This document shows positions 1-64,000 of a stretch of DNA of 64,000 nt, piece by piece. A program made the translations under genes and the position numbers. Within the stretch, counting starts at the first letter, position 1, and each line of letters begins with the position of its first letter. Where the stretch lies: IMG/VR virus record IMGVR_UViG_3300030202_003189, positions 62,001 through 126,000 of that record; one strand, written 5' to 3'. Below the pieces are notes generated by a model. It had not been told where the DNA came from, did no database searches, and worked only from the letters and a program-made list of their open reading frames with translations.

Positions 1-1
1 A

Positions 2-199
2 AATGAACATATAGAATCTATAAAACCTATGGGTGAAAAAATGTCTTTATCAACCCCACCAAGTAACACACCAGAAAAAATGAATGAAAGATTTCCTGAC
101 CCTATGCACCCTTTTGGTGCTCCGAATCAGGATGCGAGACACATGTATAAAGAACATGGTTGGTTATTCGGAAATATGATGAGAGGAAAACGTTCTTAA
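2..199 (+). CDS. 3' end of a gene entering the window, probably terminase large subunit
   Basis: Open frame 2 ending TAA at 197-199 (...MYKEHGWLFGNMMRGKRS). Lies directly upstream of the portal, the gp17 position in T4-like order. Product inferred from synteny only. Confidence 0.45.
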   Translation, partial: NEHIESIKPMGEKMSLSTPPSNTPEKMNERFPDPMHPFGAPNQDARHMYKEHGWLFGNMMRGKRS

Positions 200-240
200 G
201 GTTTATATTATGAATTTTTTAGTTTATTATTAGTAATAAG

Positions 241-248
241 TATTTATA
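241..248 (+). promoter_or_regulatory. putative late promoter element TATTTATA (portal)
   Basis: Same motif recurs in sense orientation upstream of most structural transcription units. Confidence 0.55.
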
Positions 249-266
249 TTAAACAATACGAATTAA

Positions 267-2084
267 ATGGCCAAGAGAAATTTAACAATATATCAGAAAT
301 TACAACAAGTATTTGGTGCGGGGGCAATGAGAAGGACCCCACCAAGTTATAATGTTGACCCAAGTAAAATACTACTTAAAACACCATCAAAGTCTGAGTT
401 CGATCAAGAAAAACTACAGGCTCAACAACAAGCTTTTCTAAAAGGACAATGGAATAAAGTAGATAGTGAGTTATATAACCAAGCCATTTATTATGAAACA
501 ACTAGACTAGCATCATTTTATGATTTTGAGTCGATGGAATTTACACCAGAAATTGCCGCAGCTTTAGATATATACGCAGAAGAAAGTTGTACTCCAGATG
601 AAACAGGAACTTTACTTACTGTAGAATCAGACTCTAGTAGAATAAAAGATATACTAGATAATCTCTTCCATAAGGTTCTTGACCTACACGCGGTATTACC
701 AGCTTGGACAAGAAATACCTGTAAGTATGGGGATAATTTTGTTTACCTAAAAATTGACCCAAAACAAGGTATTATTGGGGCATCACAATTACCAAACATT
801 GAGATAGAGAGAAAGGATGAAAGTAGTTATCTTACCTCACGAAAATCCGGGACCTATGGAGTTGAGGGGGAGGAAGAAAAAGATAAGAACATTAAGTTTG
901 AATGGAGAAATAAATCAATCTCTTTTAACGCTTGGGAAATTGCTCATTTTAGGTTACTAGGAGATGATAGAAGACTACCATATGGAACTTCTTTATTAGA
1001 AAAAGTAAGACGAATCTGGAAACAATTATTATTATCGGAAGATGCTATGATGATATACAGGGTAACTAGAGCGCCGGAAAGAAGAGTCTTTAAGATAAAT
1101 GTTGGTAATATTGATGATCAAGATGTACAAGCATATGTGAATAAGATTGCTAATAATTTCAAAAGAAGTCATGCTATAGATCAAAATACAGGTCAGGCAG
1201 ATTTAAGATATAACGCATTAGCGGTTGACCAAGACTTTTTTGTTCCAGTTCGTAATGACGGAGCTGCTAATCCAATTGAGACACTACCAGGGGCTGGTAA
1301 TTTAGATCAGATTGCTGATATCGAGTACATCCAAAAGAAAATGTTATCAGCTTTAAGAATCCCAAAACCTTTTTTAGGGTTTGAAGAACCAGCGGGAGAA
1401 GGAAAGAATTTAGCACTTCAGGATATTCGTTTTGCTCGAACAATCAACAGAGTTCAACAATCAATGATTCAAGAACTTAATAAGATTGCTATAATACATC
1501 TTTATATTTTAGGTTTTGAGGATGAGTTGGAGAACTTTACCCTAAGATTGCAGAATCCATCAACACAAGCCGAAATGTTAAAAATAGAACAGTTCCAATC
1601 AAAAGTGGCGTTGTATAGAGATTCGGTGTCTGATGCAGGTAATGGTTTTGGTGCAACTTCTATGACTTGGGCAAAGAAAAATATATTAGGTTTTAGTGAT
1701 GATGATATTCTTCTAGATTTAGAAAGACAAAGAATGGAAAAAGCCGCAGCGGCAGAGATGGAGAACACTGCGGAAGTGATAAAAAGTACTGGTATTTTTG
1801 ATGAGGTAGATAAACTATATGGACAGGCGGCGGAAGGTGAAGATGTACCAGCAGAAGATAGCGGTGACGAACCACCAACTCCAGGAGAAGCAACTGGTGA
1901 TGTACCCCCACCGGCAGACGTAGATATGGATGATGATATGATGATGGAAAAGAAGAGTAGTTATGAAAATCTAGTTGATATTGTAAATCTTGATACAAAA
2001 AAGAAAGGTAAAAATACAAAAAGTAATTTAATTAAAGAAGACCTAGAGTACCTAAAAGATAATTTGGACAAACTTTTAGAATAG
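267..2084 (+). CDS. gp20: portal protein, T4 gp20-like
   Basis: PEIAAALDIYAEE, YGTSLLE, LLSEDAMMIYRVTRAPERRVFKINVGN, DFFVP, IETLPG, DIEYIQKKMLSALRIP: typical gp20 motifs. Confidence 0.93.
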   Translation: MAKRNLTIYQKLQQVFGAGAMRRTPPSYNVDPSKILLKTPSKSEFDQEKLQAQQQAFLKGQWNKVDSELYNQAIYYETTRLASFYDFESMEFTPEIAAALDIYAEESCTPDETGTLLTVESDSSRIKDILDNLFHKVLDLHAVLPAWTRNTCKYGDNFVYLKIDPKQGIIGASQLPNIEIERKDESSYLTSRKSGTYGVEGEEEKDKNIKFEWRNKSISFNAWEIAHFRLLGDDRRLPYGTSLLEKVRRIWKQLLLSEDAMMIYRVTRAPERRVFKINVGNIDDQDVQAYVNKIANNFKRSHAIDQNTGQADLRYNALAVDQDFFVPVRNDGAANPIETLPGAGNLDQIADIEYIQKKMLSALRIPKPFLGFEEPAGEGKNLALQDIRFARTINRVQQSMIQELNKIAIIHLYILGFEDELENFTLRLQNPSTQAEMLKIEQFQSKVALYRDSVSDAGNGFGATSMTWAKKNILGFSDDDILLDLERQRMEKAAAAEMENTAEVIKSTGIFDEVDKLYGQAAEGEDVPAEDSGDEPPTPGEATGDVPPPADVDMDDDMMMEKKSSYENLVDIVNLDTKKKGKNTKSNLIKEDLEYLKDNLDKLLE

Positions 2085-2089
2085 TTTTA

Positions 2090-2096
2090 TATTTAT
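2090..2096 (+). promoter_or_regulatory. putative late promoter element TATTTAT
   Basis: Intergenic, 16 nt before ATG at 2113. Confidence 0.45.
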
Positions 2097-2112
2097 TATA
2101 TAAACATACTGT

Positions 2113-2868
2113 ATGAAAAATTTCGGTGATTTACTAGATTCACTATACTCTAAAGCGTCGTCACAATTTGCTAATGATAAAAAAAATTGTAGCAAAATAC
2201 TCAAAGAGTGTATAAACACAATAAAAACAGATAAAATCTTATCTGATCAATTCATAATTTTTAATAATCTTAAAACTTCAGTTGTTGACGAAAAACAAGT
2301 TAACGATTATATAAATGAAAATGTCAATTCAATAAAGTTACATAGAACCAAGGATATTATTAATTCTAATCATAAATTAGAAAGATTATGTAATAAGTTA
2401 GGGACAAAAATTAAGAAAGATGAGTTAAATGAGTCGATATCAAATCTATGTTTCTTAATGAATACGGCTAAGAATGTTAATTCACTACACAAATCAAAGA
2501 ATATAATAAAGGAAAATTTATTGACTAATGAAAAAACAAAGAAAAGTGACACACCGTCAATTCCTTTGGCTTTAATGAGTAAACTTGTTAGTAAAAAGTA
2601 CAATAAAAAATATAGTGATTTAAGTGAATCAGATAAAAAATTACTTAAAACAATTCTTGAAAATAACGAGGGAGACGAAAAACTTTTCCAATCCTATAAA
2701 GAAAACGCAACAAAATTATTATCAAATAAGATAGTTGAGAATGATGACCCTACCTTACATACAAATTTGAAAAAAAGTTATAAGAAGGTATCTAGTATGG
2801 AGTATATAAGTGAGAGTTTAATAAACGATGTGAGTAAATTACATTATTTAATAGAAGGTTTAGGATAG
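2113..2868 (+). CDS. hypothetical helical protein (possible head assembly factor)
   Basis: 251-aa ORF directly after portal; Lys/Asn-rich; no recognisable motif. Confidence 0.6.
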   Translation: MKNFGDLLDSLYSKASSQFANDKKNCSKILKECINTIKTDKILSDQFIIFNNLKTSVVDEKQVNDYINENVNSIKLHRTKDIINSNHKLERLCNKLGTKIKKDELNESISNLCFLMNTAKNVNSLHKSKNIIKENLLTNEKTKKSDTPSIPLALMSKLVSKKYNKKYSDLSESDKKLLKTILENNEGDEKLFQSYKENATKLLSNKIVENDDPTLHTNLKKSYKKVSSMEYISESLINDVSKLHYLIEGLG

Positions 2869-2869
2869 A

Positions 2870-3124
2870 ATGGGAAGACTAACAAACGAAAATCTACACA
2901 GTGAGATTAAAATAGTGAAGAATGATATGATTTACCTTAAAGAAGGTCAAGCAAAAATGCAAGAAGACATTACTATGATTAAAAAAGTATTATTGAATCC
3001 AGACAACGGTACGGTATCAAGAGTAAATAAAAATACAGAGTTTAGAAAATCAACAGGAAAAGTTCTATGGTCCTTATGGATTGCTGTATTAGGGATAATA
3101 GGAAAAATAATATTCTGGAACTAA
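2870..3124 (+). CDS. small coiled-coil protein with C-terminal membrane anchor (holin-associated type)
   Basis: Heptad-like N-terminus and hydrophobic VLWSLWIAVLGIIGKIIFW tail. Confidence 0.55.
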   Translation: MGRLTNENLHSEIKIVKNDMIYLKEGQAKMQEDITMIKKVLLNPDNGTVSRVNKNTEFRKSTGKVLWSLWIAVLGIIGKIIFWN

Positions 3125-3136
3125 AAAATTAAAATT

Positions 3137-3430
3137 ATGAACTTTTTCAAAAACATGTTAAGTAGTGAAGGTAAAGTCTCAAGTAAGAGATTTGTAACTT
3201 TTGTTTGCTTATTATTTATGTTAATAGGATACACAGCTAATCTATTTTGGGATTTTACAATTGAGCCTGACCTATTTGCATCACTACAATGGATTGTAAT
3301 GGCAGGACTTGGTTTTACCGCGGCAGAGAATTTTTCACCTAAAGGTGAGGAATCTCCAGAAGAACCACCGGCACCAACACATACTACGGTAACTCATGAA
3401 TATGACTACCATAATGACGATGACATATAA
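3137..3430 (+). CDS. putative holin (2 TM)
   Basis: SSKR followed by two hydrophobic segments (FVTFVCLLFMLIGY; LQWIVMAGLGFTAA) and an acidic tail. Confidence 0.5.
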   Translation: MNFFKNMLSSEGKVSSKRFVTFVCLLFMLIGYTANLFWDFTIEPDLFASLQWIVMAGLGFTAAENFSPKGEESPEEPPAPTHTTVTHEYDYHNDDDI

Positions 3431-3441
3431 AGAATAAAAAA

Positions 3442-5079
3442 ATGGGTAGACAAAAATATAATAAAAGAAATCATATAGAAAAATCCAATATAATTTTGGA
3501 AAATAATTACTCTAAGAGTAAAGGGTTATTAACTGAACAACAAGCAACACTGGCTTGGTCATGTAATGGGTCACAACTAGTTAGTCATAGTTTTGATGCT
3601 AACATGGTACAACTTGGATTTACTGGTTATTGGGCCTCTGCATCGGGAGCGTTGCCTGTAATATTTGAGGCACAACTACCAACCGGTCCCGGAACTCCTA
3701 CAATGATAAACCAAGGTTTATATAATCAACCAGACGTTACATTAAGTTTTACGGGACCACAACCATCATTAGTGACTAACAACCAAGCATGGTTTCCAGA
3801 TGATTATCCTGGTTTTATGGCACCAGGCGTTATGCAGGGTATTGTAGGAGATATATGTGCTAGTGGTGGAACAATAACAAATGATACAGATTGTTACGAT
3901 TGTGTAAACGGAGTACCAACTGTAGTAGAAATTATAGGACCTAATTCATCTTGGTGTCAAAATGTACCAGGTGGTCCACAATGTGGAACTGATTGTACCT
4001 TAATACCTATGAATGCTGTAGGTGGAGTACTTCAATTCCCTCTAGTAAACGACCCTAACCTAGCTTGTGGACAAAACCAAGCAGATTGGTGGTGTCCAAC
4101 AGGAGTAGCAGGACCAGGTCCTTGTATACAATCACCAACAAACCCTCAACCAGGAATGGCAACAGGACCTTATCCAGATCAACAAACTTGTGACGCTCAA
4201 TGTGGCGGAATCGGACAAGTATCTGGTTGTTTAGATCCAAATTTACCAAATTATGACCCTAATGCAACTTTAGACTGTTCAGGAAATCCACAACCAGCGG
4301 CTGGATACGGAGATACTAATTGTTGTGGTATGCCACCACCGCCACCACCAAGTGGAGGTTGTATGGAATTATGGGTAACCAAATGTGCAGGAACTAGTCC
4401 TGGACACCAAATTGGACAATCAAATCTTCATTTCCCATGTCCAATGGTAGATGGATCATTTGCAGACCCAACTCTTGTTGGACAAGAAGTTGGTATAGAC
4501 CCATCATCAGGACAAGGAGGAGATGACGTATATACGGTAGATGTGGTTAACCCAAACCCTAATTACCCGTCACAATATACACCAAATTCTTATCTAACAA
4601 CTAATGTTAGTTGTACAACAAATCCAGCTAATGCTTCATGTGATTTTTCATGGACTAGTTCTTGTGCACAACAACACTTAAATACAGGAGGACAAAATTC
4701 TTGGCAGAATTTCCTTGACCTACGAGAAACCGGTTTTAATGGGGCGGGATGTCAACATCTACAAAATGTAGTAAATTGGACAACTGACCAGTTAAATTCA
4801 GGAGTTACTGGAGCAGGTGCACCATTAACCCCGAATCAAATAGCTAGAAAAACAGAACAGAGAGACTGGGCACAATGTCAAGCGGCGGAGTGTGGATGTA
4901 GTACACTTAATCTCCCAGCATTAACAGGAGGACCAACACCACCTCCACCAACAGATCCAGATTTAATCGATCCTGAAGTACCTACAGATAAACCAAAAAA
5001 ACCAAAACCAGGTGAAGAAGGAGGATTAAATGAACAGTTTACTAGAATGAAAGAACTGTGGAAGTACAATAAACTATAA
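3442..5079 (+). CDS. Cys/Pro/Gly-rich protein, putative internal head or virion protein
   Basis: Basic N-terminus ending LLTEQ, many Cys, a GCLDPNLPNYDPNATLDC module, C-terminal LNEQFTRMKELWKY. Confidence 0.7.
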   Translation: MGRQKYNKRNHIEKSNIILENNYSKSKGLLTEQQATLAWSCNGSQLVSHSFDANMVQLGFTGYWASASGALPVIFEAQLPTGPGTPTMINQGLYNQPDVTLSFTGPQPSLVTNNQAWFPDDYPGFMAPGVMQGIVGDICASGGTITNDTDCYDCVNGVPTVVEIIGPNSSWCQNVPGGPQCGTDCTLIPMNAVGGVLQFPLVNDPNLACGQNQADWWCPTGVAGPGPCIQSPTNPQPGMATGPYPDQQTCDAQCGGIGQVSGCLDPNLPNYDPNATLDCSGNPQPAAGYGDTNCCGMPPPPPPSGGCMELWVTKCAGTSPGHQIGQSNLHFPCPMVDGSFADPTLVGQEVGIDPSSGQGGDDVYTVDVVNPNPNYPSQYTPNSYLTTNVSCTTNPANASCDFSWTSSCAQQHLNTGGQNSWQNFLDLRETGFNGAGCQHLQNVVNWTTDQLNSGVTGAGAPLTPNQIARKTEQRDWAQCQAAECGCSTLNLPALTGGPTPPPPTDPDLIDPEVPTDKPKKPKPGEEGGLNEQFTRMKELWKYNKL

Positions 5080-5086
5080 ACATTAG

Positions 5087-5110
5087 AAAAACCCCAATCG
5101 GGGTTTTTTT
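5087..5110 (+). terminator. intrinsic terminator
   Basis: AAAAACCCC-AATC-GGGGTTTTTTT stem-loop with U tract. Confidence 0.85.
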
Positions 5111-5170
5111 ATTCAATAATATTTCATAATATTAAGTATCAATAACACTTAGAGAAAAAGAATATGAAAA

Positions 5171-5602
5171 ATGAAATTAGGAAAAGAATTATCTTTGAAA
5201 ACGGAAAAACCATTCAAAATATATATTGGAACGGTCAATAATAAAGAACCAAGAACCTTGTACATGGTTCTATCTAGCTGGGTTGAACCTCTACAAGATT
5301 TAGAAAACTACCAACCACACTTAAATAAAATTACAAAAAACATTAAACGGTTCCTAAGTGAAGTGGTACCTAAAGAAAGTTTCAATAAAGAAAAGATAAT
5401 TGTAGACTTCGACTTACGTTCATCAGGTATAACAAAAAATAAAAAGTCTTTTATGTCATGTGAGGTGACACTTTTTCAAAAGGAACTACGAAAGATAAAC
5501 TCCCCATCAGTTATTATGGAACTTCAATGGTTATCAACTAAATTAATCGGAGAGGTTTTCGAGCCGGATATTGGATTTAGGTACCACTTAAATAAAAAAT
5601 AA
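5171..5602 (+). CDS. hypothetical protein
   Basis: 143-aa ORF bracketed by two terminators. Confidence 0.65.
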   Translation: MKLGKELSLKTEKPFKIYIGTVNNKEPRTLYMVLSSWVEPLQDLENYQPHLNKITKNIKRFLSEVVPKESFNKEKIIVDFDLRSSGITKNKKSFMSCEVTLFQKELRKINSPSVIMELQWLSTKLIGEVFEPDIGFRYHLNKK

Positions 5603-5614
5603 TAAATAACTAAC

Positions 5615-5645
5615 ATAAAACCCACTCTGGTGGGTTTTATTTTTT
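5615..5645 (+). terminator. intrinsic terminator
   Basis: ATAAAACCCAC-TCTG-GTGGGTTTTAT followed by a T run. Confidence 0.85.
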
Positions 5646-5653
5646 CCCCCTTA

Positions 5654-5678
5654 TATTTATAATAAAAACAATATTTAT
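5654..5678 (+). promoter_or_regulatory. two putative late promoter elements (5654-5661, 5672-5678)
   Basis: TATTTATA and TATTTAT between the terminator and the protease ATG. Confidence 0.55.
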
Positions 5679-5682
5679 TAAT

Positions 5683-6372
5683 ATGGAACTTAAATTATTA
5701 AAAGAAGGTGAGGTAGGTTATGGGTTATTAGTAGAAAAGGATTCTGGTTATATTTCACCACAAACTACAGAGAATAAAAAAATTATAAAAGAAATGAATG
5801 AGATGGGTACTAGTTATGGACCTATCCAAATGGTTGCTGTCCTACAGAAATGTGGTGTACAAAATAGAAACGGAAGAGTTTATCCAGAAAACATTCTAAG
5901 AAAAGAAGTAGATAAACATCAGGAAGTAATACAGAATGGTAGGGCGATTTCAGAACTAAATCATCCTGACTCTTCTATTATTGATTTGGAGAGAACGTCA
6001 CATAAGTTGGACGAAACTTGGTGGGATGGTAATACCTTAATGGGAAAACTAACTTTGATAACTTCACCAGCTTACGAATCTAATGGTACTGCAACTACAC
6101 CAGGAGATTTGGCCGCTAATTTACTAAGACATGGAGTACAGTTAGGTATTTCATCTAGAGGGGTAGGGTCCTTATCAAATGTAGGAGGACAGAATATGGT
6201 ACAAGATGATTTTGAATTAATTTGTTTTGATTTGGTCTCGTCTCCGTCAACACCAGGGGCCTACCTATTCAATCAGGTTGAAGAAGCGAAACCTTATGTG
6301 GAATCAAGAAGACCACAAAAAATAATGGAGTCAAAATTAGACGAAACAATTAAAAATTTCTTAAAAGATTAA
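5683..6372 (+). CDS. gp21: prohead protease, T4 gp21-like
   Basis: NRNGRVYP, SELNHP, SH, LGISSRGVGS (catalytic Ser motif), FDLVSSPSTPGAY. Confidence 0.93.
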   Translation: MELKLLKEGEVGYGLLVEKDSGYISPQTTENKKIIKEMNEMGTSYGPIQMVAVLQKCGVQNRNGRVYPENILRKEVDKHQEVIQNGRAISELNHPDSSIIDLERTSHKLDETWWDGNTLMGKLTLITSPAYESNGTATTPGDLAANLLRHGVQLGISSRGVGSLSNVGGQNMVQDDFELICFDLVSSPSTPGAYLFNQVEEAKPYVESRRPQKIMESKLDETIKNFLKD

Positions 6373-6376
6373 AATT

Positions 6377-7588
6377 ATGAGTAATAGAATTAGAAAAGCA
6401 AAATATGACAATATGGTAAAATTAAATAGAACTCTATTGTCAGAAGAGAACCTAAACATCAATAATGAGCCAGATGTAGAAGAATATATAGGTTTAGAAG
6501 AAGAGAATCATGATTATGGAGGAACACCTCCATATACAAAAAAGACTAAAGGTAAAAAACTAAATGAAGGATGTGGTTGTGGAGAATCAAAAGAAACAAG
6601 TGAAAAGTCATATATGGCGGCATCACAGTTACATAGTATTTCTAATAAAGCAGAAGACATGTATAATAAATTAGAAAAAGATGAGGTCTTAGATGATTGG
6701 GTTGAAAGTCACTTAGCCAAAATTGATCAAATGATGGATAGTGTTAGTGATTCATTTAATCATCACGAATCAAAAGATGCTGGTGATATGGGTACAGGTG
6801 GATGTCCTCCAGGTCATCATTGGTGTGCGGCGTCTGATTCATGTAGATCAGATGATGCCCCACAAATCGAACCTATGACTTTAATGGGAGCAGATGTGAT
6901 TAACTTAGAAGAATCAATTAGAAGAAAATTAAACTTAAGTGAACAAACAAATCCATTCGCTGGTGGTGGTTCAGGACCAAATTGGGCTGCGGCTGAAGCT
7001 GCTTGGACTGATTGGAACGCTTCAAATCAAACAGGAGCCCCTGAACCGGATGCAACTTTTTTATCTAATATGGATGGTAAAGGTTGTGGATTTTACCAAA
7101 AACGTTTAGACGCTCAAGTAAATTCTTTTGTTAACAATTTTGGTGGTAGTTTTGGTGCTGGTTCAAACGCTTCAAATGCACAACATCAAGGTCAAAACCC
7201 AGCTTGGCAGAGTCAAAAATATGCTAGAATAATGTGGTTATCAGACGCGGTATATAATTGTAACAATTCTAATACTACAGGAGGTTCTTTAACTACTACT
7301 TCTAGTGCTCAAGAATCTAATGCAAATTGTTTCTATACTTTCCTTAATGACCCAGCAAATGACCCATTACTTACTAACGCAGTATGTCCTAATGGTAATC
7401 AAGCAATAAAACCAAATAATATGGAACAAACTAAATTTAGGTGGCAATCAATATCCGACTGTCAAATGTTAAATACCAAAATAGCAAAAATGTTAAATTT
7501 GGCACAAACCACAACAGGGTGTGAACAGGTTAGGAAATCTGCAAAACATGAGTATTTGGTTGAATTAAGACAAAGTTGTTGTAATTAA
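6377..7588 (+). CDS. multi-segment Cys-rich putative internal head protein
   Basis: LLSEE, LNEG and LNLSEQ protease-type sites; acidic N-half; two copies of a Cys-bracketed helical domain in the C-half. Confidence 0.7.
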   Translation: MSNRIRKAKYDNMVKLNRTLLSEENLNINNEPDVEEYIGLEEENHDYGGTPPYTKKTKGKKLNEGCGCGESKETSEKSYMAASQLHSISNKAEDMYNKLEKDEVLDDWVESHLAKIDQMMDSVSDSFNHHESKDAGDMGTGGCPPGHHWCAASDSCRSDDAPQIEPMTLMGADVINLEESIRRKLNLSEQTNPFAGGGSGPNWAAAEAAWTDWNASNQTGAPEPDATFLSNMDGKGCGFYQKRLDAQVNSFVNNFGGSFGAGSNASNAQHQGQNPAWQSQKYARIMWLSDAVYNCNNSNTTGGSLTTTSSAQESNANCFYTFLNDPANDPLLTNAVCPNGNQAIKPNNMEQTKFRWQSISDCQMLNTKIAKMLNLAQTTTGCEQVRKSAKHEYLVELRQSCCN

Positions 7589-7589
7589 T

Positions 7590-8366
7590 ATGAATTTAAT
7601 AGAAAATATAAAAAAAGAATTAAGATTATTAACTGAGCAAAGCTCTTGGTGGACAACTATGACCTCATGGGCAACAGCAGCAGATGCAGTTAATACTTCA
7701 AATGCACCAGCCACTTCAGATCCAAATACTCCTGCAGCCCCAGGTGTAACAGGTTCATACTCTTCAAATGGTGTGTGTTTTGATTCAGCAGCTAGTACGT
7801 GTCAATTAAATAATAGTTTATCTCACACTCAGAAATGGAATCAATATGTTGCCTGTTTAGATCCTTATGCAACTCCTTGTACTTTAGGTACGAAAGTACA
7901 ACAGGGGACTCCCGGATATAATTCTCAATACGCAGGACAACAGTTATGTATTACACATACCGCTCCCTCCAATGTGACAGGGGGATATTCGCCATATGAA
8001 ATACTTGAACTTAATTCTCCTGATTGTGCAATTGCATCAACTCCATGTGACACAACACCATCTTCACCATGTGCACAACAGTGGTTCCAAAACCCTAACG
8101 CGACATGGGCATCAACTTGGATAACTAATAGAGATTGTTCAAATTACAATTGGCCATCAATTAATTTAGAACAACAAGCAATGGATATAATGAATGACCC
8201 AACAACTCCAAACCCACAAAGTGGTCCTTTTAATAATTGGAATGACATATGGTCAGCAGGTAACGTCGCATGGCCAAATACTACAGGAGCTCCTAAAACC
8301 CAATTCATTGCAAAAATGGCGAAAGCTAAATATGCGCAATGTCAAATACAAGCATGTAACTGTTAA
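7590..8366 (+). CDS. Cys-rich putative internal head protein
   Basis: Leader MNLIENIKKELRLLTEQ; C-terminus AKMAKAKYAQCQIQACNC resembles ARKTEQRDWAQCQAAECGC of the 3442 ORF. Confidence 0.7.
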   Translation: MNLIENIKKELRLLTEQSSWWTTMTSWATAADAVNTSNAPATSDPNTPAAPGVTGSYSSNGVCFDSAASTCQLNNSLSHTQKWNQYVACLDPYATPCTLGTKVQQGTPGYNSQYAGQQLCITHTAPSNVTGGYSPYEILELNSPDCAIASTPCDTTPSSPCAQQWFQNPNATWASTWITNRDCSNYNWPSINLEQQAMDIMNDPTTPNPQSGPFNNWNDIWSAGNVAWPNTTGAPKTQFIAKMAKAKYAQCQIQACNC

Positions 8367-8369
8367 ACT

Positions 8370-8795
8370 ATGAATTTAAGAAAAAACATAAAAAAACAAT
8401 TACGTCTATTAAAAGAAACGGATGATAGACCAGACAATTGGAGAGAACTACCAGGATATAATCCTGATGCTTTTTATCCGATAACGAATTATGGTGATGA
8501 TGATTTAAGGTTAGAACCTGAGGATGACGATACTTCTTCTAGACTACCAGCTCATTTCTATGAGGATGATTATGATTTAGATGAGGGGGACTTAGATGAA
8601 ATTTTTGACGAAACTCAAAGAGGAGACAGGGTTAGATATTTCGTAGACGTTTATTATGATACTATGTTACCAAGTTCTGGAAATGCAGAAAAAGATAAAG
8701 TTTTGGCGGAAAAAATTGCTAGAGCTGATCTTCGTAGTCTTAAAAATCGAGAGTATATTATAGGACCTGTAGAATTAAGAGGATACTATAATTAA
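8370..8795 (+). CDS. acidic putative internal head protein
   Basis: Leader MNLRKNIKKQLRLLKE, nearly the same as the upstream gene; unrelated acidic body. Confidence 0.65.
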   Translation: MNLRKNIKKQLRLLKETDDRPDNWRELPGYNPDAFYPITNYGDDDLRLEPEDDDTSSRLPAHFYEDDYDLDEGDLDEIFDETQRGDRVRYFVDVYYDTMLPSSGNAEKDKVLAEKIARADLRSLKNREYIIGPVELRGYYN

Positions 8796-8846
8796 TATTT
8801 ACTGACAAAATTTCATGTGAACACGTCTTTTTTATGTTCTCAGGTA

Positions 8847-8891
8847 TATTTATTAAAAAACTCCCTACGGAGTTCTTTACGCTTTTGCGTA
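8847..8891 (+). promoter_or_regulatory. putative late promoter (8847-8853) plus two 5'-leader hairpins
   Basis: TATTTAT, then AACTCC-CTAC-GGAGTT (8859-8874) and TACGC-TTTT-GCGTA (8878-8891). Confidence 0.55.
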
Positions 8892-8924
8892 TATTAATAA
8901 CAAAGATTAAAAAAATTAAGTCAA

Positions 8925-10334
8925 ATGGCAGAAAAATCTTTAGTAGAACAAGCTCTTCTTGAAGCGAAAACAATCGAGGAATCAGTTAAGAGGAGTGCAA
9001 AAGAAATACTACCTTCAGTTTTGAAGAAAGAAATTAACGACCTAGTAAAAGAATCCATCAACGAAGTTGATGAGATTGATTTAGATTCAGACACACTTGA
9101 CATTACTGACGATGAAATGGACATGGATATGGAACCAATAAGTGGTGACATGGATATGGGTATGGATTCAATTGAATTAGACTTGACAGCGTCATCAGAT
9201 GATGAAGTTATGAAAGTATTCAAAAAAATGGGCCCAGAAGACGAAATCGAAGTTGTAAAGACTGGCGATGGCGTAACGCTTACAGATGGTAATGAAGAGT
9301 ATGAGATAAAAAACGTTTCAGAAGGAAAAAAGAACGAACCAATTTATGAAATTGAATTGGACGACGACATGATGGAAATGGAAGACATGGATGAAATGGA
9401 AGACATGGACGAAATGGAAGACGACATGATGGAAGGACACCATGGAATGAAAAAGGGAGACCAATCAAAAACTCGTAGTGATTATAAAAACTACAAAGGG
9501 ACTGATAAAGGATACCACGGTAAAACTGGAGCTTCACATGGTGATCAAGGACATCCTGATGACTTTATGACTGAATACGATGACATGGATGAAATGTATG
9601 GTGGTAAAAAAGGCGATGAGTCTAAAAGTCACAGAGATTACATGGATGAAATGCATAGTAAAAAACGTCATATGGAAATGCACGACGAACAAATGTATGA
9701 AATTGAACTTGATGAGGAGGACGATTTAGAAGAAGGAACAGCTAGAAGTCACGCAAAAGGACAAAGAGCATCTTCTGGTGAAAGAAAAGGCTCCCCAAAA
9801 CCAAGTGCAATTCCAAATAAAGCTCTTTACAAAAAGAACATAAAGGAATCAAGAAAACCACAAAGAACAATTTCACCAAGAGTTATTAAGGAAAACAAAG
9901 CGTTAAGAGGTACGTTGGCTAAGTATGGTGACGAAGTTAAGACTCTAAAAGGAAAGAATGAAGAATATAGAAAAGCTCTTTCTTTATTTAGAGAAAAACT
10001 AAACGAAGTTGCAGTATTTAATTCAAATTTAGCTTACACAACAAAATTGTTTACTGATCACTCAACAACAAAGAAAGAAAAGTTAAATATACTTTCTAGA
10101 TTTGATGAGGTTAATTCATTAAAAGAATCTAAGTCTCTTTACAAACAAATAAATTCTGAAGTTGGTACAGGTAAATCATCTGCAAGACTTAAAGAAGTTA
10201 TTTCTCGTAAAGGTGGAACTAAGGTTATAACAGAAAGTAATAATAGTGCTAATAATAGTACTATAAGAGAAAATAAAGTTTACCAAGATCCTCAAATGAA
10301 AAGAATGATGGATCTAATGAGTAAAATAAAATAA
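8925..10334 (+). CDS. prohead core/scaffold protein (gp22 position)
   Basis: Immediately upstream of MCP; acidic low-complexity centre, coiled-coil C-half, many I/L-x-E sites. Confidence 0.8.
   Translation: MAEKSLVEQALLEAKTIEESVKRSAKEILPSVLKKEINDLVKESINEVDEIDLDSDTLDITDDEMDMDMEPISGDMDMGMDSIELDLTASSDDEVMKVFKKMGPEDEIEVVKTGDGVTLTDGNEEYEIKNVSEGKKNEPIYEIELDDDMMEMEDMDEMEDMDEMEDDMMEGHHGMKKGDQSKTRSDYKNYKGTDKGYHGKTGASHGDQGHPDDFMTEYDDMDEMYGGKKGDESKSHRDYMDEMHSKKRHMEMHDEQMYEIELDEEDDLEEGTARSHAKGQRASSGERKGSPKPSAIPNKALYKKNIKESRKPQRTISPRVIKENKALRGTLAKYGDEVKTLKGKNEEYRKALSLFREKLNEVAVFNSNLAYTTKLFTDHSTTKKEKLNILSRFDEVNSLKESKSLYKQINSEVGTGKSSARLKEVISRKGGTKVITESNNSANNSTIRENKVYQDPQMKRMMDLMSKIK
9375..9422 (+). repeat. 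in-frame 18-bp tandem repeat (EMEDMD x2.7)
   Basis: GAAATGGAAGACATGGAT / GAAATGGAAGACATGGAC / GAAATGGAAGAC. Confidence 0.85.
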
Positions 10335-10359
10335 CACATTTATAAAAAATAATTAAAAA

Positions 10360-12297
10360 ATGGGACAATTATTAAATTCAGGACAAGTTGGAAACATTGG
10401 AACTAATTCAATGAAACTTATCCGTGAGGATGTAATCAATAAATGGGACAAACTAGGTTTCCTAGATGGTCTTAATGGTTACTCTAAAGACAACGTTGCT
10501 CAATTATTTGAGAACCAAGCTTCTTATCTAATTAACGAGCAAACAACATCAACTGACTCAGGTTCATTCGAAACAGTTGTATTCCCAATCGTAAGGAGAG
10601 TATTCTCTAAACTTTTGGCTAACGATATTGTTTCTGTACAAGCACTTAACTTACCAATTGGTAAATTATTCTACTTTGTACCGGAAATATCTACTAACAG
10701 ACCAGGATTCAACGCTGGTGGATTTGACGCGTCAACTCCTTCATCAGTTGATTTATATGACCAATTCTATGAAGGTAGAACTGGAGATCCAGAAGGAGGA
10801 TTATTTGATGCTTCAAGAGGACTTGCAACTGTAAATATCATTAGACCTTCAGGAGCTGGAGCTGCTGCTAACGGTAACATCGGTTTATACGACTCTTCAG
10901 GAGCGTTCTCTGCAGCAACTGAGGATATGGATACTAGAGATCACAGATACATCGTATTAAAAATCGATTCTGCTACTTTAGTTACTACTGGAACTATGGT
11001 AGGTGCTGATGGTCAATTGGCTGATACTGAAGCTTTCTTAGCTTCATTAAACATCTACTTAACAGGATCTACAACTTCTGCTTCTGCAGCTGATTTAGCG
11101 GCATCTATCGGAACTACTTATGGTATGCCATGTAACGTTTCTGATTCAGTAACTGCAAACACTTACTTAAGAGCTACTGGTATTGTTGGAAATAATGGAG
11201 ATGGTATATTTACACAAGTTGGTAATACTACTGGTGTACTTTCAGGAGGTACTAGACTTAAGTACAGAATGATTACACAAAAGTATGGTCAAGGTATTGT
11301 TGATTCTGCTGGTGATTTATATGTTGAGGTAGACTTCGGTTGTCCAGCATGTCCAGACTGTCAAACTGTTGCTGGTAGAGGTTATGGTAATCCAGGTACT
11401 GCGGCAGGTGTTGGGGCTACTGTACCAAATACTTTTATTACTGCTGATGGTGCGGCTGAGGCTTTAGGTGCGGCTAATAACGGAGCACAAAAACATGGTT
11501 TAGCTGTTGAGTTTAAGAACTACGCAACTTTAGAATTAGAAGACAACATGGCTGAGGTAACTTTCAGATTGGATTCTGTAACTGTAGCGGTAACAGAAAG
11601 AAAATTAAGAGCTACTTGGTCTCCGGAACTTGCACAAGACGTTTCTGCATTCCATAACATTGATGCTGAGGCTGAATTAACAGCTTTATTATCAGAACAA
11701 GTTGCTGCTGAGATTGATAGAGAAATCTTGAAAGACCTTAGAAATGGTGCGGCTTGGTCATTAAGATGGGACGCTAACGGATGGAAAAGATCTAATAACG
11801 CTCAAGGTTACGCAGCTTATACTCAAAAAGATTGGAATCAAACGTTAATTACTACAATTAACCAATTATCTGCACAAATACATAAATCAACACTTAGAGG
11901 TGGTGCTAACTGGATCGTATGTTCAGCTGAAGCTTCTGCTATCTTTGATGATTTAGAGTATTTCCACGTTTCTAACGCGGCTCCAGATCAAGATTCTTAT
12001 AACATGGGTATTGAGAAAGTTGGTTCTTTATCAGGTAGATATACTGTATATAGAGACCCTTACTTCCCAGCTGGTTCAGTTTTAGTTGGACATAAAGGAA
12101 AATCATTACTAGATACTGGTTATGTTTACGCTCCTTATGTACCGTTACAACTTACACCAACTATGTATAACCCTTTCAATTTTGCTCCTATCAAAGGAAT
12201 CATGACTAGATACGCTAAGAAAATGGTCAACAACAGATTCTATGGTAAGATTACTATTGATGGAATACAAACGTTCTCTGTTAATGAGTTAAGATAA
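10360..12297 (+). CDS. gp23: major capsid protein, T4 gp23-like, with large insertion
   Basis: AQLFENQ, PIVRRVF..LLANDIVSVQ, RKLRATWSPELAQD..AFHNIDAEAEL, EIDREI, YAPYVPL, GIMTRYA. Confidence 0.96.
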   Translation: MGQLLNSGQVGNIGTNSMKLIREDVINKWDKLGFLDGLNGYSKDNVAQLFENQASYLINEQTTSTDSGSFETVVFPIVRRVFSKLLANDIVSVQALNLPIGKLFYFVPEISTNRPGFNAGGFDASTPSSVDLYDQFYEGRTGDPEGGLFDASRGLATVNIIRPSGAGAAANGNIGLYDSSGAFSAATEDMDTRDHRYIVLKIDSATLVTTGTMVGADGQLADTEAFLASLNIYLTGSTTSASAADLAASIGTTYGMPCNVSDSVTANTYLRATGIVGNNGDGIFTQVGNTTGVLSGGTRLKYRMITQKYGQGIVDSAGDLYVEVDFGCPACPDCQTVAGRGYGNPGTAAGVGATVPNTFITADGAAEALGAANNGAQKHGLAVEFKNYATLELEDNMAEVTFRLDSVTVAVTERKLRATWSPELAQDVSAFHNIDAEAELTALLSEQVAAEIDREILKDLRNGAAWSLRWDANGWKRSNNAQGYAAYTQKDWNQTLITTINQLSAQIHKSTLRGGANWIVCSAEASAIFDDLEYFHVSNAAPDQDSYNMGIEKVGSLSGRYTVYRDPYFPAGSVLVGHKGKSLLDTGYVYAPYVPLQLTPTMYNPFNFAPIKGIMTRYAKKMVNNRFYGKITIDGIQTFSVNELR

Positions 12298-12320
12298 GTA
12301 TTTCTAAACTTTATATAATG

Positions 12321-12348
12321 AAAAACCCCTCTTCGGAGGGGTTTTTTT
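12321..12348. terminator. bidirectional intrinsic terminator between MCP and cysK
   Basis: AAAAACCCCTC-TTCG-GAGGGGTTTTTTT with C(UUCG)G tetraloop; A and T tracts on both sides. Confidence 0.92.
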
Positions 12349-12349
12349 G

Positions 12350-13261
12350 TTATAAACAACTTAGATATCTATTTCCTCTATCACAGAGTATGGTAATTCC
12401 CTCTCTTTCGTTATTGTCTCTTAACCATTGAAAGGTTGCCATTACATTCGCACCTCCACTAATACCAATAAACAAACCATAGTTTTTAGCTAGGTGTTTA
12501 GTAATACTTTTCGCACATTCGGTCTTGATGACTCGTATGTCATCAACTAAATCTAAATCGACTAAGAACTTACTACCATCACCAATACCTTGTATCCCAT
12601 GTAATCCAACTTCCCCTCCACTCATTACTGGAGATTCTGCTGGCTCCACGGCAACAATTTTTATATCTTCCCATTTTTCTTTTAGAAATTTACGAGTTCC
12701 CATTAAGGTACCACCAGTACCTGTCCCAGCAACAAAAACTGCAGGAGAATCATTTCTCCTATAACTTCCCCTCTCTTTAGGTAAAGACCAATCCTCATAG
12801 ATTTCTGGTCCAGTAGTTTGATAATGAGCCTCAATGTTTAAGGGATTATGAAATTGATTACAATTAAACCAACCATTTCGTTTACAAAGATTATCTCTAA
12901 GTTCGATAGCCCCATCAAAATCTCCTTCATCTACTTCTATTAATGTCGCCCCATAATACTTAAACATTTTTTTACGTTCCTCGGACATATTTGATGGCAT
13001 AATAATTACCATTTTATAACCTCTTTCTGACGCTAACATAGCAAACGCAATGCCACTATTACCACTAGTTGCTTCACATATCGTACTGTTTTTTTGGATA
13101 ACACCTTTTTGTTGGGCATCATTAAGTATAAAAGATGCCATACGGTCTTTTACAGAGCCAGAAGGGTTCATAAATTCAGCTTTACCCCAAACGGTAAGGT
13201 TACCTAAAGTAATAGGGATTAACGGTGTTTTACCAATGTGGTCAGATAATTTCATATTCAT
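12350..13261 (-). CDS. cysK: cysteine synthase / O-acetylserine sulfhydrylase family (PLP-dependent)
   Basis: IGKTPLI, NPSGSVKDR (PLP lysine), EATSGNSG, GTGTGGT, HGIQGIG, GISGGAN, CDRGNRYLS. Confidence 0.9.
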   Translation of the reverse strand: MNMKLSDHIGKTPLIPITLGNLTVWGKAEFMNPSGSVKDRMASFILNDAQQKGVIQKNSTICEATSGNSGIAFAMLASERGYKMVIIMPSNMSEERKKMFKYYGATLIEVDEGDFDGAIELRDNLCKRNGWFNCNQFHNPLNIEAHYQTTGPEIYEDWSLPKERGSYRRNDSPAVFVAGTGTGGTLMGTRKFLKEKWEDIKIVAVEPAESPVMSGGEVGLHGIQGIGDGSKFLVDLDLVDDIRVIKTECAKSITKHLAKNYGLFIGISGGANVMATFQWLRDNNEREGITILCDRGNRYLSCL

Positions 13262-13296
13262 ATGTTAAGAATATAAAAAATATTTGATAATGGAAA

Positions 13297-14976
13297 TTAA
13301 ATAATTACTCTACTTTTTAAGTTATCTGGTAACCCCTGATTGGCGACAATAAATCTTAATTCCTGGTCATAGGTCATAACCCTTTGATTAGAGGTTAGTC
13401 TTAAATCAATATAATAAGTGTTTGGTATTAACCATGACGTGTCAATAATAAAATAGTTACGAGTAGGGGTTCTATTAACATCAGTATAGTCAATAACCGT
13501 GTATTCACTAGTACCATCTTTAATATAGAGTCTATATTTTAATGAATCGATAATCTGAGTCTGGTTAACTGTATATGGTACTCTGGCACTAACCAATACC
13601 TTTCTTAAGTCTCCCCTTTTGATTTTTTCATCACTTTTAATCCCAGAAACTGAAAGTCCATAAGAACGTGGTAAATCAGTGTCCGTACCAATGTTATAAT
13701 ACTCACTTTGTTCCCTAATAGTAATATAATTTGTTACATTGTCGAGATTTTGAGTTATCCCATTTTGTGTAATTGACATACCCGACCATACATCACTATA
13801 CTGGACTAATGGACAAGCACATGTAGATGGAACCGTAAGGTCAATACAATATATACCAGTATTAACATGTTGTACACTAGTGTATGGTGTGTATAATGAA
13901 GCATTTTGGTGATCAGTATTTACAGAAATGAATCTTTGGTATACATCCCCATCAGAATCATATACAACCGCACCAGGTAAGTCATCTAAATTTGTTGGTT
14001 CACTACCCACATTCACATATAAACAAATTCTATTAGTTTTACCCATATAGAATTTCTCTCTATCGTCAATTATGGTGTCCATATACGTGGTTTCGATATA
14101 TGGTTCAAAGAATGTATTTGTGCCCTCATTAAAGAATCCAACATACCTCTTCTCATCAGTTGTTATTGCTTCATATCGTGAGTTAAACGCAATCCCCAAC
14201 CCATAGTTCTTTATTCCAGTAAATGCATCCTCTTGAGCCGCATTTTGTAAAGGTTGGTATTGTCCAGCGGCTAAAGCAACAGGAGTTAAAGAAGTGCCTG
14301 TTAACATATCATTTATTACCGTAGTTACATCCATATCAAGATCTTCATTACCTCTTATAAAGTGTTGAGTTGCAACCATAGTAGTTGCGGTTGTATTGGT
14401 CATGGCTGTATATGGGAATAACGCGTATCTTGTATAATTACTAGCATTTGAACCGCTACTACCATCATAAATTCCACAAGTAGGAATACCTACATTATCA
14501 TATGTACCTCCACTCCACACAGTGTTAGTTTTACCAAAACACCAATTACTAACTCCTTTAGTATCAAATTTAACACCAGCATCCCAATCTTGTCCCATTT
14601 TGAAAGCGACTAAATCGAAAGAGTTTGCACGAGTAGCTGAATTAAATAGGGTATCTTTTCCTAATAAGGCATCATTATTAAAAATAGTATTGGTCATTTT
14701 TAATTTATGGACTGCCTTATGTTGTATTCCACTAGTTGCACTAAAACCACTAAGTGTTATTCTTTTATCTGAAATTCTCGTTTGTATCCCAGAAAGGTCA
14801 AATTTGAAAATATTCCTACTATAGTTGGTGTTTACTACTGTGGTTCCGGTTCCGGCCCCATAGAATAGTTCTGTTACAGGATTAAGAGCGAAATTAGATA
14901 TCGCTTCTGTTGATCCAGTCGAGAATCCTTTCACTATTGTATTACTCTCGGTAAAATATGTTCTATATACTCCCAT
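13297..14976 (-). CDS. putative virion structural protein
   Basis: Beta-rich, Thr/Ser/Gly-rich; preceded by TATTTATA; follows the baseplate spike gene. Confidence 0.6.
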   Translation of the reverse strand: MGVYRTYFTESNTIVKGFSTGSTEAISNFALNPVTELFYGAGTGTTVVNTNYSRNIFKFDLSGIQTRISDKRITLSGFSATSGIQHKAVHKLKMTNTIFNNDALLGKDTLFNSATRANSFDLVAFKMGQDWDAGVKFDTKGVSNWCFGKTNTVWSGGTYDNVGIPTCGIYDGSSGSNASNYTRYALFPYTAMTNTTATTMVATQHFIRGNEDLDMDVTTVINDMLTGTSLTPVALAAGQYQPLQNAAQEDAFTGIKNYGLGIAFNSRYEAITTDEKRYVGFFNEGTNTFFEPYIETTYMDTIIDDREKFYMGKTNRICLYVNVGSEPTNLDDLPGAVVYDSDGDVYQRFISVNTDHQNASLYTPYTSVQHVNTGIYCIDLTVPSTCACPLVQYSDVWSGMSITQNGITQNLDNVTNYITIREQSEYYNIGTDTDLPRSYGLSVSGIKSDEKIKRGDLRKVLVSARVPYTVNQTQIIDSLKYRLYIKDGTSEYTVIDYTDVNRTPTRNYFIIDTSWLIPNTYYIDLRLTSNQRVMTYDQELRFIVANQGLPDNLKSRVII

Positions 14977-14988
14977 AATTTCTTTTAT

Positions 14989-14996
14989 TATAAATA
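14989..14996 (-). promoter_or_regulatory. putative late promoter element TATTTATA (minus strand)
   Basis: TATAAATA on + strand, 12 nt before the ATG at 14976. Confidence 0.55.
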
Positions 14997-14997
14997 C

Positions 14998-15903
14998 CTA
15001 ATTAATTCTAATGTTTTGACTTTTTAACGTCTCTAAGTTATATGACTGTATTTTTTTTAGACTACCGGTTCCTGAAATCGGTTTTCCCTCACCATCTTTA
15101 TGTTCATGGTTAGTTATATAATCCTTAATTAGAGTTAAGAAATTAACTAATTTATTACCGTAAATAATCGGTTCAGTCTTACTATCTAGAAAATTTTGTA
15201 GTGTAAGGTTCGGAGTACCTCCTTCGATTCCTGTATTCATCCCGTAAAAATCTAAGTTATCAAACGATAATGCATTCTGTCCTTCATACGAAACAAGATG
15301 TATTTTTGTTGCAACAACAGTAGCACTACTAGTATCGTTATTTACTGATCTTAATTGTATGCGTGGTTGTTGACCAGTGTTTAACACCATTGGGTTACCC
15401 GTTGCATGTTTTCCTGCTCTTATGTTAACCTCTCGACTATTTAATACTATGTCAGAATTATCTCTACCTTGTATTGCAACATCTTGTACTTGAGGATAAA
15501 GCCCCTTGGCCAAATCTGCGACATCTGGGGCTTCTTCGGCTTCTCCAGGACCAATATCCGAACCAAGAATCATAGCATTATCTTTTGGGTCTTTAAGTAG
15601 ATTCTGGGGTTGACCAATAACGGGTCCTATGTAGGCCCTATTGATGTCTGTTTTATTTTTATTTGTTGTGTACATGAGGACACGAACTACCTCACCTACT
15701 TTCGGTACCACATTAAAGAATTTAGGGATTAGGGGATAACATAAAGGTAAGTCACTATCATATTCATAATCCTTATCATCAGGTGTTATACGTACTTGAA
15801 TTCTACCAGCCATTGTAAGATCCTCTACAGAAGTAACTTTACCATAGTAAAAAATATGGTCTCTAGAAAAATCTATTTTTAGTCCTCTATTAATAAATCC
15901 CAT
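14998..15903 (-). CDS. baseplate central spike / gp5-Vgr OB-fold protein
   Basis: YGKVTSVED..AGRIQVRI, LPLCYPL, VPKVGEVVRV (OB-fold signature) and C-terminal HEH tip motif. Confidence 0.75.
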   Translation of the reverse strand: MGFINRGLKIDFSRDHIFYYGKVTSVEDLTMAGRIQVRITPDDKDYEYDSDLPLCYPLIPKFFNVVPKVGEVVRVLMYTTNKNKTDINRAYIGPVIGQPQNLLKDPKDNAMILGSDIGPGEAEEAPDVADLAKGLYPQVQDVAIQGRDNSDIVLNSREVNIRAGKHATGNPMVLNTGQQPRIQLRSVNNDTSSATVVATKIHLVSYEGQNALSFDNLDFYGMNTGIEGGTPNLTLQNFLDSKTEPIIYGNKLVNFLTLIKDYITNHEHKDGEGKPISGTGSLKKIQSYNLETLKSQNIRIN

Positions 15904-15905
15904 TG

Positions 15906-16079
15906 TTAGTCTATTTTATATCTATTCTTTAACTCAGTAATAACTTCTCGATAGTCTTTCTCAATTACGTCTAACTTCTCAACTAAAAAAAGAATCTCAT
16001 TTTTTATACTAATGTGTTTATCACTTAATTCCTTTAGTGACTCACTTAATTTTTTATTACTTTTATTCTCGTTATTCAT
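15906..16079 (-). CDS. small coiled-coil hypothetical protein (57 aa)
   Basis: ATG at 16079 in A-rich context (MNNENKS...) avoids overlap with the upstream gene. Confidence 0.6.
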   Translation of the reverse strand: MNNENKSNKKLSESLKELSDKHISIKNEILFLVEKLDVIEKDYREVITELKNRYKID

Positions 16080-16089
16080 TTTATTTATG

Positions 16090-16572
16090 TTATACCGATG
16101 CAGTAGATGCAAAACCAGGTGCCATTGTTGCACCAAATACCTGTACAGGTCCACCACCGTTAGCACCAGTTGCTGTGATAGAAATACCAGGTGGTATTCC
16201 TACATCCACTCTTAAGTTTCTTGTTATCTCTCCTACTGTTTCCTCAGCAGTTATTCTTATCATTTGTTCTCTAACAGACATTGAACCGTCAGCCCTAGGT
16301 CCTAATTTAGCTCCAGTCTCTTCTAATCTACCCATTATGTTTCCAGCTAGTCTTCTAGCACTAAGACCACCTCTTTGTTTACCTAATAGAGTAACTGGAG
16401 GAGGTATAGGAGGTGTAGGTATAGAATCAAGGTCACATAAGAATAACAGTGCTTGTAGAACGCTTAAAGCAACCCCAAAGTTTATACCCTCCTCTTCCCG
16501 GTCATGAGGTCTACGAGTGTTATTTGTTCTAACCCCTAATTCTGAGGGTTTATATGTCATTCCACATCCCAT
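16090..16572 (-). CDS. hypothetical protein, possibly baseplate-associated
   Basis: Pro-rich segment and GIPPGISITATGANGGGPV beta-hairpin-like end; in the spike operon. Confidence 0.6.
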   Translation of the reverse strand: MGCGMTYKPSELGVRTNNTRRPHDREEEGINFGVALSVLQALLFLCDLDSIPTPPIPPPVTLLGKQRGGLSARRLAGNIMGRLEETGAKLGPRADGSMSVREQMIRITAEETVGEITRNLRVDVGIPPGISITATGANGGGPVQVFGATMAPGFASTASV

Positions 16573-18068
16573 TATAAAATTCTTTTACTTGCTTTATCGA
16601 CAGCCTTACCAAATCTACCCATAGTTGCCTTTATTGATTGTACCCAAATATCTAATTTTTCTTTTAGTATCCCGAGTGCAATATTTGCCATTAGTCGTTG
16701 AATATAGTAACTTAGATGTTGAAAAAAGTTTTTTACAATAAGTTCGTATAGTATTTTAACAATTTCTCTAATGGCTCCACCTAAAGAGGCGAATATCTTT
16801 AGTCTTTCAGGTCCAATATCTATTTTTTTAGGTTCTCCCCAACCTTGGTCTTCTAATTCGCTATCATCTACTAAAGCATAACCAACTAATATTAACATCA
16901 CTAATGTTTGTGGACTCAATGCTTGTTTAAGGAAAACATTCTTCAATTGGTCGAGTAAATTTTTTATTATATCGTCCTTGATTGTTTCGTCTGTCTCATC
17001 AGCAGATATTGTTGAACCAGCAAAAACCATACCACCTATCATTAAGTCCGCGACTCCGTCTATTAAGTTTTTAGTTGCTCCTCTTCTGGCAGATTTGGTT
17101 ATAAATAATTCGGTCGAGACTTCTTCCCTATATTTATCAAGTAGATTTTTCACTTGTATTGGATCTACTTCAGTTGTTAAAGTTCCACAATTAAGATTAA
17201 ATGAAACTCTTCCGTTAACTCTATCACTTGCATTAAATCTAAATAACTCTAATTCATCTCTACTAAATTTATAGAAAGCAGTTTCTTCATTGACGACTTC
17301 TCCACAATCAGTGTCAGCCATTTTATTTATTGTACCGTCTATCTGTTGCATCTCCATCACGTCTTGGAAAGATTTACCTGATTGTTTATCGAATACACCA
17401 GTGAGTAAGTTAACAATTGCAGTAACAATGGCATCAATAGGAAATAACTCCAGACCATCAAAGTAATCATCAATAAAGTTCTCCACCGTTTTATTGGTAT
17501 AGTCCACACCAATTTCAAAAATAAAACCACTACCTGTATATGTTACAGTCATTATTTGTTTCCCGTTATACTCCATTGGGATAGCATTATTTAGCATATC
17601 CACGGACTCCATAATTTTTCTATTAAAATCATCGACATCACCAAGGATATTACCGGCGTAATCTGCTGCGACCCCACCGGTACCCTGTATAGTCTTTAAT
17701 AAATCAAAGATATCAAGATTAACAAAATTAATTTCTAAACCACCACCTCCCATCCAAGCAGGGAATCCTGAGTTAAGAACAGCTTCACCACACTTAGCCT
17801 TTAGTGAGTTTCGTAACTGAATTCTAACCATATTATCGATCTCCTGTAGTTGAGAACCTAATAGATTATATAGTAGGTCTTCTAGTGATTTACCTCCAGC
17901 TAACATAGAAAGAATATCCATTAAGAATGGAATGAGGTCTTTTTTTCTGGTACCAAACCCATCGATACCTAACTGACCCGCCAGATCTAATGGTTGAGTA
18001 TTGTTAATTACCTGCAATACATTAAGTATTTTTTTTAATCTACTTTTTTCTTGTTGAGTTCCAGCCAT
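16572..18068 (-). CDS. hypothetical helical protein (498 aa)
   Basis: Long ORF coupled to its neighbour; hydrophobic helices near the C-terminus. Confidence 0.65.
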   Translation of the reverse strand: MAGTQQEKSRLKKILNVLQVINNTQPLDLAGQLGIDGFGTRKKDLIPFLMDILSMLAGGKSLEDLLYNLLGSQLQEIDNMVRIQLRNSLKAKCGEAVLNSGFPAWMGGGGLEINFVNLDIFDLLKTIQGTGGVAADYAGNILGDVDDFNRKIMESVDMLNNAIPMEYNGKQIMTVTYTGSGFIFEIGVDYTNKTVENFIDDYFDGLELFPIDAIVTAIVNLLTGVFDKQSGKSFQDVMEMQQIDGTINKMADTDCGEVVNEETAFYKFSRDELELFRFNASDRVNGRVSFNLNCGTLTTEVDPIQVKNLLDKYREEVSTELFITKSARRGATKNLIDGVADLMIGGMVFAGSTISADETDETIKDDIIKNLLDQLKNVFLKQALSPQTLVMLILVGYALVDDSELEDQGWGEPKKIDIGPERLKIFASLGGAIREIVKILYELIVKNFFQHLSYYIQRLMANIALGILKEKLDIWVQSIKATMGRFGKAVDKASKRIL

Positions 18069-18075
18069 GGTAAGT

Positions 18076-18447
18076 TTATATGTCGAATTTTATACCATCC
18101 CCACTTTCTTCCTGAGATTTGTTGATCATATCTTCTATTAATTGTTTATCTTCATCTGTAATTGACATAGGGTTTGATTCAGCAGTTGAGTCACTTTTTA
18201 CTAGACTTATCTGTAACTTAACAATGTCTAATTTTTTAGAGATACACGAATCCACTATTCTAAGAAGTTCATTATTAACTTTCCCAACCTGTTGTATGTC
18301 GGTGTTATCGCTAACGTCTCTTAATTGTTTATTAAGTATGTGAATTGCTTTTGATCTATTTTCACAGGTTTCATTATAACTTTCCTGTAAGAGTTGTTCG
18401 ATACTCTCTTTATCTAATAAAACATTTTTTCTTTTTGGTCGTGGCAT
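18076..18447 (-). CDS. hypothetical helical protein
   Basis: 123-aa ORF preceded by TATTTATA at 18462-18469. Confidence 0.6.
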   Translation of the reverse strand: MPRPKRKNVLLDKESIEQLLQESYNETCENRSKAIHILNKQLRDVSDNTDIQQVGKVNNELLRIVDSCISKKLDIVKLQISLVKSDSTAESNPMSITDEDKQLIEDMINKSQEESGDGIKFDI

Positions 18448-18460
18448 ATCATTTCTTTTA

Positions 18461-19180
18461 CTATAAATATTCTGAACTGAACTTATCTCGTATTGATTTG
18501 TATATCCTCTTATATCTTCTCATACCATTTCTAATTTCTTTTGTTGTAAGGGATGTCATTTCACGTATATTATGTAATACTAAGTTTTTGTTAAATTTAT
18601 TATTTCCATTGTTATCACTAAATATAATTTCCCAGTTTTCAAACATATATACTAAAGATTCACCAACAGAACGTTCATTATCTGTAAGTTTTGGGTGTTT
18701 AAGTTCCTCAGTTATTTCATTTATGATATTTGACATTAACTTTTTTAGTGCTTCCTCCTTTTCAATAGAATCTTCGCCTTGAAACTCGACCATGTCATCT
18801 CTTTCCTCTAAGTCTGATGCATAATCCTCATAAGATAATAGAGTCTTAGTTTTTTTACTGTCCTTAATTAATTGCCCTAGTAGATAGTTTTTACAAATAG
18901 TACCAAAATATGAATATGCTTTTTTTCCTTTTTCAGGTTTGAACTTATCACATTTAGTTATTAGAAAAGACAAGGTATCGTTATGGGTATTAATAAAAGA
19001 CATATCATCTCGATAGAGTTTGTATTTTCTTATAATACTTTCCACCATTTTATTTAGAGGGGCGCGTAAATGATCATTATACGCCTTATGTTTTTCAGTA
19101 TAGGTGCTTGCCGTTAGAAAAACCCTAACTGCGGCTTCCTGTTCCTGACCAAAATAAGGTTTTTTCTTACTTCTAGGCAT
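18461..19180 (-). CDS. phage sigma-like factor, T4 gp55 (late sigma)-like
   Basis: KCDKFKPEKGKKAYSYFGTICKNYLL resembles the gp55 region-2 pattern (F.PEK...F.YF..I); helical; 239 aa. Confidence 0.65.
   Translation of the reverse strand: MPRSKKKPYFGQEQEAAVRVFLTASTYTEKHKAYNDHLRAPLNKMVESIIRKYKLYRDDMSFINTHNDTLSFLITKCDKFKPEKGKKAYSYFGTICKNYLLGQLIKDSKKTKTLLSYEDYASDLEERDDMVEFQGEDSIEKEEALKKLMSNIINEITEELKHPKLTDNERSVGESLVYMFENWEIIFSDNNGNNKFNKNLVLHNIREMTSLTTKEIRNGMRRYKRIYKSIRDKFSSEYL
18462..18469 (-). promoter_or_regulatory. putative late promoter element overlapping the end of the sigma gene
   Basis: Minus strand GAA TAT TTA TAG (E-Y-L-stop) contains TATTTATA. Confidence 0.5.
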
Positions 19181-19181
19181 T

Positions 19182-19970
19182 CTACAATTCTTTTACCTCA
19201 ATACTCCTATCTTCAGTAAAGAAATATTCTTTTTTTGCCGTTTCTAACCAGAAAGGACCCGCATCATCACCAATTAGGTGAGCTGGGTGGTTTTTATAAT
19301 TAAAAAATAGAGAACCAACTCTCATATTCACGTGTTTATATCCAACTTTCGGTATTGTCATAATTCTAGCATCCATGAATACTGACCTTAATAAAAATTC
19401 ATAAACAAAGGTTAATTTAATATTATTCTTTAATCCCCCTATTTCCTTAAATAAATCCACTCTCATTACCATCCCGTCAATATTAAAGTTAGGGTAGTTT
19501 AATAACGAATCTAAGTCAAGAACCCCAATCTCCTCGGAAAAGTTCAACGCCCAAACAGGTTCGTTTGTCCATCCTATAAATTTATTTTTAGGGTCAACGT
19601 TAGTTATTAAAGGTAAAAAGATATCTACGTCTTCATAGAATCCCATGTAATCTTTAGCTTTTCTTATCCATAGGTTAGATAATTCATCATCTACCTCTAA
19701 GATACAGAAAAATTCTGTGCCACAATTATCCACCGCAAAGTTTATTTGTGATGCGAAATTATAAGACCCAGTAGTGTTAACTAAAATGTTATAATCTAAA
19801 TCTCCAAACTCTGATTTTTTTATTTCAGACTCTAATTCTGGGGTACAAACTACTACAAGTTTCTCAGCGTGAGTTTGTTGATCTTTCACACTACCTAAAG
19901 CAGTGTTCAAAAGTTCCAACTCTTTATTTTCGTTGGTGTGTATTGGTATAATAATAGTAATATCTTTCAT
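19182..19970 (-). CDS. glycosyltransferase, GT-A / GT2-like
   Basis: ITIIIPI, QINFAV, FCILEVDDEL (DxD-type), LFKEIGGL, YEFLLR. Confidence 0.75.
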   Translation of the reverse strand: MKDITIIIPIHTNENKELELLNTALGSVKDQQTHAEKLVVVCTPELESEIKKSEFGDLDYNILVNTTGSYNFASQINFAVDNCGTEFFCILEVDDELSNLWIRKAKDYMGFYEDVDIFLPLITNVDPKNKFIGWTNEPVWALNFSEEIGVLDLDSLLNYPNFNIDGMVMRVDLFKEIGGLKNNIKLTFVYEFLLRSVFMDARIMTIPKVGYKHVNMRVGSLFFNYKNHPAHLIGDDAGPFWLETAKKEYFFTEDRSIEVKEL

Positions 19971-19971
19971 T

Positions 19972-21066
19972 TTAATTCATTTGTTTTGATGCTTCAAGAG
20001 CTTGTACCTTTTCATTCTGTTCTTGATTATTTAGTGCTATAACTAGTTCTTCTATCCTTTCCTCAAATAGTTCATTATAGAAAGAGGCTACTTCTCCAGC
20101 TTCTTTCGCTTCGCTAAACTCGGATGAGGTTTTTTCCATTTCCTCATATAACTCTTGTGGGACAGAATCTTCTAACCAGTTTTTCATCACACTTGCTGCG
20201 GTGTCAACTAACGTTAATTTATTGTTAGTCCAAATTCCATTCTTTTCGGTTAACCAATTAGGGGTTAAATCAGGAACTAAACCAATAACTGGAGTTCCAG
20301 ACTTCATAGACTCAATCGGGAAAGTACCAAACCCAGCAATAGGGTCTATCCAAACTGAAAGAGCACATTCCCTTAATGCTTCAGCGAATTCTGGTCTAGT
20401 TAAACCTCTCATATCTCTAAACGTAATCCATTTTAGGAATGGGTGTTTAATGTAGAAACTTTTAATAAAATTAGCGGTCTCTCTAGACTCACGACAATGT
20501 ATAGCAATAAAAGGTTTTTTTGGTTCCTTACTTTTTACAAAATAATCAGGTATTGTTGGACTAACAATTGAGGTTTTAATATTTGGAAATAATGAGTTGA
20601 CGTAGTTCTCTTGAGATTTAGTTGTTGTAAGACATCTTCTAACAGCGAATTGTCCCCAAGTTATCCCCGGTTTCATTAATTCAAATATGTAATCGTAAGC
20701 TTGAACAAACATGATTTTCTCGCAGTTTGCATCTTTTAATTGATCTAAAACTCCACCATAAATCTCTGGGAGAATTAGAAAATCTTGTGGTCCGATTAGT
20801 GCTCCTTGATTACTTTCTCCACTAACAGCCTCATGAGGAATTTTTTCATATCCATCACCTAACCAGGTTGGTTTAACAAAATCATCCTTCTCTGTTAGTA
20901 TTATTGCGTTATATCCTAGTTCGCGTAGAATCTTAACGTGTTCATATATAGTCGATACGGCAGCCATTGCCGATCCTTTAGAATCCATACAGAAAAAATA
21001 AATTTTATTTGTTTTGGTTTCTAGGGTTTTAATTGCGCTTTTTACTTTTTGTATTATTTCACTCAT
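19972..21066 (-). CDS. glycosyltransferase, GT-B / GT4-like
   Basis: DFLILPE and GFGTFPIESMKSGTPVIG (E-x7-E-like region). Confidence 0.75.
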   Translation of the reverse strand: MSEIIQKVKSAIKTLETKTNKIYFFCMDSKGSAMAAVSTIYEHVKILRELGYNAIILTEKDDFVKPTWLGDGYEKIPHEAVSGESNQGALIGPQDFLILPEIYGGVLDQLKDANCEKIMFVQAYDYIFELMKPGITWGQFAVRRCLTTTKSQENYVNSLFPNIKTSIVSPTIPDYFVKSKEPKKPFIAIHCRESRETANFIKSFYIKHPFLKWITFRDMRGLTRPEFAEALRECALSVWIDPIAGFGTFPIESMKSGTPVIGLVPDLTPNWLTEKNGIWTNNKLTLVDTAASVMKNWLEDSVPQELYEEMEKTSSEFSEAKEAGEVASFYNELFEERIEELVIALNNQEQNEKVQALEASKQMN

Positions 21067-21071
21067 TTTAT

Positions 21072-21665
21072 TTAATTTAATTCTTTATGTTCTACCGTTT
21101 TGGTATTAATTATTTTATTAATATAACCCGATTCAAATAAATCTACAGTGTTGTCTATATTATAATCAGATTTAATATCTTTATTGTATAGTCGGTTAAT
21201 CTTTATAGATTTTTTATCTACTGGTTTGTTTTGTAGTGCCTTGGGAAAGGTGGTAACTAAAATATCACAGTGGTCCCACATCTCCTCATAAGAACTAACA
21301 AATTTTATTTCCTTTATCATACATCCTGTCTTTGAGAGAAAAAATAGTGTTGAGGGGATTGCTCTACCGCATTCCCTAGACAATAAAATAATCTCGTTCT
21401 CACCAAGGTTTTCTCTAATAAAATTATTTAGTTTGGTAACCACTTGATCCTCAATCTCATTAGAATAACCGAATATTTCCAGAGAACAATCCTCATATAA
21501 AAGTTTATCCAAATTATCTTCTCCCTTAAAATCAAAATACTTTTCTAAGTCATAATCTTTAATATCCTCAACCAAAACCTCCTTCTCAAAGTATTTCTCA
21601 AATGTCTTTGTTAATTTACCAAGTAAATTTCTTAAAACGCCATCTATGTTTAATCCTATTCTCAT
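21072..21665 (-). CDS. HAD-fold 5'(3')-deoxyribonucleotidase-like protein, degenerate motifs
   Basis: RIGLNIDGVL (first Asp is Asn), LLSR, DILVTT, RLYN. Confidence 0.6.
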   Translation of the reverse strand: MRIGLNIDGVLRNLLGKLTKTFEKYFEKEVLVEDIKDYDLEKYFDFKGEDNLDKLLYEDCSLEIFGYSNEIEDQVVTKLNNFIRENLGENEIILLSRECGRAIPSTLFFLSKTGCMIKEIKFVSSYEEMWDHCDILVTTFPKALQNKPVDKKSIKINRLYNKDIKSDYNIDNTVDLFESGYINKIINTKTVEHKELN

Positions 21666-21706
21666 TATAATGAAATTTATTTCTAATCTTGTTAAAGTAA
21701 AGTTAA

Positions 21707-22372
21707 TTACATTCCATTTAATAACTCAAAAACCGCGTCTATTGCTTCATGACGATGGTTATCAGTTAATAATGATTTATATACGAATTTTGACGTAGAT
21801 ATTTTTGGTACCTCATGTATCGCAGAGTAATTTTTATCTTTAAGATCAATCTGTTGGTTATCCCCAGTAAATATCATAGTGGAATTCTTACCCAACCTAC
21901 TTAATACCATAGATAACTGAGATTTAGTTAAGTTTTGAAATTCGTCGATAATACACACACTGTCCTCAAAAGTTCTTCCTCTAAAGTGAGCCAACGAAAC
22001 CAACTCAATCTGCTCCTCCCTTTCCATTTTATCAAGAATAGGTGGTTTATTATAAACCTTTCTCATATTCGATCTAATCGGTACCAACCAAGGTTCCATT
22101 TTTTCTCTTTCAGAACCAGGTAAAAATCCATTATCTTCTGTAGAGACCGTTGGTCTAGTGATAATGATTTTATTACATTGTTTCTTAAAGAATTGGTCAA
22201 GTGCGATTTGTACCGCTAATAATGTCTTACCACTACCCGGTTTTCCAACAATAAAATTAAAAGGGTGTTTCAGTATTTCTGTTTTGGCCTTTTTTTGTTC
22301 CGGTGAAAGAGAAAGTGAAAATCTCACAGATCCCTTTGGTGGAGTTTTATCTTTATTATTTTTTGGTGACAT
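21707..22372 (-). CDS. phoH: PhoH-family ATPase
   Basis: GKPGSGKT, ITRP, GFLPG..EKM.PW, FRGRTF, IIDEFQN, SRLG, GD..QIDL. Confidence 0.93.
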   Translation of the reverse strand: MSPKNNKDKTPPKGSVRFSLSLSPEQKKAKTEILKHPFNFIVGKPGSGKTLLAVQIALDQFFKKQCNKIIITRPTVSTEDNGFLPGSEREKMEPWLVPIRSNMRKVYNKPPILDKMEREEQIELVSLAHFRGRTFEDSVCIIDEFQNLTKSQLSMVLSRLGKNSTMIFTGDNQQIDLKDKNYSAIHEVPKISTSKFVYKSLLTDNHRHEAIDAVFELLNGM

Positions 22373-23378
22373 CTAGTATTTTTTTTATGTTATCTATTAT
22401 TATTTTAGAAGGTCTTCCATTTTTCATGTAGAAATCCTTCATTCTTGTACTCTTAGTATTAGTTGCCCAGTTTATGGGGTTGATAATATTTTTATATCTT
22501 ACTCCGTAATCCGCTGACTCTACTTCTGTCCACTCAATATTATTTCTCATAACTATACATTTTTTAGAAAAAAATGGACAAGTCTTCATTAAACCTCCTG
22601 AGTCTGTAATGATAAATTTACAGCTTGATAATGCGTCTATCATTTCACTATATTTTGCGGGTGGTTTTATGGTTATATTTTTTGGAAGGACGATGTTGTT
22701 ACCTTCAATAAAGGATTCTGTACTGTGATGTAAGTAAAAGTCTATAGGTTTATTGTATTTTTCACAGAAAGAAAGAATTTTAGAAAAACTTTCAACATTC
22801 TGATTCTCTTTTCTATGAATTGTCATAACAGGAGGACCAACAAAAGTAATATCTTTATCGTAATGTTTATTAAGTAATTCGTATTCTAAATCACCAGACA
22901 CTATTTCATTATTAAAAAAGTCCTGTATGTATCCTGTTTCTCTAGGTGTGAATTGAATCTGTGATGCCAAGTCTGCGACTATCCTGTTTAATTCCTCCGG
23001 AACTTTAATATCGTTACATCTTCGACCGGCTTCTACATGACCAAAAGGGATTTTGTGTTTATAACAAACTAAAGAGGAAGATAAAGTGCTATTTGTATCT
23101 CCGTATATTAAAACAAAATCAGGTTTTTCTTTTTTTAATATTTCACTAAACCTTTCCATAGTTTGTGATATGAAAGATACTTCATCATTATTAGATATTT
23201 GTAAATCGTGATCTATAATAAGGGAAAACTCTTCTATAAAGTAATCAGAAACATTTTCACTATAGTGTTGGTTGGTGTCAACAATGATATGGTTAATCTT
23301 ATTTTCGTTACAATAATCAAAAATAGGTTTTACTTTTACGTATTGAGGTCTAGTTCCTATTATGCTAAGAATCTTCAT
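22356..23378 (-). CDS. UDP-N-acetylhexosamine 2-epimerase, non-hydrolysing (WecB/WbpI-like)
   Basis: GTRPQYVK, QHY, YGDTNST, HVEAG, PEELNR, TIHR.EN, ITDSGG. Confidence 0.88.
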   Translation of the reverse strand: MKILSIIGTRPQYVKVKPIFDYCNENKINHIIVDTNQHYSENVSDYFIEEFSLIIDHDLQISNNDEVSFISQTMERFSEILKKEKPDFVLIYGDTNSTLSSSLVCYKHKIPFGHVEAGRRCNDIKVPEELNRIVADLASQIQFTPRETGYIQDFFNNEIVSGDLEYELLNKHYDKDITFVGPPVMTIHRKENQNVESFSKILSFCEKYNKPIDFYLHHSTESFIEGNNIVLPKNITIKPPAKYSEMIDALSSCKFIITDSGGLMKTCPFFSKKCIVMRNNIEWTEVESADYGVRYKNIINPINWATNTKSTRMKDFYMKNGRPSKIIIDNIKKILDVTKK

Positions 23379-24177
23379 TTTTTCTCATTTTGTTTCTTTC
23401 GCTTATTGTTGCTCCTAATACTTCACAAATACTACCATTTTCTAACATTGTGTTATAAAGGGCTTGGGTGTCTTTGGGGAAACACGCACCTCCATAACTT
23501 AATCTTCCGTCTGGACCCGGTACGTTTGTGTGCATCTCATTTACCCATCCATTTCTAAGTATCAGATCTTTTACCACGTCATAACTAGAATCTAGTTTAC
23601 CACATAAATCATACATTTCATTAAAGAATTGTACCTTAACCGAATAAAAGGAATTTGCAAATATCTTCATAAGTTCTGATTCTGTAGAGGTACAAATAGA
23701 GATTTTAACATCCGGAAAACCAGACTTATATAGTTCTATAATATCCTCCAACTGTTCTTCATTTTCAGTATAACCTAATACAATATGTTTTTGTTGTGCG
23801 AAATCTTTTTCACTAGTTCTGGCGGTTAGAAATTCAGGGTTGTGTACGATATTAAGATTGTAAAGGTGAGAAATATTCAAACAAGTATTAGGTTGTGTTG
23901 TGCTTTTTATTACGATAGTTCCCCTATACTCTTTTTTATTTAGTCTATTTAATATTTCATGTATTGCACTATAGTCATATCCTCTTAATTCATTCGAAAA
24001 AAGTGTTGGTAGACATAAGAACATTATATCAGACTCAAGAGTAGAGTCAAAAGAATCAAAACTTTTATATTTGTCATAACTTCTGGTTTCATATCCTTTA
24101 TTCCTAAACCAGGAGTAAACGGCGTTACCAACAAACCCTCTACCAATAACGCTAATTATTTTCTTAGTACTTTTCAT
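23365..24177 (-). CDS. UDP-glucose/UDP-GlcNAc 6-dehydrogenase family, short form (270 aa)
   Basis: IGRGFVG, CLPT, IKST, HNPEFL, SELMK..ANSF, YGGACFPKD. Start set at MKSTKK (24177). Confidence 0.85.
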   Translation of the reverse strand: MKSTKKIISVIGRGFVGNAVYSWFRNKGYETRSYDKYKSFDSFDSTLESDIMFLCLPTLFSNELRGYDYSAIHEILNRLNKKEYRGTIVIKSTTQPNTCLNISHLYNLNIVHNPEFLTARTSEKDFAQQKHIVLGYTENEEQLEDIIELYKSGFPDVKISICTSTESELMKIFANSFYSVKVQFFNEMYDLCGKLDSSYDVVKDLILRNGWVNEMHTNVPGPDGRLSYGGACFPKDTQALYNTMLENGSICEVLGATISERNKMRKNEDS

Positions 24178-24607
24178 TGTGCATCCTTTGTGCTGGTACT
24201 CCCAACCATATTTCATTATTCGGTACGTTTTTGGTGACCACTGACCCAGCACCAATTTTACAATCATTTCCCAAAATGATATTAGGTAATAGTGTGGAAT
24301 TGGCACCTATTGCTGCTCCTTCCTTTACTAGTGTTGGGGGTTCTTTTCTCCAAGCACCATTAGAAGGTGGATTTTTATCGTTCGTAAAAACAGTATGAGG
24401 TCCAACAAAAACATTATCTTCAATAATAATGTTTTCTGGAATAAATGAACCACAACCAATCCTACAGTTCTTACCTATTTTAACTTTATGACCAATCTCG
24501 ACAAAGGCTCCAATTCTAGTACCTTCCCCTATCTCTGCACTATCATAAATGTTACTACTTTCATGTATATAAGTTTCCATATTTCTAAATGTAAAAAGTT
24601 TGACCAT
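24164..24607 (-). CDS. left-handed beta-helix N-acetyltransferase (WbpD/WlbB-like)
   Basis: Hexapeptide repeats, VFTND..P, AAIGANST, IGAGSVVTK, GVPA. Confidence 0.82.
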   Translation of the reverse strand: MVKLFTFRNMETYIHESSNIYDSAEIGEGTRIGAFVEIGHKVKIGKNCRIGCGSFIPENIIIEDNVFVGPHTVFTNDKNPPSNGAWRKEPPTLVKEGAAIGANSTLLPNIILGNDCKIGAGSVVTKNVPNNEIWLGVPAQRMHNEKY

Positions 24608-25505
24608 CTAATTTAACTTCTTTCTGTCTTAGACCGTCGATTAATTTTATTGTGGGTTCCACATCTTCAAGGGTAAACCCATTCCCTTTTAATATCTCTT
24701 CGTAACTAACTTTGTGTAAGTCAGTAAATCCTGTTGAGAACTCTAACTCTTCTCCGTTTATCTTAATAGACCTAAAGGGTTTCCATTCATCCCACGGGAG
24801 GTCCTCCTTCATGATACTTAAGTTGTATCTAACCTTGGCACCTTTAAGCCATAAAGTACCCTTAGATCTCTTCCCTGTGGTTTCCACCTTAAAATCAACA
24901 ACATCCCCGAATATCCATATTAACATATCAAAAAAGTGTACGCCAATATTAGTAACCACCCCTCCAGATTTATCTGAATCGCCTTTCCAGGAATAATCAT
25001 ACCAAACACCTCTTGGTGTTATATAATCTAATGTTACCTCATGTTGTGTGATAGGAGATATGTTTTTATATTTTTCTTTAAGTTGTTTAATGAGTGGATG
25101 ATGTCTCAGTTGAAGAATGTTGTATATCTTTTTTCCTGTTTCTTTCTCTAGACCTTTTAATGACTGTAGGTGTTTATCTCTTAGAACAAGAGGTTTTTCA
25201 CAAATAACATCACAGTCATTTCTTAGCGATAGTCTTATATGTGCATCATGAAGATAGTTAGGACTACAAATTGAAACATAGTCGATGTCATCTTTGTGTC
25301 GGTAAAGATGTCGATCAAATCTTTCAGCCTCTTTGAAGTATGCGGCTTGTGGGAAATGCTTGTCTATGTATCCTACCCCATCATAGGGATCAAGAAGTGC
25401 CACCAAGTTACTATCAGTATGTTTTATCGCTTCAACATGACGAGGGGCAATATAACCCCCGGCACCTATAAGTGCAAAATTCTTTATATTATTTTTTGAA
25501 CCCAT
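24585..25505 (-). CDS. wbpB: Gfo/Idh/MocA oxidoreductase, UDP-GlcNAcA 3-dehydrogenase (WbpB/WlbA-like)
   Basis: FALIGAGGYIAPRH, CSPNYLHDAH, ICEKPL, ILQLRHH, SWKGD..KSGG..TNIGVHFFD, EFS.GFTDLH. Confidence 0.85.
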   Translation of the reverse strand: MGSKNNIKNFALIGAGGYIAPRHVEAIKHTDSNLVALLDPYDGVGYIDKHFPQAAYFKEAERFDRHLYRHKDDIDYVSICSPNYLHDAHIRLSLRNDCDVICEKPLVLRDKHLQSLKGLEKETGKKIYNILQLRHHPLIKQLKEKYKNISPITQHEVTLDYITPRGVWYDYSWKGDSDKSGGVVTNIGVHFFDMLIWIFGDVVDFKVETTGKRSKGTLWLKGAKVRYNLSIMKEDLPWDEWKPFRSIKINGEELEFSTGFTDLHKVSYEEILKGNGFTLEDVEPTIKLIDGLRQKEVKLDGQTFYI

Positions 25506-26607
25506 TTATACAAGTTATTATCGTTTTTAATTCATTTTCAGTAAGGTGTGGAGATACAGGTATATGTAAAACCTCCTTACATCTTTTTTCGCATTCAGGT
25601 AGCGATTGGTCCCCAAAAATCTTTTGGTATATCGGTTGTTTGTGTAATGGAATTGGCCAATAAACAAAGGTTTCAACACCGACATCTGACAGACTTTTTT
25701 GTAGCTCATCTCTACCTTCTACTATCAGAGTATACAGGTACCAACTATGATTGTCAATAGTATCAGTAGGGTACGGTAATGTAACTCTAGGATTTTTAAT
25801 ATTATCAAAGTAATATTGTGCGTTTTTTTGTCTTCTTTTTAACCACTCATCCGAGGCACCATTTAATAATACAGTGAGGAATCTAGCTTGTAATGCATCC
25901 AACCTTAAATTACCCCCTATAGTCTCATGGTAGTATCTTTTCTTAGAACCATGGGCTCTAATCATTTTTATTTTATTATAGGTTTCTTCGCTATTAGTTA
26001 TCACAATACCACCATCCCCCAAACAACCTAATGTTTTAGCAGGAAAAAAACTAAAAGATGATGCTAGTGAATGTGTTCCTGAGTGACCTCCTTCAGGATA
26101 ATAAGAACCGAAAGATTCTGCGGCATCTTCAAATAAGAAAGCTCCTCTGGATTTACAAAAATTATTAAGTTCCTTAATTGATTTGGTTTCGCCGAAAAGA
26201 TGAACAAACATTACCGCTTTAGTGTTTTCAGTCCAAGCCTCCTTAAATTCTTTTACTGATGGATGAAAGGAACCGGGCTCATTATCTACAAATATAGGAT
26301 TTAATCCTGCAACTAATATTGCTTCAGAACTTGCAATAAAAGTATATGAGGGTACCAATACGTCAGAACCTTTAGGTAAGTCCAAGGACATTAAGATGGC
26401 TAACAATCCATCTGTACCACTCGAAACCCCTACCGCATATTTGGCTCCTGTATATTCGGCAAACTCCTGCTCAAATCTACTAACTGAGGGACCATTCACG
26501 TAAATCCCGTCAGATAATGACTTATCTAACTCCCCCATTAAATAATCTTTATAGGGTGCCAGCAACTTAGGATAGTCAAAAAATCTAATAGTTTCTTTTG
26601 TTTGCAT
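25489..26607 (-). CDS. DegT/DnrJ/EryC1/StrS aminotransferase (WbpE-like)
   Basis: VSSGTDGL, VPSYTFIAS, VHLFG, EDAAESFG, FSFFPAKTLGCLGDGG, NLRLDALQA. Confidence 0.88.
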   Translation of the reverse strand: MQTKETIRFFDYPKLLAPYKDYLMGELDKSLSDGIYVNGPSVSRFEQEFAEYTGAKYAVGVSSGTDGLLAILMSLDLPKGSDVLVPSYTFIASSEAILVAGLNPIFVDNEPGSFHPSVKEFKEAWTENTKAVMFVHLFGETKSIKELNNFCKSRGAFLFEDAAESFGSYYPEGGHSGTHSLASSFSFFPAKTLGCLGDGGIVITNSEETYNKIKMIRAHGSKKRYYHETIGGNLRLDALQARFLTVLLNGASDEWLKRRQKNAQYYFDNIKNPRVTLPYPTDTIDNHSWYLYTLIVEGRDELQKSLSDVGVETFVYWPIPLHKQPIYQKIFGDQSLPECEKRCKEVLHIPVSPHLTENELKTIITCINGFKK

Positions 26608-27718
26608 ATTTTAAGTAAAAGCTTTTAGGTACTAAATTTAATCTATATAAGACATAAAAGAAAGGCCTAAGTCTCTCAAATAGTCTTTTGTATGTTGGGT
26701 AATCGGTATAATCCTTTTTATCATTAGTCATGATATCGTTAAATTGTTCATCTGTTAAATCTAATCTTTTCTTCATTTCTACGATTAAACTATCATCCAT
26801 TTCTTTATCTTCCATCATTTTTATAAGGGCCAATTTTCTTGTCATCTGTCCAGATCTAATTAGAGCGGAATACTCACACTTTCTTAGGTCAATACCAAAT
26901 TTATTAGGAAGATAAAAATTATTTACAAAGTATGCAGAACGATTTTCCATGTGGTGACCTCCATACCATTCCCATCCATATTCATCATGTAAGAATTTTT
27001 TAGTTTGTTCTTTATCATAATCCAGATAATAAAGAGGTCTAATCCTTTTAATTCTTTTCACCAATAATTGTCTCATCCAAGGCCAAAAATCCATAAGAGG
27101 TAGCGTAGTTAGTTTAGTTTTTCCAAATAATTTATGTATTGATCTAACATATTTTGCATCTTGGTAAAACCATCCTTGTGGTGAAATCCCTTCGGTTCTA
27201 AATGAATGACCATTCCATATCCATTTTATACCATATTCTTCTGCCGCTTTATAAAGTGTGGCGCCAATAGCTAAGTCAGTACCAGAATCTAGATCAGGAA
27301 CCGAAGCTAAAAAAAATGAACGAACTAGATCGTTGTATTCCTTGTTATCGACTACATGGGTGTATAAATCAATATCTAAAGAAGTTATCATTCTTTCTAT
27401 GTTTTCTACGGCTATCTTTGAATTCCAGGTGTTGTCGAAATGAACAGCAAGTGGTCGTAAACCACACTTAACCGCTAAGTGTAATAGGTATGAAGAGTCA
27501 CATCCTCCACTCACACCTACAATTACATCGTATTTTTTCCTCTTACCATCCTTCTTCATCTGATTAATGACGTCATTTAGTATTCTACCCCCTTCCTCAC
27601 CAACCGGATATTCCTTATCTAACTCGACATCTCTTTCACAATAGTTACAAACCCCATCATTATTAAACTTGATGTAAGGGATAGTTTCATCGTAGATACA
27701 GTTATTACATATTTTCAT
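26585..27718 (-). CDS. N-acetyl sugar amidotransferase (WbpG/WbuX/PseA-like)
   Basis: CxxC...CxxC, PP-loop GVSGGCDSSY, LRPLAVHFDN.W, YGGHHMEN, SALIRSGQMTR. Confidence 0.88.
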   Translation of the reverse strand: MKICNNCIYDETIPYIKFNNDGVCNYCERDVELDKEYPVGEEGGRILNDVINQMKKDGKRKKYDVIVGVSGGCDSSYLLHLAVKCGLRPLAVHFDNTWNSKIAVENIERMITSLDIDLYTHVVDNKEYNDLVRSFFLASVPDLDSGTDLAIGATLYKAAEEYGIKWIWNGHSFRTEGISPQGWFYQDAKYVRSIHKLFGKTKLTTLPLMDFWPWMRQLLVKRIKRIRPLYYLDYDKEQTKKFLHDEYGWEWYGGHHMENRSAYFVNNFYLPNKFGIDLRKCEYSALIRSGQMTRKLALIKMMEDKEMDDSLIVEMKKRLDLTDEQFNDIMTNDKKDYTDYPTYKRLFERLRPFFYVLYRLNLVPKSFYLKYANKRNY

Positions 27719-28466
27719 AATTTTTTATTATTTTGTCAATTTCATTTTGTTTTGGGAATCTAATTAGTACCCCCATATTTTTTTTAGAGTAAACACACAT
27801 ACTACCTAATGCGACCCCCGAACTACCACTTATGATAGAATCTTGTATATCTTTTATCTTACCAACCCCACCACAAGATATAACTGGAAGATGAGTATTT
27901 TTACAAACTTCTTTAATTATACTGGTATCCATACCTTCCCAAGTTCCGTCCCTATCTACTGAATATAATAAAATTTCACCAACACCTAATTCTTCTAAAG
28001 ACTTAATATACTCAATTGGGGTTAAATCTACTGTTTTTTTATTAGAATGTCTATAAATTCGATATTTCCCCCAAAAATTCTTTTTTATATCTACAGAGGC
28101 AACTATACTTTGACTACCAAATAGTTTTATTGCCTCCTCTATAGTTTGTCGGTCCTCGAATAGAAGAGTATTAACTATAATCTTTTCTATCCCTAGTTGG
28201 AATAGCTTTCTCATGTCGTCTATTGTTTTAACACTACCCCCATAACATAACGGCATGAAACATTCTCTTGTTATCTTACGTATAACATCAAAAGGAATAT
28301 CTTTTTTAGAGATATCAATTAAAACCAACTCATCCACTTCCTTTCCGTTAAATATTTTTATTGCGTTCACTGCATCCCCCACATATGAAGGATTATCAAA
28401 TTTAACGGTTTTAACTAAGGAACCGTCTTTCAATAATAAACAGGGCATAATTCTAGGTCTTAACAT
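27705..28466 (-). CDS. hisF: HisF2/AglZ-type cyclase-like subunit (ammonia channel)
   Basis: RIMPCLLLKDG (lacks the catalytic Asp of CLDV), VDELVLIDI, SQSIVASVD, SVDRDGT. Confidence 0.85.
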   Translation of the reverse strand: MLRPRIMPCLLLKDGSLVKTVKFDNPSYVGDAVNAIKIFNGKEVDELVLIDISKKDIPFDVIRKITRECFMPLCYGGSVKTIDDMRKLFQLGIEKIIVNTLLFEDRQTIEEAIKLFGSQSIVASVDIKKNFWGKYRIYRHSNKKTVDLTPIEYIKSLEELGVGEILLYSVDRDGTWEGMDTSIIKEVCKNTHLPVISCGGVGKIKDIQDSIISGSSGVALGSMCVYSKKNMGVLIRFPKQNEIDKIIKNYENM

Positions 28467-28467
28467 A

Positions 28468-29067
28468 TTACAAATTTATAAAGTTTTCCATTAGTTTCAT
28501 CCCATATTTATGACTTTTTTCAGGATGAAATTGTACACCAAAAATGTTATCTTTAGATATTCCAGATGTAAATTTAATACCATAGGTGGTCTCTAACATA
28601 ATATCTTCTTTGTTGTCACACTCAACATAATAAGAATGTACAAAGTAAAAACGAGAATCTTCTTTACATAACTCTGATTTTATTGGTTTTACTTGATTCC
28701 ATCCCATATGGGGGACCTTCAAAGTAATGTCACTAAAGTTAAATTTTTTACATTCTCCTTTTACAAACCCTAGTCCCGATTGGTTTCCCTCTTCACTCTT
28801 TTCCATTAGTAATTGCATACCAAGACAAATCCCTAATATTGGTTTATGTTTTTCTATTACATTATGGTGTAGTTTTCCTAACCATCCGGAATGAATTATA
28901 TTATCCATACCATTATCAAAAGATCCCACTCCAGGTAAAACTATTTTATCAACTAATTTTAATTCTTCGGGGGACTTAACGATTTTAGTTTTATGATATC
29001 CTAAAAAATTTATCATCGATTCAACAGAACCCACATTACCCATTCCGTAGTCAACTATACCTATCAT
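28468..29067 (-). CDS. hisH: HisH2-type class I glutamine amidotransferase
   Basis: DYGMGN, LPGVGSF, GICLGMQ, VPHMGWN, FYFVHSY, QFHPEKS. Confidence 0.92.
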   Translation of the reverse strand: MIGIVDYGMGNVGSVESMINFLGYHKTKIVKSPEELKLVDKIVLPGVGSFDNGMDNIIHSGWLGKLHHNVIEKHKPILGICLGMQLLMEKSEEGNQSGLGFVKGECKKFNFSDITLKVPHMGWNQVKPIKSELCKEDSRFYFVHSYYVECDNKEDIMLETTYGIKFTSGISKDNIFGVQFHPEKSHKYGMKLMENFINL

Positions 29068-29591
29068 TTTCTTATTCTTATTAATCTCGCAGGGACTCCT
29101 GCGATTACACTATATTCTGGGAAGTCTTTGGTTACTACCGCTCCAGCACCAACTTGGGTTCCTTTTTTAATTGTAACCCCTGGCATAATTACAGAGTTGA
29201 CCCCTAAATCGGAGTCGTCCTCAATAATAACTGGTTTGAATTCTAATTCTTCGTGTAGTATCGGTTGGTTTATATTTGTGTCTTTATGATGACTTGTGAG
29301 TATTTTAACTCCTGGTCCTATACCTATATTTTTACCTATTTTAATACCACCAGCAGAATGAAAGAAACATTGTTGACCAATCCAGGTTCCCTCTTCTATT
29401 ATCATCTCATTTTTATAGTAACCTTTTAGAATTGTATTGTGTCCGATATAGACGTTATCGTGTATGGAAATGTTTTCAGGATGAAATAGGAGTACACCGT
29501 CCTCTAATATAGTTTTTTCACCTAGTCTCTTAAGGGAGTCTTTATTATAAAAACCTTTTTCATTTAATCTACCGTTTCCGTGACTTTCCAT
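29064..29591 (-). CDS. left-handed beta-helix acyltransferase
   Basis: Hexapeptide repeats, [15 protein letters not shown]. Confidence 0.85.
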
Positions 29592-30535
29592 TTGTCTTTT
29601 ATGTATTTTGCTGTTCTTAATATCCCTTCTTCTAAATCTATTTTAGACGTAAAACCTAAAACTTCCTTTGCTTTTTCTACGCTTGGTATTCTAATTGCAA
29701 CATCCGCTGATAATGGTGGATCAAAAACAATTTTAGATTTAGAGTTTAGAACCCTACAAATTGTTTGTGCCAAACCTAAAATAGTTATAACGGCTCTCGG
29801 ATTACCTATGTTAAAACTTTCTCCTACGGCTTTCGGATTTATTATACACTCTTCTAAACAATCTACAAAATCGTCAACGTAACACCAGGCTCGTATTTGA
29901 TTTCCATCCCCATCAATGTGAATATCTTCATTTCGTAAGGCTTTTTCAATAAAAATTTGTAACGCTCCGTTAGCTGACTGTCCAGGTCCATAAACATTAA
30001 AAGGTCTAATAGTAACTACTGGTAAATTGTATTGAGTCGTATAAGCTTTTGCTAAATGTTCTCCGGCTAACTTACTTACTGCATAAACCCATCTAGCCTC
30101 ACCAGCAGAGCCCGCCACTGTTTGGTCTTCTTCTTTAGATTTGAAAGCCATTGAACCAAAGACTTCAGAAGTTGAGAATTCTACAATTCTATCTTTAATC
30201 CCTAGTCTCTGACATACTTCTAAAACATTAGCCGTACCTATCATGTTAACCCTCATTGTTTTAACAGGGTATTTTATTACCGTATCAATTCCAGCAATCG
30301 CGGCTGCGTGTATAACAATATCAGGGAGATTAGAACTCATGGATATAGATAGTTTATCATAGTCTAAAATGTCTCCTTTAATAATTGTTAAATTTTTATG
30401 ACCACTTAAACCACTAGAAGATAGGGTATCCCTCTCAAAATTATCATATACAGTAATTTTGTGAGTTTTTATAAATCTTTTAATTATTGTGTTGGCGATA
30501 AATCCAGCCCCTCCTGTTATAAAAATCTTTTTCAT
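29564..30535 (-). CDS. NAD-dependent nucleotide-sugar epimerase/dehydratase (extended SDR)
   Basis: [41 protein letters not shown]. Confidence 0.9.
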
Positions 30536-31878
30536 ATTAATATTTCTTTTTCAAATTTAATCGCAACCGCCTTGTGAGTTGAGGTCTTATTGTACCATTC
30601 TAAACCGTTTTTGGCAATCTGTTTCATTTCTTCTACTGGTAATTCTAAGAAAGAAAGTAATATATTACCAAAATCATTTGGGTCTTTTCCTAGATGAATA
30701 ACAGGACAGTTAGGTGCGTCTATATTTTTATTTGCGGCTTCCATTGCTTCTGGAGTGAAGTTATTGATTGTGGCAAAGGTTATATTACCAGTCATTAATG
30801 CTTCAACCGTACTTCCCCCGAAATAACCAACAAATGGATTAAACTCATCTATGTATATGTGAGACATTTCTTTTAGTTTCATTATTTCACTATTATCTAT
30901 CCATCCAGTTTCTTTATCACATAAGTGTTTGGTTTTCTCATATGTTTGTGGTGTAATAAACTTAAACTTCTTTTTGGTACTATCTTTTGAATTCTTTTCT
31001 AAATACTCTATAACTTGTGTTGTAATACTTGTTATTAAATCGGTTCCCTTCATCTCTTTAGAGGTTGGGGCGTGGAAGATGATAATCTCATTAGTATCAA
31101 ACTTCTCATCGATTAACTTCTCTACCTTTTTTCTGTCTAAGTCTTTATCGTAAGAGGTATATAAAGTAACATGGTTTTCCTTCTTACTCTTCTCTTCAAT
31201 TCCAATAGAGTTCATAAACAAACCCATAAATTCAGGGAATATACCTGGTTTATCAAGACTGTTGGTTGGGGTGGTGTCATACCAAGAAAGTCTATAAAGA
31301 TCCACACCATGTATTAATTTATTAAAGTGATTAATCCCTATAAGGTTAAACAGTTGAAAATTGTTTCTATAGTGTGTCCCTGTATGGTATAAATGAATAT
31401 TTTTATTTTTTCCGGCTTTCGTATCCTCTAAAAGATTAATACCTGTCATTTCATTTATCCTACCAATCCCAGTTAGTCTGTTTACTGGATTCTCGGTTCC
31501 AGCTTTATTAAAAGTTTGTAAATATTTTTGTACACTCCTTTGTCCCTTACTGTTGAGTAGTTTTTCTGGTGCGAAGTCTTCTTGGAATGGAGATCTTTCA
31601 GGGGCAAATATGATATGATCCGAATCTAACAACCAATCTTTCGCAGATTTAACATCCTCTTCTCTAATAATAAGATTACCTTCGGCATCCATATCGTTTA
31701 AGTTATAGTCATGTTGTTTTGTGAATTTGATTGGGTGAGGAATTTCACAAATTACTTTAGATTCAAACTCATCGCAATGACTATTAATTGCGGCAGAATA
31801 CTCAGTCATAACATTTGCGTAATCTTTCCACCCTATAAAACTTACCTTTTTCTTTTTTATTTCTTTATCCCTTTGCAT
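30532..31878 (-). CDS. divergent GT-B-like glycosyltransferase
   Basis: IFHAPTS..MKGT, IYIDEF...[13 protein letters not shown]; inside the sugar cassette. Confidence 0.6.
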
Positions 31879-32453
31879 AAGTATATATTTTGTTTACCAT
31901 GTTGTCCTTCCGCAATAGCGGTTATCTCAACATCTAATTTTTTATTATATCGTTTAATTACCTCATCTTTATCCTTAAAGTGTCTTACATGACTCTCAGT
32001 ATCAAAACTGGGAACACTGAAAAAGATAACATCTCCCTTATTTAACCTATCCAAGATTTCCATATCAAAAGGAATGTGCTCGAAAAATTCAAAGGAACAG
32101 TATATTACATTATCGTGAGAAGGAAAATCCTTTTCCAAATCCATTAAAAAGAATTTCTTTCTTTTCCTATCCTTCCAATTAGAAACCTTACCTTTATTAA
32201 TCGCCTCAATCGAAAAATCGTATCCGAAGTACTTAATATTATCATCCTTTAACATGAGTGGAAAATGTCCTGGACCACAACCCAAATCAACAATAGTGTC
32301 TAGTTCTGGTCTTTCATATTTTATGTAATTCATAATATCTTCTACAGCACAAGTCCAAACAATATAATACATTTCCATTTCACTAGGCGAAACGTCATAA
32401 TCTCCTTTACTGTAAGCATTATCGTAATATTCGGCTTTTTGATATTCTCCCAT
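31857..32453 (-). CDS. class I SAM-dependent methyltransferase
   Basis: IVDLGCGPG, GYDFS, EFFEHI, FSVP, HVRHF. Confidence 0.85.
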   Translation of the reverse strand: MGEYQKAEYYDNAYSKGDYDVSPSEMEMYYIVWTCAVEDIMNYIKYERPELDTIVDLGCGPGHFPLMLKDDNIKYFGYDFSIEAINKGKVSNWKDRKRKKFFLMDLEKDFPSHDNVIYCSFEFFEHIPFDMEILDRLNKGDVIFFSVPSFDTESHVRHFKDKDEVIKRYNKKLDVEITAIAEGQHGKQNIYLCKGIKK

Positions 32454-32457
32454 TTAT

Positions 32458-33210
32458 TTAATCTTTATAAACAGCTTTTGAGACCTCCTGTAGTTTTTGT
32501 ACATACTTCCAATATTTAGTTTCTCTAACGTCGGTTAAATCTTTTTTTGGCCATATCCAGTTATTTCTCTCTCCTTCTAGATAATGTGAACCATGTCCTG
32601 GTGGTTCACCATTTGCCCAAGCCTTTCTTCTTCTTTTTAGAGTTCCTTCTCTTTCTTCTTTAGTTTTAGTATTTCCATAATTAATCATCATACCTTCTAT
32701 TACCCCTAGTCTCTGACCAGGAAAAGAAACATCATCTGCCAAATAACGTAAAACAGGATTATATTTGTGTATCATGTTAAACTTATTTAATGTTCCATAA
32801 TGAAAATAGGTGTTAAATGGATCTTTTTTTCCTCTTTCCTCTCCAGTGTTAAAAAAGTTAACACATTCTATTTGTGCTAAGTTAAAACCTCTTCTATCTA
32901 GTCTTGATAATGCATCATGAAGGGGTTCTATTGTTACTGGAAACAAATCACATCCATTATAAATTGCCCAATCAGGTTTTTCTCGGTGAAGGGTTTTTAC
33001 AATATCATTTTGTAACATCCTTAAATCAAAAGAGTCACCAGTATCTAATCTATGTGACGGAACTTTATTTTCTTGGAGATATTCCCAAGAACCATCAGTA
33101 GACATATTATCTATGATATATGGTTCTAGTTTATTTTGTTTACAGTATTCTAATTTTAATGGAAGATATTCTCTTTCGTTCCACACTGTTAATATACACA
33201 TTACTCTCAT
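32458..33210 (-). CDS. GT2-like glycosyltransferase
   Basis: VWNE, IIDNMSTDGS, PDWAIYNGCD (variant DxD). Confidence 0.7.
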   Translation of the reverse strand: MRVMCILTVWNEREYLPLKLEYCKQNKLEPYIIDNMSTDGSWEYLQENKVPSHRLDTGDSFDLRMLQNDIVKTLHREKPDWAIYNGCDLFPVTIEPLHDALSRLDRRGFNLAQIECVNFFNTGEERGKKDPFNTYFHYGTLNKFNMIHKYNPVLRYLADDVSFPGQRLGVIEGMMINYGNTKTKEEREGTLKRRRKAWANGEPPGHGSHYLEGERNNWIWPKKDLTDVRETKYWKYVQKLQEVSKAVYKD

Positions 33211-34781
33211 CCTACTACATTTATAAATTGTCCTATTATTCTTCCTTTACGTTCTTGTCCTAAAGCCCCTCCAATAAAAGGGAATAGTCTTTCTCTGTAA
33301 TCTTCTTGTAAACGATGAAGTTTATCTTCATCTTTATCTCTGGTTTTACTCTCATAGTGGTATGCCACGGCATCACTCACAAATAAATTAATCTTTCCTT
33401 CTAATAAAATTGAGAAATTTAATTCAGCATCCTCAAAACATTCCGTGTAGGTTGGGTTAAACCCACCAACCTTTAAGAATAGTTCTTTTTGTACTAATAA
33501 AAAAGCCCCAGTATTACCAACGACTGGTGCGACACCTTCAAAACTATGTCGATAAGCTTGTCGTAAATTATAGTGGGTTATTTCGATACGACTTAAACCT
33601 TGTTCGCTCAACCATTCTTTCTTTAACCATAATAACATACCACCATGTTGTACGGTATTGTCTTCAAAATGTAATCTAGCCCCAACAGTACCAACCTTCT
33701 TTCTATTTTTTATCCAAGTTGATACCATTCTACTAATAGCATCATTAATTAACTCAATGTCATTATTACAAAATAATAGTAATTCTGAATCTTCTGAAAT
33801 ATGGTCATAAACAACTTCATTATTAATTTGTGCAAAGTTATAGTAATCAAATTTTACTAGTTTTATTTTTTCATAATTTCCACAGAATTCTTCTATCTGT
33901 TTCATGTTCTTATCTTCACTCCCAGTATCTGCAACTATAATCTCATAGTTAACGTACTTTGTTTTGTTAACGATTGAATTGAGGCAATTAAAAAGGATAT
34001 CTATATTATCCTTTGTTGGGATTATGATTGATAGTTTTGGTTGTTTTTTAATGTAGGTTTCTTTCTCAGGATAGAAAATTTCAACGGGTACCTCGCTAGG
34101 TAAGTTTGAAGAGTAGGTTTCCACAAATTTAATTCTGTTTTTTTCCCATTCTTCGTTGGTTTCACCAATGGACTTATGTGTAATTCTAATATTGGTAATC
34201 ACACCTATCTTTACTTCTTCTAAATGATTTCTAAAAGAGAAGTCCACATCATAAAAATGAAAACCTCTTACTTCTTTGTTAAAATTCTTTTTTAATTTCG
34301 TACGATCAACACCAAAGAATAATCCGTCAACCATTACTACTGGTATAATATCATTTATAAAAGCTTTAGAGTATTGTGACTCCCAGGTCTTTCCTTCGTT
34401 AGAGTGATTTACAATACCCACCATATTAGACAATGGTTTGTTTATGTCGTCCCACCATCTTCCAGTTTCAGGTAACCTTCTTGTTCCGGCTAAACCTAAT
34501 ATACCATATTCCGATTCCTTAAAATGTGAAATGATTCGTTTTCCCCATTTTTTAGTGTTAAAAATAATATCGTCATGACAAAATATAATGATGTCATTTT
34601 TTGCCTCTTTAAGTGCCTTGTTATAGATTTCCGTTAAGGAGGTCCCATTAGGATTCTCATAATGTAGAACTTCAAGGTCTTTAACGCCACAAGTATCTGT
34701 TATGTGTTTTACATAAGTTTCTTCTAGTTTTCTTGTACTAAATACTACTGTTAATTTCATTTTATTTTCCTGTTGACCCAA
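33207..34781 (-). CDS. two-domain GT2 glycosyltransferase
   Basis: Domain 1: YN.A, FCHDDI, VDG, GFHFYD. Domain 2: SIIIPT, VADTGS, FCNNDI, TGAFL, VGGF, EDAE. Confidence 0.85.
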   Translation of the reverse strand: MGQQENKMKLTVVFSTRKLEETYVKHITDTCGVKDLEVLHYENPNGTSLTEIYNKALKEAKNDIIIFCHDDIIFNTKKWGKRIISHFKESEYGILGLAGTRRLPETGRWWDDINKPLSNMVGIVNHSNEGKTWESQYSKAFINDIIPVVMVDGLFFGVDRTKLKKNFNKEVRGFHFYDVDFSFRNHLEEVKIGVITNIRITHKSIGETNEEWEKNRIKFVETYSSNLPSEVPVEIFYPEKETYIKKQPKLSIIIPTKDNIDILFNCLNSIVNKTKYVNYEIIVADTGSEDKNMKQIEEFCGNYEKIKLVKFDYYNFAQINNEVVYDHISEDSELLLFCNNDIELINDAISRMVSTWIKNRKKVGTVGARLHFEDNTVQHGGMLLWLKKEWLSEQGLSRIEITHYNLRQAYRHSFEGVAPVVGNTGAFLLVQKELFLKVGGFNPTYTECFEDAELNFSILLEGKINLFVSDAVAYHYESKTRDKDEDKLHRLQEDYRERLFPFIGGALGQERKGRIIGQFINVVG

Positions 34782-35382
34782 AACCGTCTGCGCCTCTGTC
34801 AGTTTGGGTTGTTATCTTATTATTTATTAGTTCCACGTACTCCCCAGTAACTACTGGACATAAACAAGCTTGGGCAATACGATCACCTTTTCCTATTATT
34901 CTTTCCTCACTACTAAAATTAGCTAGAATAATTTTTATTTCACCTATATATCCTTGATCTATAGTACCAGGAGAGTTTAACACAAACAAACCTTCCTTAA
35001 GAGATAATCCAGACCTACTTCTAACCTGAACCTCAAATCCTTTGGGTATTTCTAAACTAATTCCTGTTGGTACCAAACCAACTTCTTTTGGTTGTATAGT
35101 TATCCCCTCTGATGCTCTTAGGTCAAAACCACTATCTAGTTTATAAACAAAAGATGGGTCTTCATTGTCTGATTTATTCTGGAATTTTAGTTCTATTTTT
35201 AGATTCTCGTTAAATCCTGCAATATTATTTTTCATTTGTTGCTCCTTATAGTCCAGATCAACTTGATCAATCTCTTTTGTTAAGTCTATCATTTCATCTA
35301 GAGTTGCATCTGATGACATGGCCTCGTACTTGTCCACTAATTTTCCAAAAACTTTTTCTAAATCATTAATATTGTCATTCAT
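34762..35382 (-). CDS. dut: trimeric dUTPase
   Basis: SGFDL, RSRSG, NSPGTIDQGYIGEI, GDRIAQ, RGADGFGSTG. Confidence 0.95.
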   Translation of the reverse strand: MNDNINDLEKVFGKLVDKYEAMSSDATLDEMIDLTKEIDQVDLDYKEQQMKNNIAGFNENLKIELKFQNKSDNEDPSFVYKLDSGFDLRASEGITIQPKEVGLVPTGISLEIPKGFEVQVRSRSGLSLKEGLFVLNSPGTIDQGYIGEIKIILANFSSEERIIGKGDRIAQACLCPVVTGEYVELINNKITTQTDRGADGFGSTGK

Positions 35383-35383
35383 T

Positions 35384-36082
35384 TTATAAATTTTTAACTT
35401 TTTTAATTATTTTAATTAACACACTCACATCTTTTTCGCAGTAATGCATAATTTCGTTTTTCTTATTGCTGTACCAAGATTGGTGTATATTCTCTCCAGT
35501 AATCTCACCTTCCTTAGGTGAAGGTATTCCCATAACAGAAGTTACAAGATGTAATGAGGATAGTCCCTTGTAGGATCCAAAATTCCACATCTCCTTTGTA
35601 TCTAGAGCTTTAACTTCCCAAGGTTTTGTATCATGAGATGGTAATAAAGAAGGTGGCTTAATCCCGTTAATTAACATCCTTTTACCTAGATAAGGTAAGT
35701 CGAAATTTTTAATATTATGACCACATAGTGTAAAACCAACCTTTTCTATTTTATTTAGTAATTCTGTTAGTTGTATTAAATCATCCTTTTCGTTACCACT
35801 ACAGAAGGATTGTAACTTTTCTTTTTTTCCATTTATAAAACCCACACTAATACACACAATCTTACCAAACTCAGGTAACAATCCAGAATATTTTTTATAT
35901 AAGAATTCACAACTTTTATCCTCATTTTCAGGATAGTGTCTTCTAAAATAAGAACATCCTATAGAATCCCATAATTCCCAAAGGGATATATCTCTTTCTT
36001 TAAGTTCGTGGGAATCTTTATAGGAACCAGCGGTCTCTATATCTATAAACAATAATTTATTTTCATCTATGTTTTCTAACAT
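35384..36082 (-). CDS. stand-alone DEDDy 3'-5' exonuclease (PolB exo-like)
   Basis: FIDIET, GHNIKNFDLP, LDT, YCEKDV. Confidence 0.85.
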   Translation of the reverse strand: MLENIDENKLLFIDIETAGSYKDSHELKERDISLWELWDSIGCSYFRRHYPENEDKSCEFLYKKYSGLLPEFGKIVCISVGFINGKKEKLQSFCSGNEKDDLIQLTELLNKIEKVGFTLCGHNIKNFDLPYLGKRMLINGIKPPSLLPSHDTKPWEVKALDTKEMWNFGSYKGLSSLHLVTSVMGIPSPKEGEITGENIHQSWYSNKKNEIMHYCEKDVSVLIKIIKKVKNL

Positions 36083-36093
36083 TCTTGTGTGAT

Positions 36094-37290
36094 TTATTTA
36101 TTAACAATACTTCTATACCATTCGGCTCTGTTTTTTGTAACTTCTTTAATATGGTACTTTTGAACATCCTCATAAAGTTGTTCCCCTAACTCTTTAATCA
36201 TATTTGGATTATTGATTAGGGTTTTAATGTGTTTGTACCACCATTTATGATTTTTTGTAGTTGGGACAAGTAGGGAATTCTTCCCATGTACTAAGTCAAT
36301 AGTATAAGGACCAAAATCCTGTGCGATAAGTGCTTTCTTATGGAAACCAGCCTCCACAACTTTTAATTGTGATTTTACTTTATTAAATGTTGTTTCTTTT
36401 AGTGGTGCTAAAGAAACATCCATTAAATTATAATTTGTTGCATAAGTTGTAATTGGCTTCGTCCATACTCGTCTATAGTTATCGTATATGTTTTTAGGAG
36501 TACCTTTTTTGAACTTTAGTAATTTTTCTACATCTTCTTTGTTATTCATTATGTCATAATCTGATGTCATTATTTGTTCATACTGGTACCATACCGATTC
36601 TTGTGGTGTGATCTTTCTGGTTCTTTTTCTTCCTTGTTGATCTATTTCAGTCATAGACCCTCTAGTATCGAAACCACATAAAACCATTTGGTATTTATCT
36701 TTTAGGGAGGGATCGGCTTTTAGTTTCTGAATATTACCACGTAATATTTCTAAATCGTGTTTGTGGGATGAACCACCAAGCCAACCAACTCTCACCTTAT
36801 CGGATTCTTCTGGGTTTGGAGTAAATTGTCTTTTTGATGGGTCGATAGCATTAGGGAATATCTCTACATTCCTATTATGTTGTAACATTTCCTCGGCAAA
36901 TACTTTGGTAGTTGTTGTTACATACTCAGCGGCTTGGATATTGGCTATTATTCGTTGATTAATTTTTTCTTCTACAATCATGGCGTGTGCTGGGTGTTCA
37001 GGACCAGGCATCCAATAATCATCTAAATCCATAATAGTGATAATCCCCCATTTTTTACAATCTTTAAGTAACCTTAGACAATTACCCCAATCACCCATAC
37101 CTCTATGAAAATGAACAATATCAAAATCTTGCCAATAGGTATCTCTATTAGTCCATGGGTTATAATTTATTTCTACTCTAAATTCGTTAGGGTAATATTT
37201 TTCTAATGCGATGTGAGGATCAATCGACCTGAATGAACCAACCCCTGTTCTATCTGAAGGGACAACTAATATTTTTATCTTTTCTGACAT
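36094..37290 (-). CDS. glycosyltransferase, GT-B fold
   Basis: GVGSFR..P, MDLDDYW, PNAID, VGWLGGSSH..DL, DVSLAPL...FN..KSQLKVVEAG. Confidence 0.8.
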   Translation of the reverse strand: MSEKIKILVVPSDRTGVGSFRSIDPHIALEKYYPNEFRVEINYNPWTNRDTYWQDFDIVHFHRGMGDWGNCLRLLKDCKKWGIITIMDLDDYWMPGPEHPAHAMIVEEKINQRIIANIQAAEYVTTTTKVFAEEMLQHNRNVEIFPNAIDPSKRQFTPNPEESDKVRVGWLGGSSHKHDLEILRGNIQKLKADPSLKDKYQMVLCGFDTRGSMTEIDQQGRKRTRKITPQESVWYQYEQIMTSDYDIMNNKEDVEKLLKFKKGTPKNIYDNYRRVWTKPITTYATNYNLMDVSLAPLKETTFNKVKSQLKVVEAGFHKKALIAQDFGPYTIDLVHGKNSLLVPTTKNHKWWYKHIKTLINNPNMIKELGEQLYEDVQKYHIKEVTKNRAEWYRSIVNK

Positions 37291-37378
37291 ATGAATGTAT
37301 TTTAGATAATAATAATAAACAATTTTAAGAATTAAATCAAATAACTATGATATATTAAAATAGTTACGAACCTAAATA

Positions 37379-37385
37379 TATTTAT
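37379..37385 (+). promoter_or_regulatory. putative late promoter element TATTTAT
   Basis: In the divergent intergenic region, 18 nt before ATG at 37404. Confidence 0.5.
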
Positions 37386-37403
37386 CTATATAAAATAAAT
37401 TAA

Positions 37404-40400
37404 ATGGCGATACAAAATTACGGTTTTAATAATCTAGATGCAAAGATAAGTAACGATTCTTATTGGGACTTTTTCCTTTCTTCGGACCAAAGGGACTTCA
37501 ACCAAGAAGTAATATACTCAACAGAGATAATAAGTTATAGTGCTCAAACTAGTTTATTTAGTAATTCATTCTACTCAACTAGATTACCCATCTATATGGA
37601 TCTAAATGATCCAGAGTGTTCCCCTCAACTTGAGATTGGTACTTTGGCAACTCATGACCAGGGTGGAATTTTAACAATTAGTTTGGGTGGTGCAGATGTT
37701 AATAGAACTGCTGGACTCTACCACATTACCTCAACTTGTTCAGATACTTTAGGTGTCCAACCAACTGCGATGTTTAGTCTCGCTAATGGTGTAGTTGGGT
37801 GTGGGGCATCATTCTATCTTGTGGTGGACGGAGCTGGGGCTGCAACATTAAGTGGAAGCTCAGCTTACTTCAATTCAATTACTGGAGGGTACGGATATAA
37901 GGTTGGAGACATTCTAACAATACCCGATTCAAATTTAGGAGGGGGAGGTGCGGTTGATTTGGTAATTACGGTTGCTTCTGTTACAACTAGTACCGTAATT
38001 AATGGAGGAAGATTTCTTTCGGGAAATACTCTTTTAAGTAAAATGGCTTGGAATTATGCTTCGGTGACAGACTCACAAGAAATTATTGATATTGGATTAA
38101 CCGGTTTAGATAACGCATTGACTCCAACATTCACAGGACACTCATTAAATTTAGCCACAAGTATTCCAACAACACCAGAAGATTATACCTTCGAACCCTC
38201 ATGGTATGATTATAGAATGAAAATGAAACAGGTTAGTGGGTATACATCATTTTGGGATAAACGAACTAATGGTGAAATATTAACTTTTAGTGTGAGTGTT
38301 GGAGGTACTAATGTTAATAGACCAGCAGGGACCTATACGGTAAATTATGGGAATTATACTACGACGTCAACAGATGGAATTAACGCATCATTTTCAATAG
38401 TAGTTGACGGTAACGGTGTGACTTCCGTTGAAGATATCACAATACAGGATGCTGGTAATTATTATCTAGTTAATGATCAGATTGCAATCCCGGATGCGAT
38501 GTTAGGTGATGCAGCAACAGGAGGTAACCTAACAATAACAATAGATACTGTTAGTACAGGGGTAATAGATGGAACTATAACATATCCAATTAGGTCTGAC
38601 TTTGACAGAAGTGGATTTTTCTATCAACTATATGGAGGATGGTTCCAAGGATTCTATAACTTCTTTAGTTACGGTTACCAAGTTTTACCAAAAAGAATGG
38701 ATAAAGGGTGGACGGTAGAATGTTTATTAAAGGTTCGTTCATCAGGTTCTAGTTGGAATAATGAGAAGGTTGTTAATTTGAATAACTTATACCCAGATAA
38801 TGAAGGTATATTCTTTTATTATGGAGCTCGATCTGAAAATAAATTTTGGAATTGTTATGGTGGAGAAACAGGATACACGATTTCAAATAATGTAACTGCT
38901 TTGTATAATTGTACTGGTTCGTGTAAATATACTGGAGTATCTGCAGACACTTGTCAAAGTGCACAAAATTTTAGTTGTGCCGATGGTACGTGTACGGATG
39001 AAGTTAGTTGTATAGACCCTAACCAATGTAATTCAACTTGGGCCTATAATGGAACCAATACAGGATGGACTTATGATGACCAGATGTTTAGTGGAGATTT
39101 CTACACAAGTGCACAAACCGAATATCAAATAATGAGTAATAACTTTGCACTAAGATTAAGTGGTGGACCAGAATATGGTGGTTATAAATTAGGTTATCGG
39201 GCATTACGTTTTACTGGAGACACTGCGATAACTGGAACAAGTGATAGTTTTGCTTGTTCAGGTGGTACCTATGCAACTGGATTTACTATAGAAGAACAAT
39301 ATTCTCCACTTCAAATATGTACAGGTAATACCAAAGATTCATGGATTAAGGTAGATGCTGTTTTCAAACGTAACAACTTCTATGGTACAGACTTAGAAAA
39401 ATTATGGAGAGGAGGGACAAATTTAATAACAACGCTAACTTGTGAGGAAGAAACCTTTGAGATGTCTGGGTCGAGTGCAACAACAACAAATGTTATTGAG
39501 GGTGAAAAATTATTTATACAAAACATTGCATGGACAGGGGATAAATCAAACAGAATAGGAACCTTAACTCTTTACGCAAACTCTAGACCAGTACTTGTAG
39601 TGGAGAATTTTGAGGAAATTATACCTCGTAGACTTAATGAATTACCCCCAAAGCAACTTGCAGAGCCCTTTAATATGAGTTTTGGTGGTGGGTCTCAAGG
39701 ATTATACGACTCGTTAACATTGAGTGGGACTCCAGGAGAAGCTGCGGTCTTATGGGGACAAAGTTTTACCCAAACTGCATTACTAAATGGATTACGAGAC
39801 TGGCAACCAATGATTAAAGGACACATATGGAGTATGGAAGAACCTAACTCACCAGAACCGACATGGACCGCCGGTGTGTATGCACCGATTGCGGTAACTA
39901 GTGACGCACCAGGGGTGGGATACGGGGCTAATATTTCAATAACCATTGACGCTACAGGTAATATGGTTGTATCTCCTATTGCGGGAAGTTTAGGTGTTGG
40001 ATTTCAAGACGGAGATATCATAACCGTTCCAGTTGCTCAATTTGGTGGGACAGGCCCTAATGCCGAAATAGAAGTAACTCAAACTAATAATGGTACAATA
40101 ACTTTTAATGATGCTACAGGAGGGGATAATGTTACATTGGATACCACTACCAGTGTCTATGGAAATCAGATAGCAAAATTATATTATAAAGAGTATAGGG
40201 CACCCGCATTAAATGATTCTGGAGTCCTTGAGTCTAGCGGTTATCAACGTCCTGTGGTTGAAGGAGAAACTTATGATATCTTTTTACGAGGGTATGGGGT
40301 AAGTGGAACAACTTCTATTGATATGGGGTTCTCTGCGACCACAGCTAGTACTTCCCCATTTAATCAACCTTACCCAACAGGGCCAGAGGTTACTTATGTA

Positions 40401-41174
40401 TTTAAGGATTTTTCTTTACCTACAGTAATTACTGGTAATACTTCTTTTTATAAATCATATAAAGCAACTTTAACTGGAAATTTATTTGTCGGAATAACCC
40501 CTGGAAGTATAGGTAAGGTTGTTCTAGAAAGTGTGGTAGTATCTAGGCAAGCTTATAGGAGAGATCTTGCCGATGAAAGTATGTTAATAGAAAAACATTT
40601 TGGTGGATCATATATGGGAGGTATTTCGCAAATGAGATTTTATATCGAACCGTTGGATGCAAGTGAATTAATTCATAATTATTACACCAATAAGGAAAGG
40701 TACGGATTAATTGATTGTGACTGTGGTAATCTAGATACTCCAGTAGAGGGATGTGATACAGAGTATGCGATATTTACTTTTCCAATCGGTATTGATGAGG
40801 TCTCTTTAGACTTTGGTACTTTTAGGATGATAAGATGGGATTACACAGAAACAGAGAATGTATTAAGTTGGTCTGGAGTGACAAATTATCATGAAATACC
40901 AATAAGATATAGTTCAGTAGAACCCTACTGTACAGATCTTACCCAATACCAACCTTTCTTAACAGGGAGACCAATACTACATAAATGTTTAACACAAGCG
41001 GATTGTGAAGGGACTGGGTTTGGACAGTGTAATTCTACATGGAATACTAACGTTCCACCAATTAATAAATTCCCTTTCACGGTTGTTCCAAATAAACCAT
41101 TTACAATAAAGGTGACTCGTATTGTTCCAGGCAGTGAGGCAAAAATAACATTTACCGGAAAAAGGGTAAGGTAA
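37404..41174 (+). CDS. large virion structural protein (LamG/concanavalin-like frame with repeated inserted beta domains)
   Basis: 1256 aa; WTVECLLK, GTLTLYAN, YMGGISQMRFYIEPL..SELIHNY; three related inserts; Cys cluster. Confidence 0.65.
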   Translation: MAIQNYGFNNLDAKISNDSYWDFFLSSDQRDFNQEVIYSTEIISYSAQTSLFSNSFYSTRLPIYMDLNDPECSPQLEIGTLATHDQGGILTISLGGADVNRTAGLYHITSTCSDTLGVQPTAMFSLANGVVGCGASFYLVVDGAGAATLSGSSAYFNSITGGYGYKVGDILTIPDSNLGGGGAVDLVITVASVTTSTVINGGRFLSGNTLLSKMAWNYASVTDSQEIIDIGLTGLDNALTPTFTGHSLNLATSIPTTPEDYTFEPSWYDYRMKMKQVSGYTSFWDKRTNGEILTFSVSVGGTNVNRPAGTYTVNYGNYTTTSTDGINASFSIVVDGNGVTSVEDITIQDAGNYYLVNDQIAIPDAMLGDAATGGNLTITIDTVSTGVIDGTITYPIRSDFDRSGFFYQLYGGWFQGFYNFFSYGYQVLPKRMDKGWTVECLLKVRSSGSSWNNEKVVNLNNLYPDNEGIFFYYGARSENKFWNCYGGETGYTISNNVTALYNCTGSCKYTGVSADTCQSAQNFSCADGTCTDEVSCIDPNQCNSTWAYNGTNTGWTYDDQMFSGDFYTSAQTEYQIMSNNFALRLSGGPEYGGYKLGYRALRFTGDTAITGTSDSFACSGGTYATGFTIEEQYSPLQICTGNTKDSWIKVDAVFKRNNFYGTDLEKLWRGGTNLITTLTCEEETFEMSGSSATTTNVIEGEKLFIQNIAWTGDKSNRIGTLTLYANSRPVLVVENFEEIIPRRLNELPPKQLAEPFNMSFGGGSQGLYDSLTLSGTPGEAAVLWGQSFTQTALLNGLRDWQPMIKGHIWSMEEPNSPEPTWTAGVYAPIAVTSDAPGVGYGANISITIDATGNMVVSPIAGSLGVGFQDGDIITVPVAQFGGTGPNAEIEVTQTNNGTITFNDATGGDNVTLDTTTSVYGNQIAKLYYKEYRAPALNDSGVLESSGYQRPVVEGETYDIFLRGYGVSGTTSIDMGFSATTASTSPFNQPYPTGPEVTYVFKDFSLPTVITGNTSFYKSYKATLTGNLFVGITPGSIGKVVLESVVVSRQAYRRDLADESMLIEKHFGGSYMGGISQMRFYIEPLDASELIHNYYTNKERYGLIDCDCGNLDTPVEGCDTEYAIFTFPIGIDEVSLDFGTFRMIRWDYTETENVLSWSGVTNYHEIPIRYSSVEPYCTDLTQYQPFLTGRPILHKCLTQADCEGTGFGQCNSTWNTNVPPINKFPFTVVPNKPFTIKVTRIVPGSEAKITFTGKRVR

Positions 41175-41186
41175 CAAAATATAAAG

Positions 41187-41194
41187 TATTTATA
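41187..41194 (+). promoter_or_regulatory. putative late promoter element TATTTATA
   Basis: 3 nt before ATG at 41198. Confidence 0.5.
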
Positions 41195-41197
41195 AGT

Positions 41198-41599
41198 ATG
41201 GACTTTTACATTAGAAAAAACTCAACAGAACCAGTATTGAAAATGAAGGTAATAGAGGATGGTAAAAATGATTATGGTAATTTACACGATAAATTAGCAA
41301 ACTCATCAATTAAATTCTCTATGAGAGATTATAACACTGGGGTATATAAGATATTGAATAGAAGTGGTAGCATTGTTTCATTAACCAACGTAGATGTTAA
41401 CGCACCAACCGAATATTATATATTTTATCGATTTAGGGAACAAGATACAAACACACCAGGAAGATACCAAGGAGAATTCAGTATTTATTTTAATGATGAT
41501 TGTGCGGAATTAATAGTCCCGATTAGAGATAATCTATTTATAAACATAAATGACAGTTTTGCTAGAAGTAATTGTGCAAACTGCGTAGACAACACATAA
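41198..41599 (+). CDS. small Ig-like structural/adaptor protein (BppU N-terminal-like)
   Basis: FYIRKNSTEPVL, IKFSM, Y.F...DT..PGRYQGEF.I, LIVP; precedes the fibre gene. Confidence 0.6.
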   Translation: MDFYIRKNSTEPVLKMKVIEDGKNDYGNLHDKLANSSIKFSMRDYNTGVYKILNRSGSIVSLTNVDVNAPTEYYIFYRFREQDTNTPGRYQGEFSIYFNDDCAELIVPIRDNLFININDSFARSNCANCVDNT

Positions 41600-41609
41600 A
41601 AAAGAAAGA

Positions 41610-44501
41610 ATGGCTTGTAAATGTACACAAACAACGGTTAATGCAACTGCAGGGGGATCCACTACTGCGGCTTTAAGTGCCTGTACCTATCCCTTATGGA
41701 TAAGTATGTTAAGTGGATGTACCGCGGGACTCCCAGCAACTAATACACAGAGTGATGTTTTAATATCAAACCCTTCTGCAAATATTGTATTTAATACAGG
41801 ATATCCAGAAGGTTGTAATGATAGTTATACAACTTGTAATCAATACGTAAATAATATCGGTATAAATGAAACTAGACCACAACATACCTTATCAATAGGA
41901 GGAACTTTAGATGTTAGGGACTATGTACATTTTAGTCGTGGAGACACAGCTTCCCTTACTGGAGGTTCAAAACAGAGTGTTTATTTAGGTTTTAATGCTG
42001 GTCGTACAAGAATGAGCAACGCGAATTCATACGGGAATACTGCTGTTGGGTACTCGTCTGTAGGAGGAGCAGGAGTACTAAACGGATCCATATATAACAC
42101 CGGTATTGGTGCATATGCTCTTAATGATCTAACATCAGGAGATAAAAATACAGTCATAGGAGCTAACGCAGGAGCAGATATTACAACTGGTGTGAATAAC
42201 ACATTTTTAGGAACTGATGTAGCCTATCAATCGACGAGTACAGGAAATAGAAATGTTTACCTAGGATATGGACAGGGATATCAAACTGGAAATGTATCTG
42301 ATGAATTACGAATAGGTGCAGCAGAAGCAGCTTCTTGGAATAGAAAACCATTAATACAAGGAAACTTTGCAACTTCAGCAATGACAGTTAATGGAAGTCT
42401 TGAACTTGAAGGTACTTTAACTGGAAAAGGTGATGGTAATACTGGGGGTAATGAATATGTTTCAGTAGTTGGTGGCGTACTGTCAACTGGTATAGTACGA
42501 TCACCTAATTTGAATTTCGTTGAGCCGGCAAAATCTTTATATATCGGACCCACTTCTGGTTTGCATTCCGGACAAACAACTGACGTACAAAATACAAGTA
42601 TAGGATTTGAAGCAATGTCGGCACTTGGATTTGCGGGAGACGTTTTTAGTAATGTTGCGGTAGGATATCGAGCACTGTACCAAGCCGGATTGGCAAATGC
42701 GGTTTCTAGTTCAAATACTGCTGTAGGTAATAACGCATTAAAAGTTGTTGCTAATGGTACAAATAATGTTGCAATAGGTACTAATGCTATCGCAAATGCA
42801 CCCAATGGTACGGTCGACAATGTTGCAATAGGTGTAAGATCTCTTTTTGGTGCAACCGGGGCCAAATCAGGTAATGTTTCAATCGGTACTTCGGCTATGA
42901 TGGGATTGGAGGGGGAAAGATATAACACTGCGGTAGGACAAGACTCATTAAGTACCACCGCATCAGGAAGTGAGAATACAGCTATTGGGTATCAGGCAGG
43001 TGCTGAAGTTGCCGATCTTTCAGATTTTAATGTTTTGATTGGTGGTCACGCTGGACAAAATGGTGCTAGTACTTATAAGGGTGCAACTTTCGTAGGTTAC
43101 GGTACTGCGACCGGAGCAACAACATCAAGTTCCAATATTGCAATAGGTTATAACGCTCAAATACCTTATAGTGAAAATCACTTCATGAATATTGGTGATA
43201 TTATTTATGCAAGAAAAGGTTTTAATGGAGCGTTTGGTCCAGATACCATTTTACTAGGAAGGGATGCTTACACTAGTGGTGTAGGGATTGCTACTTATAC
43301 GGTTGGTGTAGTTGGTGCGTTAAGTGCAACAGGGGCAATACACTCAACAGATTATATTAAATTCCCTAATGTATCAGAATCTATGTGTATGGGATACCAA
43401 TGTGGTACTGGGGCAACAACTGAACTTAGGAATACTGTGATAGGGTACCAATCAATGGGGTTCTTAGGGTCTGGTTCAGACGCTTATGACAATACCGCTG
43501 TCGGGTACCGAACTCTGCGATGGACTTCAAATGGAGGATATAGAAATACCGCCATCGGATCTGGAGCATTACAGTTCAGTAACAATGGATATGAGTCTAC
43601 CGCTATTGGTGCTAGTTCCCTTAATGCACATACGGAATCACAGGGTAATACTTCAATAGGTTCTAGATCAATGTATTGGGCAAATAATGTTGAAATAGAA
43701 AATAACACCGTGGTTGGGGCTTATGCTTGGTATGGGTCGTTTGGGGCGGTAACTACAGGAAAACATAATACTATAGTGGGGTCTTTTGCCTGTCAAACTG
43801 CAAATAACCTAGGAGATTATAATGTTTATCTTGGGGGTTACTCTAATAGTAATGCAACAGCGACCGGTAAGGGTAATGTTTTTATGGGTTATGGTACCGC
43901 AACAGGTGCCACAACAAATAATGACGTAATATTACTTGGTTATAATGCTCAACCAGGTGCCGCTGTTGACCACCATATGAATCTAGGTGATGTTATTTAT
44001 GCGTCTCCAGGATCCACAACTGGAAGTAGTGGTAGAAAGGCTGTTGGAATAAATGTTCCTACACCATTAACCGCTCTTGACGTAAAATATGATAACGTTG
44101 TATCTTTAGCGTCAGATAAAGGTGGTGGTAGTGATATTGTTACGTTTGGTAGTGCTGGTGTTGGATATGCCGCAAATACACTAGTACAACTAAGAGGAAC
44201 TGATAATTGGGTTAAGGCAGACGCGGACCACACCACTTTACAAGGTAATTTAATTGGTATTGCAATGGGTGCGGCTCCTGAAGCTGGGATTTTATTAAAA
44301 GGTTATTATAATGTAACAACGGCAGATGATATAACAACTTGGGCGAATGGTGGTCCAGTATACGTTTCAACGAGTGCCGGTAAAGTAACGGAATCCATAG
44401 CGACACACGGGGCAGGAGATTATATTAGGCTTATGGGTTATATGACAACCACTGCTAATATTATATACTTTAACCCAGATAATACATTTGTAGTGTTATA
44501 A
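41610..44501 (+). CDS. fibre/spike protein with trimeric beta-roll (NTAVG-type) repeats
   Basis: Many N-[TV]-[AS]-[IV]-G repeats in three blocks; distinct C-terminal cap domain. Confidence 0.75.
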   Translation: MACKCTQTTVNATAGGSTTAALSACTYPLWISMLSGCTAGLPATNTQSDVLISNPSANIVFNTGYPEGCNDSYTTCNQYVNNIGINETRPQHTLSIGGTLDVRDYVHFSRGDTASLTGGSKQSVYLGFNAGRTRMSNANSYGNTAVGYSSVGGAGVLNGSIYNTGIGAYALNDLTSGDKNTVIGANAGADITTGVNNTFLGTDVAYQSTSTGNRNVYLGYGQGYQTGNVSDELRIGAAEAASWNRKPLIQGNFATSAMTVNGSLELEGTLTGKGDGNTGGNEYVSVVGGVLSTGIVRSPNLNFVEPAKSLYIGPTSGLHSGQTTDVQNTSIGFEAMSALGFAGDVFSNVAVGYRALYQAGLANAVSSSNTAVGNNALKVVANGTNNVAIGTNAIANAPNGTVDNVAIGVRSLFGATGAKSGNVSIGTSAMMGLEGERYNTAVGQDSLSTTASGSENTAIGYQAGAEVADLSDFNVLIGGHAGQNGASTYKGATFVGYGTATGATTSSSNIAIGYNAQIPYSENHFMNIGDIIYARKGFNGAFGPDTILLGRDAYTSGVGIATYTVGVVGALSATGAIHSTDYIKFPNVSESMCMGYQCGTGATTELRNTVIGYQSMGFLGSGSDAYDNTAVGYRTLRWTSNGGYRNTAIGSGALQFSNNGYESTAIGASSLNAHTESQGNTSIGSRSMYWANNVEIENNTVVGAYAWYGSFGAVTTGKHNTIVGSFACQTANNLGDYNVYLGGYSNSNATATGKGNVFMGYGTATGATTNNDVILLGYNAQPGAAVDHHMNLGDVIYASPGSTTGSSGRKAVGINVPTPLTALDVKYDNVVSLASDKGGGSDIVTFGSAGVGYAANTLVQLRGTDNWVKADADHTTLQGNLIGIAMGAAPEAGILLKGYYNVTTADDITTWANGGPVYVSTSAGKVTESIATHGAGDYIRLMGYMTTTANIIYFNPDNTFVVL

Positions 44502-44502
44502 T

Positions 44503-45093
44503 ATGGGAGTATTAACTAATATAAATGGTTTAGATAATAACCCGATAGAAGATGGTGGTTATTGTGGCGGTGCGATTTTTGGGCTTGTTGCCACCCCAAT
44601 GAGTGGTTTTTTTGGGGACGTATATGGTAACATACTTCCTCGAGATGCCATCTCTGGTATTAATGGGATTACTAGTACCAATCCAGCAGATATCCAACCA
44701 GGTGGAGATCCATTTGGTACAGCTTGTCTTTGGCATAAAGTTAGATATAATGGTCCATTTGCGGAGCTATCAGATGCTTGTTTACTTACTAATTCAGAAC
44801 CGGGAGCAACAGAGGCTAGAGTAGGAACCCCACCAAAATTTATGTTAGTACACGCTAAAGCAGGTGGAGGGAATCCTGTACCTTCAGAAGATATGTGGTA
44901 CGTTAGTACTTCAGTGTTTTCAAAAAGTGAATGGATAGGTGTTCCACCAGTAGTATCTTTTCCGGATAATGGTTATTATATACTGTGGGGTAAATATGGT
45001 ATTGATGACTCTGGGTCGAATTTTAAGGCGGTTGAGTTTCTAAACAATAATACTCCAGCACAGGTTAGTGTTAAAGGAACTTGTTCATTTTAG
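44503..45093 (+). CDS. hypothetical fibre-associated protein
   Basis: Starts 1 nt after the fibre stop; ING repeats near the N-terminus. Confidence 0.55.
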   Translation: MGVLTNINGLDNNPIEDGGYCGGAIFGLVATPMSGFFGDVYGNILPRDAISGINGITSTNPADIQPGGDPFGTACLWHKVRYNGPFAELSDACLLTNSEPGATEARVGTPPKFMLVHAKAGGGNPVPSEDMWYVSTSVFSKSEWIGVPPVVSFPDNGYYILWGKYGIDDSGSNFKAVEFLNNNTPAQVSVKGTCSF

Positions 45094-45128
45094 AAACCAT
45101 ATTTCTTTTATTTTTCAAAAATTATTCT

Positions 45129-45136
45129 TATATTTG
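45129..45136 (+). promoter_or_regulatory. Bacteroidota-type -7 promoter element TAnnTTTG
   Basis: TATATTTG 24 nt before the polymerase ATG; no exact -33 TTTG seen. Confidence 0.4.
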
Positions 45137-45160
45137 TCGTAAACTTTAATAAAGAGTTAT

Positions 45161-47878
45161 ATGTCTATAAAACACGATAAGATTCCACATATTGACCAAA
45201 CAACGATTTCTGCCTTTTTGGAGGGAAGAGATCCACAACAATATATTACAGCATTAGAATATGATGCGGCTAGTAACTACATTTACCTAGTTATCGATGA
45301 TCCAGAAAAAGGTAAATACACAACAAGAAAAAAACTTAAGCCATTTCTTTGGTGTAAACATGATGTGTTTACCTCAGAACAAATCAATTTTTATGGAAGA
45401 GACAGGAGAAGGATAAAAAACGCAATGAAGCAGTTTGGTGTTAAGATAAAAAAGTTAAACACTTCTGATGATGATAGATTAGAAAATGGGTTTAAGTACT
45501 TGGTTTACACAACACAAGGATTTTATACCTTACTTAAGTTTTTTGGTGATGGTGGGATACAACCATATAAGAATAGAGAGTATTTTGAACTAATATCCCC
45601 GGTTGAACAATACATGATATCAACAGGGAAAAGATTATTTAAGGGTTTTGAGAATTATGATAATGTTCATAGGTTGGTATTTGATATTGAGACTACTTCT
45701 CTTGAACCATCCGATGGTAGGATATTTTCTATAGGAGTAAAAGATAATAGAGGGTTTGAAGTGGTATTAGATGCTGATAATGAAGAAGATGAGAAGGAAA
45801 TGTTAATTAATTTCTTTAAGGTAATTGATTATGTTCGTCCTTCTATTATTGGGGGTTATAACTCGGAGAATTTTGACTGGTACTGGATTGTATCCCGATG
45901 TGAGACATTGGGGTTGAATATAAAAGAAATTGCAAAAACTTTAGACCCAAACAAAAAATCTAAATTTAGGAGACGAGAAAATATATTAAAGTTAGCTAAT
46001 GAGGTTGAGCGTTTTGAACAAACAAGTATGTGGGGTTATAATATTATAGATGTTATACATTCTGTTAGGAGAGCCATGGCCATCAACTCAAATATAAAAT
46101 CTGCTGGATTAAAGTATATCTGCAAACAACAAAGAATAGCAAAAGATAATAGGGTTTATGTGGATCACGATAAAATCGCTAAATTAAGATTTGATGAGAA
46201 TCCTTATTGGATAAACATAAAAACAGGTGAATGGTCACAAGATAAACAAGATGGTTTTGAGGAAATAAGTGGAAGAGAAATTGTAGAGAAGTACTTATTA
46301 GATGATATTTGGGAAACTTTAGAGGTTGATAACAGTTTTAATCAATCCTCTTTTCTAATGGCTAAAATTTTACCAACTATCTATGAAAGAGTTTCTACAA
46401 TGGGGACAGCGTCAATATGGAAATTATTAATGTTGTCTTGGTCATATGAAAATAATTTAGCAATACCAGAAAAAGGAGAGAAAAGGAGTTTTACTGGAGG
46501 TCTATCCAGAATACTTAAAGTTGGTTATTCTACGGATATAGTTAAATTAGATTACGCGTCACTATACCCTTCAATAATGATAACACATGGAGTTTATCCA
46601 GAATGTGATGTTTCGGGTGCGATGCATGCAATGTTACAATACTTATACGATACCCGAAACAAATATAAGTACAAAGCAAATGAATGTGCCAGTGAAGGAG
46701 ATAAGAAAATGGCATCATTCTTTAAGGCAAAACAATTACCAATTAAAATTATTAATAATTCTATGTACGGTTCATTAACTGCCCCACAAGTTTTTAACTG
46801 GGGAGATGTTATGAAGGGAGAAGAGGTTACTTGTACCGCAAGAATGTATCTTAGACTTTTAGTTAGGTTTTTTGAGAATAGAGGATTTATTCCCCTTGTG
46901 TTAGATACTGATGGGTGTAATTTTAGTGTACCTGAATCAACAAAGGAATATTCTTACGTTGGTAAAGGTATACACCATTTTGTTGAGGAGGGTAAGAGTT
47001 ATAGTGGAACCCCTGCGGTAGTTGCTGAGTTTAATGACTTATACATGAGAGGGGTTATGGGACTAGATATAGACGGTTTTTGGAAATCATCAATAAATAT
47101 ATCTCGTAAAAACTACGCTGATTTAACAGAAGACGGAAAGGTAGATATTGTGGGAAATACAATTAAATCAAAAGCCCTTCCTGATTATATTAAAGAGTTT
47201 ATTGATAATGGTTTGGACATGTTATTAAATGGTAAAGGACCGGAGTTTATAGAATATTACTATGAACATTTACAAAATATTTACGATTGTAAAATACCAC
47301 TTAATAAAATAGCATCTAAATCTAGAGTTAAAAGAACTGTAAAATCATATGTTAATAGAGGTAATAATAAAGCTGGTAATCCTCTTCCCTCACAAGCACA
47401 TATGGAGTTAATTATAAAAAACAACCTTAGAGTTAGTCTTGGTGATACTATTTTTTATGTTAATAATGGTACTAGAGCTTCTCATGGAGATATACAAAAA
47501 AAGAAGGGGACATTAACATTTAATTGTTATCTACTAGATAAAGAACAAATGGAAAATGACCCAAATTTACTAGGGGAATATAACAAAGCAAGATATGTTT
47601 CTAATTTTAATAAAAGGGTTAAACCTCTATTAGTGTCTTTTGACCCAGCAATAAGAGATAATGTGTTAAAGTCAGTTGATAAGAAAGGCGAGTTAGAATC
47701 TAGGGAATACTATACTAAAACACAAATGGCTTTAATTTCTGGAATCCCTTTCGCAGAAAAAGACCAAGACACTATGGACGATTTAATGAAAATGGATGAG
47801 AGGGAAGACGTATTCTGGAAAGAAATTAATAGTAGCCCCAAAGAAAGTTTAATGTCCGTTCTGGACTTAAATAAGTAA
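45161..47878 (+). CDS. polB: family B DNA polymerase
   Basis: Exo FDIETT, GYNSENFD, YLLDD; pol DYASLYPS, K...NSMYG, LDTDG, KNYA. Confidence 0.93.
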   Translation: MSIKHDKIPHIDQTTISAFLEGRDPQQYITALEYDAASNYIYLVIDDPEKGKYTTRKKLKPFLWCKHDVFTSEQINFYGRDRRRIKNAMKQFGVKIKKLNTSDDDRLENGFKYLVYTTQGFYTLLKFFGDGGIQPYKNREYFELISPVEQYMISTGKRLFKGFENYDNVHRLVFDIETTSLEPSDGRIFSIGVKDNRGFEVVLDADNEEDEKEMLINFFKVIDYVRPSIIGGYNSENFDWYWIVSRCETLGLNIKEIAKTLDPNKKSKFRRRENILKLANEVERFEQTSMWGYNIIDVIHSVRRAMAINSNIKSAGLKYICKQQRIAKDNRVYVDHDKIAKLRFDENPYWINIKTGEWSQDKQDGFEEISGREIVEKYLLDDIWETLEVDNSFNQSSFLMAKILPTIYERVSTMGTASIWKLLMLSWSYENNLAIPEKGEKRSFTGGLSRILKVGYSTDIVKLDYASLYPSIMITHGVYPECDVSGAMHAMLQYLYDTRNKYKYKANECASEGDKKMASFFKAKQLPIKIINNSMYGSLTAPQVFNWGDVMKGEEVTCTARMYLRLLVRFFENRGFIPLVLDTDGCNFSVPESTKEYSYVGKGIHHFVEEGKSYSGTPAVVAEFNDLYMRGVMGLDIDGFWKSSINISRKNYADLTEDGKVDIVGNTIKSKALPDYIKEFIDNGLDMLLNGKGPEFIEYYYEHLQNIYDCKIPLNKIASKSRVKRTVKSYVNRGNNKAGNPLPSQAHMELIIKNNLRVSLGDTIFYVNNGTRASHGDIQKKKGTLTFNCYLLDKEQMENDPNLLGEYNKARYVSNFNKRVKPLLVSFDPAIRDNVLKSVDKKGELESREYYTKTQMALISGIPFAEKDQDTMDDLMKMDEREDVFWKEINSSPKESLMSVLDLNK

Positions 47879-47915
47879 AACAATACAAAATACTAAACGT
47901 TTTATTATGATTCGA

Positions 47916-47923
47916 TATTTATA
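47916..47923 (+). promoter_or_regulatory. putative late promoter element TATTTATA
   Basis: 16 nt before ATG at 47940. Confidence 0.5.
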
Positions 47924-47939
47924 GTATAAAAGAAATACT

Positions 47940-48521
47940 ATGAAGAAGAAAAAATTAGAAGAGTTAATAGATTCTACTGGAAGTGTGATTTCAGGAGACT
48001 ACACTATTAATCATGATTTTGGTAGTGATAAAACCTCAGACCAGTTTGAAAAAATGACTAGACAAGGAGCATCCAATTTTTATGGATATAGAAGATTTTG
48101 GGGTGAGGATGATGCGAATAAACCTTATTCAGAATTGGCGGATAAACTACAAAACGACCCTAAAAAGTTCTATTCTATTCTTAAAAAGAATAATAAAGTT
48201 AATAAATTCACAGACTATTTTACTAACGACCCAGTTACAGAATCAGAAGAATTAATGAAAGATATGTTAGAAGATATAGTTAAAAACAAAATGAAAGATG
48301 GAATTCTACCGAAGGAAAGTCCAGAAATTATGTCATTACAAGAATATTCAGATGAGGATCCTATTCTTGCAAAATGGGTTTTTTTAGTAAAGGAACTTTG
48401 GTTGGAGAGAACAAATGATCAAAGACTTGTAATACTTAATAGTCTAATAGATGATGTTAATTTTAATGATATGGATCCTAACATTAAAAATACTTTAATA
48501 ACTAAGATTAATGGCGAATAG
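47940..48521 (+). CDS. hypothetical protein
   Basis: 193-aa ORF. Confidence 0.6.
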   Translation: MKKKKLEELIDSTGSVISGDYTINHDFGSDKTSDQFEKMTRQGASNFYGYRRFWGEDDANKPYSELADKLQNDPKKFYSILKKNNKVNKFTDYFTNDPVTESEELMKDMLEDIVKNKMKDGILPKESPEIMSLQEYSDEDPILAKWVFLVKELWLERTNDQRLVILNSLIDDVNFNDMDPNIKNTLITKINGE

Positions 48522-48987
48522 TGACTTATATGGTAATAAATGGACGGTACCTAATAATGTTATTACTAAGTTAAATAAGGAACTTAATAAGACTGATACT
48601 TCTGTGTCAGGGTATAAAAGAGCAAAGAATATAGTTAGTGATAGAACAATGACTTATTCTATGTTAAAGAGGATGAAAAACTTTTTCGATGCTTTCTCCG
48701 GAAATAAGAATAGTTCGGAATATTTATTAAATGGAGGAGACGCTATGAAGACCTGGGTTAACAATACATTAAATAACTCAAGAGGAGACATAGTTAGGAA
48801 TAAAAGAAATAAAAGCGATTCCGGAATGAATAATCAATTTAAGAAAACTCATTCTAAGGATAAAAATAATAAAAACGTCACCAAAAGCAGTATTGCAATT
48901 ATAAAAGGTGACTCTAGGTCAATAAAAAATAATAGAGCAGTCTATAAAGAAATGACCCAATTAATAAATAAATTAATAAAAAATTAA
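48511..48987 (+). CDS. basic hypothetical protein
   Basis: 158 aa, Lys/Asn-rich, overlaps upstream stop. Confidence 0.6.
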   Translation: MANSDLYGNKWTVPNNVITKLNKELNKTDTSVSGYKRAKNIVSDRTMTYSMLKRMKNFFDAFSGNKNSSEYLLNGGDAMKTWVNNTLNNSRGDIVRNKRNKSDSGMNNQFKKTHSKDKNNKNVTKSSIAIIKGDSRSIKNNRAVYKEMTQLINKLIKN

Positions 48988-48991
48988 AATT

Positions 48992-49327
48992 ATGGCACAA
49001 ACAATTGATGATGTAGCAAACGCAAAACGAGCAGAATTTTTCGCATTAAACCAAAGTAAGTTCGGTTATGATGAAACTGTTGCTTATAGTTATAATCACC
49101 CTAACGCTCAAGCTGATGGAGATACTAAGGGAAGAGGTAACTCAGATTATGCTGGTGGTGCTGTTGGTGGATATGCGGCCCCTTCAGACGCTTCTGTTGG
49201 TACAAGTATTGACATTGAGAAGCGAGATGAGGCAATTTCCTACAACGAAGGTTTAACAGGGATGGCTCCTGCTACACCATATACAGGACCAGAATTACCA
49301 GATTACCCATATCAGTCTAATCCTTAA
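48992..49327 (+). CDS. small putative virion protein
   Basis: 111 aa, Gly/Ala/Tyr-rich, codon usage resembling the MCP (GCT, GGT, AAC). Confidence 0.55.
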   Translation: MAQTIDDVANAKRAEFFALNQSKFGYDETVAYSYNHPNAQADGDTKGRGNSDYAGGAVGGYAAPSDASVGTSIDIEKRDEAISYNEGLTGMAPATPYTGPELPDYPYQSNP

Positions 49328-49335
49328 AGTAAATA

Positions 49336-49704
49336 ATGAAACTATTCTCAGTATATAAAGAGTTAGTCTTAGAGGCGGTAAATAGAAGTGAAATTATACG
49401 AGCAATAGACTCTCGTAATATATGTACAATATATTATGAAGGAGATACCATTTCTAATCCAGGATATAGGGAAATAGAACCTTATGTTTACGGACTATCA
49501 AAAAGAGAAAACCCCGTCATTAGGGCTTACCAATTAGAAGGTAAAAGTGATACCCCAGAAAATATGCCTGGTTGGAGACTATTTAGGGTGGACAGGATGG
49601 TTGACTTTATAAATAGTGGTGATATATTTAATGAAGCAAAACCTTTATATAACCCTAGTGGAGATAAGGATATGACAAGAATATACGCACAAGCAAAATT
49701 TTAA
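49336..49704 (+). CDS. stand-alone WYL-domain protein
   Basis: AI.....TIYY, REIEPYVYG, IRAY, WRLFRVDRM. Confidence 0.75.
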   Translation: MKLFSVYKELVLEAVNRSEIIRAIDSRNICTIYYEGDTISNPGYREIEPYVYGLSKRENPVIRAYQLEGKSDTPENMPGWRLFRVDRMVDFINSGDIFNEAKPLYNPSGDKDMTRIYAQAKF

Positions 49705-49706
49705 TT

Positions 49707-50312
49707 ATGGCAGAATCACCAGTAGACATAAATCAATTAGCAGGGGTCTTAAATAGATCAAAGGCATTATTAGACAAAGTAGACACACAAATGGGCCCAA
49801 GTGGGGATGGTGGGTCTTATAGTCAAAAAAGTGTTAGTGAAAATAGAAACGCTCCATTACCGAATGGTATGGTAGACTCTTCACAGATGTTAACAAGTTT
49901 ACCTCAGGGTCAAACCGCACAAATGACATCAGACCCTACAAGACCAATACAAAGAACATTAAGAAATGCTAAAACTACAAAGATGCCAAGAGAGGTAGTG
50001 GAGATGATGATAAATAATCCATCCCAAGACCCAGCAGCACATATGGGAGATTTAGACCCAGAATTAGTTAATATGATTAATCCTAATGGGGCTAAAAAGA
50101 AAAAACAAGTAATCGAAGAAGATTTTCCACAACATACGTCTTCACACCAAGAAGGTGGTTTTAATAGAAAAGAAATAAAAAATTTAATTAAGGAAGTAGT
50201 GGGAGAGTTAATAGTGGAGAGAGAGGTCGATGAACAGGTACAAATTAGAGTTGGGGACACTATATTTACAGGTAAAATAACAAAATCAAAATCAATAAAC
50301 AAAAAATCTTAA
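49707..50312 (+). CDS. hypothetical protein
   Basis: 201 aa; IKNLIKEVV and QIRVGDTIFTGKIT at the C-terminus. Confidence 0.6.
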   Translation: MAESPVDINQLAGVLNRSKALLDKVDTQMGPSGDGGSYSQKSVSENRNAPLPNGMVDSSQMLTSLPQGQTAQMTSDPTRPIQRTLRNAKTTKMPREVVEMMINNPSQDPAAHMGDLDPELVNMINPNGAKKKKQVIEEDFPQHTSSHQEGGFNRKEIKNLIKEVVGELIVEREVDEQVQIRVGDTIFTGKITKSKSINKKS

Positions 50313-50314
50313 TT

Positions 50315-50392
50315 ATGGAAAATTCTTGTAAAGGTAAAAAAGGAGGTTGTTTATCCTCTAGTGATACTGGAAGTACAGCTTCTGAAAAATAA
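50315..50392 (+). CDS. candidate 25-aa micro-protein MENSCKGKKGGCLSSSDTGSTASEK
   Basis: ATG 2 nt after the previous stop in the same TAATTATG context as 49707; less AT-rich than spacers. Confidence 0.45.
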   Translation: MENSCKGKKGGCLSSSDTGSTASEK

Positions 50393-50433
50393 TACAAACC
50401 CCAACACTTATATTCGTTTTATTATATTCTTAA

Positions 50434-50441
50434 TATTTATA
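50434..50441 (+). promoter_or_regulatory. putative late promoter element TATTTATA
   Basis: 17 nt before the neck gene ATG. Confidence 0.55.
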
Positions 50442-50458
50442 TATAAAGAAGATATTCT

Positions 50459-51580
50459 ATGGCAACAAATATAACTCCAGATGATAGGTTAGATTTATTT
50501 ACAAAAACTAGACATCGTTTAGGTGCTCCAGTTAGAAAGGTAGAAATAACTAACGATCAATTAGACACACTTTTAGCGATAGCGGTAGAAGATTACGTAC
50601 AATACCAATATGAATGGCTAGTAGATAACCAATGGCCATCATTAATTGGTTTGGATGTTAGTGAGGCTGACGCCGCAGCTAACTTAACAACAAGAGATTT
50701 TGATTATGAAACACAATTTACTTATGCTTATTCTAAGGCAGTTGGGTTACAGTCTAGAGGTCCTTGGGAATTAAAGACGGACTTCGTAGAGTTGGCAGCT
50801 GGACAGCAACAATATCTAATACCAGCAAACAGAGAATTAAATGAGGTTTTATGGTTTACACCACCTAGTTTGGATCAATCAGTTATTGATCCATTTATGG
50901 GTGTTGGTGGAGCATTTGGTGGTGGTTTTGGAGGTGAAGGAGGTTTAGCTCAATTTGGTATGGGTTCTTATTATGTGATGCCAGCTTTTGATGTTTTATT
51001 AAGACAATCAGATAGAAATCTTAAAAATAGACTTATTAGAGGAGATTTAACCTATAAGGTAACGGCAGCACCTAGTGGACAAAGATATCTTTGGATAATG
51101 CCGGTTCCAGGTGGAGCGTACGATTACGGTTTAACAACACTATTCAAAGGTAAGGTATGGTATAGATATTATGAAATTACTCCAGAAAGTGAGGATCAGG
51201 ACAGAGAGGCTTGTTTAGAAGCAAATACAGATGTAATTAAATTACCATCAGATGTACCTTTAGACTCTATTGATTATTCTTCTTTGAATTTACCTTCTAA
51301 AATATGGGTTCGTAGATACCTTTTAGGATTAGCTAAGGAAACCTTAGGTCGTATAAGAGGAAAATTCTCAGGGGCGTTAAATGTACCAGGAGCTGAAGTA
51401 TCTATGGATTACCAATCGTTATTAGACGAAGGAAAAGATGAACAAGCTAAACTTATCGAAGAATTAGGTGAAAGATTAACAAGTATGAGTAACTTTGGTC
51501 AAACTGAACAGAGAGCAAGTGAGGCAGAATCGATAAATAAATCTCTACAATACAGACCATTAGGGCTGTATGTAATATAG
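50459..51580 (+). CDS. neck / head-tail adaptor protein, T4 gp13-like
   Basis: RLGAPVRKVEIT..QLD, WVRRY...LAKE.LG.IRGKF...L.VPG.EVSM...LL.EG..E...L.EEL. Confidence 0.8.
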   Translation: MATNITPDDRLDLFTKTRHRLGAPVRKVEITNDQLDTLLAIAVEDYVQYQYEWLVDNQWPSLIGLDVSEADAAANLTTRDFDYETQFTYAYSKAVGLQSRGPWELKTDFVELAAGQQQYLIPANRELNEVLWFTPPSLDQSVIDPFMGVGGAFGGGFGGEGGLAQFGMGSYYVMPAFDVLLRQSDRNLKNRLIRGDLTYKVTAAPSGQRYLWIMPVPGGAYDYGLTTLFKGKVWYRYYEITPESEDQDREACLEANTDVIKLPSDVPLDSIDYSSLNLPSKIWVRRYLLGLAKETLGRIRGKFSGALNVPGAEVSMDYQSLLDEGKDEQAKLIEELGERLTSMSNFGQTEQRASEAESINKSLQYRPLGLYVI

Positions 51581-51586
51581 TTTCTT

Positions 51587-52792
51587 ATGGCATTTACAAC
51601 ATTAGTTGATTATTCAAGGCAATTAACACAAGCTCCAGACACAACCGCTATTTTTTCTGGTGATACAGAAATACTGGGTAGTCTTACGTTAGGGTCAATT
51701 TATTCTAATGGACTATCGGATTATTCCAAATTATATTTTAGTTCCAGTACACTTACAACATCACCTGAGATTAAATACAACCCACTACTAAAGAATTGGT
51801 TATTTACTATGCGTGACCCTGCTGACGCTACCGCAACAGAACACCAACTTAACAGATTAAAATTTACTTTGAACACCGCTGGTAAAAATGGAGAGTTTGG
51901 GTTTTATGGACAACAATCATTTTTTAGATATACTTCGGATGATATGGATGGACTACAAAGTAATGTTCTTCACAATCCAGCGACCGTTATGATAATTGGA
52001 AGTGGAACCACAAGTGCGAGTACGGCATTCACAGTTTCAAATTGGAACTCCTCAACAGGAATAGGAATGACGGGACTTACTATTGATGATGGAATGAATG
52101 TTAGAATTGGAGATAGACGACCTTACGCCAATGCAGATTCTAATACATGTCAGGTTTTTCTTGGTCCCGGAGGTATACTGAACAACCAGGAAGATTATGA
52201 AGTATTATATATCGGAGGAGAGGGTCGTGTTGGTATAGATTTATCTAGACGGGACGTAAAAATGAATATAGACTATGATTATGATAGTTCTTGGATATAT
52301 GGTCTTAAACCGGTGCAATTTGAATTTAAGAAGTCTCCGGGTCGTATTCAGTGGGGGTTTATTGCTGAAGATGCTGCAGAAGTTAAAAAAGATTTCGCTA
52401 AATGGGACTCTGATGGGTCATTAAGAGGGGTTAAACATGAGAGGTTAGTTTCTGTAGTACTTAAAGAATTAATTGAATTAAGAAAAAAGGTCGATCCCTC
52501 TTTTAGAAAAACGCATGAAGAAGATAAAGTAAAAATTATTTCAGATGATTATGAAGTAATTCATGATGGTACAATAATTGCTCGTGGAGGTAAAGATATT
52601 AAATTAACTATATCTGATTCATTATCTGGAATGGTAAGAATAAAATCATTGGCTAATGTTACTGTACGTTCTAATCGATTGATTGATGAAAAGTGGGGTC
52701 AGATGGAGTTAGAAGATGGTAGTAGTGTTAGTTTATTGTGTCACGACAAATTTATATACATACTTTCCTCAGACGGGGATAAGCTTAAATAA
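51587..52792 (+). CDS. fibre-type protein with peptidase S74 intramolecular chaperone domain
   Basis: SRRDVKMNI, LKPVQFEFK, WGFIAED, GVKHERLVSVVLKELIEL. Confidence 0.7.
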   Translation: MAFTTLVDYSRQLTQAPDTTAIFSGDTEILGSLTLGSIYSNGLSDYSKLYFSSSTLTTSPEIKYNPLLKNWLFTMRDPADATATEHQLNRLKFTLNTAGKNGEFGFYGQQSFFRYTSDDMDGLQSNVLHNPATVMIIGSGTTSASTAFTVSNWNSSTGIGMTGLTIDDGMNVRIGDRRPYANADSNTCQVFLGPGGILNNQEDYEVLYIGGEGRVGIDLSRRDVKMNIDYDYDSSWIYGLKPVQFEFKKSPGRIQWGFIAEDAAEVKKDFAKWDSDGSLRGVKHERLVSVVLKELIELRKKVDPSFRKTHEEDKVKIISDDYEVIHDGTIIARGGKDIKLTISDSLSGMVRIKSLANVTVRSNRLIDEKWGQMELEDGSSVSLLCHDKFIYILSSDGDKLK

Positions 52793-54560
52793 AACTTAAC
52801 TGTTCCATAAGACTTTCCACAATATCTTCTTCGGAATACTCACCCATTATTGTATCTATGTTTTTTTGTTTAGATTTTAGAGATTTGTAAATTATTTCCT
52901 CTACAGTTTTATCAAAAATTGGGTAATAGACATTAACTTTTTTATTTTGTCCAATCCTATAGGCTCTATCTTCAGCTTGTGAGTGAGATTTTGGGACCCA
53001 ATCTAAACTATTCATTATGACAACTTCTCCTTCAGTTAAAGTAATACCAACACCTGCGGAAATTATATTACCAACAAAAACTTTAATTTTTTTATCATTT
53101 TGAAATCTGTTTACGCTTTCTTCTTTCTGCTCATTTGTCATGGAACCGTTATGTCTAACACATACCTTACCAAAGGCATCATAAATCATTTGTTGTTCAT
53201 CATTAAAGTTTGTAAAAATTATAACTTTTTTATCTTGTTCAACTAGGTCTTTAGTAAAGTTAATGGTGTACTTTGTTTTTTCCTCAGCTAAAAACTTTCT
53301 AAGTGTTACTAATTTGGTCATATGTTCGGCAAGATTAGCGTGACCATGTTTTAGAGACCAAGTTTTATATTCACCCATTATTTCCTGGTATCCAGAAGCA
53401 TTTTCTAGTTGATGGTATATTGGTGATACTATTTTTGGTGGTAAATCTAATATCTCTTCTTTTTTTCTTCTCAATATAGTGTCTTTTGTGTAATCATGTA
53501 ACTCTTCTAGGTTTGAGGCGCCTTTGGTGTCCCATATGAGTCTACCCCCTTGTCCCCTAAATTGTCTAGCGTCACAATATCGTTTAACAAAATTAATCCA
53601 ATCTTGAGAAACATTTGACCGACAAATTTTAAGTAAATTATAAAAGTCGATAGGACGATTAGCCACAGGAGTTCCAGTTAATAACCAGACCCTATTTATT
53701 GTTTTTACAAAATCCATTACTATCTTAGTTCTTTTTGACGTAGTGTTTTTTATTGCGTGTGCTTCATCAATAATAACCAAATCAAAATTGGACTTAATTA
53801 TTTCACCAATCTTAATTTTTGAAAGACTTTTATTTTTTGTTGGAATCTCGTGGAAATTTTTTAATATGTCATAGTTGATAATGTTCCATTTTTTCGTGTC
53901 TCCCCATATCTTACCCTTTATAATGTTAATTTCTTCCTCGTCGTCGTAATTTGAGATTTCCTTTTTCCAGTTAAGTTTTAATGAAGAGGGACAAATAACT
54001 AATATTCTTTTAACTTTAGTTGTTAGTGCCGCGATAACGGCTGATGTGGTTTTACCAAGTCCCATATCATCAGATAATATAAATCTATCGTATTCTAACA
54101 ATTTTTTTATCGCTTCTTTTTGGTGTACCATTGGTGGTCTGTGTTTATATGGAGAATAGTCGACATCTTTAATCTCATTTTTCACACGATTTTTAATGAT
54201 ATACTTTTTAGGTATCCACAACATAGTCGGGACTTTTTGCTTTTGATTAAATTTTACCATTGCGTGGAGCACCTCCGAAGAATTAGACAATATCTTTACT
54301 ATGTTAATTTTTATTGGATTATTTACTAAAAGATGTTGTTCCTGTAGTTTAGTGGCAAAATATGTAGAAATAGTTATTTCTTCGTCAACAATAACAGGGA
54401 CCTTCCTATAGTTCTTTTGAATGTACTCAATCTGTTTTGGGGTAGGTGTGGTAGTTCTAGAGTTGTTAAATCTAGATTTTAGACTTAATATATAATCATT
54501 TTCCCCCTCATACGATTTGACTAGAGATATGTAATCTTTTATTCTACTTGGTTCTAACAT
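52785..54560 (-). CDS. SNF2/SWI2-family helicase (SMARCAL1/HARP-like)
   Basis: HQKEA, DDMGLGKT, ICPSSL..NW, IIDEAH, LLTGTP..NRP, AGVGITL, QAEDRAYRIGQ. Confidence 0.92.
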   Translation of the reverse strand: MLEPSRIKDYISLVKSYEGENDYILSLKSRFNNSRTTTPTPKQIEYIQKNYRKVPVIVDEEITISTYFATKLQEQHLLVNNPIKINIVKILSNSSEVLHAMVKFNQKQKVPTMLWIPKKYIIKNRVKNEIKDVDYSPYKHRPPMVHQKEAIKKLLEYDRFILSDDMGLGKTTSAVIAALTTKVKRILVICPSSLKLNWKKEISNYDDEEEINIIKGKIWGDTKKWNIINYDILKNFHEIPTKNKSLSKIKIGEIIKSNFDLVIIDEAHAIKNTTSKRTKIVMDFVKTINRVWLLTGTPVANRPIDFYNLLKICRSNVSQDWINFVKRYCDARQFRGQGGRLIWDTKGASNLEELHDYTKDTILRRKKEEILDLPPKIVSPIYHQLENASGYQEIMGEYKTWSLKHGHANLAEHMTKLVTLRKFLAEEKTKYTINFTKDLVEQDKKVIIFTNFNDEQQMIYDAFGKVCVRHNGSMTNEQKEESVNRFQNDKKIKVFVGNIISAGVGITLTEGEVVIMNSLDWVPKSHSQAEDRAYRIGQNKKVNVYYPIFDKTVEEIIYKSLKSKQKNIDTIMGEYSEEDIVESLMEQLSFI

Positions 54561-54579
54561 ACATTATTTATACTATAGC

Positions 54580-54630
54580 TAATGATCATTTATAACTAAT
54601 GATCAATTATAATTAATGATCTATTATAAT
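54580..54630. repeat. three tandem 17-bp AT-rich repeats with GATC core
   Basis: TAATGATCATTTATAAC / TAATGATCAATTATAAT / TAATGATCTATTATAAT. Confidence 0.85.
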
Positions 54631-54689
54631 TATTAATTACTAGTGGCGTGCATATTAACGCTAATTAAAAATAATAACTAAGTAAACAG

Positions 54690-54697
54690 TATTTATA
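54690..54697 (+). promoter_or_regulatory. putative late promoter element TATTTATA
   Basis: 4 nt before ATG at 54702. Confidence 0.5.
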
Positions 54698-54701
54698 GTA
54701 T

Positions 54702-55235
54702 ATGAAGAACAATCAGAACCAACAAACTAAAGTACCAATTACGAGATTGAATAAATTCTTTGATGACCAGGATTTTGGTTTAGAAGTTGATTTCGGTAGA
54801 GAGTATATGGAGGGTGACCTACATATGACTGTAGTGTTATTTAGTATTGATATTGAAGAAACTGATACGGATGATGTGTATAAAGAAGTTAACGCAGAGA
54901 ATGTACGTTTTCATCCACCTGTTGAGTTATTAGTTAATTTAGAAATAGCAGCTGGGGAAAATCAAACCTATAACCCTAATGGAACATTAAGGTATAGAGA
55001 TTATGGTAATATGACCTTTAATATTTTTCAACAACAACTAGACCAAAAACAAACTGAAATTAAGTATGGTGACTATATAGGATATAGAGACAGTGAAAGT
55101 TCAATGAAATATTGGGTAGTAGTTAATGATGGTAAAATTATAGCAGATAACGAACATACAATATTTGGATATAAAGGAGCAGTAAGAACTGTTGAGTGTG
55201 CAGTTGCTGATCGAAACGAATTTAAGGCAATATAA
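54702..55235 (+). CDS. putative head closure / neck protein (gp14-like position)
   Basis: DDVY.E, F.PPVEL, IKYGDYI, YW.V; lies between neck and tail-terminator genes. Confidence 0.6.
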   Translation: MKNNQNQQTKVPITRLNKFFDDQDFGLEVDFGREYMEGDLHMTVVLFSIDIEETDTDDVYKEVNAENVRFHPPVELLVNLEIAAGENQTYNPNGTLRYRDYGNMTFNIFQQQLDQKQTEIKYGDYIGYRDSESSMKYWVVVNDGKIIADNEHTIFGYKGAVRTVECAVADRNEFKAI

Positions 55236-55236
55236 A

Positions 55237-56355
55237 ATGGGTGTACCTAAAAAATTTCTTAAGAATGTACAAATAAAAGCCCCATCTAATAATCATGATA
55301 GGAGATTAGAACTATGGGAAGAAGGTTGGAATGCTAGTGGTACTTTTGTGCCTAAAGGAGTGTTATATGAAGATATGGATAGGGACTTTATTAATCTTAT
55401 TAAGGATGACCTTTCTTTTTCGGTTGAAGGAGAAAAGGTGCCAGTATTTTTCCTAACAATACAGAGATGGGCAGAATTTGCTAGGACTTGGGAATTCACA
55501 GATAAAGACAGAAATGTACAAATGCCGTTCGTTTCGATAGTTAGACAACCAGATATTCAGTTTGGGACAAATCCCGTAACTCAATATACTATTCCTCAGA
55601 AACAAAGATTTGATTATATGAAAGTTCCAAACTATGATGGGGATTCTGTGGGGGTTGACGTTTATAAAATTCCACAACCAATCGCAGTTAACTTAATGTA
55701 TGAAGTTAGATTCTTTTCTTATCGAATGAGAGAAATAAACAAATTTAACAAGATAGTTATGCAAGCTTTTCAATCTAGACAAAAGTACATTAATTGTAAT
55801 GGTCACTATTTTCCAGTGGTTTTAGAAACAATTGGGGATGAAAGTACCATAGACCAATTTGAAAGTAAAAGATTTTACGTACAAAATTTTGAAATGCAAT
55901 TACAGGGATATATTATGGATGAGGAAGATTATGAAGTTACACCAGCTATTAAAAGGGTGGTAACATTATTTGAAACCGAACCGAACGTAATACCTAGTCT
56001 AAACGCTACAGATAATTTAGACGCTGGTCGAGATACCGAAGAATTTGAAGTTAGTGTAAGTTATTTAGTTGATGTACCACATAACCCAGTTAATGAAACA
56101 CCACCAGTTACAATTAAAGATACCGCATTAATAACTACTTTTACCTTAGAAAATGTTAGGGATTGTCCTACTCTTAGCACAGGGTGTAGTGCAATTTCAC
56201 CAAAAATTCAAATCGATCCAAATACAGGAAGTTTTATAAGTACATCACTACCAGTTCAATTATTACCAAATTATAAGATAAGAGCCGTTATTACAGTTAT
56301 TGATGAAACATTAGACGCTAAGGTTACTTTTAGAGGATACAGGAACGAAGTTTAA
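55237..56355 (+). CDS. putative tail terminator / sheath stabiliser (gp15-like) with C-terminal extension
   Basis: MPFVSIVR, PQPIAVNLMYEV, INKFN..V...F; upstream of sheath. Start set at ATG 55237 (MGVPKK). Confidence 0.6.
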   Translation: MGVPKKFLKNVQIKAPSNNHDRRLELWEEGWNASGTFVPKGVLYEDMDRDFINLIKDDLSFSVEGEKVPVFFLTIQRWAEFARTWEFTDKDRNVQMPFVSIVRQPDIQFGTNPVTQYTIPQKQRFDYMKVPNYDGDSVGVDVYKIPQPIAVNLMYEVRFFSYRMREINKFNKIVMQAFQSRQKYINCNGHYFPVVLETIGDESTIDQFESKRFYVQNFEMQLQGYIMDEEDYEVTPAIKRVVTLFETEPNVIPSLNATDNLDAGRDTEEFEVSVSYLVDVPHNPVNETPPVTIKDTALITTFTLENVRDCPTLSTGCSAISPKIQIDPNTGSFISTSLPVQLLPNYKIRAVITVIDETLDAKVTFRGYRNEV

Positions 56356-56525
56356 TCATTATATAAATCATCCTTCTTACGATAGGGTTTGTTAACACAT
56401 TTCTCTTTTATTAGTCGTTCTACAAAAGCAAACATTTTAAGACCATTCTCCTCACAGTATTTTTTAAGTAGAGAATGGGTTACACTATCGATTTTAAGGT
56501 TTTTATCACGTTTTGATTTTAACAT
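56352..56525 (-). CDS. 57-aa ribbon-helix-helix-like DNA-binding protein (absent from ORF track)
   Basis: MLKSKRDKNLKIDSVTHSLLKKYCEENGLKMFAFVERLIKEKC...: strand, helix, G-turn, helix pattern. Confidence 0.7.
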   Translation of the reverse strand: MLKSKRDKNLKIDSVTHSLLKKYCEENGLKMFAFVERLIKEKCVNKPYRKKDDLYND

Positions 56526-56526
56526 A

Positions 56527-56563
56527 TATAAATAAGTATGAAAAAAGTATGATTTTTTTCATA
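56527..56563. promoter_or_regulatory. minus-strand TATTTATA (56527-56534) plus operator-like inverted repeat
   Basis: TATGAAAAAA (56537-56546) pairs with TTTTTTCATA (56554-56563); direct repeat AGTATGA twice. Confidence 0.55.
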
Positions 56564-56603
56564 TTACACTAAAAAAGCCTTTGTACTTTGATAAAAATCA
56601 GAG

Positions 56604-56610
56604 TATTTAT
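56604..56610 (+). promoter_or_regulatory. putative late promoter element TATTTAT (tail sheath)
   Basis: 43 nt before ATG at 56654. Confidence 0.5.
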
Positions 56611-56653
56611 TATAAAACCAAGAATAACAATAAATTAAAAAATAAAGAAACAC

Positions 56654-59470
56654 ATGGCAAATCAAGTAGTAGTATCACCAGGAGTATATACATCAGAAAA
56701 AGATCTTTCTTTTGTCGCATCCAGTGTAGGGATAACAAGATTAGGGGTATCAGCAGAGACACTAAAAGGACCGGCTAACCAACCTATTTTCGTACAAGAC
56801 TATGACACATACCAAACTTATTTTGGTGGACAAGACCCATCTGTATGGACAGTAGGGAGTACTTTAATACCTAAGTATGAAGGAACATATATCGCTAGAT
56901 CTTATCTAAGTGAATCAAATAATCTTTGGATGACAAGAACTCTAGGTCTTAGTGGATATGACGCAACCGAGGCTTTAGTTATAAATGTAGGTGAGGGTAA
57001 TATGGACGCAACTCAAGCGACACAACAAACAAATACTGCTGGAGGTATCCAATCGGATAAAAGATTTTCAGCTATGACAGCCTGTGTTATTAGAGTAAGA
57101 AAAAAACAAGGTGTTACATTTACTCAACCAAATTTTGCTGTACAAATATTAAGAGTAGGGACAGCACCAGGAATGATAGAGGTTGCGGATGGACAATGGG
57201 TACCTAATGGAATTAATGGAGGAAGTTCAGCTACAGGTATTGCGAGTACTACTAATATACAACCACCAGCTAACGCACAAAATGCAGTTTGGAGTACAGC
57301 TGCGGATGACTTCGTTATACAAACTATGAGGTTAGGTGGTGTAATAAGAGATACTTATGTTGTTAGTTTCAACCCAAACAGTAATAACTACATAACAAAA
57401 GTTCTAGGAACTAATCCATACTATGACTCTACAAATAATAGTGAGGCTAGAATATATGTTGAACAATTCTACCCTAAAGCGATACAACAGTTAGGTAAAG
57501 AATGGGGTGGTACAGCAGGAAACAGTTATCTTGATGGTTTACCACACATGACTTGGTATAACGTACCTTCAGGATGGAGTAATTATACTGACACTTGGCA
57601 ACCAATTGCAACAACAGACGGACCAACTACTCCATGGATTTATTCTGAAGTTAGAGGTCTTGACGTAGAAAAATTATTTAGACTTATTTCTATCGGTGAT
57701 GGTAATGCCGCAAATAAAAACATTAAAACATCTTTCCTTAATTTAGATATTGATAATAAAACTTTTGATATTGCAATTAGATCATATGACGATACCGACG
57801 CTAAACAATCAGTATTAGAGAGTTTCAAGAATTGTAGTATGAACCCAGTTAGTCAAAATTATATTGGTAAAAAAATTGGTACATTAAACGGAGAATATGC
57901 TTTAAGATCAAGATATGTAATGGTTGAAATTGATGACAACGCACCAATAGATGCGTTACCATCAGGATATAAAGGATACCCAACTACAGATGGACCTAAT
58001 ATGAGTGGGGTTACTAATTTCCAAGGGTCTACTTTTAGTACGTTTGAAGATGCACTTCATTCACGTATCCAACCAGATGTGTATTATAATTTAAGTTATG
58101 ATACAGTTAATGACAATGTTAGAAAAACTTATCTAGGTCTTTCTGATAAGATGGGATATGACCAAAACTTATTTAATTACATGGGGTGTGCTACTGTTAG
58201 AGGTACTACTTGTGCTACAGCTTGGACAGGACACACATACGGTTTCCACTTAGATACAAGAGTTTCTGGGTCAACTTTCTTAGGTGATACAAATTTATCA
58301 GATGGAAAACAATGGTTCTCAGGTTCAGTTGGGACATTCCCATTTTATGTTAATTCCGTTGACTATGTTAACGATCCATACTATGGACCTGGATCAGAGG
58401 CACTAGCGGCTAATTCAAAAAACGCATATTACCAGAAGAAATATAGAAAATTTACCGTGGCATTTTATGGTGGTTTTGATGGTTGGGATGTGAGTAGAGC
58501 TAGTAGAACAAATACAGATAGTTGGAGAGAGAATCAAGCGGCGGGATATAATTTAGGGTACGGTAGTGGTACTACAGGACCATATCTTGGAGCTTATACT
58601 TTTAATAAGAACACTGACTGGTATGCTTATTATAACGCAATACAAAAGTTTGCTAATCCAGAAGAGGTTGATATAAATCTTTTTGCAACACCTGGTATCG
58701 ACTACACTAATAATTTAACATTAGTTAATGATACTATTGAGATGGTTGAAGATGATAGAGCTGATTCACTATATATCCTTACTTCAGAGAATTATAAGGA
58801 CCAAACAGTGGATAATGCGGTAGACGCTTTAGAAGACTCAAGTATCTCTAGTAATTATGTTGCGACTTACTGGCCATGGATACAATTTAACGATGTTGAA
58901 AACAACGTAAGGATATACATTCCACCAACTAATGAAGTTTTAAGAAATATGGCGATTACAGATAATGTATCCTTCCCATGGTTCGCAACTGCTGGTTACA
59001 ATAGAGGAATAATAAAAGCTAATAAGGTAAGAATAAATCTAACACAAGATAATAGAGACGACCTATATGAAGCTAGACTAAACCCAATTGCGACATTTAC
59101 AGCGACTGGACCGGTTATTTGGGGTAATAAAACATTACAAACAGCAATGTCGGCACTTGATAGGATTAATGTTAGAAGATTACTTCTTAGAGCTAGAAAA
59201 TTAGTTTCAGCAGTGGCGGTTAGACTAGTATTTGAACAAAATGATGAAATAGTAAGACAAGAATTCTTAAGTTTAGTAAATCCAATTCTAGAAGATATTA
59301 GAAGAGATAGAGGATTAACAGACTTTAAGGTTGTTCTTTCTAATGACCCAGAAGAAATTGATCAAAACAAGTTGACAGGTAAGATTTATATTAAACCAAC
59401 TAGATCTTTAGAGTTTATCGAAATAGAATTTAATATCACACCAACAGCAACAAGTTTTGACGATATATAA
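56654..59470 (+). CDS. gp18: tail sheath protein 1, T4 gp18-like
   Basis: SPGVYTSEKD, KGP, YWPW, PWFATAGYNRG, RDDLY..RLNPI, WGNKTLQ...SALDRINVRRL, IKPTRSLEFI. Confidence 0.93.
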   Translation: MANQVVVSPGVYTSEKDLSFVASSVGITRLGVSAETLKGPANQPIFVQDYDTYQTYFGGQDPSVWTVGSTLIPKYEGTYIARSYLSESNNLWMTRTLGLSGYDATEALVINVGEGNMDATQATQQTNTAGGIQSDKRFSAMTACVIRVRKKQGVTFTQPNFAVQILRVGTAPGMIEVADGQWVPNGINGGSSATGIASTTNIQPPANAQNAVWSTAADDFVIQTMRLGGVIRDTYVVSFNPNSNNYITKVLGTNPYYDSTNNSEARIYVEQFYPKAIQQLGKEWGGTAGNSYLDGLPHMTWYNVPSGWSNYTDTWQPIATTDGPTTPWIYSEVRGLDVEKLFRLISIGDGNAANKNIKTSFLNLDIDNKTFDIAIRSYDDTDAKQSVLESFKNCSMNPVSQNYIGKKIGTLNGEYALRSRYVMVEIDDNAPIDALPSGYKGYPTTDGPNMSGVTNFQGSTFSTFEDALHSRIQPDVYYNLSYDTVNDNVRKTYLGLSDKMGYDQNLFNYMGCATVRGTTCATAWTGHTYGFHLDTRVSGSTFLGDTNLSDGKQWFSGSVGTFPFYVNSVDYVNDPYYGPGSEALAANSKNAYYQKKYRKFTVAFYGGFDGWDVSRASRTNTDSWRENQAAGYNLGYGSGTTGPYLGAYTFNKNTDWYAYYNAIQKFANPEEVDINLFATPGIDYTNNLTLVNDTIEMVEDDRADSLYILTSENYKDQTVDNAVDALEDSSISSNYVATYWPWIQFNDVENNVRIYIPPTNEVLRNMAITDNVSFPWFATAGYNRGIIKANKVRINLTQDNRDDLYEARLNPIATFTATGPVIWGNKTLQTAMSALDRINVRRLLLRARKLVSAVAVRLVFEQNDEIVRQEFLSLVNPILEDIRRDRGLTDFKVVLSNDPEEIDQNKLTGKIYIKPTRSLEFIEIEFNITPTATSFDDI

Positions 59471-59491
59471 CATAAATTAAAACTTTTATAG

Positions 59492-62400
59492 ATGGCAGAT
59501 CAGTCACCATTATCACCAGGAGTTTATGTATCAGAAAGAGAACTAAGCTTTAACGCACCAAGTATTGGTGCAACAACGTTGGCCACAGTTGGAGAAACCC
59601 TTAAGGGTCCAGCGCAACAACCAATATTCATTGAAGATTATAACGAATATAAAACATATTTTGGTGGGTTAGATACTACGGTTTTTTCTGGTAGTACTAG
59701 ATTAAAATACGGACAACAATATATTGCTAAGAATTGGTTGGCGGAATCAAACTCTATGTGGGCCGTACGTTCATTAGGATACTCTGGATATGATGCGGGA
59801 ACCGCTTGGAATATTTCATTAAACTACGTACCAACCACAAATAATGTGTTTAGATCATTTGGTGGGGGTGGTACTGACGGACACTATAACGGACTAACCC
59901 AAAGAGAATTAGGAGGAACAGGTATACCATATATGGCACCAGACGGTACAATAAGTGCAATGACACTATATAAACCAACTCAATACTCTTTCCCAAACAA
60001 TGCGGGAGCCACATCAGTACAGCCAGGTATGTATAGTGGAGGTACATGGGGATATAACGCAGATGCTGACGGAGGTTCGGCTATAAATGGTACACAATAT
60101 ACTAATGCAGGTGGAGGGGCCAACTTTGGTGCAAACTACCAATCAGCAATAGAGTTAGCTGTAATATTTTCTGCTACTACATATGGAGGGGCTGGTAAAT
60201 TAGTCGTAACAGGTAGTACAGGTGGGAATTCTTTTGCGGGACCATCATCAGAGGCAGCAGGACTTCCTTGGGTTTCAGAATTAACAACAACATCTTATCC
60301 TCTTTGTTTATTAAGTGCAACAACACTAGTAATAACTACGAACTCTTCAGTAGGGGGTGCTGATCCAACAGCATTTACCGCAGGAGGTTCTGAAGGATTT
60401 GAGAGTCCTAGAATAACAACAGGAAGTAACGCAACTACTTTCCCAACTATTCAGTGGAAACCAGCAATTTCAGTACATGATAATGGAGTTAACGCGTCTA
60501 ATGTATCACCAGCAAATATAATACACGCTGGAATGGGGTCAAGAGATGTCAATCCATTAGGTTATCCTGTAACAGGACACACTTTCCAACTAAATTGGAG
60601 GTACGGTAATTATATAGGTGCACATAGTGGAGGGACAACTGGATGGACAGCACAAACAACAGGGACCGTGTATACATGGTCGGCGGCAACTCAAGAAATG
60701 GTGGTCGGAACTCTAAGAAGTAGAGCAAAATATGCGGGTAATACTTATAGTACAAACACTGCGTATAATGGAGGTGCTTGGGGAGTCACAGACTACCAAT
60801 CTCCATCTTTTGGTAATAAGAGTGAATGTGATGGAACAGTTACTACGTGTCCTGAAAAACCATTTAGGACCATCAATACAACAAACTATAAAGAAGATTT
60901 TTATATATCTGGGTATACTAATGGTGCTTCTGTAAATTCACAATTCCTTTATAAGGTAAGTTTAGACCCTAACTCTCAGTGTTATATCACAAAAGTATTG
61001 GGTACAAAAAAACATAATAATTCTCGTCATTTATGGGTTGAAGACATTTATCCTAACACATTACTTAATTTAGCTTCTTCTGCTGTAACATTCTCAAACA
61101 TTAATCTAAATAAGGCAGACACATATAGAAATTATACAGAAACATGGCAACCATTAGGCGCTTTAGAAGGGCCAACAACTCCGTGGATTGTGTCTGAACT
61201 AATGGGTAGTACTCTACATAAGTTATTTAGAGTTATTTTAATACCAGATGGTAACGATGCAAATGAGTTGGTTAAAATATCTATACAAGATGTCGATGTC
61301 TTTACTAAAACTTTTACTCTTACTGTTAGAGAATTTAACGATAGCGATGCGTCCCAAAGAATATTAGAAGGATATACTAACTGTAGTATGAACCCAACAA
61401 GTCAAAACTACATTGGGAAGAAAATAGGAACGGAGAATGGGGAATACCCTGTTAGGTCACGATATATTATGTTGGAAATTGATGAAAACGCACCCATAAA
61501 CGCTCTTCCAAGCGGATTCCAAGGAATCGTCGTTAGAAGCTATAGTGGGTCAACTCATAGTAATGAAGTTTATCAAGACCCACCTGCACAAACAGAAATT
61601 GCAAATGATAGTGGATGGTATGGTAATGAATCACCAAAACCATTTTATAATTTAACTTATAATACAACATCTGACGATATTAAGAAAACTTACTTAGGGT
61701 GGTCCACTAAAAAAGGTATTGACCAAAATTATTTTAACTATAGAGGTCTTGAAACTCTAACAACTACGGCACCATATAAATGTGGTGCTAATGGAACATT
61801 ATGGACTGGAAGAACTAAAGGATTCCACTTTGATAAAAGAGTATCCGGATTAACAACAAGTGACGTACTTCAGTATGAGGTAGGGGCTTATAGTTTTTAC
61901 ACTAGTGGTAGTACAGGAACATTAGTAGGTGATAGTGGAAATTATTATCAAAATAAAGATTATTTGAAATTTACAGTTATTCCTTATGGTGGTTTTGATG
62001 GTTGGGATGAATATAGGATAACAAGAACAAATGCTGACACATATATAATAGGAGGGACAGACTACGGCACATTCTGGTATAATCAGAGTTTTACAACATC
62101 CACTTGTCAAGTAACTGATTATTATGCTTACTATGATGCCATGAGGAAACTAGCCAATCCAGAGGCGACACCAAGTAGCGTATTTACAACACCAGGTATA
62201 GATTATACAAATAATTTAACATTGGTTAATCGAGCAAAAGAAATGATAGAAAATGATAAAGGAGACTCGATTTATATTGTAACTTCAGATAACCCAAGAA
62301 ATCAAACAGTAGATGAAGCTGTAGATAATTTAGAAAACGCAGCATTAAATAGTAGTTATATGGCTACGTATTGGCCTTGGGTAAGGTATAACGATACTGA

Positions 62401-62974
62401 AAATAACGTAAGAATATATATTCCACCTACAGCTAATGTTGTTAGAAATTTAGCATTAACTGATAATGTATCATTCCCGTGGTTCGCAACAGCTGGTTAT
62501 AATAGAGGTAAACTGGATGTTGATAGGGCACAAACAAAACTAACTCAGATTAACAGAGACGACCTTTATGAGGCAAGAATAAACCCAATAGCCACATTTA
62601 ATGGTGCGGGGGTTATTATATGGGGAAATAAAACTTTACAAACAACACAATCAGCTTTAGATAGAATTAATGTAAGACGACTTATGTTAGACCTTAAAAC
62701 TAAAGTTAAAGATATAGGGTTACAATTATTATTTGAACAGAACGACGCTATTGTAAGACAACAATTCTTATCTTTAATTAATCCAGTTCTAGAAGAAGTA
62801 AGGGCAAATAGAGGATTAACAGATTTCAGGGTAGAACTAAATTCAGATGTTAACGAACTAGACACCAACTCTATGACAGGTAAAATATTTGTTAAACCAA
62901 CTAGAACACTTGAATTTATAGAAGTTGAGTTTAACATAACACCATCGAGTACATCATTCACTGACTTAACATAA
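59492..62974 (+). CDS. gp18: tail sheath protein 2, T4 gp18-like paralogue
   Basis: Same N- and C-terminal sheath motifs as sheath 1, with a longer distal insertion. Confidence 0.92.
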   Translation: MADQSPLSPGVYVSERELSFNAPSIGATTLATVGETLKGPAQQPIFIEDYNEYKTYFGGLDTTVFSGSTRLKYGQQYIAKNWLAESNSMWAVRSLGYSGYDAGTAWNISLNYVPTTNNVFRSFGGGGTDGHYNGLTQRELGGTGIPYMAPDGTISAMTLYKPTQYSFPNNAGATSVQPGMYSGGTWGYNADADGGSAINGTQYTNAGGGANFGANYQSAIELAVIFSATTYGGAGKLVVTGSTGGNSFAGPSSEAAGLPWVSELTTTSYPLCLLSATTLVITTNSSVGGADPTAFTAGGSEGFESPRITTGSNATTFPTIQWKPAISVHDNGVNASNVSPANIIHAGMGSRDVNPLGYPVTGHTFQLNWRYGNYIGAHSGGTTGWTAQTTGTVYTWSAATQEMVVGTLRSRAKYAGNTYSTNTAYNGGAWGVTDYQSPSFGNKSECDGTVTTCPEKPFRTINTTNYKEDFYISGYTNGASVNSQFLYKVSLDPNSQCYITKVLGTKKHNNSRHLWVEDIYPNTLLNLASSAVTFSNINLNKADTYRNYTETWQPLGALEGPTTPWIVSELMGSTLHKLFRVILIPDGNDANELVKISIQDVDVFTKTFTLTVREFNDSDASQRILEGYTNCSMNPTSQNYIGKKIGTENGEYPVRSRYIMLEIDENAPINALPSGFQGIVVRSYSGSTHSNEVYQDPPAQTEIANDSGWYGNESPKPFYNLTYNTTSDDIKKTYLGWSTKKGIDQNYFNYRGLETLTTTAPYKCGANGTLWTGRTKGFHFDKRVSGLTTSDVLQYEVGAYSFYTSGSTGTLVGDSGNYYQNKDYLKFTVIPYGGFDGWDEYRITRTNADTYIIGGTDYGTFWYNQSFTTSTCQVTDYYAYYDAMRKLANPEATPSSVFTTPGIDYTNNLTLVNRAKEMIENDKGDSIYIVTSDNPRNQTVDEAVDNLENAALNSSYMATYWPWVRYNDTENNVRIYIPPTANVVRNLALTDNVSFPWFATAGYNRGKLDVDRAQTKLTQINRDDLYEARINPIATFNGAGVIIWGNKTLQTTQSALDRINVRRLMLDLKTKVKDIGLQLLFEQNDAIVRQQFLSLINPVLEEVRANRGLTDFRVELNSDVNELDTNSMTGKIFVKPTRTLEFIEVEFNITPSSTSFTDLT

Positions 62975-62979
62975 TCACT

Positions 62980-63762
62980 ATGAGTAGAAAGTTATTATAT
63001 GAAATAACAATGAGAGCTTATAGTTTTGACTGGGATGATAATATTCTGCACATGCCAACCATGATTAACATGGAAAAAAGAATGGGTAATGGTTGGGAAT
63101 TGGTTAAATTAACAACTGGAGAATACGCGGAATTAAAAGATAATGAAGATTATAGATACCCAGAAGGGGACATTAGGAAAGCTTTTAGTGAGTTTGATGA
63201 CGACGAAGGATTTCTTAAGAATGTAGAAGACAGTCTAAGAAAAAAAGATTTTGCTCCAAGTTTTAACGACTTCAAAGAAGCAGTAATAAAGGCAAAACCA
63301 ATATCAATTATTACAGCGAGACCACAATCCCCAACAACTCTAAAGAAAGGAGTTTCAATGATAATTAATACTGATTTTAGTGATGAAGAAATCGATGAAA
63401 TGGTTAGAAATGTAGAAGAAAACTATGGATTTACTGGTGATTCAGATGAAATTATTGATAAATATATTGAATCAAACTACTATTACCCAGTTTCATTTAG
63501 GGATAGAAACGCCGATATTAAAAAAGGAAAGGGAGACGCTTTAGATAATTTTGTTGAAAATATTGTTAAATCTTTTGAAAAAATGGATAAAAAACTATAT
63601 AATAAAATGAGTGTTGGGTTTAGTGATGATGATGTAGACAACGTAGAAGAAATGATAAAAAAAGTAGAAAATGAAATGGCGGAAAAATATCCCGGAGTTA
63701 AATTTTTTATATATGATACCTCTGAAAGGGGTAAAAACAAATTAATAGTACATACAACTTAG
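62980..63762 (+). CDS. HAD-superfamily-like protein
   Basis: SFDWDDNI (DxD), IITAR, K, VGFSDDD. Confidence 0.65.
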   Translation: MSRKLLYEITMRAYSFDWDDNILHMPTMINMEKRMGNGWELVKLTTGEYAELKDNEDYRYPEGDIRKAFSEFDDDEGFLKNVEDSLRKKDFAPSFNDFKEAVIKAKPISIITARPQSPTTLKKGVSMIINTDFSDEEIDEMVRNVEENYGFTGDSDEIIDKYIESNYYYPVSFRDRNADIKKGKGDALDNFVENIVKSFEKMDKKLYNKMSVGFSDDDVDNVEEMIKKVENEMAEKYPGVKFFIYDTSERGKNKLIVHTT

Positions 63763-63781
63763 ATAATTTTATATTTAGTTA

Positions 63782-63789
63782 TATTTATA
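63782..63789 (+). promoter_or_regulatory. putative late promoter element TATTTATA (tail tube)
   Basis: 41 nt before ATG at 63831. Confidence 0.55.
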
Positions 63790-63830
63790 GTTGTATTCAA
63801 TATAATAATACAAATAAAAAAAAATAGAAA

Positions 63831-64000
63831 ATGGCAGACTTACTAATGAAAATGCCGGTTCCTTACGAACCAAAAAGAAAGAATCGGTTTATAATGAAAT
63901 TTCCTTCTGACTTAGGAATAGCAGAATGGATAGTATCTAGTGCGGCTAGACCATCAATAACAATTAACGAAGTTGAGATTCCATTTCTTAACACTAAAAC
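63831..64000 (+). CDS. tail tube protein (5' part, runs off the window)
   Basis: MADLLMKMPVPYEPKRKNRFIMKF...WIVSSAARPSITINEVEIPFLN; downstream of sheath. Confidence 0.75.
   Translation, partial: MADLLMKMPVPYEPKRKNRFIMKFPSDLGIAEWIVSSAARPSITINEVEIPFLNTK

What the first reader, a model, noticed from the sequence alone, without database searches (positions are those of the whole stretch)
10360..62974. Recurrent [S/T]-[G/A]-x-[T/S] motif across unrelated virion proteins: candidate glycosylation sequon
Seen in the translations. Sheath 2: FSGST, ISAMT, YSGGT, FSATT, VTGST, LSATT, VTGHT, HSGGTTGWTAQT, WSAAT, ISGYT, YSGST, WTGRT, VSGLT. Sheath 1: FSAMT, MSGVT, WTGHT, VSGST. 37404 protein: YSAQT, LSGNT, FTGHS, VSGYT, NTGWT, FTGDT, CSGGT, ATGFT, CTGNT, VSGTT, FSATT, ITGNT, WSGVT. 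13297 protein: WSGGT, YTAMT, LTGTS, WSGMS. Fibre: LSACT, LSGCT, TSAMT, ATGAT. 51587 protein: FSGDT, MTGLT. MCP insertion: FSAAT, LTGST, LSGGT. The motif is usually preceded by a hydrophobic residue, clusters in variable insertions and looks rare in the polymerase, helicase, portal and enzymes. Inference: a convergently gained acceptor site for the phage's own soluble glycosyltransferases, giving a glycan-coated virion. It differs from the Bacteroidota D-[S/T]-[A/I/L/M/T/V] sequon.
Basis: partly seen in the sequence, partly recalled or inferred. Interest (0 to 1): 0.85.

Follow-up and report, generated by a model that had tools for sequence, protein, structure and literature searches.

The report
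Recurrent Ser/Thr-Gly/Ala-x-Thr motif on virion proteins
An uncultured marine T4-like phage lineage keeps a four-residue motif, hydrophobic-[S/T]-[G/A]-x-T, far above chance in the lineage-specific inserted domains of several unrelated virion proteins; it looks like a recognition site for a modifying enzyme, most plausibly the phage's own soluble glycosyltransferases, but no modification has been shown.

Summary
In six virion proteins [ST][GA]xT occurs 57 times against 14.5 expected, and 37 against 4.7 with a hydrophobic residue before it. In a scan of about 2000 comparable patterns it ranks first. It is at chance in the other 49 ORFs and in the 41610 fibre.

Changing any one position's residue class, or the spacing, removes most or all of the excess.

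Relatives keep the motif at the same alignment columns in the sheath and the 37404 protein. In the capsid insertion it turns over between positions while its density is maintained.

T4, a cyanophage, the two nearest cultured relatives and an uncultured relative without two of the transferases lack the enrichment.

The motif-rich families show no detectable homology to each other.

Four conserved soluble glycosyltransferase genes and a hypervariable sugar island (here an acetamidino-sugar pathway) are core to the same lineage and sit next to the richest protein.

The glycosylation reading is the best explanation (about 0.4). It is unproven: structure models were too poor to judge exposure, and the transferases could act on DNA. 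A lineage-specific structural idiom is the main rival.

The parts
10360..12297 (+). Gp23-type major capsid protein (645 aa) with a ~290-aa insertion (about aa 113-400). Its four motif sites are FSAAT 184, LTGST 235, VTANT 265 and LSGGT 295.
   Evidence: Pfam Gp23 and PHROG major head protein. Sites listed. 80 homologues give 482 vs 174 expected, and 341 vs 58.8 with a hydrophobic -1 residue. Insertion 4.5x, core 0.4x.
13297..14976 (-). Phage-specific 559-aa protein of unknown role. The Atlas gives only a possible CBM96-like beta-helix lead. It has 9 motif sites and a TATTTATA element 13 nt upstream.
   Evidence: 9 vs 2.6 expected, and 6 vs 0.9 with hydrophobic -1. 27 homologues at 30-35% identity give 168 vs 39. 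Atlas; upstream element.
19182..19970 (-). GT2-family glycosyltransferase (GT2a), conserved across the lineage.
   Evidence: Pfam Glycos_transf_2. Syntenic at about 40% identity in ~25 loci. No transmembrane segment.
19972..21066 (-). Conserved 364-aa protein next to GT2a; a probable further glycosyltransferase.
   Evidence: phmmer hit to PDB 8xsg, 'putative glycosyltransferase', E 6.8e-6. Synteny.
22356..33210 (-). Nucleotide-sugar island. It holds a 2-epimerase, a sugar dehydrogenase, two hexapeptide acetyltransferases, a GFO/IDH/MocA oxidoreductase, a DegT aminotransferase, a WbuX amidotransferase, HisF2 and HisH, an epimerase/dehydratase, a 448-aa unknown, a methyltransferase and a GT2-like 250-aa protein.
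   Evidence: Pfam. In NCBIfam, WbuX and the AglZ/HisF2 acetamidino protein score above their cut-offs. The island ranges from 0 to 12 kb and differs in content among related loci.
33207..34781 (-). Two-domain GT2 glycosyltransferase (GT2x2), conserved across the lineage.
   Evidence: Pfam Glyco_tranf_2_5 plus Glycos_transf_2. The best solved relative is chondroitin synthase K4CP, E 8e-11. 30 related loci.
36094..37290 (-). GT4-like glycosyltransferase, first gene of the minus-strand operon and divergent from the 37404 gene.
   Evidence: Weak Pfam Glyco_trans_1_4 and Glyco_transf_4 hits. About 50% identical in syntenic loci. Intergenic region.
37404..41174 (+). 1256-aa multi-domain beta-sandwich virion-type protein; the motif-richest protein, with 24 sites.
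   Evidence: 24 vs 7.5, and 16 vs 2.6 with hydrophobic -1. Homologues at 33-91% identity all score z 4-10. The motif is retained at the same columns in 218 of 274 cases. Weak CBM-like jelly-roll fold matches.
51587..52792 (+). 401-aa fibre-like protein with an S74 chaperone domain, just after the gp13 gene; 5 motif sites.
   Evidence: Pfam Peptidase_S74 and PHROG tail fibre. 5 vs 1.6; T-ending form 5 vs 0.7, p 0.0005.
56654..59470 (+). Tail sheath paralogue 1 (938 aa); 10 motif sites.
   Evidence: PHROG and Pfam sheath. 10 vs 3.6. WTGHT 525 and VSGST 538 are homologous to sheath 2 sites 772 and 785.
59492..62974 (+). Tail sheath paralogue 2 (1160 aa) with a ~710-aa insertion; 18 motif sites, 17 of them in the insertion.
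   Evidence: 18 vs 7.2. Insertion 17 vs 3.5, core 1 vs 1.0. Retention 162 of 192 in homologues at 58-88% identity, with S/T and G/A swaps.

Best explanation
Hydrophobic-[S/T]-[G/A]-x-T is a short linear motif. Selection maintains it in lineage-specific inserted domains of several unrelated virion proteins of one large uncultured T4-like lineage. These domains are inferred to face outward.

The most likely cause is a trans-acting enzyme, encoded by the lineage, that recognises the motif. The best candidate is the conserved set of soluble glycosyltransferases: GT4, the two-domain GT2, GT2a and a GT-like neighbour.

Proposed course of events:
1. The minus-strand operon makes activated sugars. In this phage these would be a di-N-acetylated hexuronic-type sugar carrying an acetamidino group.
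2. One transferase puts the first sugar on the Ser/Thr at motif position 0, in the cytoplasm.
3. The small residue at +1 and the Thr at +3 act as recognition elements.
4. The K4CP-like two-domain enzyme may extend the chain.
5. Capsid, sheath and accessory proteins then carry a glycan whose chemistry varies between relatives with the sugar island.

Shown: the statistics, specificity, conservation, turnover and lineage restriction of the motif, and the gene content and synteny.

Inferred: that any sugar is attached, which residue is the acceptor, and which enzyme starts.
For: - Enrichment is far beyond composition: 57 vs 14.5, and 37 vs 4.7 with hydrophobic -1. The motif ranks first among about 2000 patterns.
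- Specificity is sequon-like. SGxT 5.9x, TGxT 4.4x, SAxT 5.1x and TAxT 3.3x, whereas changing one position's residue class gives 0.6-1.4x and changing the spacing gives 1.3-1.6x.
- Codons at the motif are diverse, so the constraint is on the protein.
- The motif occurs in five families with no detectable homology. BLAST finds none among them; a profile comparison was run only for the sheath and 37404 families.
- It is conserved as a unit, with S/T and G/A swaps and a free x position. S/T class conservation is 0.91 inside the motif and 0.65-0.67 outside.
- In the capsid insertion 36 different columns carry it and only 2 do so in at least half the sequences. Sites at rare columns alone (48) exceed the total expected by chance (34.8).
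- It is lineage-specific. It is absent from T4, S-SM1, Flavobacterium phage immuto, Microcystis phage Mel-JY01 and LR756508. In the first four the aromatic -1 form is 0.6-1.06x.
- GT4, GT2x2 and GT2a are core and syntenic across about 30 loci. The 37404 homologue sits upstream of GT4 on the opposite strand and is always motif-rich.
- No membrane proteins lie in the cluster.
- GT2x2 and GT2a have no match in any cultured phage.
Against: - There is no direct evidence of modification.
- Structure models could not place the motif. Of its sites, 72-79% lie in pLDDT<50 segments.
- Most sites in the sheath and the 37404 protein are positionally conserved, as a structural feature would be.
- A related fibre fragment carries 5-6 sites per 68-residue repeat, which looks structural.
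- The transferase operon lacks the TATTTAT[AT] element seen before structural genes. It has a sigma-70-like site instead.
- dUTPase-like, PolB-exonuclease, NT5C and PhoH genes are interleaved with the transferases, so DNA or nucleotides could be their target.
- The co-occurrence of transferases and motif is close to a single evolutionary event.
- No transferase shows a protein-binding accessory domain.
- The motif is not depleted in non-virion ORFs of this window.
Confidence: 0.4

Rival explanations
1. The motif is a structural idiom: a local beta-structure element, such as a strand end followed by a small residue and a beta-branched Thr. The inserted domains of this lineage happen to use it. 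Either they descend from one ancient domain that is now unrecognisable, or the same packing solution was found repeatedly. No enzyme reads it.
For: - Positional conservation is high in the sheath and the 37404 protein: 162/192 and 218/274.
- A hydrophobic -1, small +1 and Thr +3 would lie on one face of a strand.
- In the few confidently modelled sites the motif tends to sit at a strand C-terminus.
- A related fibre fragment repeats it 5-6 times per 68-residue unit.
- Other phages' fibrous proteins show a mild generic excess of [ST][GA]x[ST], 1.4-1.6x.
Against: - A purely physical preference should be universal. Yet T4 structural proteins are at 0.9x and the aromatic -1 form is 0.6-1.06x in all four control phages.
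- No homology is detectable among the families.
- G and A interchange at one column, and Ala holds position +1 in 36% of sites (25 of 69). That argues against a Gly-dependent tight turn.
- Motif positions turn over in the capsid insertion while density is kept.
- The modelled sites show no single secondary-structure context.
Confidence: 0.3
2. The motif is read by some other trans-acting factor of the phage or host, such as a chaperone, a kinase, or an acyl- or methyl-transferase. The glycosyltransferases and sugar island serve another target: phage DNA hypermodification or the host envelope.
For: - The transferases are interleaved with dUTPase/dCTP-deaminase-like, PolB-exonuclease, NT5C and PhoH genes in every locus.
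- Phage transferases related to LPS enzymes are known to put mono- to trisaccharides on DNA (bioRxiv 10.1101/2023.12.21.572611).
- Hypervariable sugar content also fits a restriction arms race.
- The operon's upstream region differs from that of structural genes.
Against: - No cytosine methyltransferase, 5-methylpyrimidine dioxygenase or hydroxymethylase was found among the scanned ORFs of the cluster.
- No alternative modifying enzyme conserved with the motif was identified.
- No flippase, polymerase or initiating phosphoglycosyltransferase is present for envelope work.
Confidence: 0.18
3. Chance, amino-acid composition, or a DNA-level bias produces the pattern.
Against: - Local shuffles keep z at 6.8.
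- The motif ranks first in an unbiased scan.
- The S/T/G/A-richest protein, the fibre, is not enriched.
- Codons are diverse.
- The result is replicated in hundreds of diverged homologues.
Confidence: 0.01

Closest known systems
Mycobacteriophage virion glycosylation (Freeman et al. 2023, Cell Host Microbe; known to me through its description in PMC12619734)
   Same: The phage encodes glycosyltransferases, and capsid and tail proteins would carry the glycan in a cytoplasmically assembled virion.
   Different: In mycobacteriophages the glycans sit on the C-termini of the capsid and tail-tube subunits. Here the candidate sites are internal, in inserted domains, follow a defined four-residue pattern, and occur in the capsid protein, two sheath paralogues and three accessory proteins. 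The phage also carries a full sugar-nucleotide pathway. Nothing has been demonstrated here.
Autonomous capsid glycosylation of chloroviruses and other giant viruses (PMC4691112, PMC9614988; listed)
   Same: Virus-encoded soluble transferases and sugar pathways would act on the major capsid protein at atypical sites, independently of host secretory machinery.
   Different: Those are eukaryotic viruses, and the capsid glycans of chloroviruses are N-linked. Here Ser/Thr is the only possible acceptor and the N-x-S/T pattern is at chance.
Bacteroidota general O-glycosylation sequon D-[S/T]-[A/I/L/V/M/T]
   Same: A short Ser/Thr-centred pattern with a small or aliphatic residue after the acceptor.
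   Different: That sequon is at chance in these proteins (20 vs 20.9). Asp at -1 is not favoured; a hydrophobic residue is. To my knowledge the Bacteroidota system acts on proteins exported beyond the cytoplasm, and virions are assembled in the cytoplasm.
Cytoplasmic O-glycosylation of flagellins and of autotransporter beta-helices (from my own knowledge)
   Same: Soluble transferases modify many Ser/Thr residues on the surface-exposed parts of structural proteins before assembly, often with rare sugars from a variable island. Hydrophobic residues near the sites have been noted for flagellins.
   Different: Those systems have no strict sequon, and no homology to their enzymes was found here.
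Phage DNA sugar hypermodification clusters (Pyle et al., bioRxiv 10.1101/2023.12.21.572611)
   Same: Phage transferases related to LPS enzymes, diverse glycans, and neighbourhoods that can include structural genes.
   Different: Those clusters depend on a cytosine methyltransferase and a 5-methylpyrimidine dioxygenase. Neither was found in this cluster. They also say nothing about a protein motif.
Pseudomonas aeruginosa O5 Wbp pathway for UDP-2,3-diacetamido-2,3-dideoxy-mannuronic acid and its acetamidino form (from my own knowledge)
   Same: The same enzyme families are present: dehydrogenase, GFO/IDH/MocA oxidoreductase, DegT aminotransferase, hexapeptide acetyltransferase, 2-epimerase, WbuX-type amidotransferase, and HisH/HisF2.
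   Different: Only WbuX, HisF2 and HisH reach NCBIfam cut-offs. The dehydrogenase is short (313 aa). No Wzx, Wzy, WaaL or initiating transferase is present.

Membership tests
Virus-encoded virion protein glycosylation | The virus encodes its own glycosyltransferases. | tested here: met
   GT2, two-domain GT2, GT4-like and a GT-like protein.
Virus-encoded virion protein glycosylation | A glycan is covalently attached to virion proteins. | not testable with these tools
   Needs mass spectrometry or glycan staining of virions or of co-expressed proteins.
Virus-encoded virion protein glycosylation | The machinery is cytoplasmic and independent of a lipid carrier. | tested here: met
   No multi-pass membrane protein lies between 19182 and 37290 by hydropathy. 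No flippase, polymerase or ligase family was hit. This covers the window only.
Virus-encoded virion protein glycosylation | Candidate acceptor sites are solvent-exposed on the assembled particle. | tested here: inconclusive
   Sites lie in the capsid and sheath insertions, which are external in T4 by my own knowledge. However, 72-79% of sites fall in model segments with pLDDT<50.
Mycobacteriophage-type glycosylation | The glycan sits on C-terminal tails of the capsid and tail-tube subunits. | tested here: not met
   Candidate sites are internal. The tube-like ORF 62980-63762 has 1 site.
Bacteroidota O-glycosylation sequon | D-[S/T]-[A/I/L/V/M/T] is enriched or used. | tested here: not met
   20 observed vs 20.9 expected in the six proteins.
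N-x-S/T N-glycosylation | The N-x-S/T sequon is enriched. | tested here: not met
   68 vs 61.0.
Phage DNA sugar hypermodification cluster | A cytosine methyltransferase plus 5-methylpyrimidine dioxygenase, or a hydroxymethylase, accompanies the transferases. | tested here: not met
   No such Pfam family among the ORFs from 12350 to 37290. The rest of the 231-kb genome was not examined.
Wbp-type diacetamido-uronic acid / acetamidino sugar pathway | All enzyme steps are present. | tested here: inconclusive
   All families are present at Pfam level. WbuX, AglZ/HisF2 and HisH score above NCBIfam cut-offs; the others score below equivalog cut-offs.
Tight beta-turn requiring glycine | Gly is obligatory at the turn position. 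| tested here: not met
   Ala holds position +1 in 25 of 69 sites and swaps with Gly within columns.

The most novel reading that the evidence does not exclude
A large, widespread, uncultured lineage of aquatic T4-like phages coats its capsid, sheath and accessory proteins with glycans. Its own cytoplasmic transferases add them at a defined tetrapeptide sequon, hydrophobic-[S/T]-[G/A]-x-T. The glycan chemistry diversifies through a hypervariable sugar island, as O-antigens do. This would be the first protein glycosylation sequon defined for a bacteriophage.
Probability: 0.4. Interest if true: 0.9.

Novelty: new variant of a known kind. Interest (0 to 1): 0.7.

Why it matters
If the motif is a glycosylation site, sequence alone would predict which virion surfaces of a very common group of aquatic phages are sugar-coated. 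It would also predict how the coat differs between relatives.

That bears on several questions: virion stability, adsorption, recognition by grazers or host defences, and reading viral metagenomes. It would also give glyco-engineering a compact cytoplasmic O-glycosylation tag with its enzymes.

Even if no sugar is involved, one four-residue motif gained independently by unrelated virion proteins of a single lineage points to an unknown factor that reads it.

Tried and rejected
- **Composition and regional richness:** rejected by whole-protein and 20/40-residue local shuffles.
- **Post-hoc motif choice:** addressed by an unbiased scan of about 2000 patterns and by the same scan on four control phages.
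- **DNA-level cause:** rejected, because codons at the motif are diverse.
- **Shared domain:** BLAST among the proteins and a profile comparison of the sheath and 37404 families found nothing.
- **A hoped-for natural experiment:** distant large sheaths P0054-P0060 differ in motif count. This failed because their sites are unconserved, lack the hydrophobic -1, and lie in S/G-rich loops.
- **Solved structures:** nothing found for the inserted domains or for the repeat fibre L055.
- **Structure prediction:** the sheath 2 and 37404 models had mean pLDDT 63 and 55, with the motif regions mostly under 50, so exposure could not be measured. Fold searches returned only sheath cores and weak CBM-like jelly rolls.
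- **T4 late promoter TATAAATA:** at chance frequency. Its reverse-oriented form turned out to mark gene starts.
- **Literature:** searches found no described phage sequon of this form.
Full report
**What the window is.** The 64-kb window comes from a 231-kb IMG/VR contig (IMGVR_UViG_3300030202_003189). It belongs to a distant T4-like myovirus with about 34% G+C.
- Plus-strand genes include the portal, prohead protease, a Gp23-type capsid protein with a large insertion, a family-B polymerase, gp13, and two tandem sheath paralogues of 938 and 1160 aa.
- The nearest cultured phages are Microcystis phage Mel-JY01 and Flavobacterium phage immuto, at only about 41-43% capsid identity.
- The 37404 protein and the two-domain GT2 have no match in any cultured phage.

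- Every cited instance is present.
- Whole-protein shuffles give 24 vs 7.5 (37404 protein), 18 vs 7.2 (sheath 2), 10 vs 3.6 (sheath 1), 9 vs 2.6 (13297 protein) and 5 vs 1.6 (51587 protein).
[ST][GA].[ST] ranked first (79 vs 34.8, z 7.9). The same motif with an aromatic residue at -1 ranked second. Shuffling within 20-residue windows left z at 6.8.
- The other 49 ORFs are near expectation. The polymerase, helicase and portal have none.
- The 41610 fibre, the richest in S/T/G/A, is not enriched (9 vs 9.4).

**Shape of the motif.** The profile is hydrophobic (46 of 69 sites against a 33% background; Trp 6.4-fold), then S>T, G>A, any residue, T>>S.
- In 28 diverged target proteins SGxT, TGxT, SAxT and TAxT are 3.3-5.9-fold enriched.
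- Replacing the class at position 0, +1 or +3 gives 0.6-1.4-fold. Changing the spacing gives 1.3-1.6-fold.
- For the window's six proteins the sharp form gives 57 vs 14.5, and with hydrophobic -1 it gives 37 vs 4.7.
- Codons at the motif are as diverse as elsewhere, so the constraint is on the protein.

**Where it sits.**
- Sheath 2: insertion 17 vs 3.5, core 1 vs 1.0.
- Capsid protein (40 non-redundant homologues): insertion 157 vs 34.8, conserved core 6 vs 15.0.
- Three large ORFs just beyond the window are not enriched. Nor are the portal, protease, scaffold-like and tube-like ORFs.

**Relatives.**
- Sheath 2 homologues at 44-88% identity, and 37404 homologues down to 33%, keep the enrichment.
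- They keep it at the same alignment columns: 162 of 192 for sheath 2 and 218 of 274 for the 37404 family. S/T and G/A swaps occur and x is free. S/T class conservation is 0.91 inside the motif and 0.65-0.67 outside.
- 80 capsid homologues at about 52-56% identity, out of at least 598 found, give 482 vs 174, and 341 vs 58.8 with hydrophobic -1. 27 homologues of the 13297 protein give 168 vs 39. Portals and 237 other ORFs in the same loci are at or below expectation.
- In the capsid insertion the sites turn over. Two sites common elsewhere are missing from the window's protein, and its own four sites are not shared. 36 columns carry a motif somewhere, but only 2 do so in at least half the sequences. 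Sites at rare columns alone (48) exceed the chance total of 34.8.

**Is it generic to phage structural proteins?** No.
- T4 structural proteins are at 0.9-fold, Mel-JY01 at 1.2, immuto at 1.4 and cyanophage S-SM1 at 1.6. In the last two it sits among generic S/T-G/A clustering patterns.
- The aromatic -1 form is 0.6-1.06-fold in all four.
- Distant large sheaths with other insertions are not enriched.
- The 484-kb uncultured phage LR756508 shares part of the sheath insertion, but neither GT2x2 nor GT2a finds a match in it. It has no enrichment and no motif at the aligned sites.

**Are the proteins related?** Apart from the two sheaths, BLAST finds nothing. A profile comparison of the sheath and 37404 families gives 0.1% probability. 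The motif therefore recurs across at least five families.

**The sugar genes.** The minus-strand block 19182-37290 encodes:
- GT2a;
- a GT-like protein (PDB 8xsg, E 7e-6);
- a 12-kb nucleotide-sugar island;
- a two-domain GT2 whose best solved relative is chondroitin synthase K4CP;
- a GT4-like enzyme.

The island holds the enzyme families of the diacetamido-uronic acid route. It also holds a WbuX amidotransferase and an AglZ/HisF2 acetamidino protein, both above NCBIfam cut-offs. No protein in the block has more than one hydrophobic segment.

About 30 related loci share one backbone. The 37404 homologue lies upstream on the opposite strand, followed by GT4, PolB-exonuclease, dUTPase-like, GT2x2, a variable island of 0-12 kb, PhoH, NT5C, the GT-like protein, GT2a and, further on, the 13297 homologue. 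The 37404 homologues in those loci are all motif-rich.

**Structure.** The models were poor: mean pLDDT 63 for sheath 2 and 55 for the 37404 protein. Motif sites fall in segments under 50 in 13 of 18 and 19 of 24 cases, against 41-43% of other Ser/Thr residues. I therefore could not measure exposure. The few confident sites show no single context, though several sit at a strand C-terminus.

**Interpretation.** A motif that is sharply defined, lineage-restricted, shared by unrelated proteins and renewed at new positions is best explained by something in that lineage that reads it. The conserved soluble transferases are the obvious candidates, so I place the glycosylation sequon first, at about 0.4.

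The main rival is a lineage-specific structural idiom (0.3). High positional conservation and a repeat fibre with 5-6 sites per 68 residues favour it. Its absence from other phages, the Gly/Ala interchange and the turnover count against it.

A third possibility (0.18) is that another factor reads the motif while the transferases serve DNA. They are interleaved with nucleotide-metabolism genes. Their operon also lacks the TATTTAT[AT] element found 4-22 nt before many structural genes. However, no methyltransferase, dioxygenase or hydroxymethylase was found in the cluster. Compare Pyle et al..

**Comparison with known systems.** Phage virion glycosylation is known in mycobacteriophages, at C-terminal tails (described in PMC12619734), and in giant viruses. 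The Bacteroidota sequon and N-x-S/T are at chance here. A defined internal tetrapeptide across capsid, sheath and accessory proteins would be a new variant of that kind.

Noticed in passing
window 56654-59470 and 59492-62974: Two tandem tail-sheath paralogues (938 and 1160 aa; 50% identical over the C-terminal 744 residues). Both are kept in relatives down to about 60% identity. Sheath 2 carries an extra ~350-residue insertion. Two sheath genes in one myovirus is unusual.
   Followed up: partly
window 22356-33210; loci L037, L038, L045-L073: The sugar-nucleotide island beside the two-domain GT2 ranges from 0 to 12 kb and differs in gene content between related phages, while the flanking transferases stay fixed. 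This resembles O-antigen locus variation.
   Followed up: partly
window 241-248, 2090-2097, 5654-5661, 14989-14996 (-), 18462-18469 (-), 41187-41194, 47916-47923, 50434-50441, 54690-54697, 56604-56611: TATTTAT[AT], read in the direction of the gene, lies 4-22 nt (43 nt for sheath 1) upstream of many structural gene starts. It is a candidate late-promoter element and is the reverse complement of the T4 late box. It is absent upstream of the GT4 operon, where TTGATT-N17-TATTAT is found.
   Followed up: partly
window 3442-5079, 6377-7588, 7590-8366; capsid insertion near aa 310-330: Three ORFs between the portal and the scaffold-like gene are very cysteine-rich (26, 13 and 12 Cys; 3-5%). The capsid insertion holds a C-P-x-C-x-x-C cluster conserved across the lineage. 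This suggests metal binding or disulfides in head proteins.
   Followed up: no
window 12350-13261 (-): A PLP-dependent enzyme of the cysteine synthase / threonine dehydratase family (PALP, E 2e-65) lies between the capsid gene and the 13297 gene.
   Followed up: no
window 23365-24306 (-): The nucleotide-sugar dehydrogenase ORF is only 313 aa. It starts at GTG, overlaps the upstream acetyltransferase ORF by 143 nt, and matches only positions 75-297 of the 413-position family model. It therefore seems to lack the C-terminal domain. The arrangement is shared by locus L045.
   Followed up: no
window 41610-44501; L037 14367-15581; L038 13767-18389: The fibre/tailspike gene after the 37404 gene is 963 aa here, but 404 aa and 1540 aa in two close relatives. 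It looks like a swapped host-range cassette. It is not enriched in the motif.
   Followed up: partly
L055 2-1534 (-), L067 1-660 (-): In more distant relatives, a fibre next to the 37404 homologue is built of ~68-residue repeats. Each repeat holds 5-6 motif copies (V-TGDT, L-TATT, I-SATT, V-TGFT and others). It starts with the common ISQLP tail-fibre N-terminus.
   Followed up: partly
L093-L095, L100, L149 (516-aa homologues of window 14998-15903): Homologues of the 14998 ORF in other clades are longer and motif-enriched (43 vs 16 over 17 proteins). The window's 301-aa version has none.
   Followed up: no

What the first reader, a model, noticed from the sequence alone, without database searches (positions are those of the whole stretch)
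19182..37290. Six soluble glycosyltransferase genes and no membrane glycan machinery; core-plus-cassette layout
GT genes at 19182, 19972, 30532, 32458, 33207 (two domains) and 36094 have no evident TM segments, and the window has no Wzx, Wzy, ABC exporter or polyprenol-phosphate initiating transferase. Four GTs are interleaved with typical phage genes (sigma, PhoH, dUTPase, exonuclease), while the sugar synthesis genes form one overlapping run between PhoH and the two-domain GT2. Inference: a conserved core glycan on a cytoplasmic acceptor, capped by a swappable serotype-like cassette.
Basis: partly seen in the sequence, partly recalled or inferred. Interest (0 to 1): 0.65.

Follow-up and report, generated by a model that had tools for sequence, protein, structure and literature searches.

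The report
Phage glycan genes: core plus swappable cassette
An uncultured marine jumbo phage carries six membrane-free glycosyltransferase genes and a complete soluble pathway for a rare acidic diamino sugar, inserted at a gene-swapping hot spot; the layout is real, but what the sugar chain is attached to remains unproven.

Summary
All six genes are glycosyltransferases (seven GT domains). Four have family or sequence evidence, and the two without usable Pfam support fold as GT-B (30532) and GT-A (32458). None has a TM segment. The 231-kb contig (about 70% complete) and five relatives, three of them 96-100% complete, lack the lipid-linked initiating and export families searched.

The run 22356-26607 is the WbpA/B/D/E/I route to UDP-ManNAc3NAcA. 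WbuX/HisH/HisF (acetamidino formation), an SDR, an acyltransferase and a methyltransferase follow.

Synteny across about 50 related loci supports "core plus cassette". GT-B 19972, GT-A 19182 and GT4 36094 recur across the lineage. The dUTPase-to-PhoH interval holds at least five different contents, including none, and shows fine variation: formyltransferase instead of acyltransferase, and methyltransferase present or absent.

The inference of a cytoplasmic acceptor is not shown. GTs that work on undecaprenyl-linked sugars are normally soluble, and the host could supply the membrane steps.

My best guess, at about 0.4, is autonomous glycosylation of the phage's own virion proteins. Host envelope remodelling is a strong rival at about 0.3. 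DNA glycosylation is unlikely. Glycan islands in marine T4-like phages are already described, so this is a new variant of a known kind.

The parts
36094..37290 (-). Core GT-B glycosyltransferase of a phage-specific 'RfaG-like' family
   Evidence: phrog_7162 4e-43. Weak Glyco_trans_1_4 hit. The listed nearest Atlas clusters are 96-100% viral. Present in 16 IMG/VR loci at 43-85% identity.
35384..36082 (-). 3'-5' exonuclease (DNA_pol_B_exo2); conserved phage gene flanking the system
   Evidence: PF10108 3.8e-14. Syntenic in relatives.
34762..35382 (-). dUTPase; upstream border of the variable interval
   Evidence: NF001862 141 bits, above the cut-off of 103. Syntenic.
33207..34781 (-). Two-domain GT-A glycosyltransferase (Glyco_tranf_2_5 + Glycos_transf_2). 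It sits at the cassette border. It is present in each relative examined whose cassette start lies in the fetched DNA, and absent in the one examined relative without a cassette.
   Evidence: Similar to K4CP chondroitin polymerase, 8.4e-11, two stretches. Present in L001/L002/L004-L010/L014/L059/L060/L145, absent in L146.
32458..33210 (-). GT-A fold glycosyltransferase (cassette)
   Evidence: AF2 pLDDT 95.4. Foldseek hits SunS/ThuS, SpsA, TarS/TarP at E 3e-9 to 1e-6. 93-97% identical in close relatives.
31857..32453 (-). SAM-dependent methyltransferase (tailoring). Present in L060, absent in L001/L002.
   Evidence: Methyltransf_23 4.6e-8..
30532..31878 (-). GT-B fold glycosyltransferase (cassette); the fastest-diverging gene of the cassette
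   Evidence: AF2 pLDDT 87. VIA-align Z 19-20 to GT4-family enzymes. 52-53% identity in L001/L002, where neighbouring genes are 90-97%.
29564..30535 (-). SDR nucleotide-sugar epimerase/dehydratase
   Evidence: PF01370 1.4e-53. Below every NCBIfam equivalog cut-off.
29064..29591 (-). Hexapeptide acyltransferase (WbbJ/WcaF-like). Replaced by a formyltransferase in L002/L022.
   Evidence: Formyl_trans_N 1.1e-25 plus Formyl_trans_C at the same position in L002.
28468..29067 (-). HisH-type glutaminase (WbuY-like) of the acetamidino module
   Evidence: TIGR01855 234.5 bits, above the cut-off of 105.
27705..28466 (-). HisF2/WbuZ/AglZ acetamidino-modification protein
   Evidence: NF038364 313.6 bits, above the cut-off of 310.
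26585..27718 (-). WbuX-family N-acetyl sugar amidotransferase (PP-loop)
   Evidence: TIGR03573 251.9 bits, above the cut-off of 203.
25489..26607 (-). DegT-family sugar aminotransferase (WbpE role)
   Evidence: PF01041 4.8e-93.
24585..25505 (-). WbpB, UDP-GlcNAcA 3-dehydrogenase
   Evidence: PDB 3oa2 WbpB 4.6e-84 over the full length.
24164..24607 (-). Hexapeptide N-acetyltransferase (WbpD role)
   Evidence: Hexapep 1.5e-25. NeuD/PglB/VioB subfamily 2.7e-25.
23365..24177 (-). Short (270 aa) nucleotide-sugar 6-dehydrogenase (WbpA role). It has the Rossmann domain and the catalytic Cys region but no C-terminal UDP-binding domain.
   Evidence: Called as 265 aa in L060.
22356..23378 (-). UDP-GlcNAc-type non-hydrolysing 2-epimerase (WbpI role)
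   Evidence: PF02350 1.6e-54. wecB model 170.9 bits, below the cut-off.
21707..22372 (-). PhoH; downstream border of the variable interval
   Evidence: PF02562 5e-49. Syntenic.
21072..21665 (-). NT5C-like 5'-deoxynucleotidase; conserved neighbour
   Evidence: PF06941 5.9e-5. Syntenic.
19972..21066 (-). Core GT-B glycosyltransferase, phage-specific
   Evidence: PDB 8xsg AmGGT 6.9e-6. 38 IMG/VR loci. No match in GenBank phages. One marginal hit in 301 Bacteroidia genomes.
19182..19970 (-). Core GT-A (GT2) glycosyltransferase
   Evidence: PF00535 23.4 bits. Its orthologue in L146 has an unmarked PF00535 hit. Always adjacent to 19972.
18461..19180 (-). Sigma-70-family (gp55-like late) sigma factor; conserved neighbour
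   Evidence: TIGR02937 4.9e-5. phrog_234 5.7e-4. 42-97% identity in relatives.

Best explanation
The region is a wholly soluble, phage-borne glycan assembly system in an uncultured marine T4-like jumbo phage, whose host is probably in the Bacteroidota.

Three glycosyltransferases recur across the lineage and are largely phage-specific: GT4 at 36094, GT-B at 19972 and GT-A at 19182. They sit among replication and nucleotide genes.

Between dUTPase and PhoH lies an exchange hot spot. In this phage it opens with a two-domain GT2 and holds the following:
- the five-enzyme Wbp route from host UDP-GlcNAc to UDP-ManNAc3NAcA;
- the WbuX/HisH/HisF module that converts an acetamido group to an acetamidino group;
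- an SDR, an acyltransferase and a methyltransferase;
- two more GTs.

Inferred mechanism: the phage makes its own activated rare sugar and builds a heteroglycan in the cytoplasm. The acceptor needs no phage-encoded lipid initiation, flipping or export, and is most likely the phage's own virion proteins. The core GTs would lay down a lineage-wide base, and the cassette enzymes would add a variable, strain-specific outer part.

Shown here: gene identities, absence of membrane steps, synteny, and cassette exchange. Inferred: the order of sugar addition and the acceptor.
For: GT and pathway identities.

No TM segments and no polytopic proteins. No initiating or export families on the contig or in relatives, three of them 96-100% complete.

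Core synteny across 38 + 16 loci.

At least five different contents at the hot spot:
- the Wbp cassette (window, L060);
- NeuB, pyruvyl transferase and an MptE-like protein (L059);
- GT25, GT10, PglD_N and DegT (L145);
- PIG-L, GT32, two DegT, NUDIX and two epimerases (L144);
- only an IMPDH-like gene (L146).

Fine variation: acyltransferase versus formyltransferase, and methyltransferase present or absent.

Mosaic identities: the cassette is 84-95% identical where the core GTs are 67-70% (L021), and the reverse holds in L018.

The core GTs look phage-specific. GT-B 19972 gave 1 marginal hit in 301 Bacteroidia genomes. The nearest Atlas clusters of GT4 are 96-100% viral. By contrast WbpB has 50-57% identical orthologues in many Bacteroidota. 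This fits an old phage-specific acceptor plus borrowed sugar pathways.

The nearest solved relative of 19972 belongs to the Agt group of cytoplasmic elongating GTs (PMC12159676).

The MptE-like domain family includes the Maf flagellin (protein) glycosyltransferases (my own knowledge). It occurs in the NeuB cassette of L059 at 34.7 bits against a cut-off of 34.6.

Precedents, from established knowledge: virus-encoded cytoplasmic virion glycosylation in chloroviruses and Megavirinae (review PMC9614988) and in mycobacteriophages (Freeman et al. 2023, cited in PMC12619734).
Against: There is no direct evidence for any acceptor.
- No virion proteomics exists and there is no cultured relative; GenBank phages lack the 19972 and two-domain GT2 genes.
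- No Ser/Thr-rich acceptor-like tracts turned up in real ORFs.
- The GT genes lie in a replication/nucleotide-type block, not in the structural module.
- Soluble GTs are equally typical of lipid-linked O-antigen and capsule assembly.
- The sugar made here is best known from LPS.
- The K4CP-like two-domain GT2 resembles enzymes that act on lipid-linked polymers.
- The contig is only about 70% complete.
Confidence: 0.4

Rival explanations
1. Host envelope remodelling. The phage GTs extend a host undecaprenyl-diphosphate-linked primer at the inner face of the membrane. The host's own flippase/polymerase/ligase or ABC exporter then displays the new glycan as LPS O-chain or capsule. This would change the surface of the infected cell, for example to exclude competing phages.
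For: - The cassette matches the soluble part of an LPS pathway (WbpB 4.6e-84; acetamidino module).
- GTs of lipid-linked pathways normally lack TM segments (established knowledge).
- The two-domain GT2 resembles K4CP capsule polymerase.
- WbpB orthologues are common in Bacteroidota, so candidate hosts may already handle this type of sugar.
- This is the usual reading of GT/LPS islands in pelagimyophages and cyanomyophages (PMC7029224).
- The prophage enzyme TarP is a soluble phage GT that modifies a lipid-linked host polymer (my own knowledge; it appeared as a fold match).
Against: - The three core GTs are kept across phages only about 40-50% identical to this one in their shared proteins. They are also kept where no cassette exists (L146). 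That is easier to explain by a phage-borne acceptor than by a host-specific one.
- The core GT-B 19972 has essentially no homologues in 301 sampled Bacteroidia genomes, so it is not a captured host LPS gene.
- Known phage O-antigen conversion systems use membrane proteins (GtrABC, Wzy-beta, Oac). None is present here.
- No lytic phage has been shown to do this.
Confidence: 0.3
2. DNA hypermodification. The GTs glycosylate hydroxylated bases in phage DNA to evade restriction, as in T-even phages and arabinosyl-5hoC phages.
For: - The GT genes sit among dUTPase, a deoxynucleotidase, an exonuclease and DNA polymerase.
- T4 alpha-glucosyltransferase is among the tied fold matches of 30532 (Z 19.1) and among the Atlas leads.
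- Phages can encode nucleotide-sugar synthesis for DNA glycans (PMC13326640).
Against: - No thymidylate-synthase homologue is on the contig.
- Four of five relatives, including all three that are 96-100% complete, have exactly one such homologue. The two tested score above NCBIfam thymidylate-synthase equivalog cut-offs (396 vs 327 and 334 vs 325 bits). So they look like ordinary ThyA, with no extra hydroxymethylase or hydroxylase.
- No Tet_JBP domain was found, though the control for that search was silent.
- Cultured coliphages with distant homologues of GT4 (Phapecoctavirus, four adjacent GTs) belong to a group reported as exceptionally sensitive to restriction systems (PMC8594841).
- As far as I know, an acidic acetamidino uronic acid has not been described as a DNA adduct.
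Confidence: 0.07
3. Another soluble acceptor. The system glycosylates a host protein or a small molecule, or makes a free oligo- or polysaccharide. Possible purposes are host takeover or an infected-cell matrix.
For: - The nearest solved relative of 19972, AmGGT, elongates free oligosaccharides (PMC12159676).
- The best fold matches of 32458 are peptide S-glycosyltransferases.
- BshA/MshA/SenB-type small-molecule GTs are among the top matches of 30532.
Against: These fold matches are tied with many others and carry no specificity. Seven GT domains plus a multi-step rare-sugar pathway with strain-level variation is typical of surface-exposed glycans under diversifying selection. It is not typical of an intracellular metabolite.
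Confidence: 0.1

Closest known systems
Pseudomonas aeruginosa O5 (wbp) B-band O-antigen cluster; Bordetella wlb locus
   Same: Same chemistry: WbpA, WbpB, WbpE, WbpD and WbpI roles for UDP-ManNAc3NAcA, plus a WbpG/WbuX-type amidotransferase with HisH/HisF, an SDR and soluble GTs. The comparison with the wbp gene list is from my own knowledge.
   Different: None of the membrane components is present (Wzx, Wzy, Wzz, initiating transferase WbpL). The dehydrogenase is a 270-aa form without the C-terminal UDP-binding domain. It is carried by a lytic-type jumbo phage at a hot spot between dUTPase and PhoH.
Virus-encoded virion glycosylation in giant viruses (chlorovirus capsid glycans; clade-specific fibril glycan clusters of Megavirinae; review PMC9614988)
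   Same: Soluble virus-encoded GTs plus bacterial-type rare-sugar pathways. There are no lipid-linked export genes, and gene clusters differ between related viruses.
   Different: Those are eukaryote-infecting Nucleocytoviricota, and glycans have been shown on their virions. Here the virus is a tailed phage and nothing is known about its virions.
Mycobacteriophage virion glycosylation (Che8, Corndog; Freeman et al. 2023, cited in PMC12619734)
   Same: Phage-encoded cytoplasmic GTs that decorate capsid and tail-tube subunits.
   Different: Those are small siphoviruses of Actinobacteria with two to a few GTs and no nucleotide-sugar pathway. No sequence relationship was shown here.
GT/LPS gene islands of marine T4-like pelagimyophages and cyanomyophages (PMC7029224)
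   Same: Marine T4-like myoviruses with clusters of GTs and sugar-nucleotide genes in variable regions; the acceptor is unknown.
   Different: There the genes lie in the tail-fibre 'host recognition cluster'. Here there is a fixed hot spot in the replication/nucleotide block plus three lineage-wide core GTs. A complete Wbp-plus-acetamidino pathway is not mentioned in the passages of that paper that I read.
Moraphages, an aquatic jumbo phage lineage (PMC12619734)
   Same: Jumbo size, T4-like structural genes, predicted Bacteroidota hosts, and four GT orthogroups in the core genome together with sigma factor, PhoH, dUTPase and exonuclease.
   Different: Membership is not confirmed. No class II Lys-tRNA ligase domain was found in this contig or in four relatives. 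Relatives reach 362-380 kb, against a maximum of 307 kb for moraphages. That paper does not describe the cassette hot spot.
Temperate-phage O-antigen conversion (GtrABC, Oac, Wzy-beta) and prophage TarP
   Same: Phage genes that alter a host surface glycan. TarP is soluble and cytoplasmic.
   Different: Gtr, Oac and Wzy systems are membrane proteins, absent here. Those phages carry one to three genes, not seven GT domains plus a sugar pathway.
T4 alpha/beta-glucosyltransferases and arabinosyl-5hoC systems (PMC13326640)
   Same: Soluble phage GT-B enzymes encoded near nucleotide-metabolism genes.
   Different: The required base-hydroxylating enzyme was not found. The only ThyA homologues in relatives score as ordinary thymidylate synthase.

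Membership tests
UDP-ManNAc3NAcA (Wbp) pathway | WbpB-type UDP-GlcNAcA 3-dehydrogenase | tested here: met
   PDB 3oa2 'WbpB' 4.6e-84, residues 6-294.
UDP-ManNAc3NAcA (Wbp) pathway | The four partner enzymes (6-dehydrogenase, aminotransferase, N-acetyltransferase, 2-epimerase), adjacent | tested here: inconclusive
   All four families are present, contiguous and overlapping. Each scores below the NCBIfam equivalog cut-offs, so substrate specificity is inferred from context. The dehydrogenase lacks the C-terminal domain.
Acetamidino module (WbuX/WbuY/WbuZ; AglXYZ) | PP-loop amidotransferase plus HisH-like and HisF-like subunits, adjacent | tested here: met
   TIGR03573 251.9 bits (cut-off 203), TIGR01855 234.5 (cut-off 105), NF038364 313.6 (cut-off 310).
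Wzx/Wzy-dependent O-antigen or capsule locus | Initiating phosphoglycosyl transferase (Bac_transf or WecA type), Wzx flippase, Wzy polymerase | tested here: not met
   No match on the contig. No ORF has more than 4 hydrophobic segments. The initiating transferases and Wzx are also absent from five relatives, three of them 96-100% complete. The contig is about 70% complete.
ABC-transporter-dependent polysaccharide locus | ABC-2 permease (Wzm/KpsM) | tested here: not met
   PF01061 is absent from five relatives. On the own contig only the hydropathy scan was run.
Gtr-type O-antigen conversion | Membrane GtrA flippase, membrane-anchored GtrB, polytopic GtrC | tested here: not met
   No polytopic ORFs. 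The GtrB-like PHROG hit covers only the soluble GT2 domain of 33207-34781. The Gtr families themselves were not searched.
DNA base glycosylation system | An enzyme that makes a hydroxylated base (ThyA paralogue, or DNA methyltransferase plus TET/5mYOX) | tested here: not met
   The Tet_JBP search had no positive control, and DNA C5-methyltransferase was not searched.
Virus-encoded virion glycosylation | Glycan covalently attached to virion proteins | not testable with these tools
   Needs virions. No cultured relative was found in GenBank phages.
Moraphage lineage (PMC12619734) | Shared core genes: four GT orthogroups, sigma factor, PhoH, dUTPase, exonuclease and T4-like structural genes | tested here: met
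   compared.
Moraphage lineage (PMC12619734) | Lysine-tRNA ligase VOG (24 of 28 genomes); phylogenetic placement within the clade | tested here: inconclusive
   PF00152 was not found in G000-G004. No tree could be built because moraphage sequences are not held here.

The most novel reading that the evidence does not exclude
A widespread lineage of marine jumbo phages, with Gram-negative (probably Bacteroidota) hosts, coats its own virions with a self-made glycan. A conserved phage-specific base is built by three core GTs. The outer part is switched between strains by exchanging sugar cassettes (ManNAc3NAmA, nonulosonic acid, fucose/bacillosamine-like) at one hot spot. This would be a phage counterpart of giant-virus glycan coats and of bacterial serotypes.
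Probability: 0.35. Interest if true: 0.8.

Novelty: new variant of a known kind. Interest (0 to 1): 0.55.

Why it matters
Clusters of glycosyltransferase and "LPS" genes are common in large marine phages, and their purpose has never been shown.

This locus gives a clean case to test:
- a fixed insertion site;
- three lineage-wide, largely phage-specific GTs;
- interchangeable cassettes whose products can be predicted;
- demonstrable absence of phage-encoded membrane steps in the relatives searched, three of them 96-100% complete.

If the acceptor is the virion, tailed phages of Gram-negative bacteria would join giant viruses and mycobacteriophages in making their own glycan coats. That would bear on adsorption, particle stickiness and grazing in the sea.

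If the acceptor is the host envelope, it would be the first lytic-phage system that rewrites an O-antigen using only soluble enzymes.

The short WbpA-like dehydrogenase and the compact soluble Wbp-plus-acetamidino set may also be useful for enzymatic synthesis of rare sugars.

Tried and rejected
Searches that found nothing:
- Megablast of the region against GenBank phages: no match.
- tblastn of GT-B 19972 against GenBank phages: no match.
- tblastn of the two-domain GT2: only partial single-domain hits in unrelated phages.
- The look-up of encoding contigs with the window's own GT2, and with tblastn-derived (inexact) ORF ends: nothing on record. It worked once exact ORFs were given.

Leads that went nowhere:
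- Ser/Thr-rich acceptor tracts: the top scores were mostly spurious antisense ORFs.
- Promoter and terminator scans were at chance level and say nothing about operon structure.
- PDB sequence searches gave nothing for 30532, 32458 and GT4.
- The chromosomal neighbourhood of bacterial GT4 homologues (ECF sigma factor, T9SS cargo protein) gave no functional clue.
- The only multi-TM ORF of any size on the contig (422 aa, 4 hydrophobic segments) has no Pfam family.

Considered and rejected:
- Filing the phage as a moraphage.
- Treating the T4 AGT fold match as evidence for DNA glycosylation; it is tied with many GT4 enzymes.

Tools not used:
- Complex prediction, because no binding claim is made.
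- The look-up of sequencing runs and read laying, because expression would not identify the acceptor.
- The search of protein representatives, because it was not needed.

No alternative genetic code was used.

The 301-genome tallies include one unpublished genome (G188).

Full report
**Setting**

The window is bases 62001-126000 of a single 231,285-bp linear IMG/VR viral contig, which CheckV rates about 70% complete. GC content is 31-41%. The + strand carries T4-type head genes:
- portal, phrog_213;
- prohead protease, Peptidase_S77;
- major capsid protein, phrog_138.

By capsid protein the nearest named phages are Microcystis phage Mel-JY01, Flavobacterium phage immuto and Rhodothermus phage RM378, at 35-44% identity. 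Nothing in GenBank phages matches at the DNA level. Homologues come from Tara and other marine metagenomes. The finding lies in one minus-strand block, 12350-37290.

**Check of the observation**

All six genes are glycosyltransferases.

| Gene | Fold / family | Evidence |
|---|---|---|
| 33207-34781 | Two GT-A domains | PF13712 2.8e-28 and PF00535 2e-20; resembles the bifunctional chondroitin polymerase K4CP, 8.4e-11 |
| 36094-37290 | GT-B, phage family | phrog_7162 4e-43; nearest Atlas clusters 96-100% viral "RfaG-like" GTs |
| 19182-19970 | GT-A (GT2) | Just reaches the GT2 cut-off; orthologues in relatives carry GT2 families |
| 19972-21066 | GT-B | No Pfam hit; matches the retaining GT-B enzyme AmGGT, PDB 8xsg, E 6.9e-6 |
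| 30532-31878 | GT-B | pLDDT 87; Z 19-20 to BshA, HepE, SenB, TarM and T4 AGT, all tied |
| 32458-33210 | GT-A | pLDDT 95; matches SunS/ThuS, SpsA, TarS/TarP |

AmGGT is a relative of the Agt enzymes, which elongate glucose chains on proteins in the cytoplasm of Actinobacillus. The last two genes had no usable family hit, so I gathered homologues and folded them.

A hydropathy scan finds no TM segment in any GT or sugar enzyme. No ORF on the whole contig has more than four hydrophobic segments.

Family searches of the contig find no Bac_transf, WecA/MraY-type transferase, Wzx or Wzy_C. Because the contig is incomplete, I repeated the key searches on five related contigs, three of them 96-100% complete. 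None has Bac_transf, Glycos_transf_4, Polysacc_synt or an ABC-2 permease. The absence of membrane steps therefore holds for every genome searched.

**What the cassette makes**

The run 22356-26607 has five parts:
- a WecB-type 2-epimerase;
- a short nucleotide-sugar 6-dehydrogenase;
- a hexapeptide N-acetyltransferase;
- WbpB (PDB 3oa2, 4.6e-84);
- a DegT aminotransferase.

This is the five-enzyme route from UDP-GlcNAc to UDP-2,3-diacetamido-2,3-dideoxy-mannuronic acid, known from P. aeruginosa O5 and Bordetella (pathway from established knowledge).

Next come a WbuX amidotransferase, a HisF2/AglZ protein and HisH. All three score above their curated cut-offs. This module converts an acetamido group to an acetamidino group. 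An SDR, a WbbJ/WcaF-like acyltransferase, a GT-B, a methyltransferase and a GT-A complete the run.

In effect the phage holds the soluble components of a wbp-type locus and none of the membrane ones.

**Synteny**

- The core GT-B 19972 retrieved 38 IMG/VR loci. Wherever the DNA extends far enough, the order PhoH, NT5C, GT-B, GT-A, sigma and downstream genes is kept, at 41-93% identity.
- GT4 retrieved 16 loci, about twelve of them with GT4, exonuclease and dUTPase in order.
- The interval between dUTPase and PhoH differs between loci:

| Locus | Content of the dUTPase-PhoH interval |
|---|---|
| Window, L060 | The Wbp cassette, about 12.4 kb |
| L059 | Two-domain GT2, a GT2, an MptE-like protein, NeuB, a pyruvyl transferase and a methyltransferase |
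| L145 | Two-domain GT2, GT25, GT10, PglD_N and DegT |
| L144 | PIG-L, GT32, two DegT, NUDIX and two epimerases |
| L146 | A single IMPDH-like gene: no cassette and no two-domain GT2, yet all three core GTs |

Close relatives also show fine variation:
- The methyltransferase is absent in L001 and L002.
- The acyltransferase is replaced by a formyltransferase in L002 and L022.
- GT-B 30532 is only 52-53% identical in L001 and L002, where flanking genes are 90-97% identical.
- Identities are mosaic. L021 shares 84-95% in the cassette but 67-70% in the core GTs. L018 shares 91-98% in the core but 82% in the epimerase. This pattern is what recombination would produce.

The "core plus swappable cassette" layout is therefore real.

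**The acceptor**

*Against DNA.*
- The contig has no ThyA homologue.
- Four of five relatives, including all three that are 96-100% complete, have exactly one. The two tested pass thymidylate-synthase equivalog cut-offs.
- No Tet_JBP domain was found, although the control for that search was silent.
- Coliphages of the genus Phapecoctavirus carry four adjacent GTs, including distant GT4 homologues. Their group is reported as exceptionally restriction-sensitive (PMC8594841).

*For a phage-borne acceptor.*
- The core GTs persist across very divergent phages, even without a cassette.
- They are largely phage-specific. GT-B 19972 gave 1 marginal hit in 301 Bacteroidia genomes. GT4 gave five real homologues at about 34% identity.
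- By contrast WbpB has 50-57% identical orthologues in many Bacteroidota.

*For the host envelope.*
- The sugar is a classic LPS sugar.
- Lipid-linked pathway GTs are soluble.
- The K4CP-like enzyme type acts on lipid-anchored polymers.
- This is the reading usually given for similar islands in pelagimyophages (PMC7029224).

I put virion-protein glycosylation at about 0.4, host envelope remodelling at about 0.3, another soluble acceptor at about 0.1 and DNA at about 0.07.

**Relation to what is known**

GT/LPS islands in marine T4-like phages are described. A recently named aquatic jumbo lineage, the moraphages, has four GT orthogroups in its core genome next to sigma, PhoH, dUTPase and exonuclease.

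This phage resembles that lineage, but I could not confirm membership. No class II Lys-tRNA ligase domain was found, and relatives are larger than any moraphage.

What is new here:
- the defined hot spot;
- the separation into three lineage-wide core GTs and exchangeable cassettes;
- the complete soluble Wbp-plus-acetamidino pathway in a phage;
- the demonstrated absence of membrane steps in the genomes searched.

I rate it a new variant of a known kind, of moderate interest. It would be high if virion glycosylation were shown.

**Limits**

- TM prediction was by hydropathy only.
- The genome is incomplete.
- Substrate specificities of the sugar enzymes, other than WbpB and the acetamidino module, rest on family membership and context.
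- The order of sugar addition ("core" then "cap") is inferred from gene layout only.
- The 301-genome tallies include one unpublished genome (G188), on which no claim rests.

Noticed in passing
window 23365-24177 (-): The WbpA-like nucleotide-sugar dehydrogenase is only 270 aa. It keeps the GxGxxG Rossmann motif and the catalytic Cys region, but it ends where the C-terminal UDP-binding domain normally begins. The short form is conserved (265 aa, 75-79% identity) in relatives, so it is probably functional.
   Followed up: partly
window 12350-13261 (-): A PLP-dependent enzyme (PALP, 2.2e-65; cysteine synthase/threonine dehydratase type) closes the minus-strand block next to the capsid gene. It is conserved at 77-92% identity in relatives and may be an auxiliary metabolic gene.
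   Followed up: no
window 10360-12297 (+): The major capsid protein is 645 aa. The T4-type capsid profile matches only residues 377-622, and tblastn matches come in two pieces covering 50-59%. This suggests a large extra N-terminal or inserted region.
   Followed up: no
window 30532-31878 (-) and 37404-41174 (+): GT-B 30532 is 52-73% identical among close relatives, and the 1256-aa protein transcribed divergently from GT4 is 50-61% identical. Their neighbouring genes are 80-97% identical. Both look like local hot spots of divergence.
   Followed up: partly
L062 3996-4736 (-) and 6634-7539 (-) (relative G002, 380 kb): Next to ThyA, a complete relative encodes a succinate dehydrogenase/fumarate reductase iron-sulfur subunit (432 bits, above the cut-off) and a UvsE UV-damage endonuclease. 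The former is unusual for a phage.
   Followed up: no
L146 7095-8189 (+): In the one examined relative that lacks a sugar cassette, the dUTPase-PhoH hot spot holds a single IMPDH/GMP-reductase-like gene. So the site accepts non-glycan cargo too.
   Followed up: no
L150 8985-15221; also L149 and L151 (Bacteroidia chromosomes): The few bacterial homologues of core GT4 (about 34% identity, full length) lie in a conserved chromosomal neighbourhood. It holds a 171-aa unknown gene, an ECF sigma factor and a T9SS-sorted 824-aa protein. It is not an O-antigen locus.
   Followed up: partly
L152 4645-7789 (Escherichia phage tuntematon, NC_052660.1): A cultured coliphage (Phapecoctavirus) has four consecutive annotated glycosyltransferases, two of them distant homologues of GT4, next to primase/helicase, Dam methylase and DNA polymerase. 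I found no described function for them in four papers. It could serve as a tractable model.
   Followed up: partly
G000:C1:196844-198112 (+), outside the window (L147): The only sizeable membrane-type ORF on the contig is 422 aa with about 4 hydrophobic segments. It matches no Pfam family.
   Followed up: partly
L042, L030, L036, L046, L047 and other distant relatives, just upstream of the 19972 orthologue: More distant relatives have an extra 100-123-aa gene between NT5C and the core GT-B. This window lacks it.
   Followed up: no

Follow-up and report, generated by a model that had tools for sequence, protein, structure and literature searches.

The 64,000-nt stretch of DNA analysed here (the window) carries what we propose is a phage-owned glycan-biosynthesis locus, in which a predicted pathway to an acetamidino-modified 2,3-diamino-uronic acid sugar is combined with soluble glycosyltransferases (GTs), and whose glycan most plausibly goes onto a virion protein. 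We put the probability of this reading at roughly one half. The window corresponds at 100% identity to positions 62001–126000 of a 231,285-bp marine myovirus contig.

The locus is phage-encoded and under purifying selection

The 13-gene run reported in a preliminary description of this DNA was found to be real. All 13 ORFs are intact on the minus strand between 22356 and 33210, where neighbours overlap by 4–28 nt or sit 1–4 nt apart, and none contains an in-frame stop that would need readthrough. While these genes lie within the limits first given, the locus itself is wider, spanning 19182–37290 with the addition of genes at 33207–34781, 36094–37290, 19972–21066 and 19182–19970, and contains six GT proteins (seven GT domains). 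All genes for which coordinates are given below are likewise on the minus strand. Besides the sugar genes, the block includes a dUTPase, a PolB-exo-like exonuclease, PhoH and an NT5C-like (deoxy)nucleotidase, and it is flanked by genes for portal, protease, gp23-type capsid, PolB and sheath.

As the cassette enzymes have close bacterial orthologues, with up to 75% identity for the short-chain dehydrogenase/reductase (SDR), host DNA misjoined to phage DNA, or a decaying remnant, was considered as an explanation. We reject this reading, to which we assign a negligible probability. The joins at either end, from dUTPase to GT2 and from 2-epimerase to PhoH, are found again in at least five independent assemblies from different samples (among them L001, L003, L101 and the source contig). 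The cassette genes resemble phage genes in GC and in GC3 (0.19–0.30 versus 0.21–0.25 for phage hallmark genes), and their dN/dS values are 0.02–0.18 with saturated dS. In addition to the intact, overlapping ORFs, the SDRs of the five close phages form a single clade (support 99/98). An assembly chimera, raised in the preliminary description as a way in which its interpretation could fail, is thus ruled out by the repeated junctions, dN/dS and GC3, and the cassette is genuinely phage-encoded and under purifying selection. The expectation that such pathways are rare in tailed phages was also borne out: among 50,697 deposited phage genomes there were zero WbuX matches and zero WbpB orthologues, and judged by these searches a sugar pathway of this kind is absent from those records.

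By homology, the gene set spans the steps from UDP-GlcNAc to UDP-ManNAc3NAcA

The earlier proposal of a near-complete pathway to a 2,3-diamino-uronic acid sugar held, as every step from UDP-GlcNAc to UDP-ManNAc3NAcA was matched by homology. The homologies support a gene set that spans all of these steps and adds an acetamidino-forming trio. The pathway would begin with host UDP-GlcNAc, which may be converted to UDP-GlcNAcA by a short nucleotide-sugar 6-dehydrogenase (23365..24177; TIGR03026, E = 6e-34) bearing the motifs GRGFVGN, NPEFL and GGACFPKD. The earlier family assignment of this protein stands, with the refinement that it is a 270-aa, two-domain form comprising the N-terminal and central domains without the C-terminal UDP-binding domain. 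We do not regard it as broken because the epimerase gene begins directly after it, its relatives are equally long and short homologues number more than 2000; its dN/dS is about 0.1. Oxidation at C3 would follow through a WbpB-type UDP-GlcNAcA 3-dehydrogenase (24585..25505), which matches WbpB (PDB 3oa2) with E = 5e-84 versus 5e-8 for the next non-WbpB match.

A single sugar aminotransferase (25489..26607; DegT, WbpE/QdtB-like; PF01041, E = 5e-93), with bit scores of 250 to QdtB, 222 to WbpE and 115 to 8vr3, and a small, WxcM-like LbH 3-N-acetyltransferase of the WbpD/WlbB type (24164..24607; 147 aa) would together produce UDP-GlcNAc3NAcA. A tblastn search of the window with bacterial WbpE-like and SDR-linked aminotransferases returned no second aminotransferase. 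The best PDB matches of the acetyltransferase (4mzu, 7s43, 3mqg (WlbB) and QdtC) are 3-amino-sugar N-acetyltransferases. Finally, a WbpI/WlbD-like non-hydrolysing 2-epimerase (22356..23378), whose best matches, PDB 8sxy/8sxv (E = 1e-42), are UDP-2,3-diacetamido-2,3-dideoxy-glucuronate 2-epimerases, would yield UDP-ManNAc3NAcA.

The amidino trio named in the preliminary description was also recovered, with bit scores above the NCBIfam cut-offs for all three of its adjoining genes. These are a HisH-type glutaminase subunit (28468..29067; TIGR01855, 234 bits versus a cut-off of 105), an AglZ/HisF2 acetamidino-modification subunit (27705..28466; NF038364, 313.6 bits versus 310; WbuZ, 259 bits) and a WbuX/WbpG-type PP-loop N-acetyl-sugar amidotransferase (26585..27718; TIGR03573, 252 bits versus 203), in which SGGxDS and the N-terminal Cys pairs are invariant in the alignment. 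Using glutamine and ATP, the trio would convert one acetamido group to acetamidino. The predicted assignments of WbpB, the trio and the 2-epimerase are specific, whereas those of the C3-type aminotransferase, the 3-N-acetyltransferase and the 6-dehydrogenase are to family level.

Five enzyme types are common to the phage and to the Pseudomonas aeruginosa O5 Wbp and Bordetella Wlb systems (WbpA/B/E/D/I, UDP-ManNAc3NAcA). Against these systems the WbpB and 2-epimerase match specifically and the aminotransferase and acetyltransferase by family, and the phage amidotransferase is of the same family as WbpG, the enzyme for the 3-acetamidino group in P. aeruginosa O5. The phage set differs in being phage-encoded, in its two-domain dehydrogenase, in lacking WbpL, Wzx and Wzy, and in its extra SDR and N-acyl slot. 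The combination of PP-loop amidotransferase, HisH and HisF-like protein is likewise that of WbuX/WbuY/WbuZ from E. coli O145, AglX/Y/Z from Methanococcus maripaludis and PseA-type systems, although no deposited phage genome was found to contain such a trio.

An SDR and a variable N-acyl slot imply a probable pentose branch

The SDR and acyltransferase, previously taken as further decoration, are both real genes but are not generic, being a UXS/ArnA-type SDR and the occupant of a variable N-acyl slot. The extended SDR (29564..30535; PF01370, E = 1e-53; STSEVFG and YxxxK motifs) matches PDB 8vr2 with 418 bits, while the solved structures next closest to it, at 130 bits, are of UDP-glucuronate decarboxylases. 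We take 8vr2 to be a decarboxylase and, with 8vr3 and 8vr6, presumably part of the enzyme set with which Psychrobacter cryohalolentis makes 2,3,4-triacetamido-2,3,4-trideoxy-L-arabinose. The phage SDR is probably a UDP-(N-acyl)hexuronate C4-oxidase/decarboxylase.

Its bacterial orthologues (69–75% identity in the 80 best genomes) adjoin an aminotransferase in 70 of 80 loci. The hexapeptide acyltransferase that occupies the slot in the source phage (29064..29591; Hexapep, E = 8e-12) has orthologues (56–63%) in 21 bacterial loci, where they come after either the SDR or the aminotransferase that accompanies it. The gene order in bacterial loci L083 and L086 is WbpE-WbpD-WbpB-SDR-aminotransferase-acyltransferase, and in L094 the neighbour of the SDR is a PglD-like acetyltransferase. 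In the related phages L002 and L003 the slot holds instead an ArnA-like formyltransferase, nearest to the ArnA formyltransferase domain.

Together, the UXS/ArnA-type SDR and the acetyl or formyl slot imply an extra, decarboxylated 4-N-acyl-pentose branch, and a share of the flux is probably decarboxylated to this pentose instead of remaining uronic acid. In this branch the SDR would perform C4 oxidation and uronate decarboxylation, the aminotransferase already used for C3, or else one from the host, would aminate C4, and the product of the next gene would add an acetyl group in the source phage and a formyl group in two relatives. Since the phage has a single aminotransferase, the branch requires a dual-specific or host enzyme. 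The likeness to the ArnA/ArnB route (UDP-Ara4FN) and to the 8vr2/8vr3/8vr6 set lies in the SDR and the L002/L003 formyltransferase, but the phage window holds no dedicated 4-aminotransferase, the partner of the SDR in those 70 bacterial loci, and a pattern search found the SDR-linked bacterial type in none of the IMG/VR contigs.

Related phages retain the glycosyltransferases and exchange the sugar cassette

The first gene of the block encodes a 398-aa GT (GT398; 36094..37290; phrog_7162, E = 4e-43; weak Pfam GT-B matches), with identities of 74–88% in close relatives and 50–52% in L102/L108. A 524-aa two-domain GT2 (33207..34781; PF13712, E = 3e-28, residues 22–223; PF00535, E = 2e-20, residues 251–399) is kept in all relatives. 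Conservation within the locus is highest for a 250-aa GT2-like protein (GT250; 32458..33210), with identities of 93–97% in close relatives and 75–78% in L102/L108 and a dN/dS of 0.02–0.03; its family matches are weak (PF13704, E = 0.003; Atlas 0.98 to viral GT2 clusters) and its AF2 model has a pLDDT of only 48. By contrast, the 448-aa GT-B (GT448; 30532..31878; AF2 pLDDT 87; Foldseek matches BshA, MshA, WaaG and T4 AGT) is hypervariable, with about 52% identity in L001–L003 versus 90–95% for flanking genes, and rare, with only 21 homologue clusters among 5.8 billion proteins. The remaining two GTs are a probable 364-aa GT-B (GT364; 19972..21066; weak Pfam match only, PF00534, E = 0.015), kept with the backbone in L001, L003, L101 and L108, and a 262-aa GT2 (GT262; 19182..19970; PF00535, E = 6e-5, at gathering score), kept in L001, L003 and L108.

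Block synteny is shared with L001–L003 and L101, among which the variation includes an acetyl versus formyl slot and the presence or absence of a 198-aa SAM-dependent methyltransferase (31857..32453; Methyltransf_23/25/11), found in the source phage and L101 and missing from L001–L003. L102 and L108 retain GT398, the double GT2, GT250, PhoH and NT5C with different sugar genes; L108 also retains GT364 and GT262, and the L102 contig stops short of that position. Relatives therefore hold the GT backbone constant and exchange the sugar cassette. The swap-prone slot between conserved GTs and PhoH would give different glycans in related phages. Bacterial O-antigen/capsule loci similarly place a swap-prone sugar cassette between conserved flanks, whereas this locus belongs to a jumbo phage of lytic type and lacks export and polymerisation genes.

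A virion protein is weakly favoured as the acceptor

No protein of the block (19182–37290) has a transmembrane-grade hydrophobic segment, and a priming (phosphoglyco)transferase, flippase, polymerase and ligase were looked for in the block and none is present. As the block is without membrane components and without nearby DNA base-modifying genes, we weakly favour a virion protein over DNA or the host envelope as acceptor; the six soluble GT proteins and the methyltransferase would then assemble the glycan in the cytoplasm on a lineage-conserved phage acceptor. Giant viruses carry their own sugar-nucleotide pathways for virion glycosylation, and like this phage they encode sugar-nucleotide enzymes and soluble GTs but no host membrane machinery. 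Mycobacteriophage capsids and tails are described as glycosylated (Freeman et al. 2023, as cited in PMC12619734); those phages are known to encode GTs only, to which the present phage would add predicted sugar chemistry of a bacterial O-antigen type.

The GTs could instead place sugars on a hydroxylated or hydroxymethylated base of phage DNA to evade restriction, with cassette swapping mirroring an arms race with modification-dependent nucleases. The interleaved dUTPase, exonuclease, PhoH and deoxynucleotidase are typical company of DNA-modifying genes, GT448 has T4 alpha-glucosyltransferase as one of its top neighbours in both structure and embedding comparisons, and the known phage DNA glycans, which are made by several GTs and sugar-nucleotide enzymes, contain uronic acids, Kdo or heptose and can reach the size of trisaccharides (bioRxiv 10.1101/2023.12.21.572611; PMC13326640). 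Such hypermodification clusters also place GTs and sugar-nucleotide tailoring near nucleotide-metabolism genes, as here. However, no thymidylate-synthase-like hydroxymethylase, TET/JBP/5mYOX or C5-methyltransferase gene was seen at 16.8–141.6 kb of the contig (125 kb of 231 kb), whereas described systems have base-hydroxylating or hydroxymethylating enzymes beside their GTs. GT448 resembles AGT no better than BshA, MshA or WaaG (TM about 0.5), and seven GT domains with a far larger, 13-gene sugar pathway exceed the DNA glycans in the literature compared. We consider DNA a possible but less likely acceptor.

About as likely as a DNA target is remodelling of the host envelope, in which the soluble GTs would modify undecaprenyl-linked LPS, capsule or O-glycan intermediates for export by host flippases, possibly blocking superinfection or altering the anchoring of T9SS cargo. 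Peripheral GTs do without membrane segments, and orthologues of the SDR, WbuX, WbpB and acyltransferase (50–75% identity) are located in bacterial glycan loci, with Bacteroidota, by organism label, accounting for 58 of the 80 best orthologue sources. T9SS cargo in Bacteroidota is linked via Wbp-pathway diamino-uronic sugars (PMC7468200), and a gene at another site in this phage specifies a 1262-aa protein that has a T9SS C-terminal domain and matches PAP2 lipid phosphatase weakly. Against an envelope acceptor stand the missing priming, flippase, polymerase and ligase genes and the virus-restricted distribution of GT448 and GT250. Lysogeny genes were also unseen, whereas seroconversion is typical of temperate phages. 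A GT backbone that stays constant while cassettes differ is easier to reconcile with an acceptor owned by the phage than with varied host intermediates. Since related phages exchange the sugar genes, this lineage apparently makes a variable glycan of its own.

The sugar cassette is an integral part of a marine phage genome

The preliminary description reported a translationally coupled run of thirteen sugar genes at positions 22356-33210. All thirteen are intact minus-strand open reading frames that overlap by 4-28 nt or lie 1-4 nt apart, and profile searches upheld the enzyme families assigned to them. An assembly chimera of the cassette with host DNA, raised in the same description, could be ruled out. 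Two relatives from IMG/VR (L001 and L003) and one from ENA (L101), which come from other samples and share 55-97% protein identity, have the genes in the same order and are joined to phage genes at both ends in the same way; a further relative, L002, has the upstream junction, and its contig ends before the downstream one. The genes of the glycan block have dN/dS values of 0.02-0.18, with dS near saturation, and agree in GC and GC3 with the genes for portal, capsid, polymerase and sheath. In a tree of the cassette SDR (29564-30535), five close phage SDRs form one clade (support 99/98) inside a bacterial radiation, which points to an old, ameliorated acquisition.

The window is 100% identical to positions 62001-126000 of the 231,285-bp contig IMGVR_UViG_3300030202_003189 (also JGI Ga0183712_1000033). 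Typical phage hallmark genes in it encode a portal of the T4 type, a major capsid protein of the gp23 type and a prohead protease, together with a family-B DNA polymerase, an SNF2-type helicase and two very large tail-sheath paralogues. Since an identical portal protein is found on 10 contigs, Tara Oceans assemblies among them, the phage is marine. The nearest deposited capsids, those of Microcystis phage Mel-JY01, a 484-kb uncultured phage and Flavobacterium phage immuto, are only ~40% identical. Most of the closest cellular orthologues of these cassette proteins come from Bacteroidota and a 1262-aa protein with a T9SS C-terminal domain is encoded upstream of the window, which together point to Bacteroidota as the likely host. 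The phage resembles the moraphages (PMC12619734) in its aquatic origin, size above 200 kb, glutamine synthetase, Clp-type chaperone, several glycosyltransferases and Bacteroidota host signals, a likeness at the level of traits.

Outside the window, the source contig (stretches L090 3429-4502 and 7462-9915, L092 1-389, and L103 420-1160 and 6216-10004) encodes the glutamine synthetase, an 817-aa ClpB-like chaperone, an M23 peptidase, the T9SS sorting-domain protein (Por_Secre_tail) and a weak match to PAP2 phosphatases; structural proteins of 1424 and 2746 aa are encoded downstream. The major capsid protein (10360-12297) is 645 aa long and, as T4 gp23-type matches span only 50-59% of it in two pieces, probably has a large inserted or added domain. 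The sheath paralogues (56654-59470 and 59492-62974) are adjacent, unusually large (938 and 1160 aa) and both match phrog_23. At the far end of the minus-strand block lies a PLP-dependent fold-type II enzyme (12350-13261, minus strand; PF00291, E = 2e-65; phrog_11528) that is cysteine-synthase or deaminase-like. Divergent from the glycan block, on the plus strand, are genes for a 1256-aa protein (37404-41174) with no match in Pfam or PHROGs and a 963-aa protein (41610-44501) that matches virion-structural and tail-spike PHROGs.

No tRNA was found in the window, and scans for sigma-70 promoters and terminators gave hits at chance level. The T4-type late promoter TATAAATA was not enriched in the window (15 matches versus 14.3 expected) and thus gives no timing signal for the block. 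A gene at 18461-19180 (minus strand) has a weak match to the T4 gp55-type late sigma factor (phrog_234, E = 6e-4; Sigma70_r2, E = 0.16) and is kept in L001, L003, the more distant viral contig L094, and L108, a relative with a different cassette.

The cassette encodes a predicted Wbp-type pathway with an acetamidino trio

Sequence comparison supported the proposal that the phage carries a Wbp-type pathway for an amidino sugar, with the WbpB-type enzyme, the acetamidino trio and the 2-epimerase giving the most specific matches. Putative counterparts of WbpB/WlbA, WbpE/WlbC, WbpD/WlbB and WbpI/WlbD of the UDP-ManNAc3NAcA pathway are all present. The predicted UDP-GlcNAcA 3-dehydrogenase (WbpB/WlbA) matched PDB entries 3oa2 (E = 5e-84) and 3o9z (E = 2e-73), versus 5e-8 or worse for other GFO/IDH/MocA enzymes. 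For the C3-type aminotransferase (WbpE/WlbC role), a DegT family protein, scores against QdtB (250 bits), WbpE (222 bits) and the P. cryohalolentis-type enzyme 8e75 (222 bits) indicate membership at the family level. The nearest solved relatives of the small hexapeptide 3-N-acetyltransferase (WbpD/WlbB role; 147 aa versus 192 aa in WlbB) are all 3-amino-sugar N-acetyltransferases, including WlbB (3mqg). The top five PDB matches of the 2-epimerase (WbpI/WlbD; 22356-23378) are UDP-2,3-diacetamido-2,3-dideoxy-glucuronate 2-epimerases, at 150 bits versus 130 bits for the next.

The trio at 26585-29067 comprises contiguous genes for a HisH glutaminase (TIGR01855, 234 bits), an AglZ/HisF2 HisF-like subunit (NF038364, 313.6 bits) and a WbuX PP-loop N-acetyl-sugar amidotransferase (TIGR03573, 252 bits), each above its curated NCBIfam cut-off (105, 310 and 203 bits, respectively). 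All three subunit types of the WbuX/Y/Z-type acetamidino system are thus present and adjacent in this phage. The original pathway reading was sharpened in three ways, by a short dehydrogenase, a probable decarboxylation/N-acyl branch and the presence of a single aminotransferase.

The dehydrogenase belongs to a family of short enzymes

The dehydrogenase (23365-24177) has 270 aa, with a Rossmann motif, NPEFL and the catalytic GGACFPKD, and ends where a C-terminal UDP-binding domain should begin. It is closest to UDP-glucose dehydrogenases, and pathway logic would assign it the role of UDP-GlcNAc 6-dehydrogenase. A broken full-length enzyme was ruled out: the 2-epimerase gene starts 14 nt before the dehydrogenase stop codon and leaves no space where a C-terminal domain could be encoded, the length is the same in relatives at 75-79% identity, dN/dS is ~0.1, and more than 2000 short homologues exist (E <= 1e-5), the best 120 of which are all 166-323 aa long.

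Short (~260-320 aa) nucleotide-sugar dehydrogenases without the C-terminal UDP-binding domain form a large family that occurs in marine glycan clusters (e.g. locus L005, 10001-10900); distant members (~30% identity) are found in Campylobacter CP220-group phages and Bacillus phage SP-15. Whether these widespread 270-aa proteins work without a UDP-binding domain is a testable question.

A probable decarboxylation branch and a single aminotransferase

The SDR matched PDB entry 8vr2 at 418 bits, while its next solved relatives, UDP-glucuronate decarboxylases, scored 130 bits. It contains S-T-S-E-V-F-G and F-N-x-Y-G-P, which are motifs of the UXS/ArnA type, those of RmlB being T-D-E and N-N-Y-G-P; among NCBIfam profiles RmlB scores highest, far below its cut-off. 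We take 8vr2, 8vr3 and 8vr6 to be the Psychrobacter cryohalolentis enzymes that turn UDP-GlcNAc3NAcA into the 2,3,4-triacetamido-arabinose of its O-antigen. The composition of this O-antigen has been published (PMC8040287). Judged from the presumed role of 8vr2, the motifs and the gene context, the SDR is probably a C4-oxidase/decarboxylase; a 4,6-dehydratase activity is a possible alternative.

Orthologues of the SDR with 69-75% identity were present in bacterial genomes (the best 80 considered, 58 of them labelled Bacteroidota), and in 70 of the 80 an aminotransferase gene directly adjoins the SDR gene. Many of these loci also contain the WbuX trio, an acyltransferase orthologous to that of the phage, and genes like those for WbpB, WbpD and WbpE, with the order WbpE-WbpD-WbpB-SDR-aminotransferase-acyltransferase in the bacterial loci L083 and L086. 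A UDP-sugar dehydrogenase lies near the SDR orthologue in only 9 of 41 loci, an uninformative proportion. In the phage, the slot next to the SDR gene (29064-29591) is occupied by a hexapeptide acyltransferase, which is replaced in L002 and L003 by a formyltransferase that, among solved structures, is closest to the formyltransferase domain of ArnA (E = 1e-30), and in L094 a PglD-like N-acetyltransferase adjoins the SDR. These occupants suggest that the slot acylates an amine, most simply the C4 amine after oxidative decarboxylation.

Compared with the ArnA/ArnB-type 4-amino-pentose branch, the phage has the N-acyl (formyl/acetyl) transferase but lacks the 4-aminotransferase beside the SDR. The sole DegT aminotransferase in the window is of the WbpE/QdtB kind (206 bits versus 100-143 bits), no dedicated SDR-linked 4-aminotransferase is encoded there, and a pattern search of 2.9 million IMG/VR viral contigs did not find the bacterial SDR-linked type. 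The single phage enzyme may act at both C3 and C4; it is also possible that a host aminotransferase supplies the C4 step or that the SDR product stays non-aminated. Whether one aminotransferase can serve both positions is open to direct test.

Virus-restricted glycosyltransferases flank a swappable cassette

The locus extends beyond the thirteen genes, with a double GT2 protein (33207-34781) and a glycosyltransferase of phrog_7162, GT398 (36094-37290), on one side, and a probable GT-B enzyme, GT364 (19972-21066), and a GT2 enzyme, GT262 (19182-19970), on the other. Within the cassette, GT250 (32458-33210) is GT2-like on weak evidence, its AF2 model reaching a pLDDT of only 48, and is the most conserved gene of the locus (93-97% identity, dN/dS 0.02-0.03). 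GT448 (30532-31878) has no Pfam match and adopts a GT-B fold in its AF2 model (pLDDT 87), which fold searches upheld with no discrimination among DNA, protein and lipid acceptors. Its homologues amount to only 21 clusters in 5.8 billion proteins, and it is ~52% identical between relatives where adjoining genes are 90-95% identical.

In the relatives, GT398, the dUTPase, the double GT2, GT250, PhoH, NT5C, GT364, GT262 and the gp55-like gene form a conserved backbone. The slot that separates GT250 from PhoH is variable and occurs in three states. In the window type (10.9 kb) it holds the methyltransferase, GT448, SDR, acyl slot, trio, aminotransferase, WbpB, WbpD, dehydrogenase and epimerase; within this type the window and L101 have the methyltransferase and L001-L003 lack it, and the acyl slot is acetyl or formyl. 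The type of L102, another relative, is ~8.5 kb long. Besides a GT448-like gene, an SDR and the aminotransferase of the window (61% identity), it comprises a methyltransferase, a split formyltransferase, an RmlD-like reductase, an ATP-grasp enzyme, a metallophosphatase and a GFO-type oxidoreductase of a different kind, with an FdtA-like isomerase upstream. The L108 type (~3 kb) comprises two unknown ORFs and the L102-type oxidoreductase. With its conserved inner and variable outer part, the phage locus resembles bacterial O-antigen loci. In L102 (2804-15257), a Tara phage contig, the ATP-grasp enzyme is PylC-like, the methyltransferase has 378 aa and a possible deacetylase is also encoded.

Nucleotide-metabolism genes stand between the glycan genes (34762-35382, 35384-36082, 21707-22372 and 21072-21665, minus strand) and encode a dUTPase with a ~70-aa N-terminal extension, a stand-alone PolB-exo-like 3'-5' exonuclease, PhoH and an NT5C-like deoxynucleotidase. 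This interleaving could hint at nucleotide-pool editing.

The glycan acceptor

The block proteins contain no membrane-grade segment (no 19-residue hydropathy window above 1.75), and the block encodes no priming transferase, flippase, polymerase or ligase; the lipid-linked assembly and export components of Wbp/Wlb systems (WbpL, Wzx and Wzy) are absent. These missing functions, and the membership of the backbone glycosyltransferases in virus-restricted families, favour a cytoplasmic, phage-owned acceptor. Such an acceptor may be a virion or other phage protein, a reading of somewhat less than even odds. Remodelling of the host envelope would instead have the peripheral glycosyltransferases act on lipid-linked intermediates, which such enzymes are able to use, and Wbp-type sugars are the T9SS linking sugars in Bacteroidota (PMC7468200); given the missing assembly functions, we regard this target as possible but unlikely.

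Transfer of the sugars onto phage DNA is a serious rival, albeit one that we also consider unlikely. The block is set among genes of nucleotide metabolism, complex glycans are on record for phage DNA (bioRxiv 10.1101/2023.12.21.572611; PMC13326640), and the Foldseek and Atlas neighbours of GT448 include T4 AGT, at a similarity that does not exceed that to ordinary GT4 enzymes; GT448 has no PF11440 match. In described DNA-glycan systems base-modifying genes adjoin the glycosyltransferases (bioRxiv 10.1101/2023.12.21.572611), whereas no hydroxymethylase, 5mYOX or C5-methyltransferase was seen at contig positions 16.8-141.6 kb (125 of 231 kb). A walk along the contig, 45 kb upstream and 16 kb downstream, found no DNA-modification, second aminotransferase or nucleotidyltransferase genes. 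That the target is something other than phage protein, DNA or the host envelope is doubtful to a similar degree.

The pathway is rare among phages

Megablast with the block found no match among 50,697 deposited phage records, nor did tblastn with WbuX or GT250. In the deposited phage records WbpB found only generic oxidoreductase matches (24-28%) and the SDR no match above 32%. Of the 11 contigs that a WbuX profile recovered from IMG/VR, four belong to the window type, another is L094, and L095, L096 and L100 carry partial sets. The locus of L094 (141 kb; 2552-15171) encodes HisH, HisF, WbuX, SDR, aminotransferase, WbpD and WbpB, three GT proteins and a GT448-like protein of 368 aa; it contains neither a dehydrogenase nor an epimerase. 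Three GT2 domains are fused in one 811-aa protein of this contig.

Discussion

Glycans made wholly by the virus are established for giant eukaryotic viruses. In tailed phages the cases known to us are limited to DNA sugars and to a few glycosyltransferases that act on actinophage virions. The tailed phage described here has a predicted complete bacterial-type pathway for rare diamino sugars, with ~11 sugar-nucleotide enzymes and six glycosyltransferase proteins. Each enzyme falls into a known family; the novelty lies in a virus that owns this complete set and in a serotype-like modular locus across a marine jumbo phage lineage.

The most far-reaching interpretation compatible with the data, to which we give a probability of only about 0.3, is that these are marine jumbo phages of Bacteroidota in which conserved virus-specific glycosyltransferases decorate the virion (less likely DNA) and a swappable cassette sets the terminal sugars. 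Here, these would be an acetamidino-diamino-uronic acid and, by way of one dual-specificity aminotransferase, a 2,3,4-triamino-pentose, which would make this phage the first one known to produce sugars of this kind on its own. The exchange of sugar cassettes among relatives is much like that of O-antigen genes among bacteria. A glycan on the virion would give the phages variable "serotypes", with a bearing on adsorption, aggregation, grazing and immune recognition, whereas no DNA glycan known so far would be as elaborate as this one if DNA is the target.
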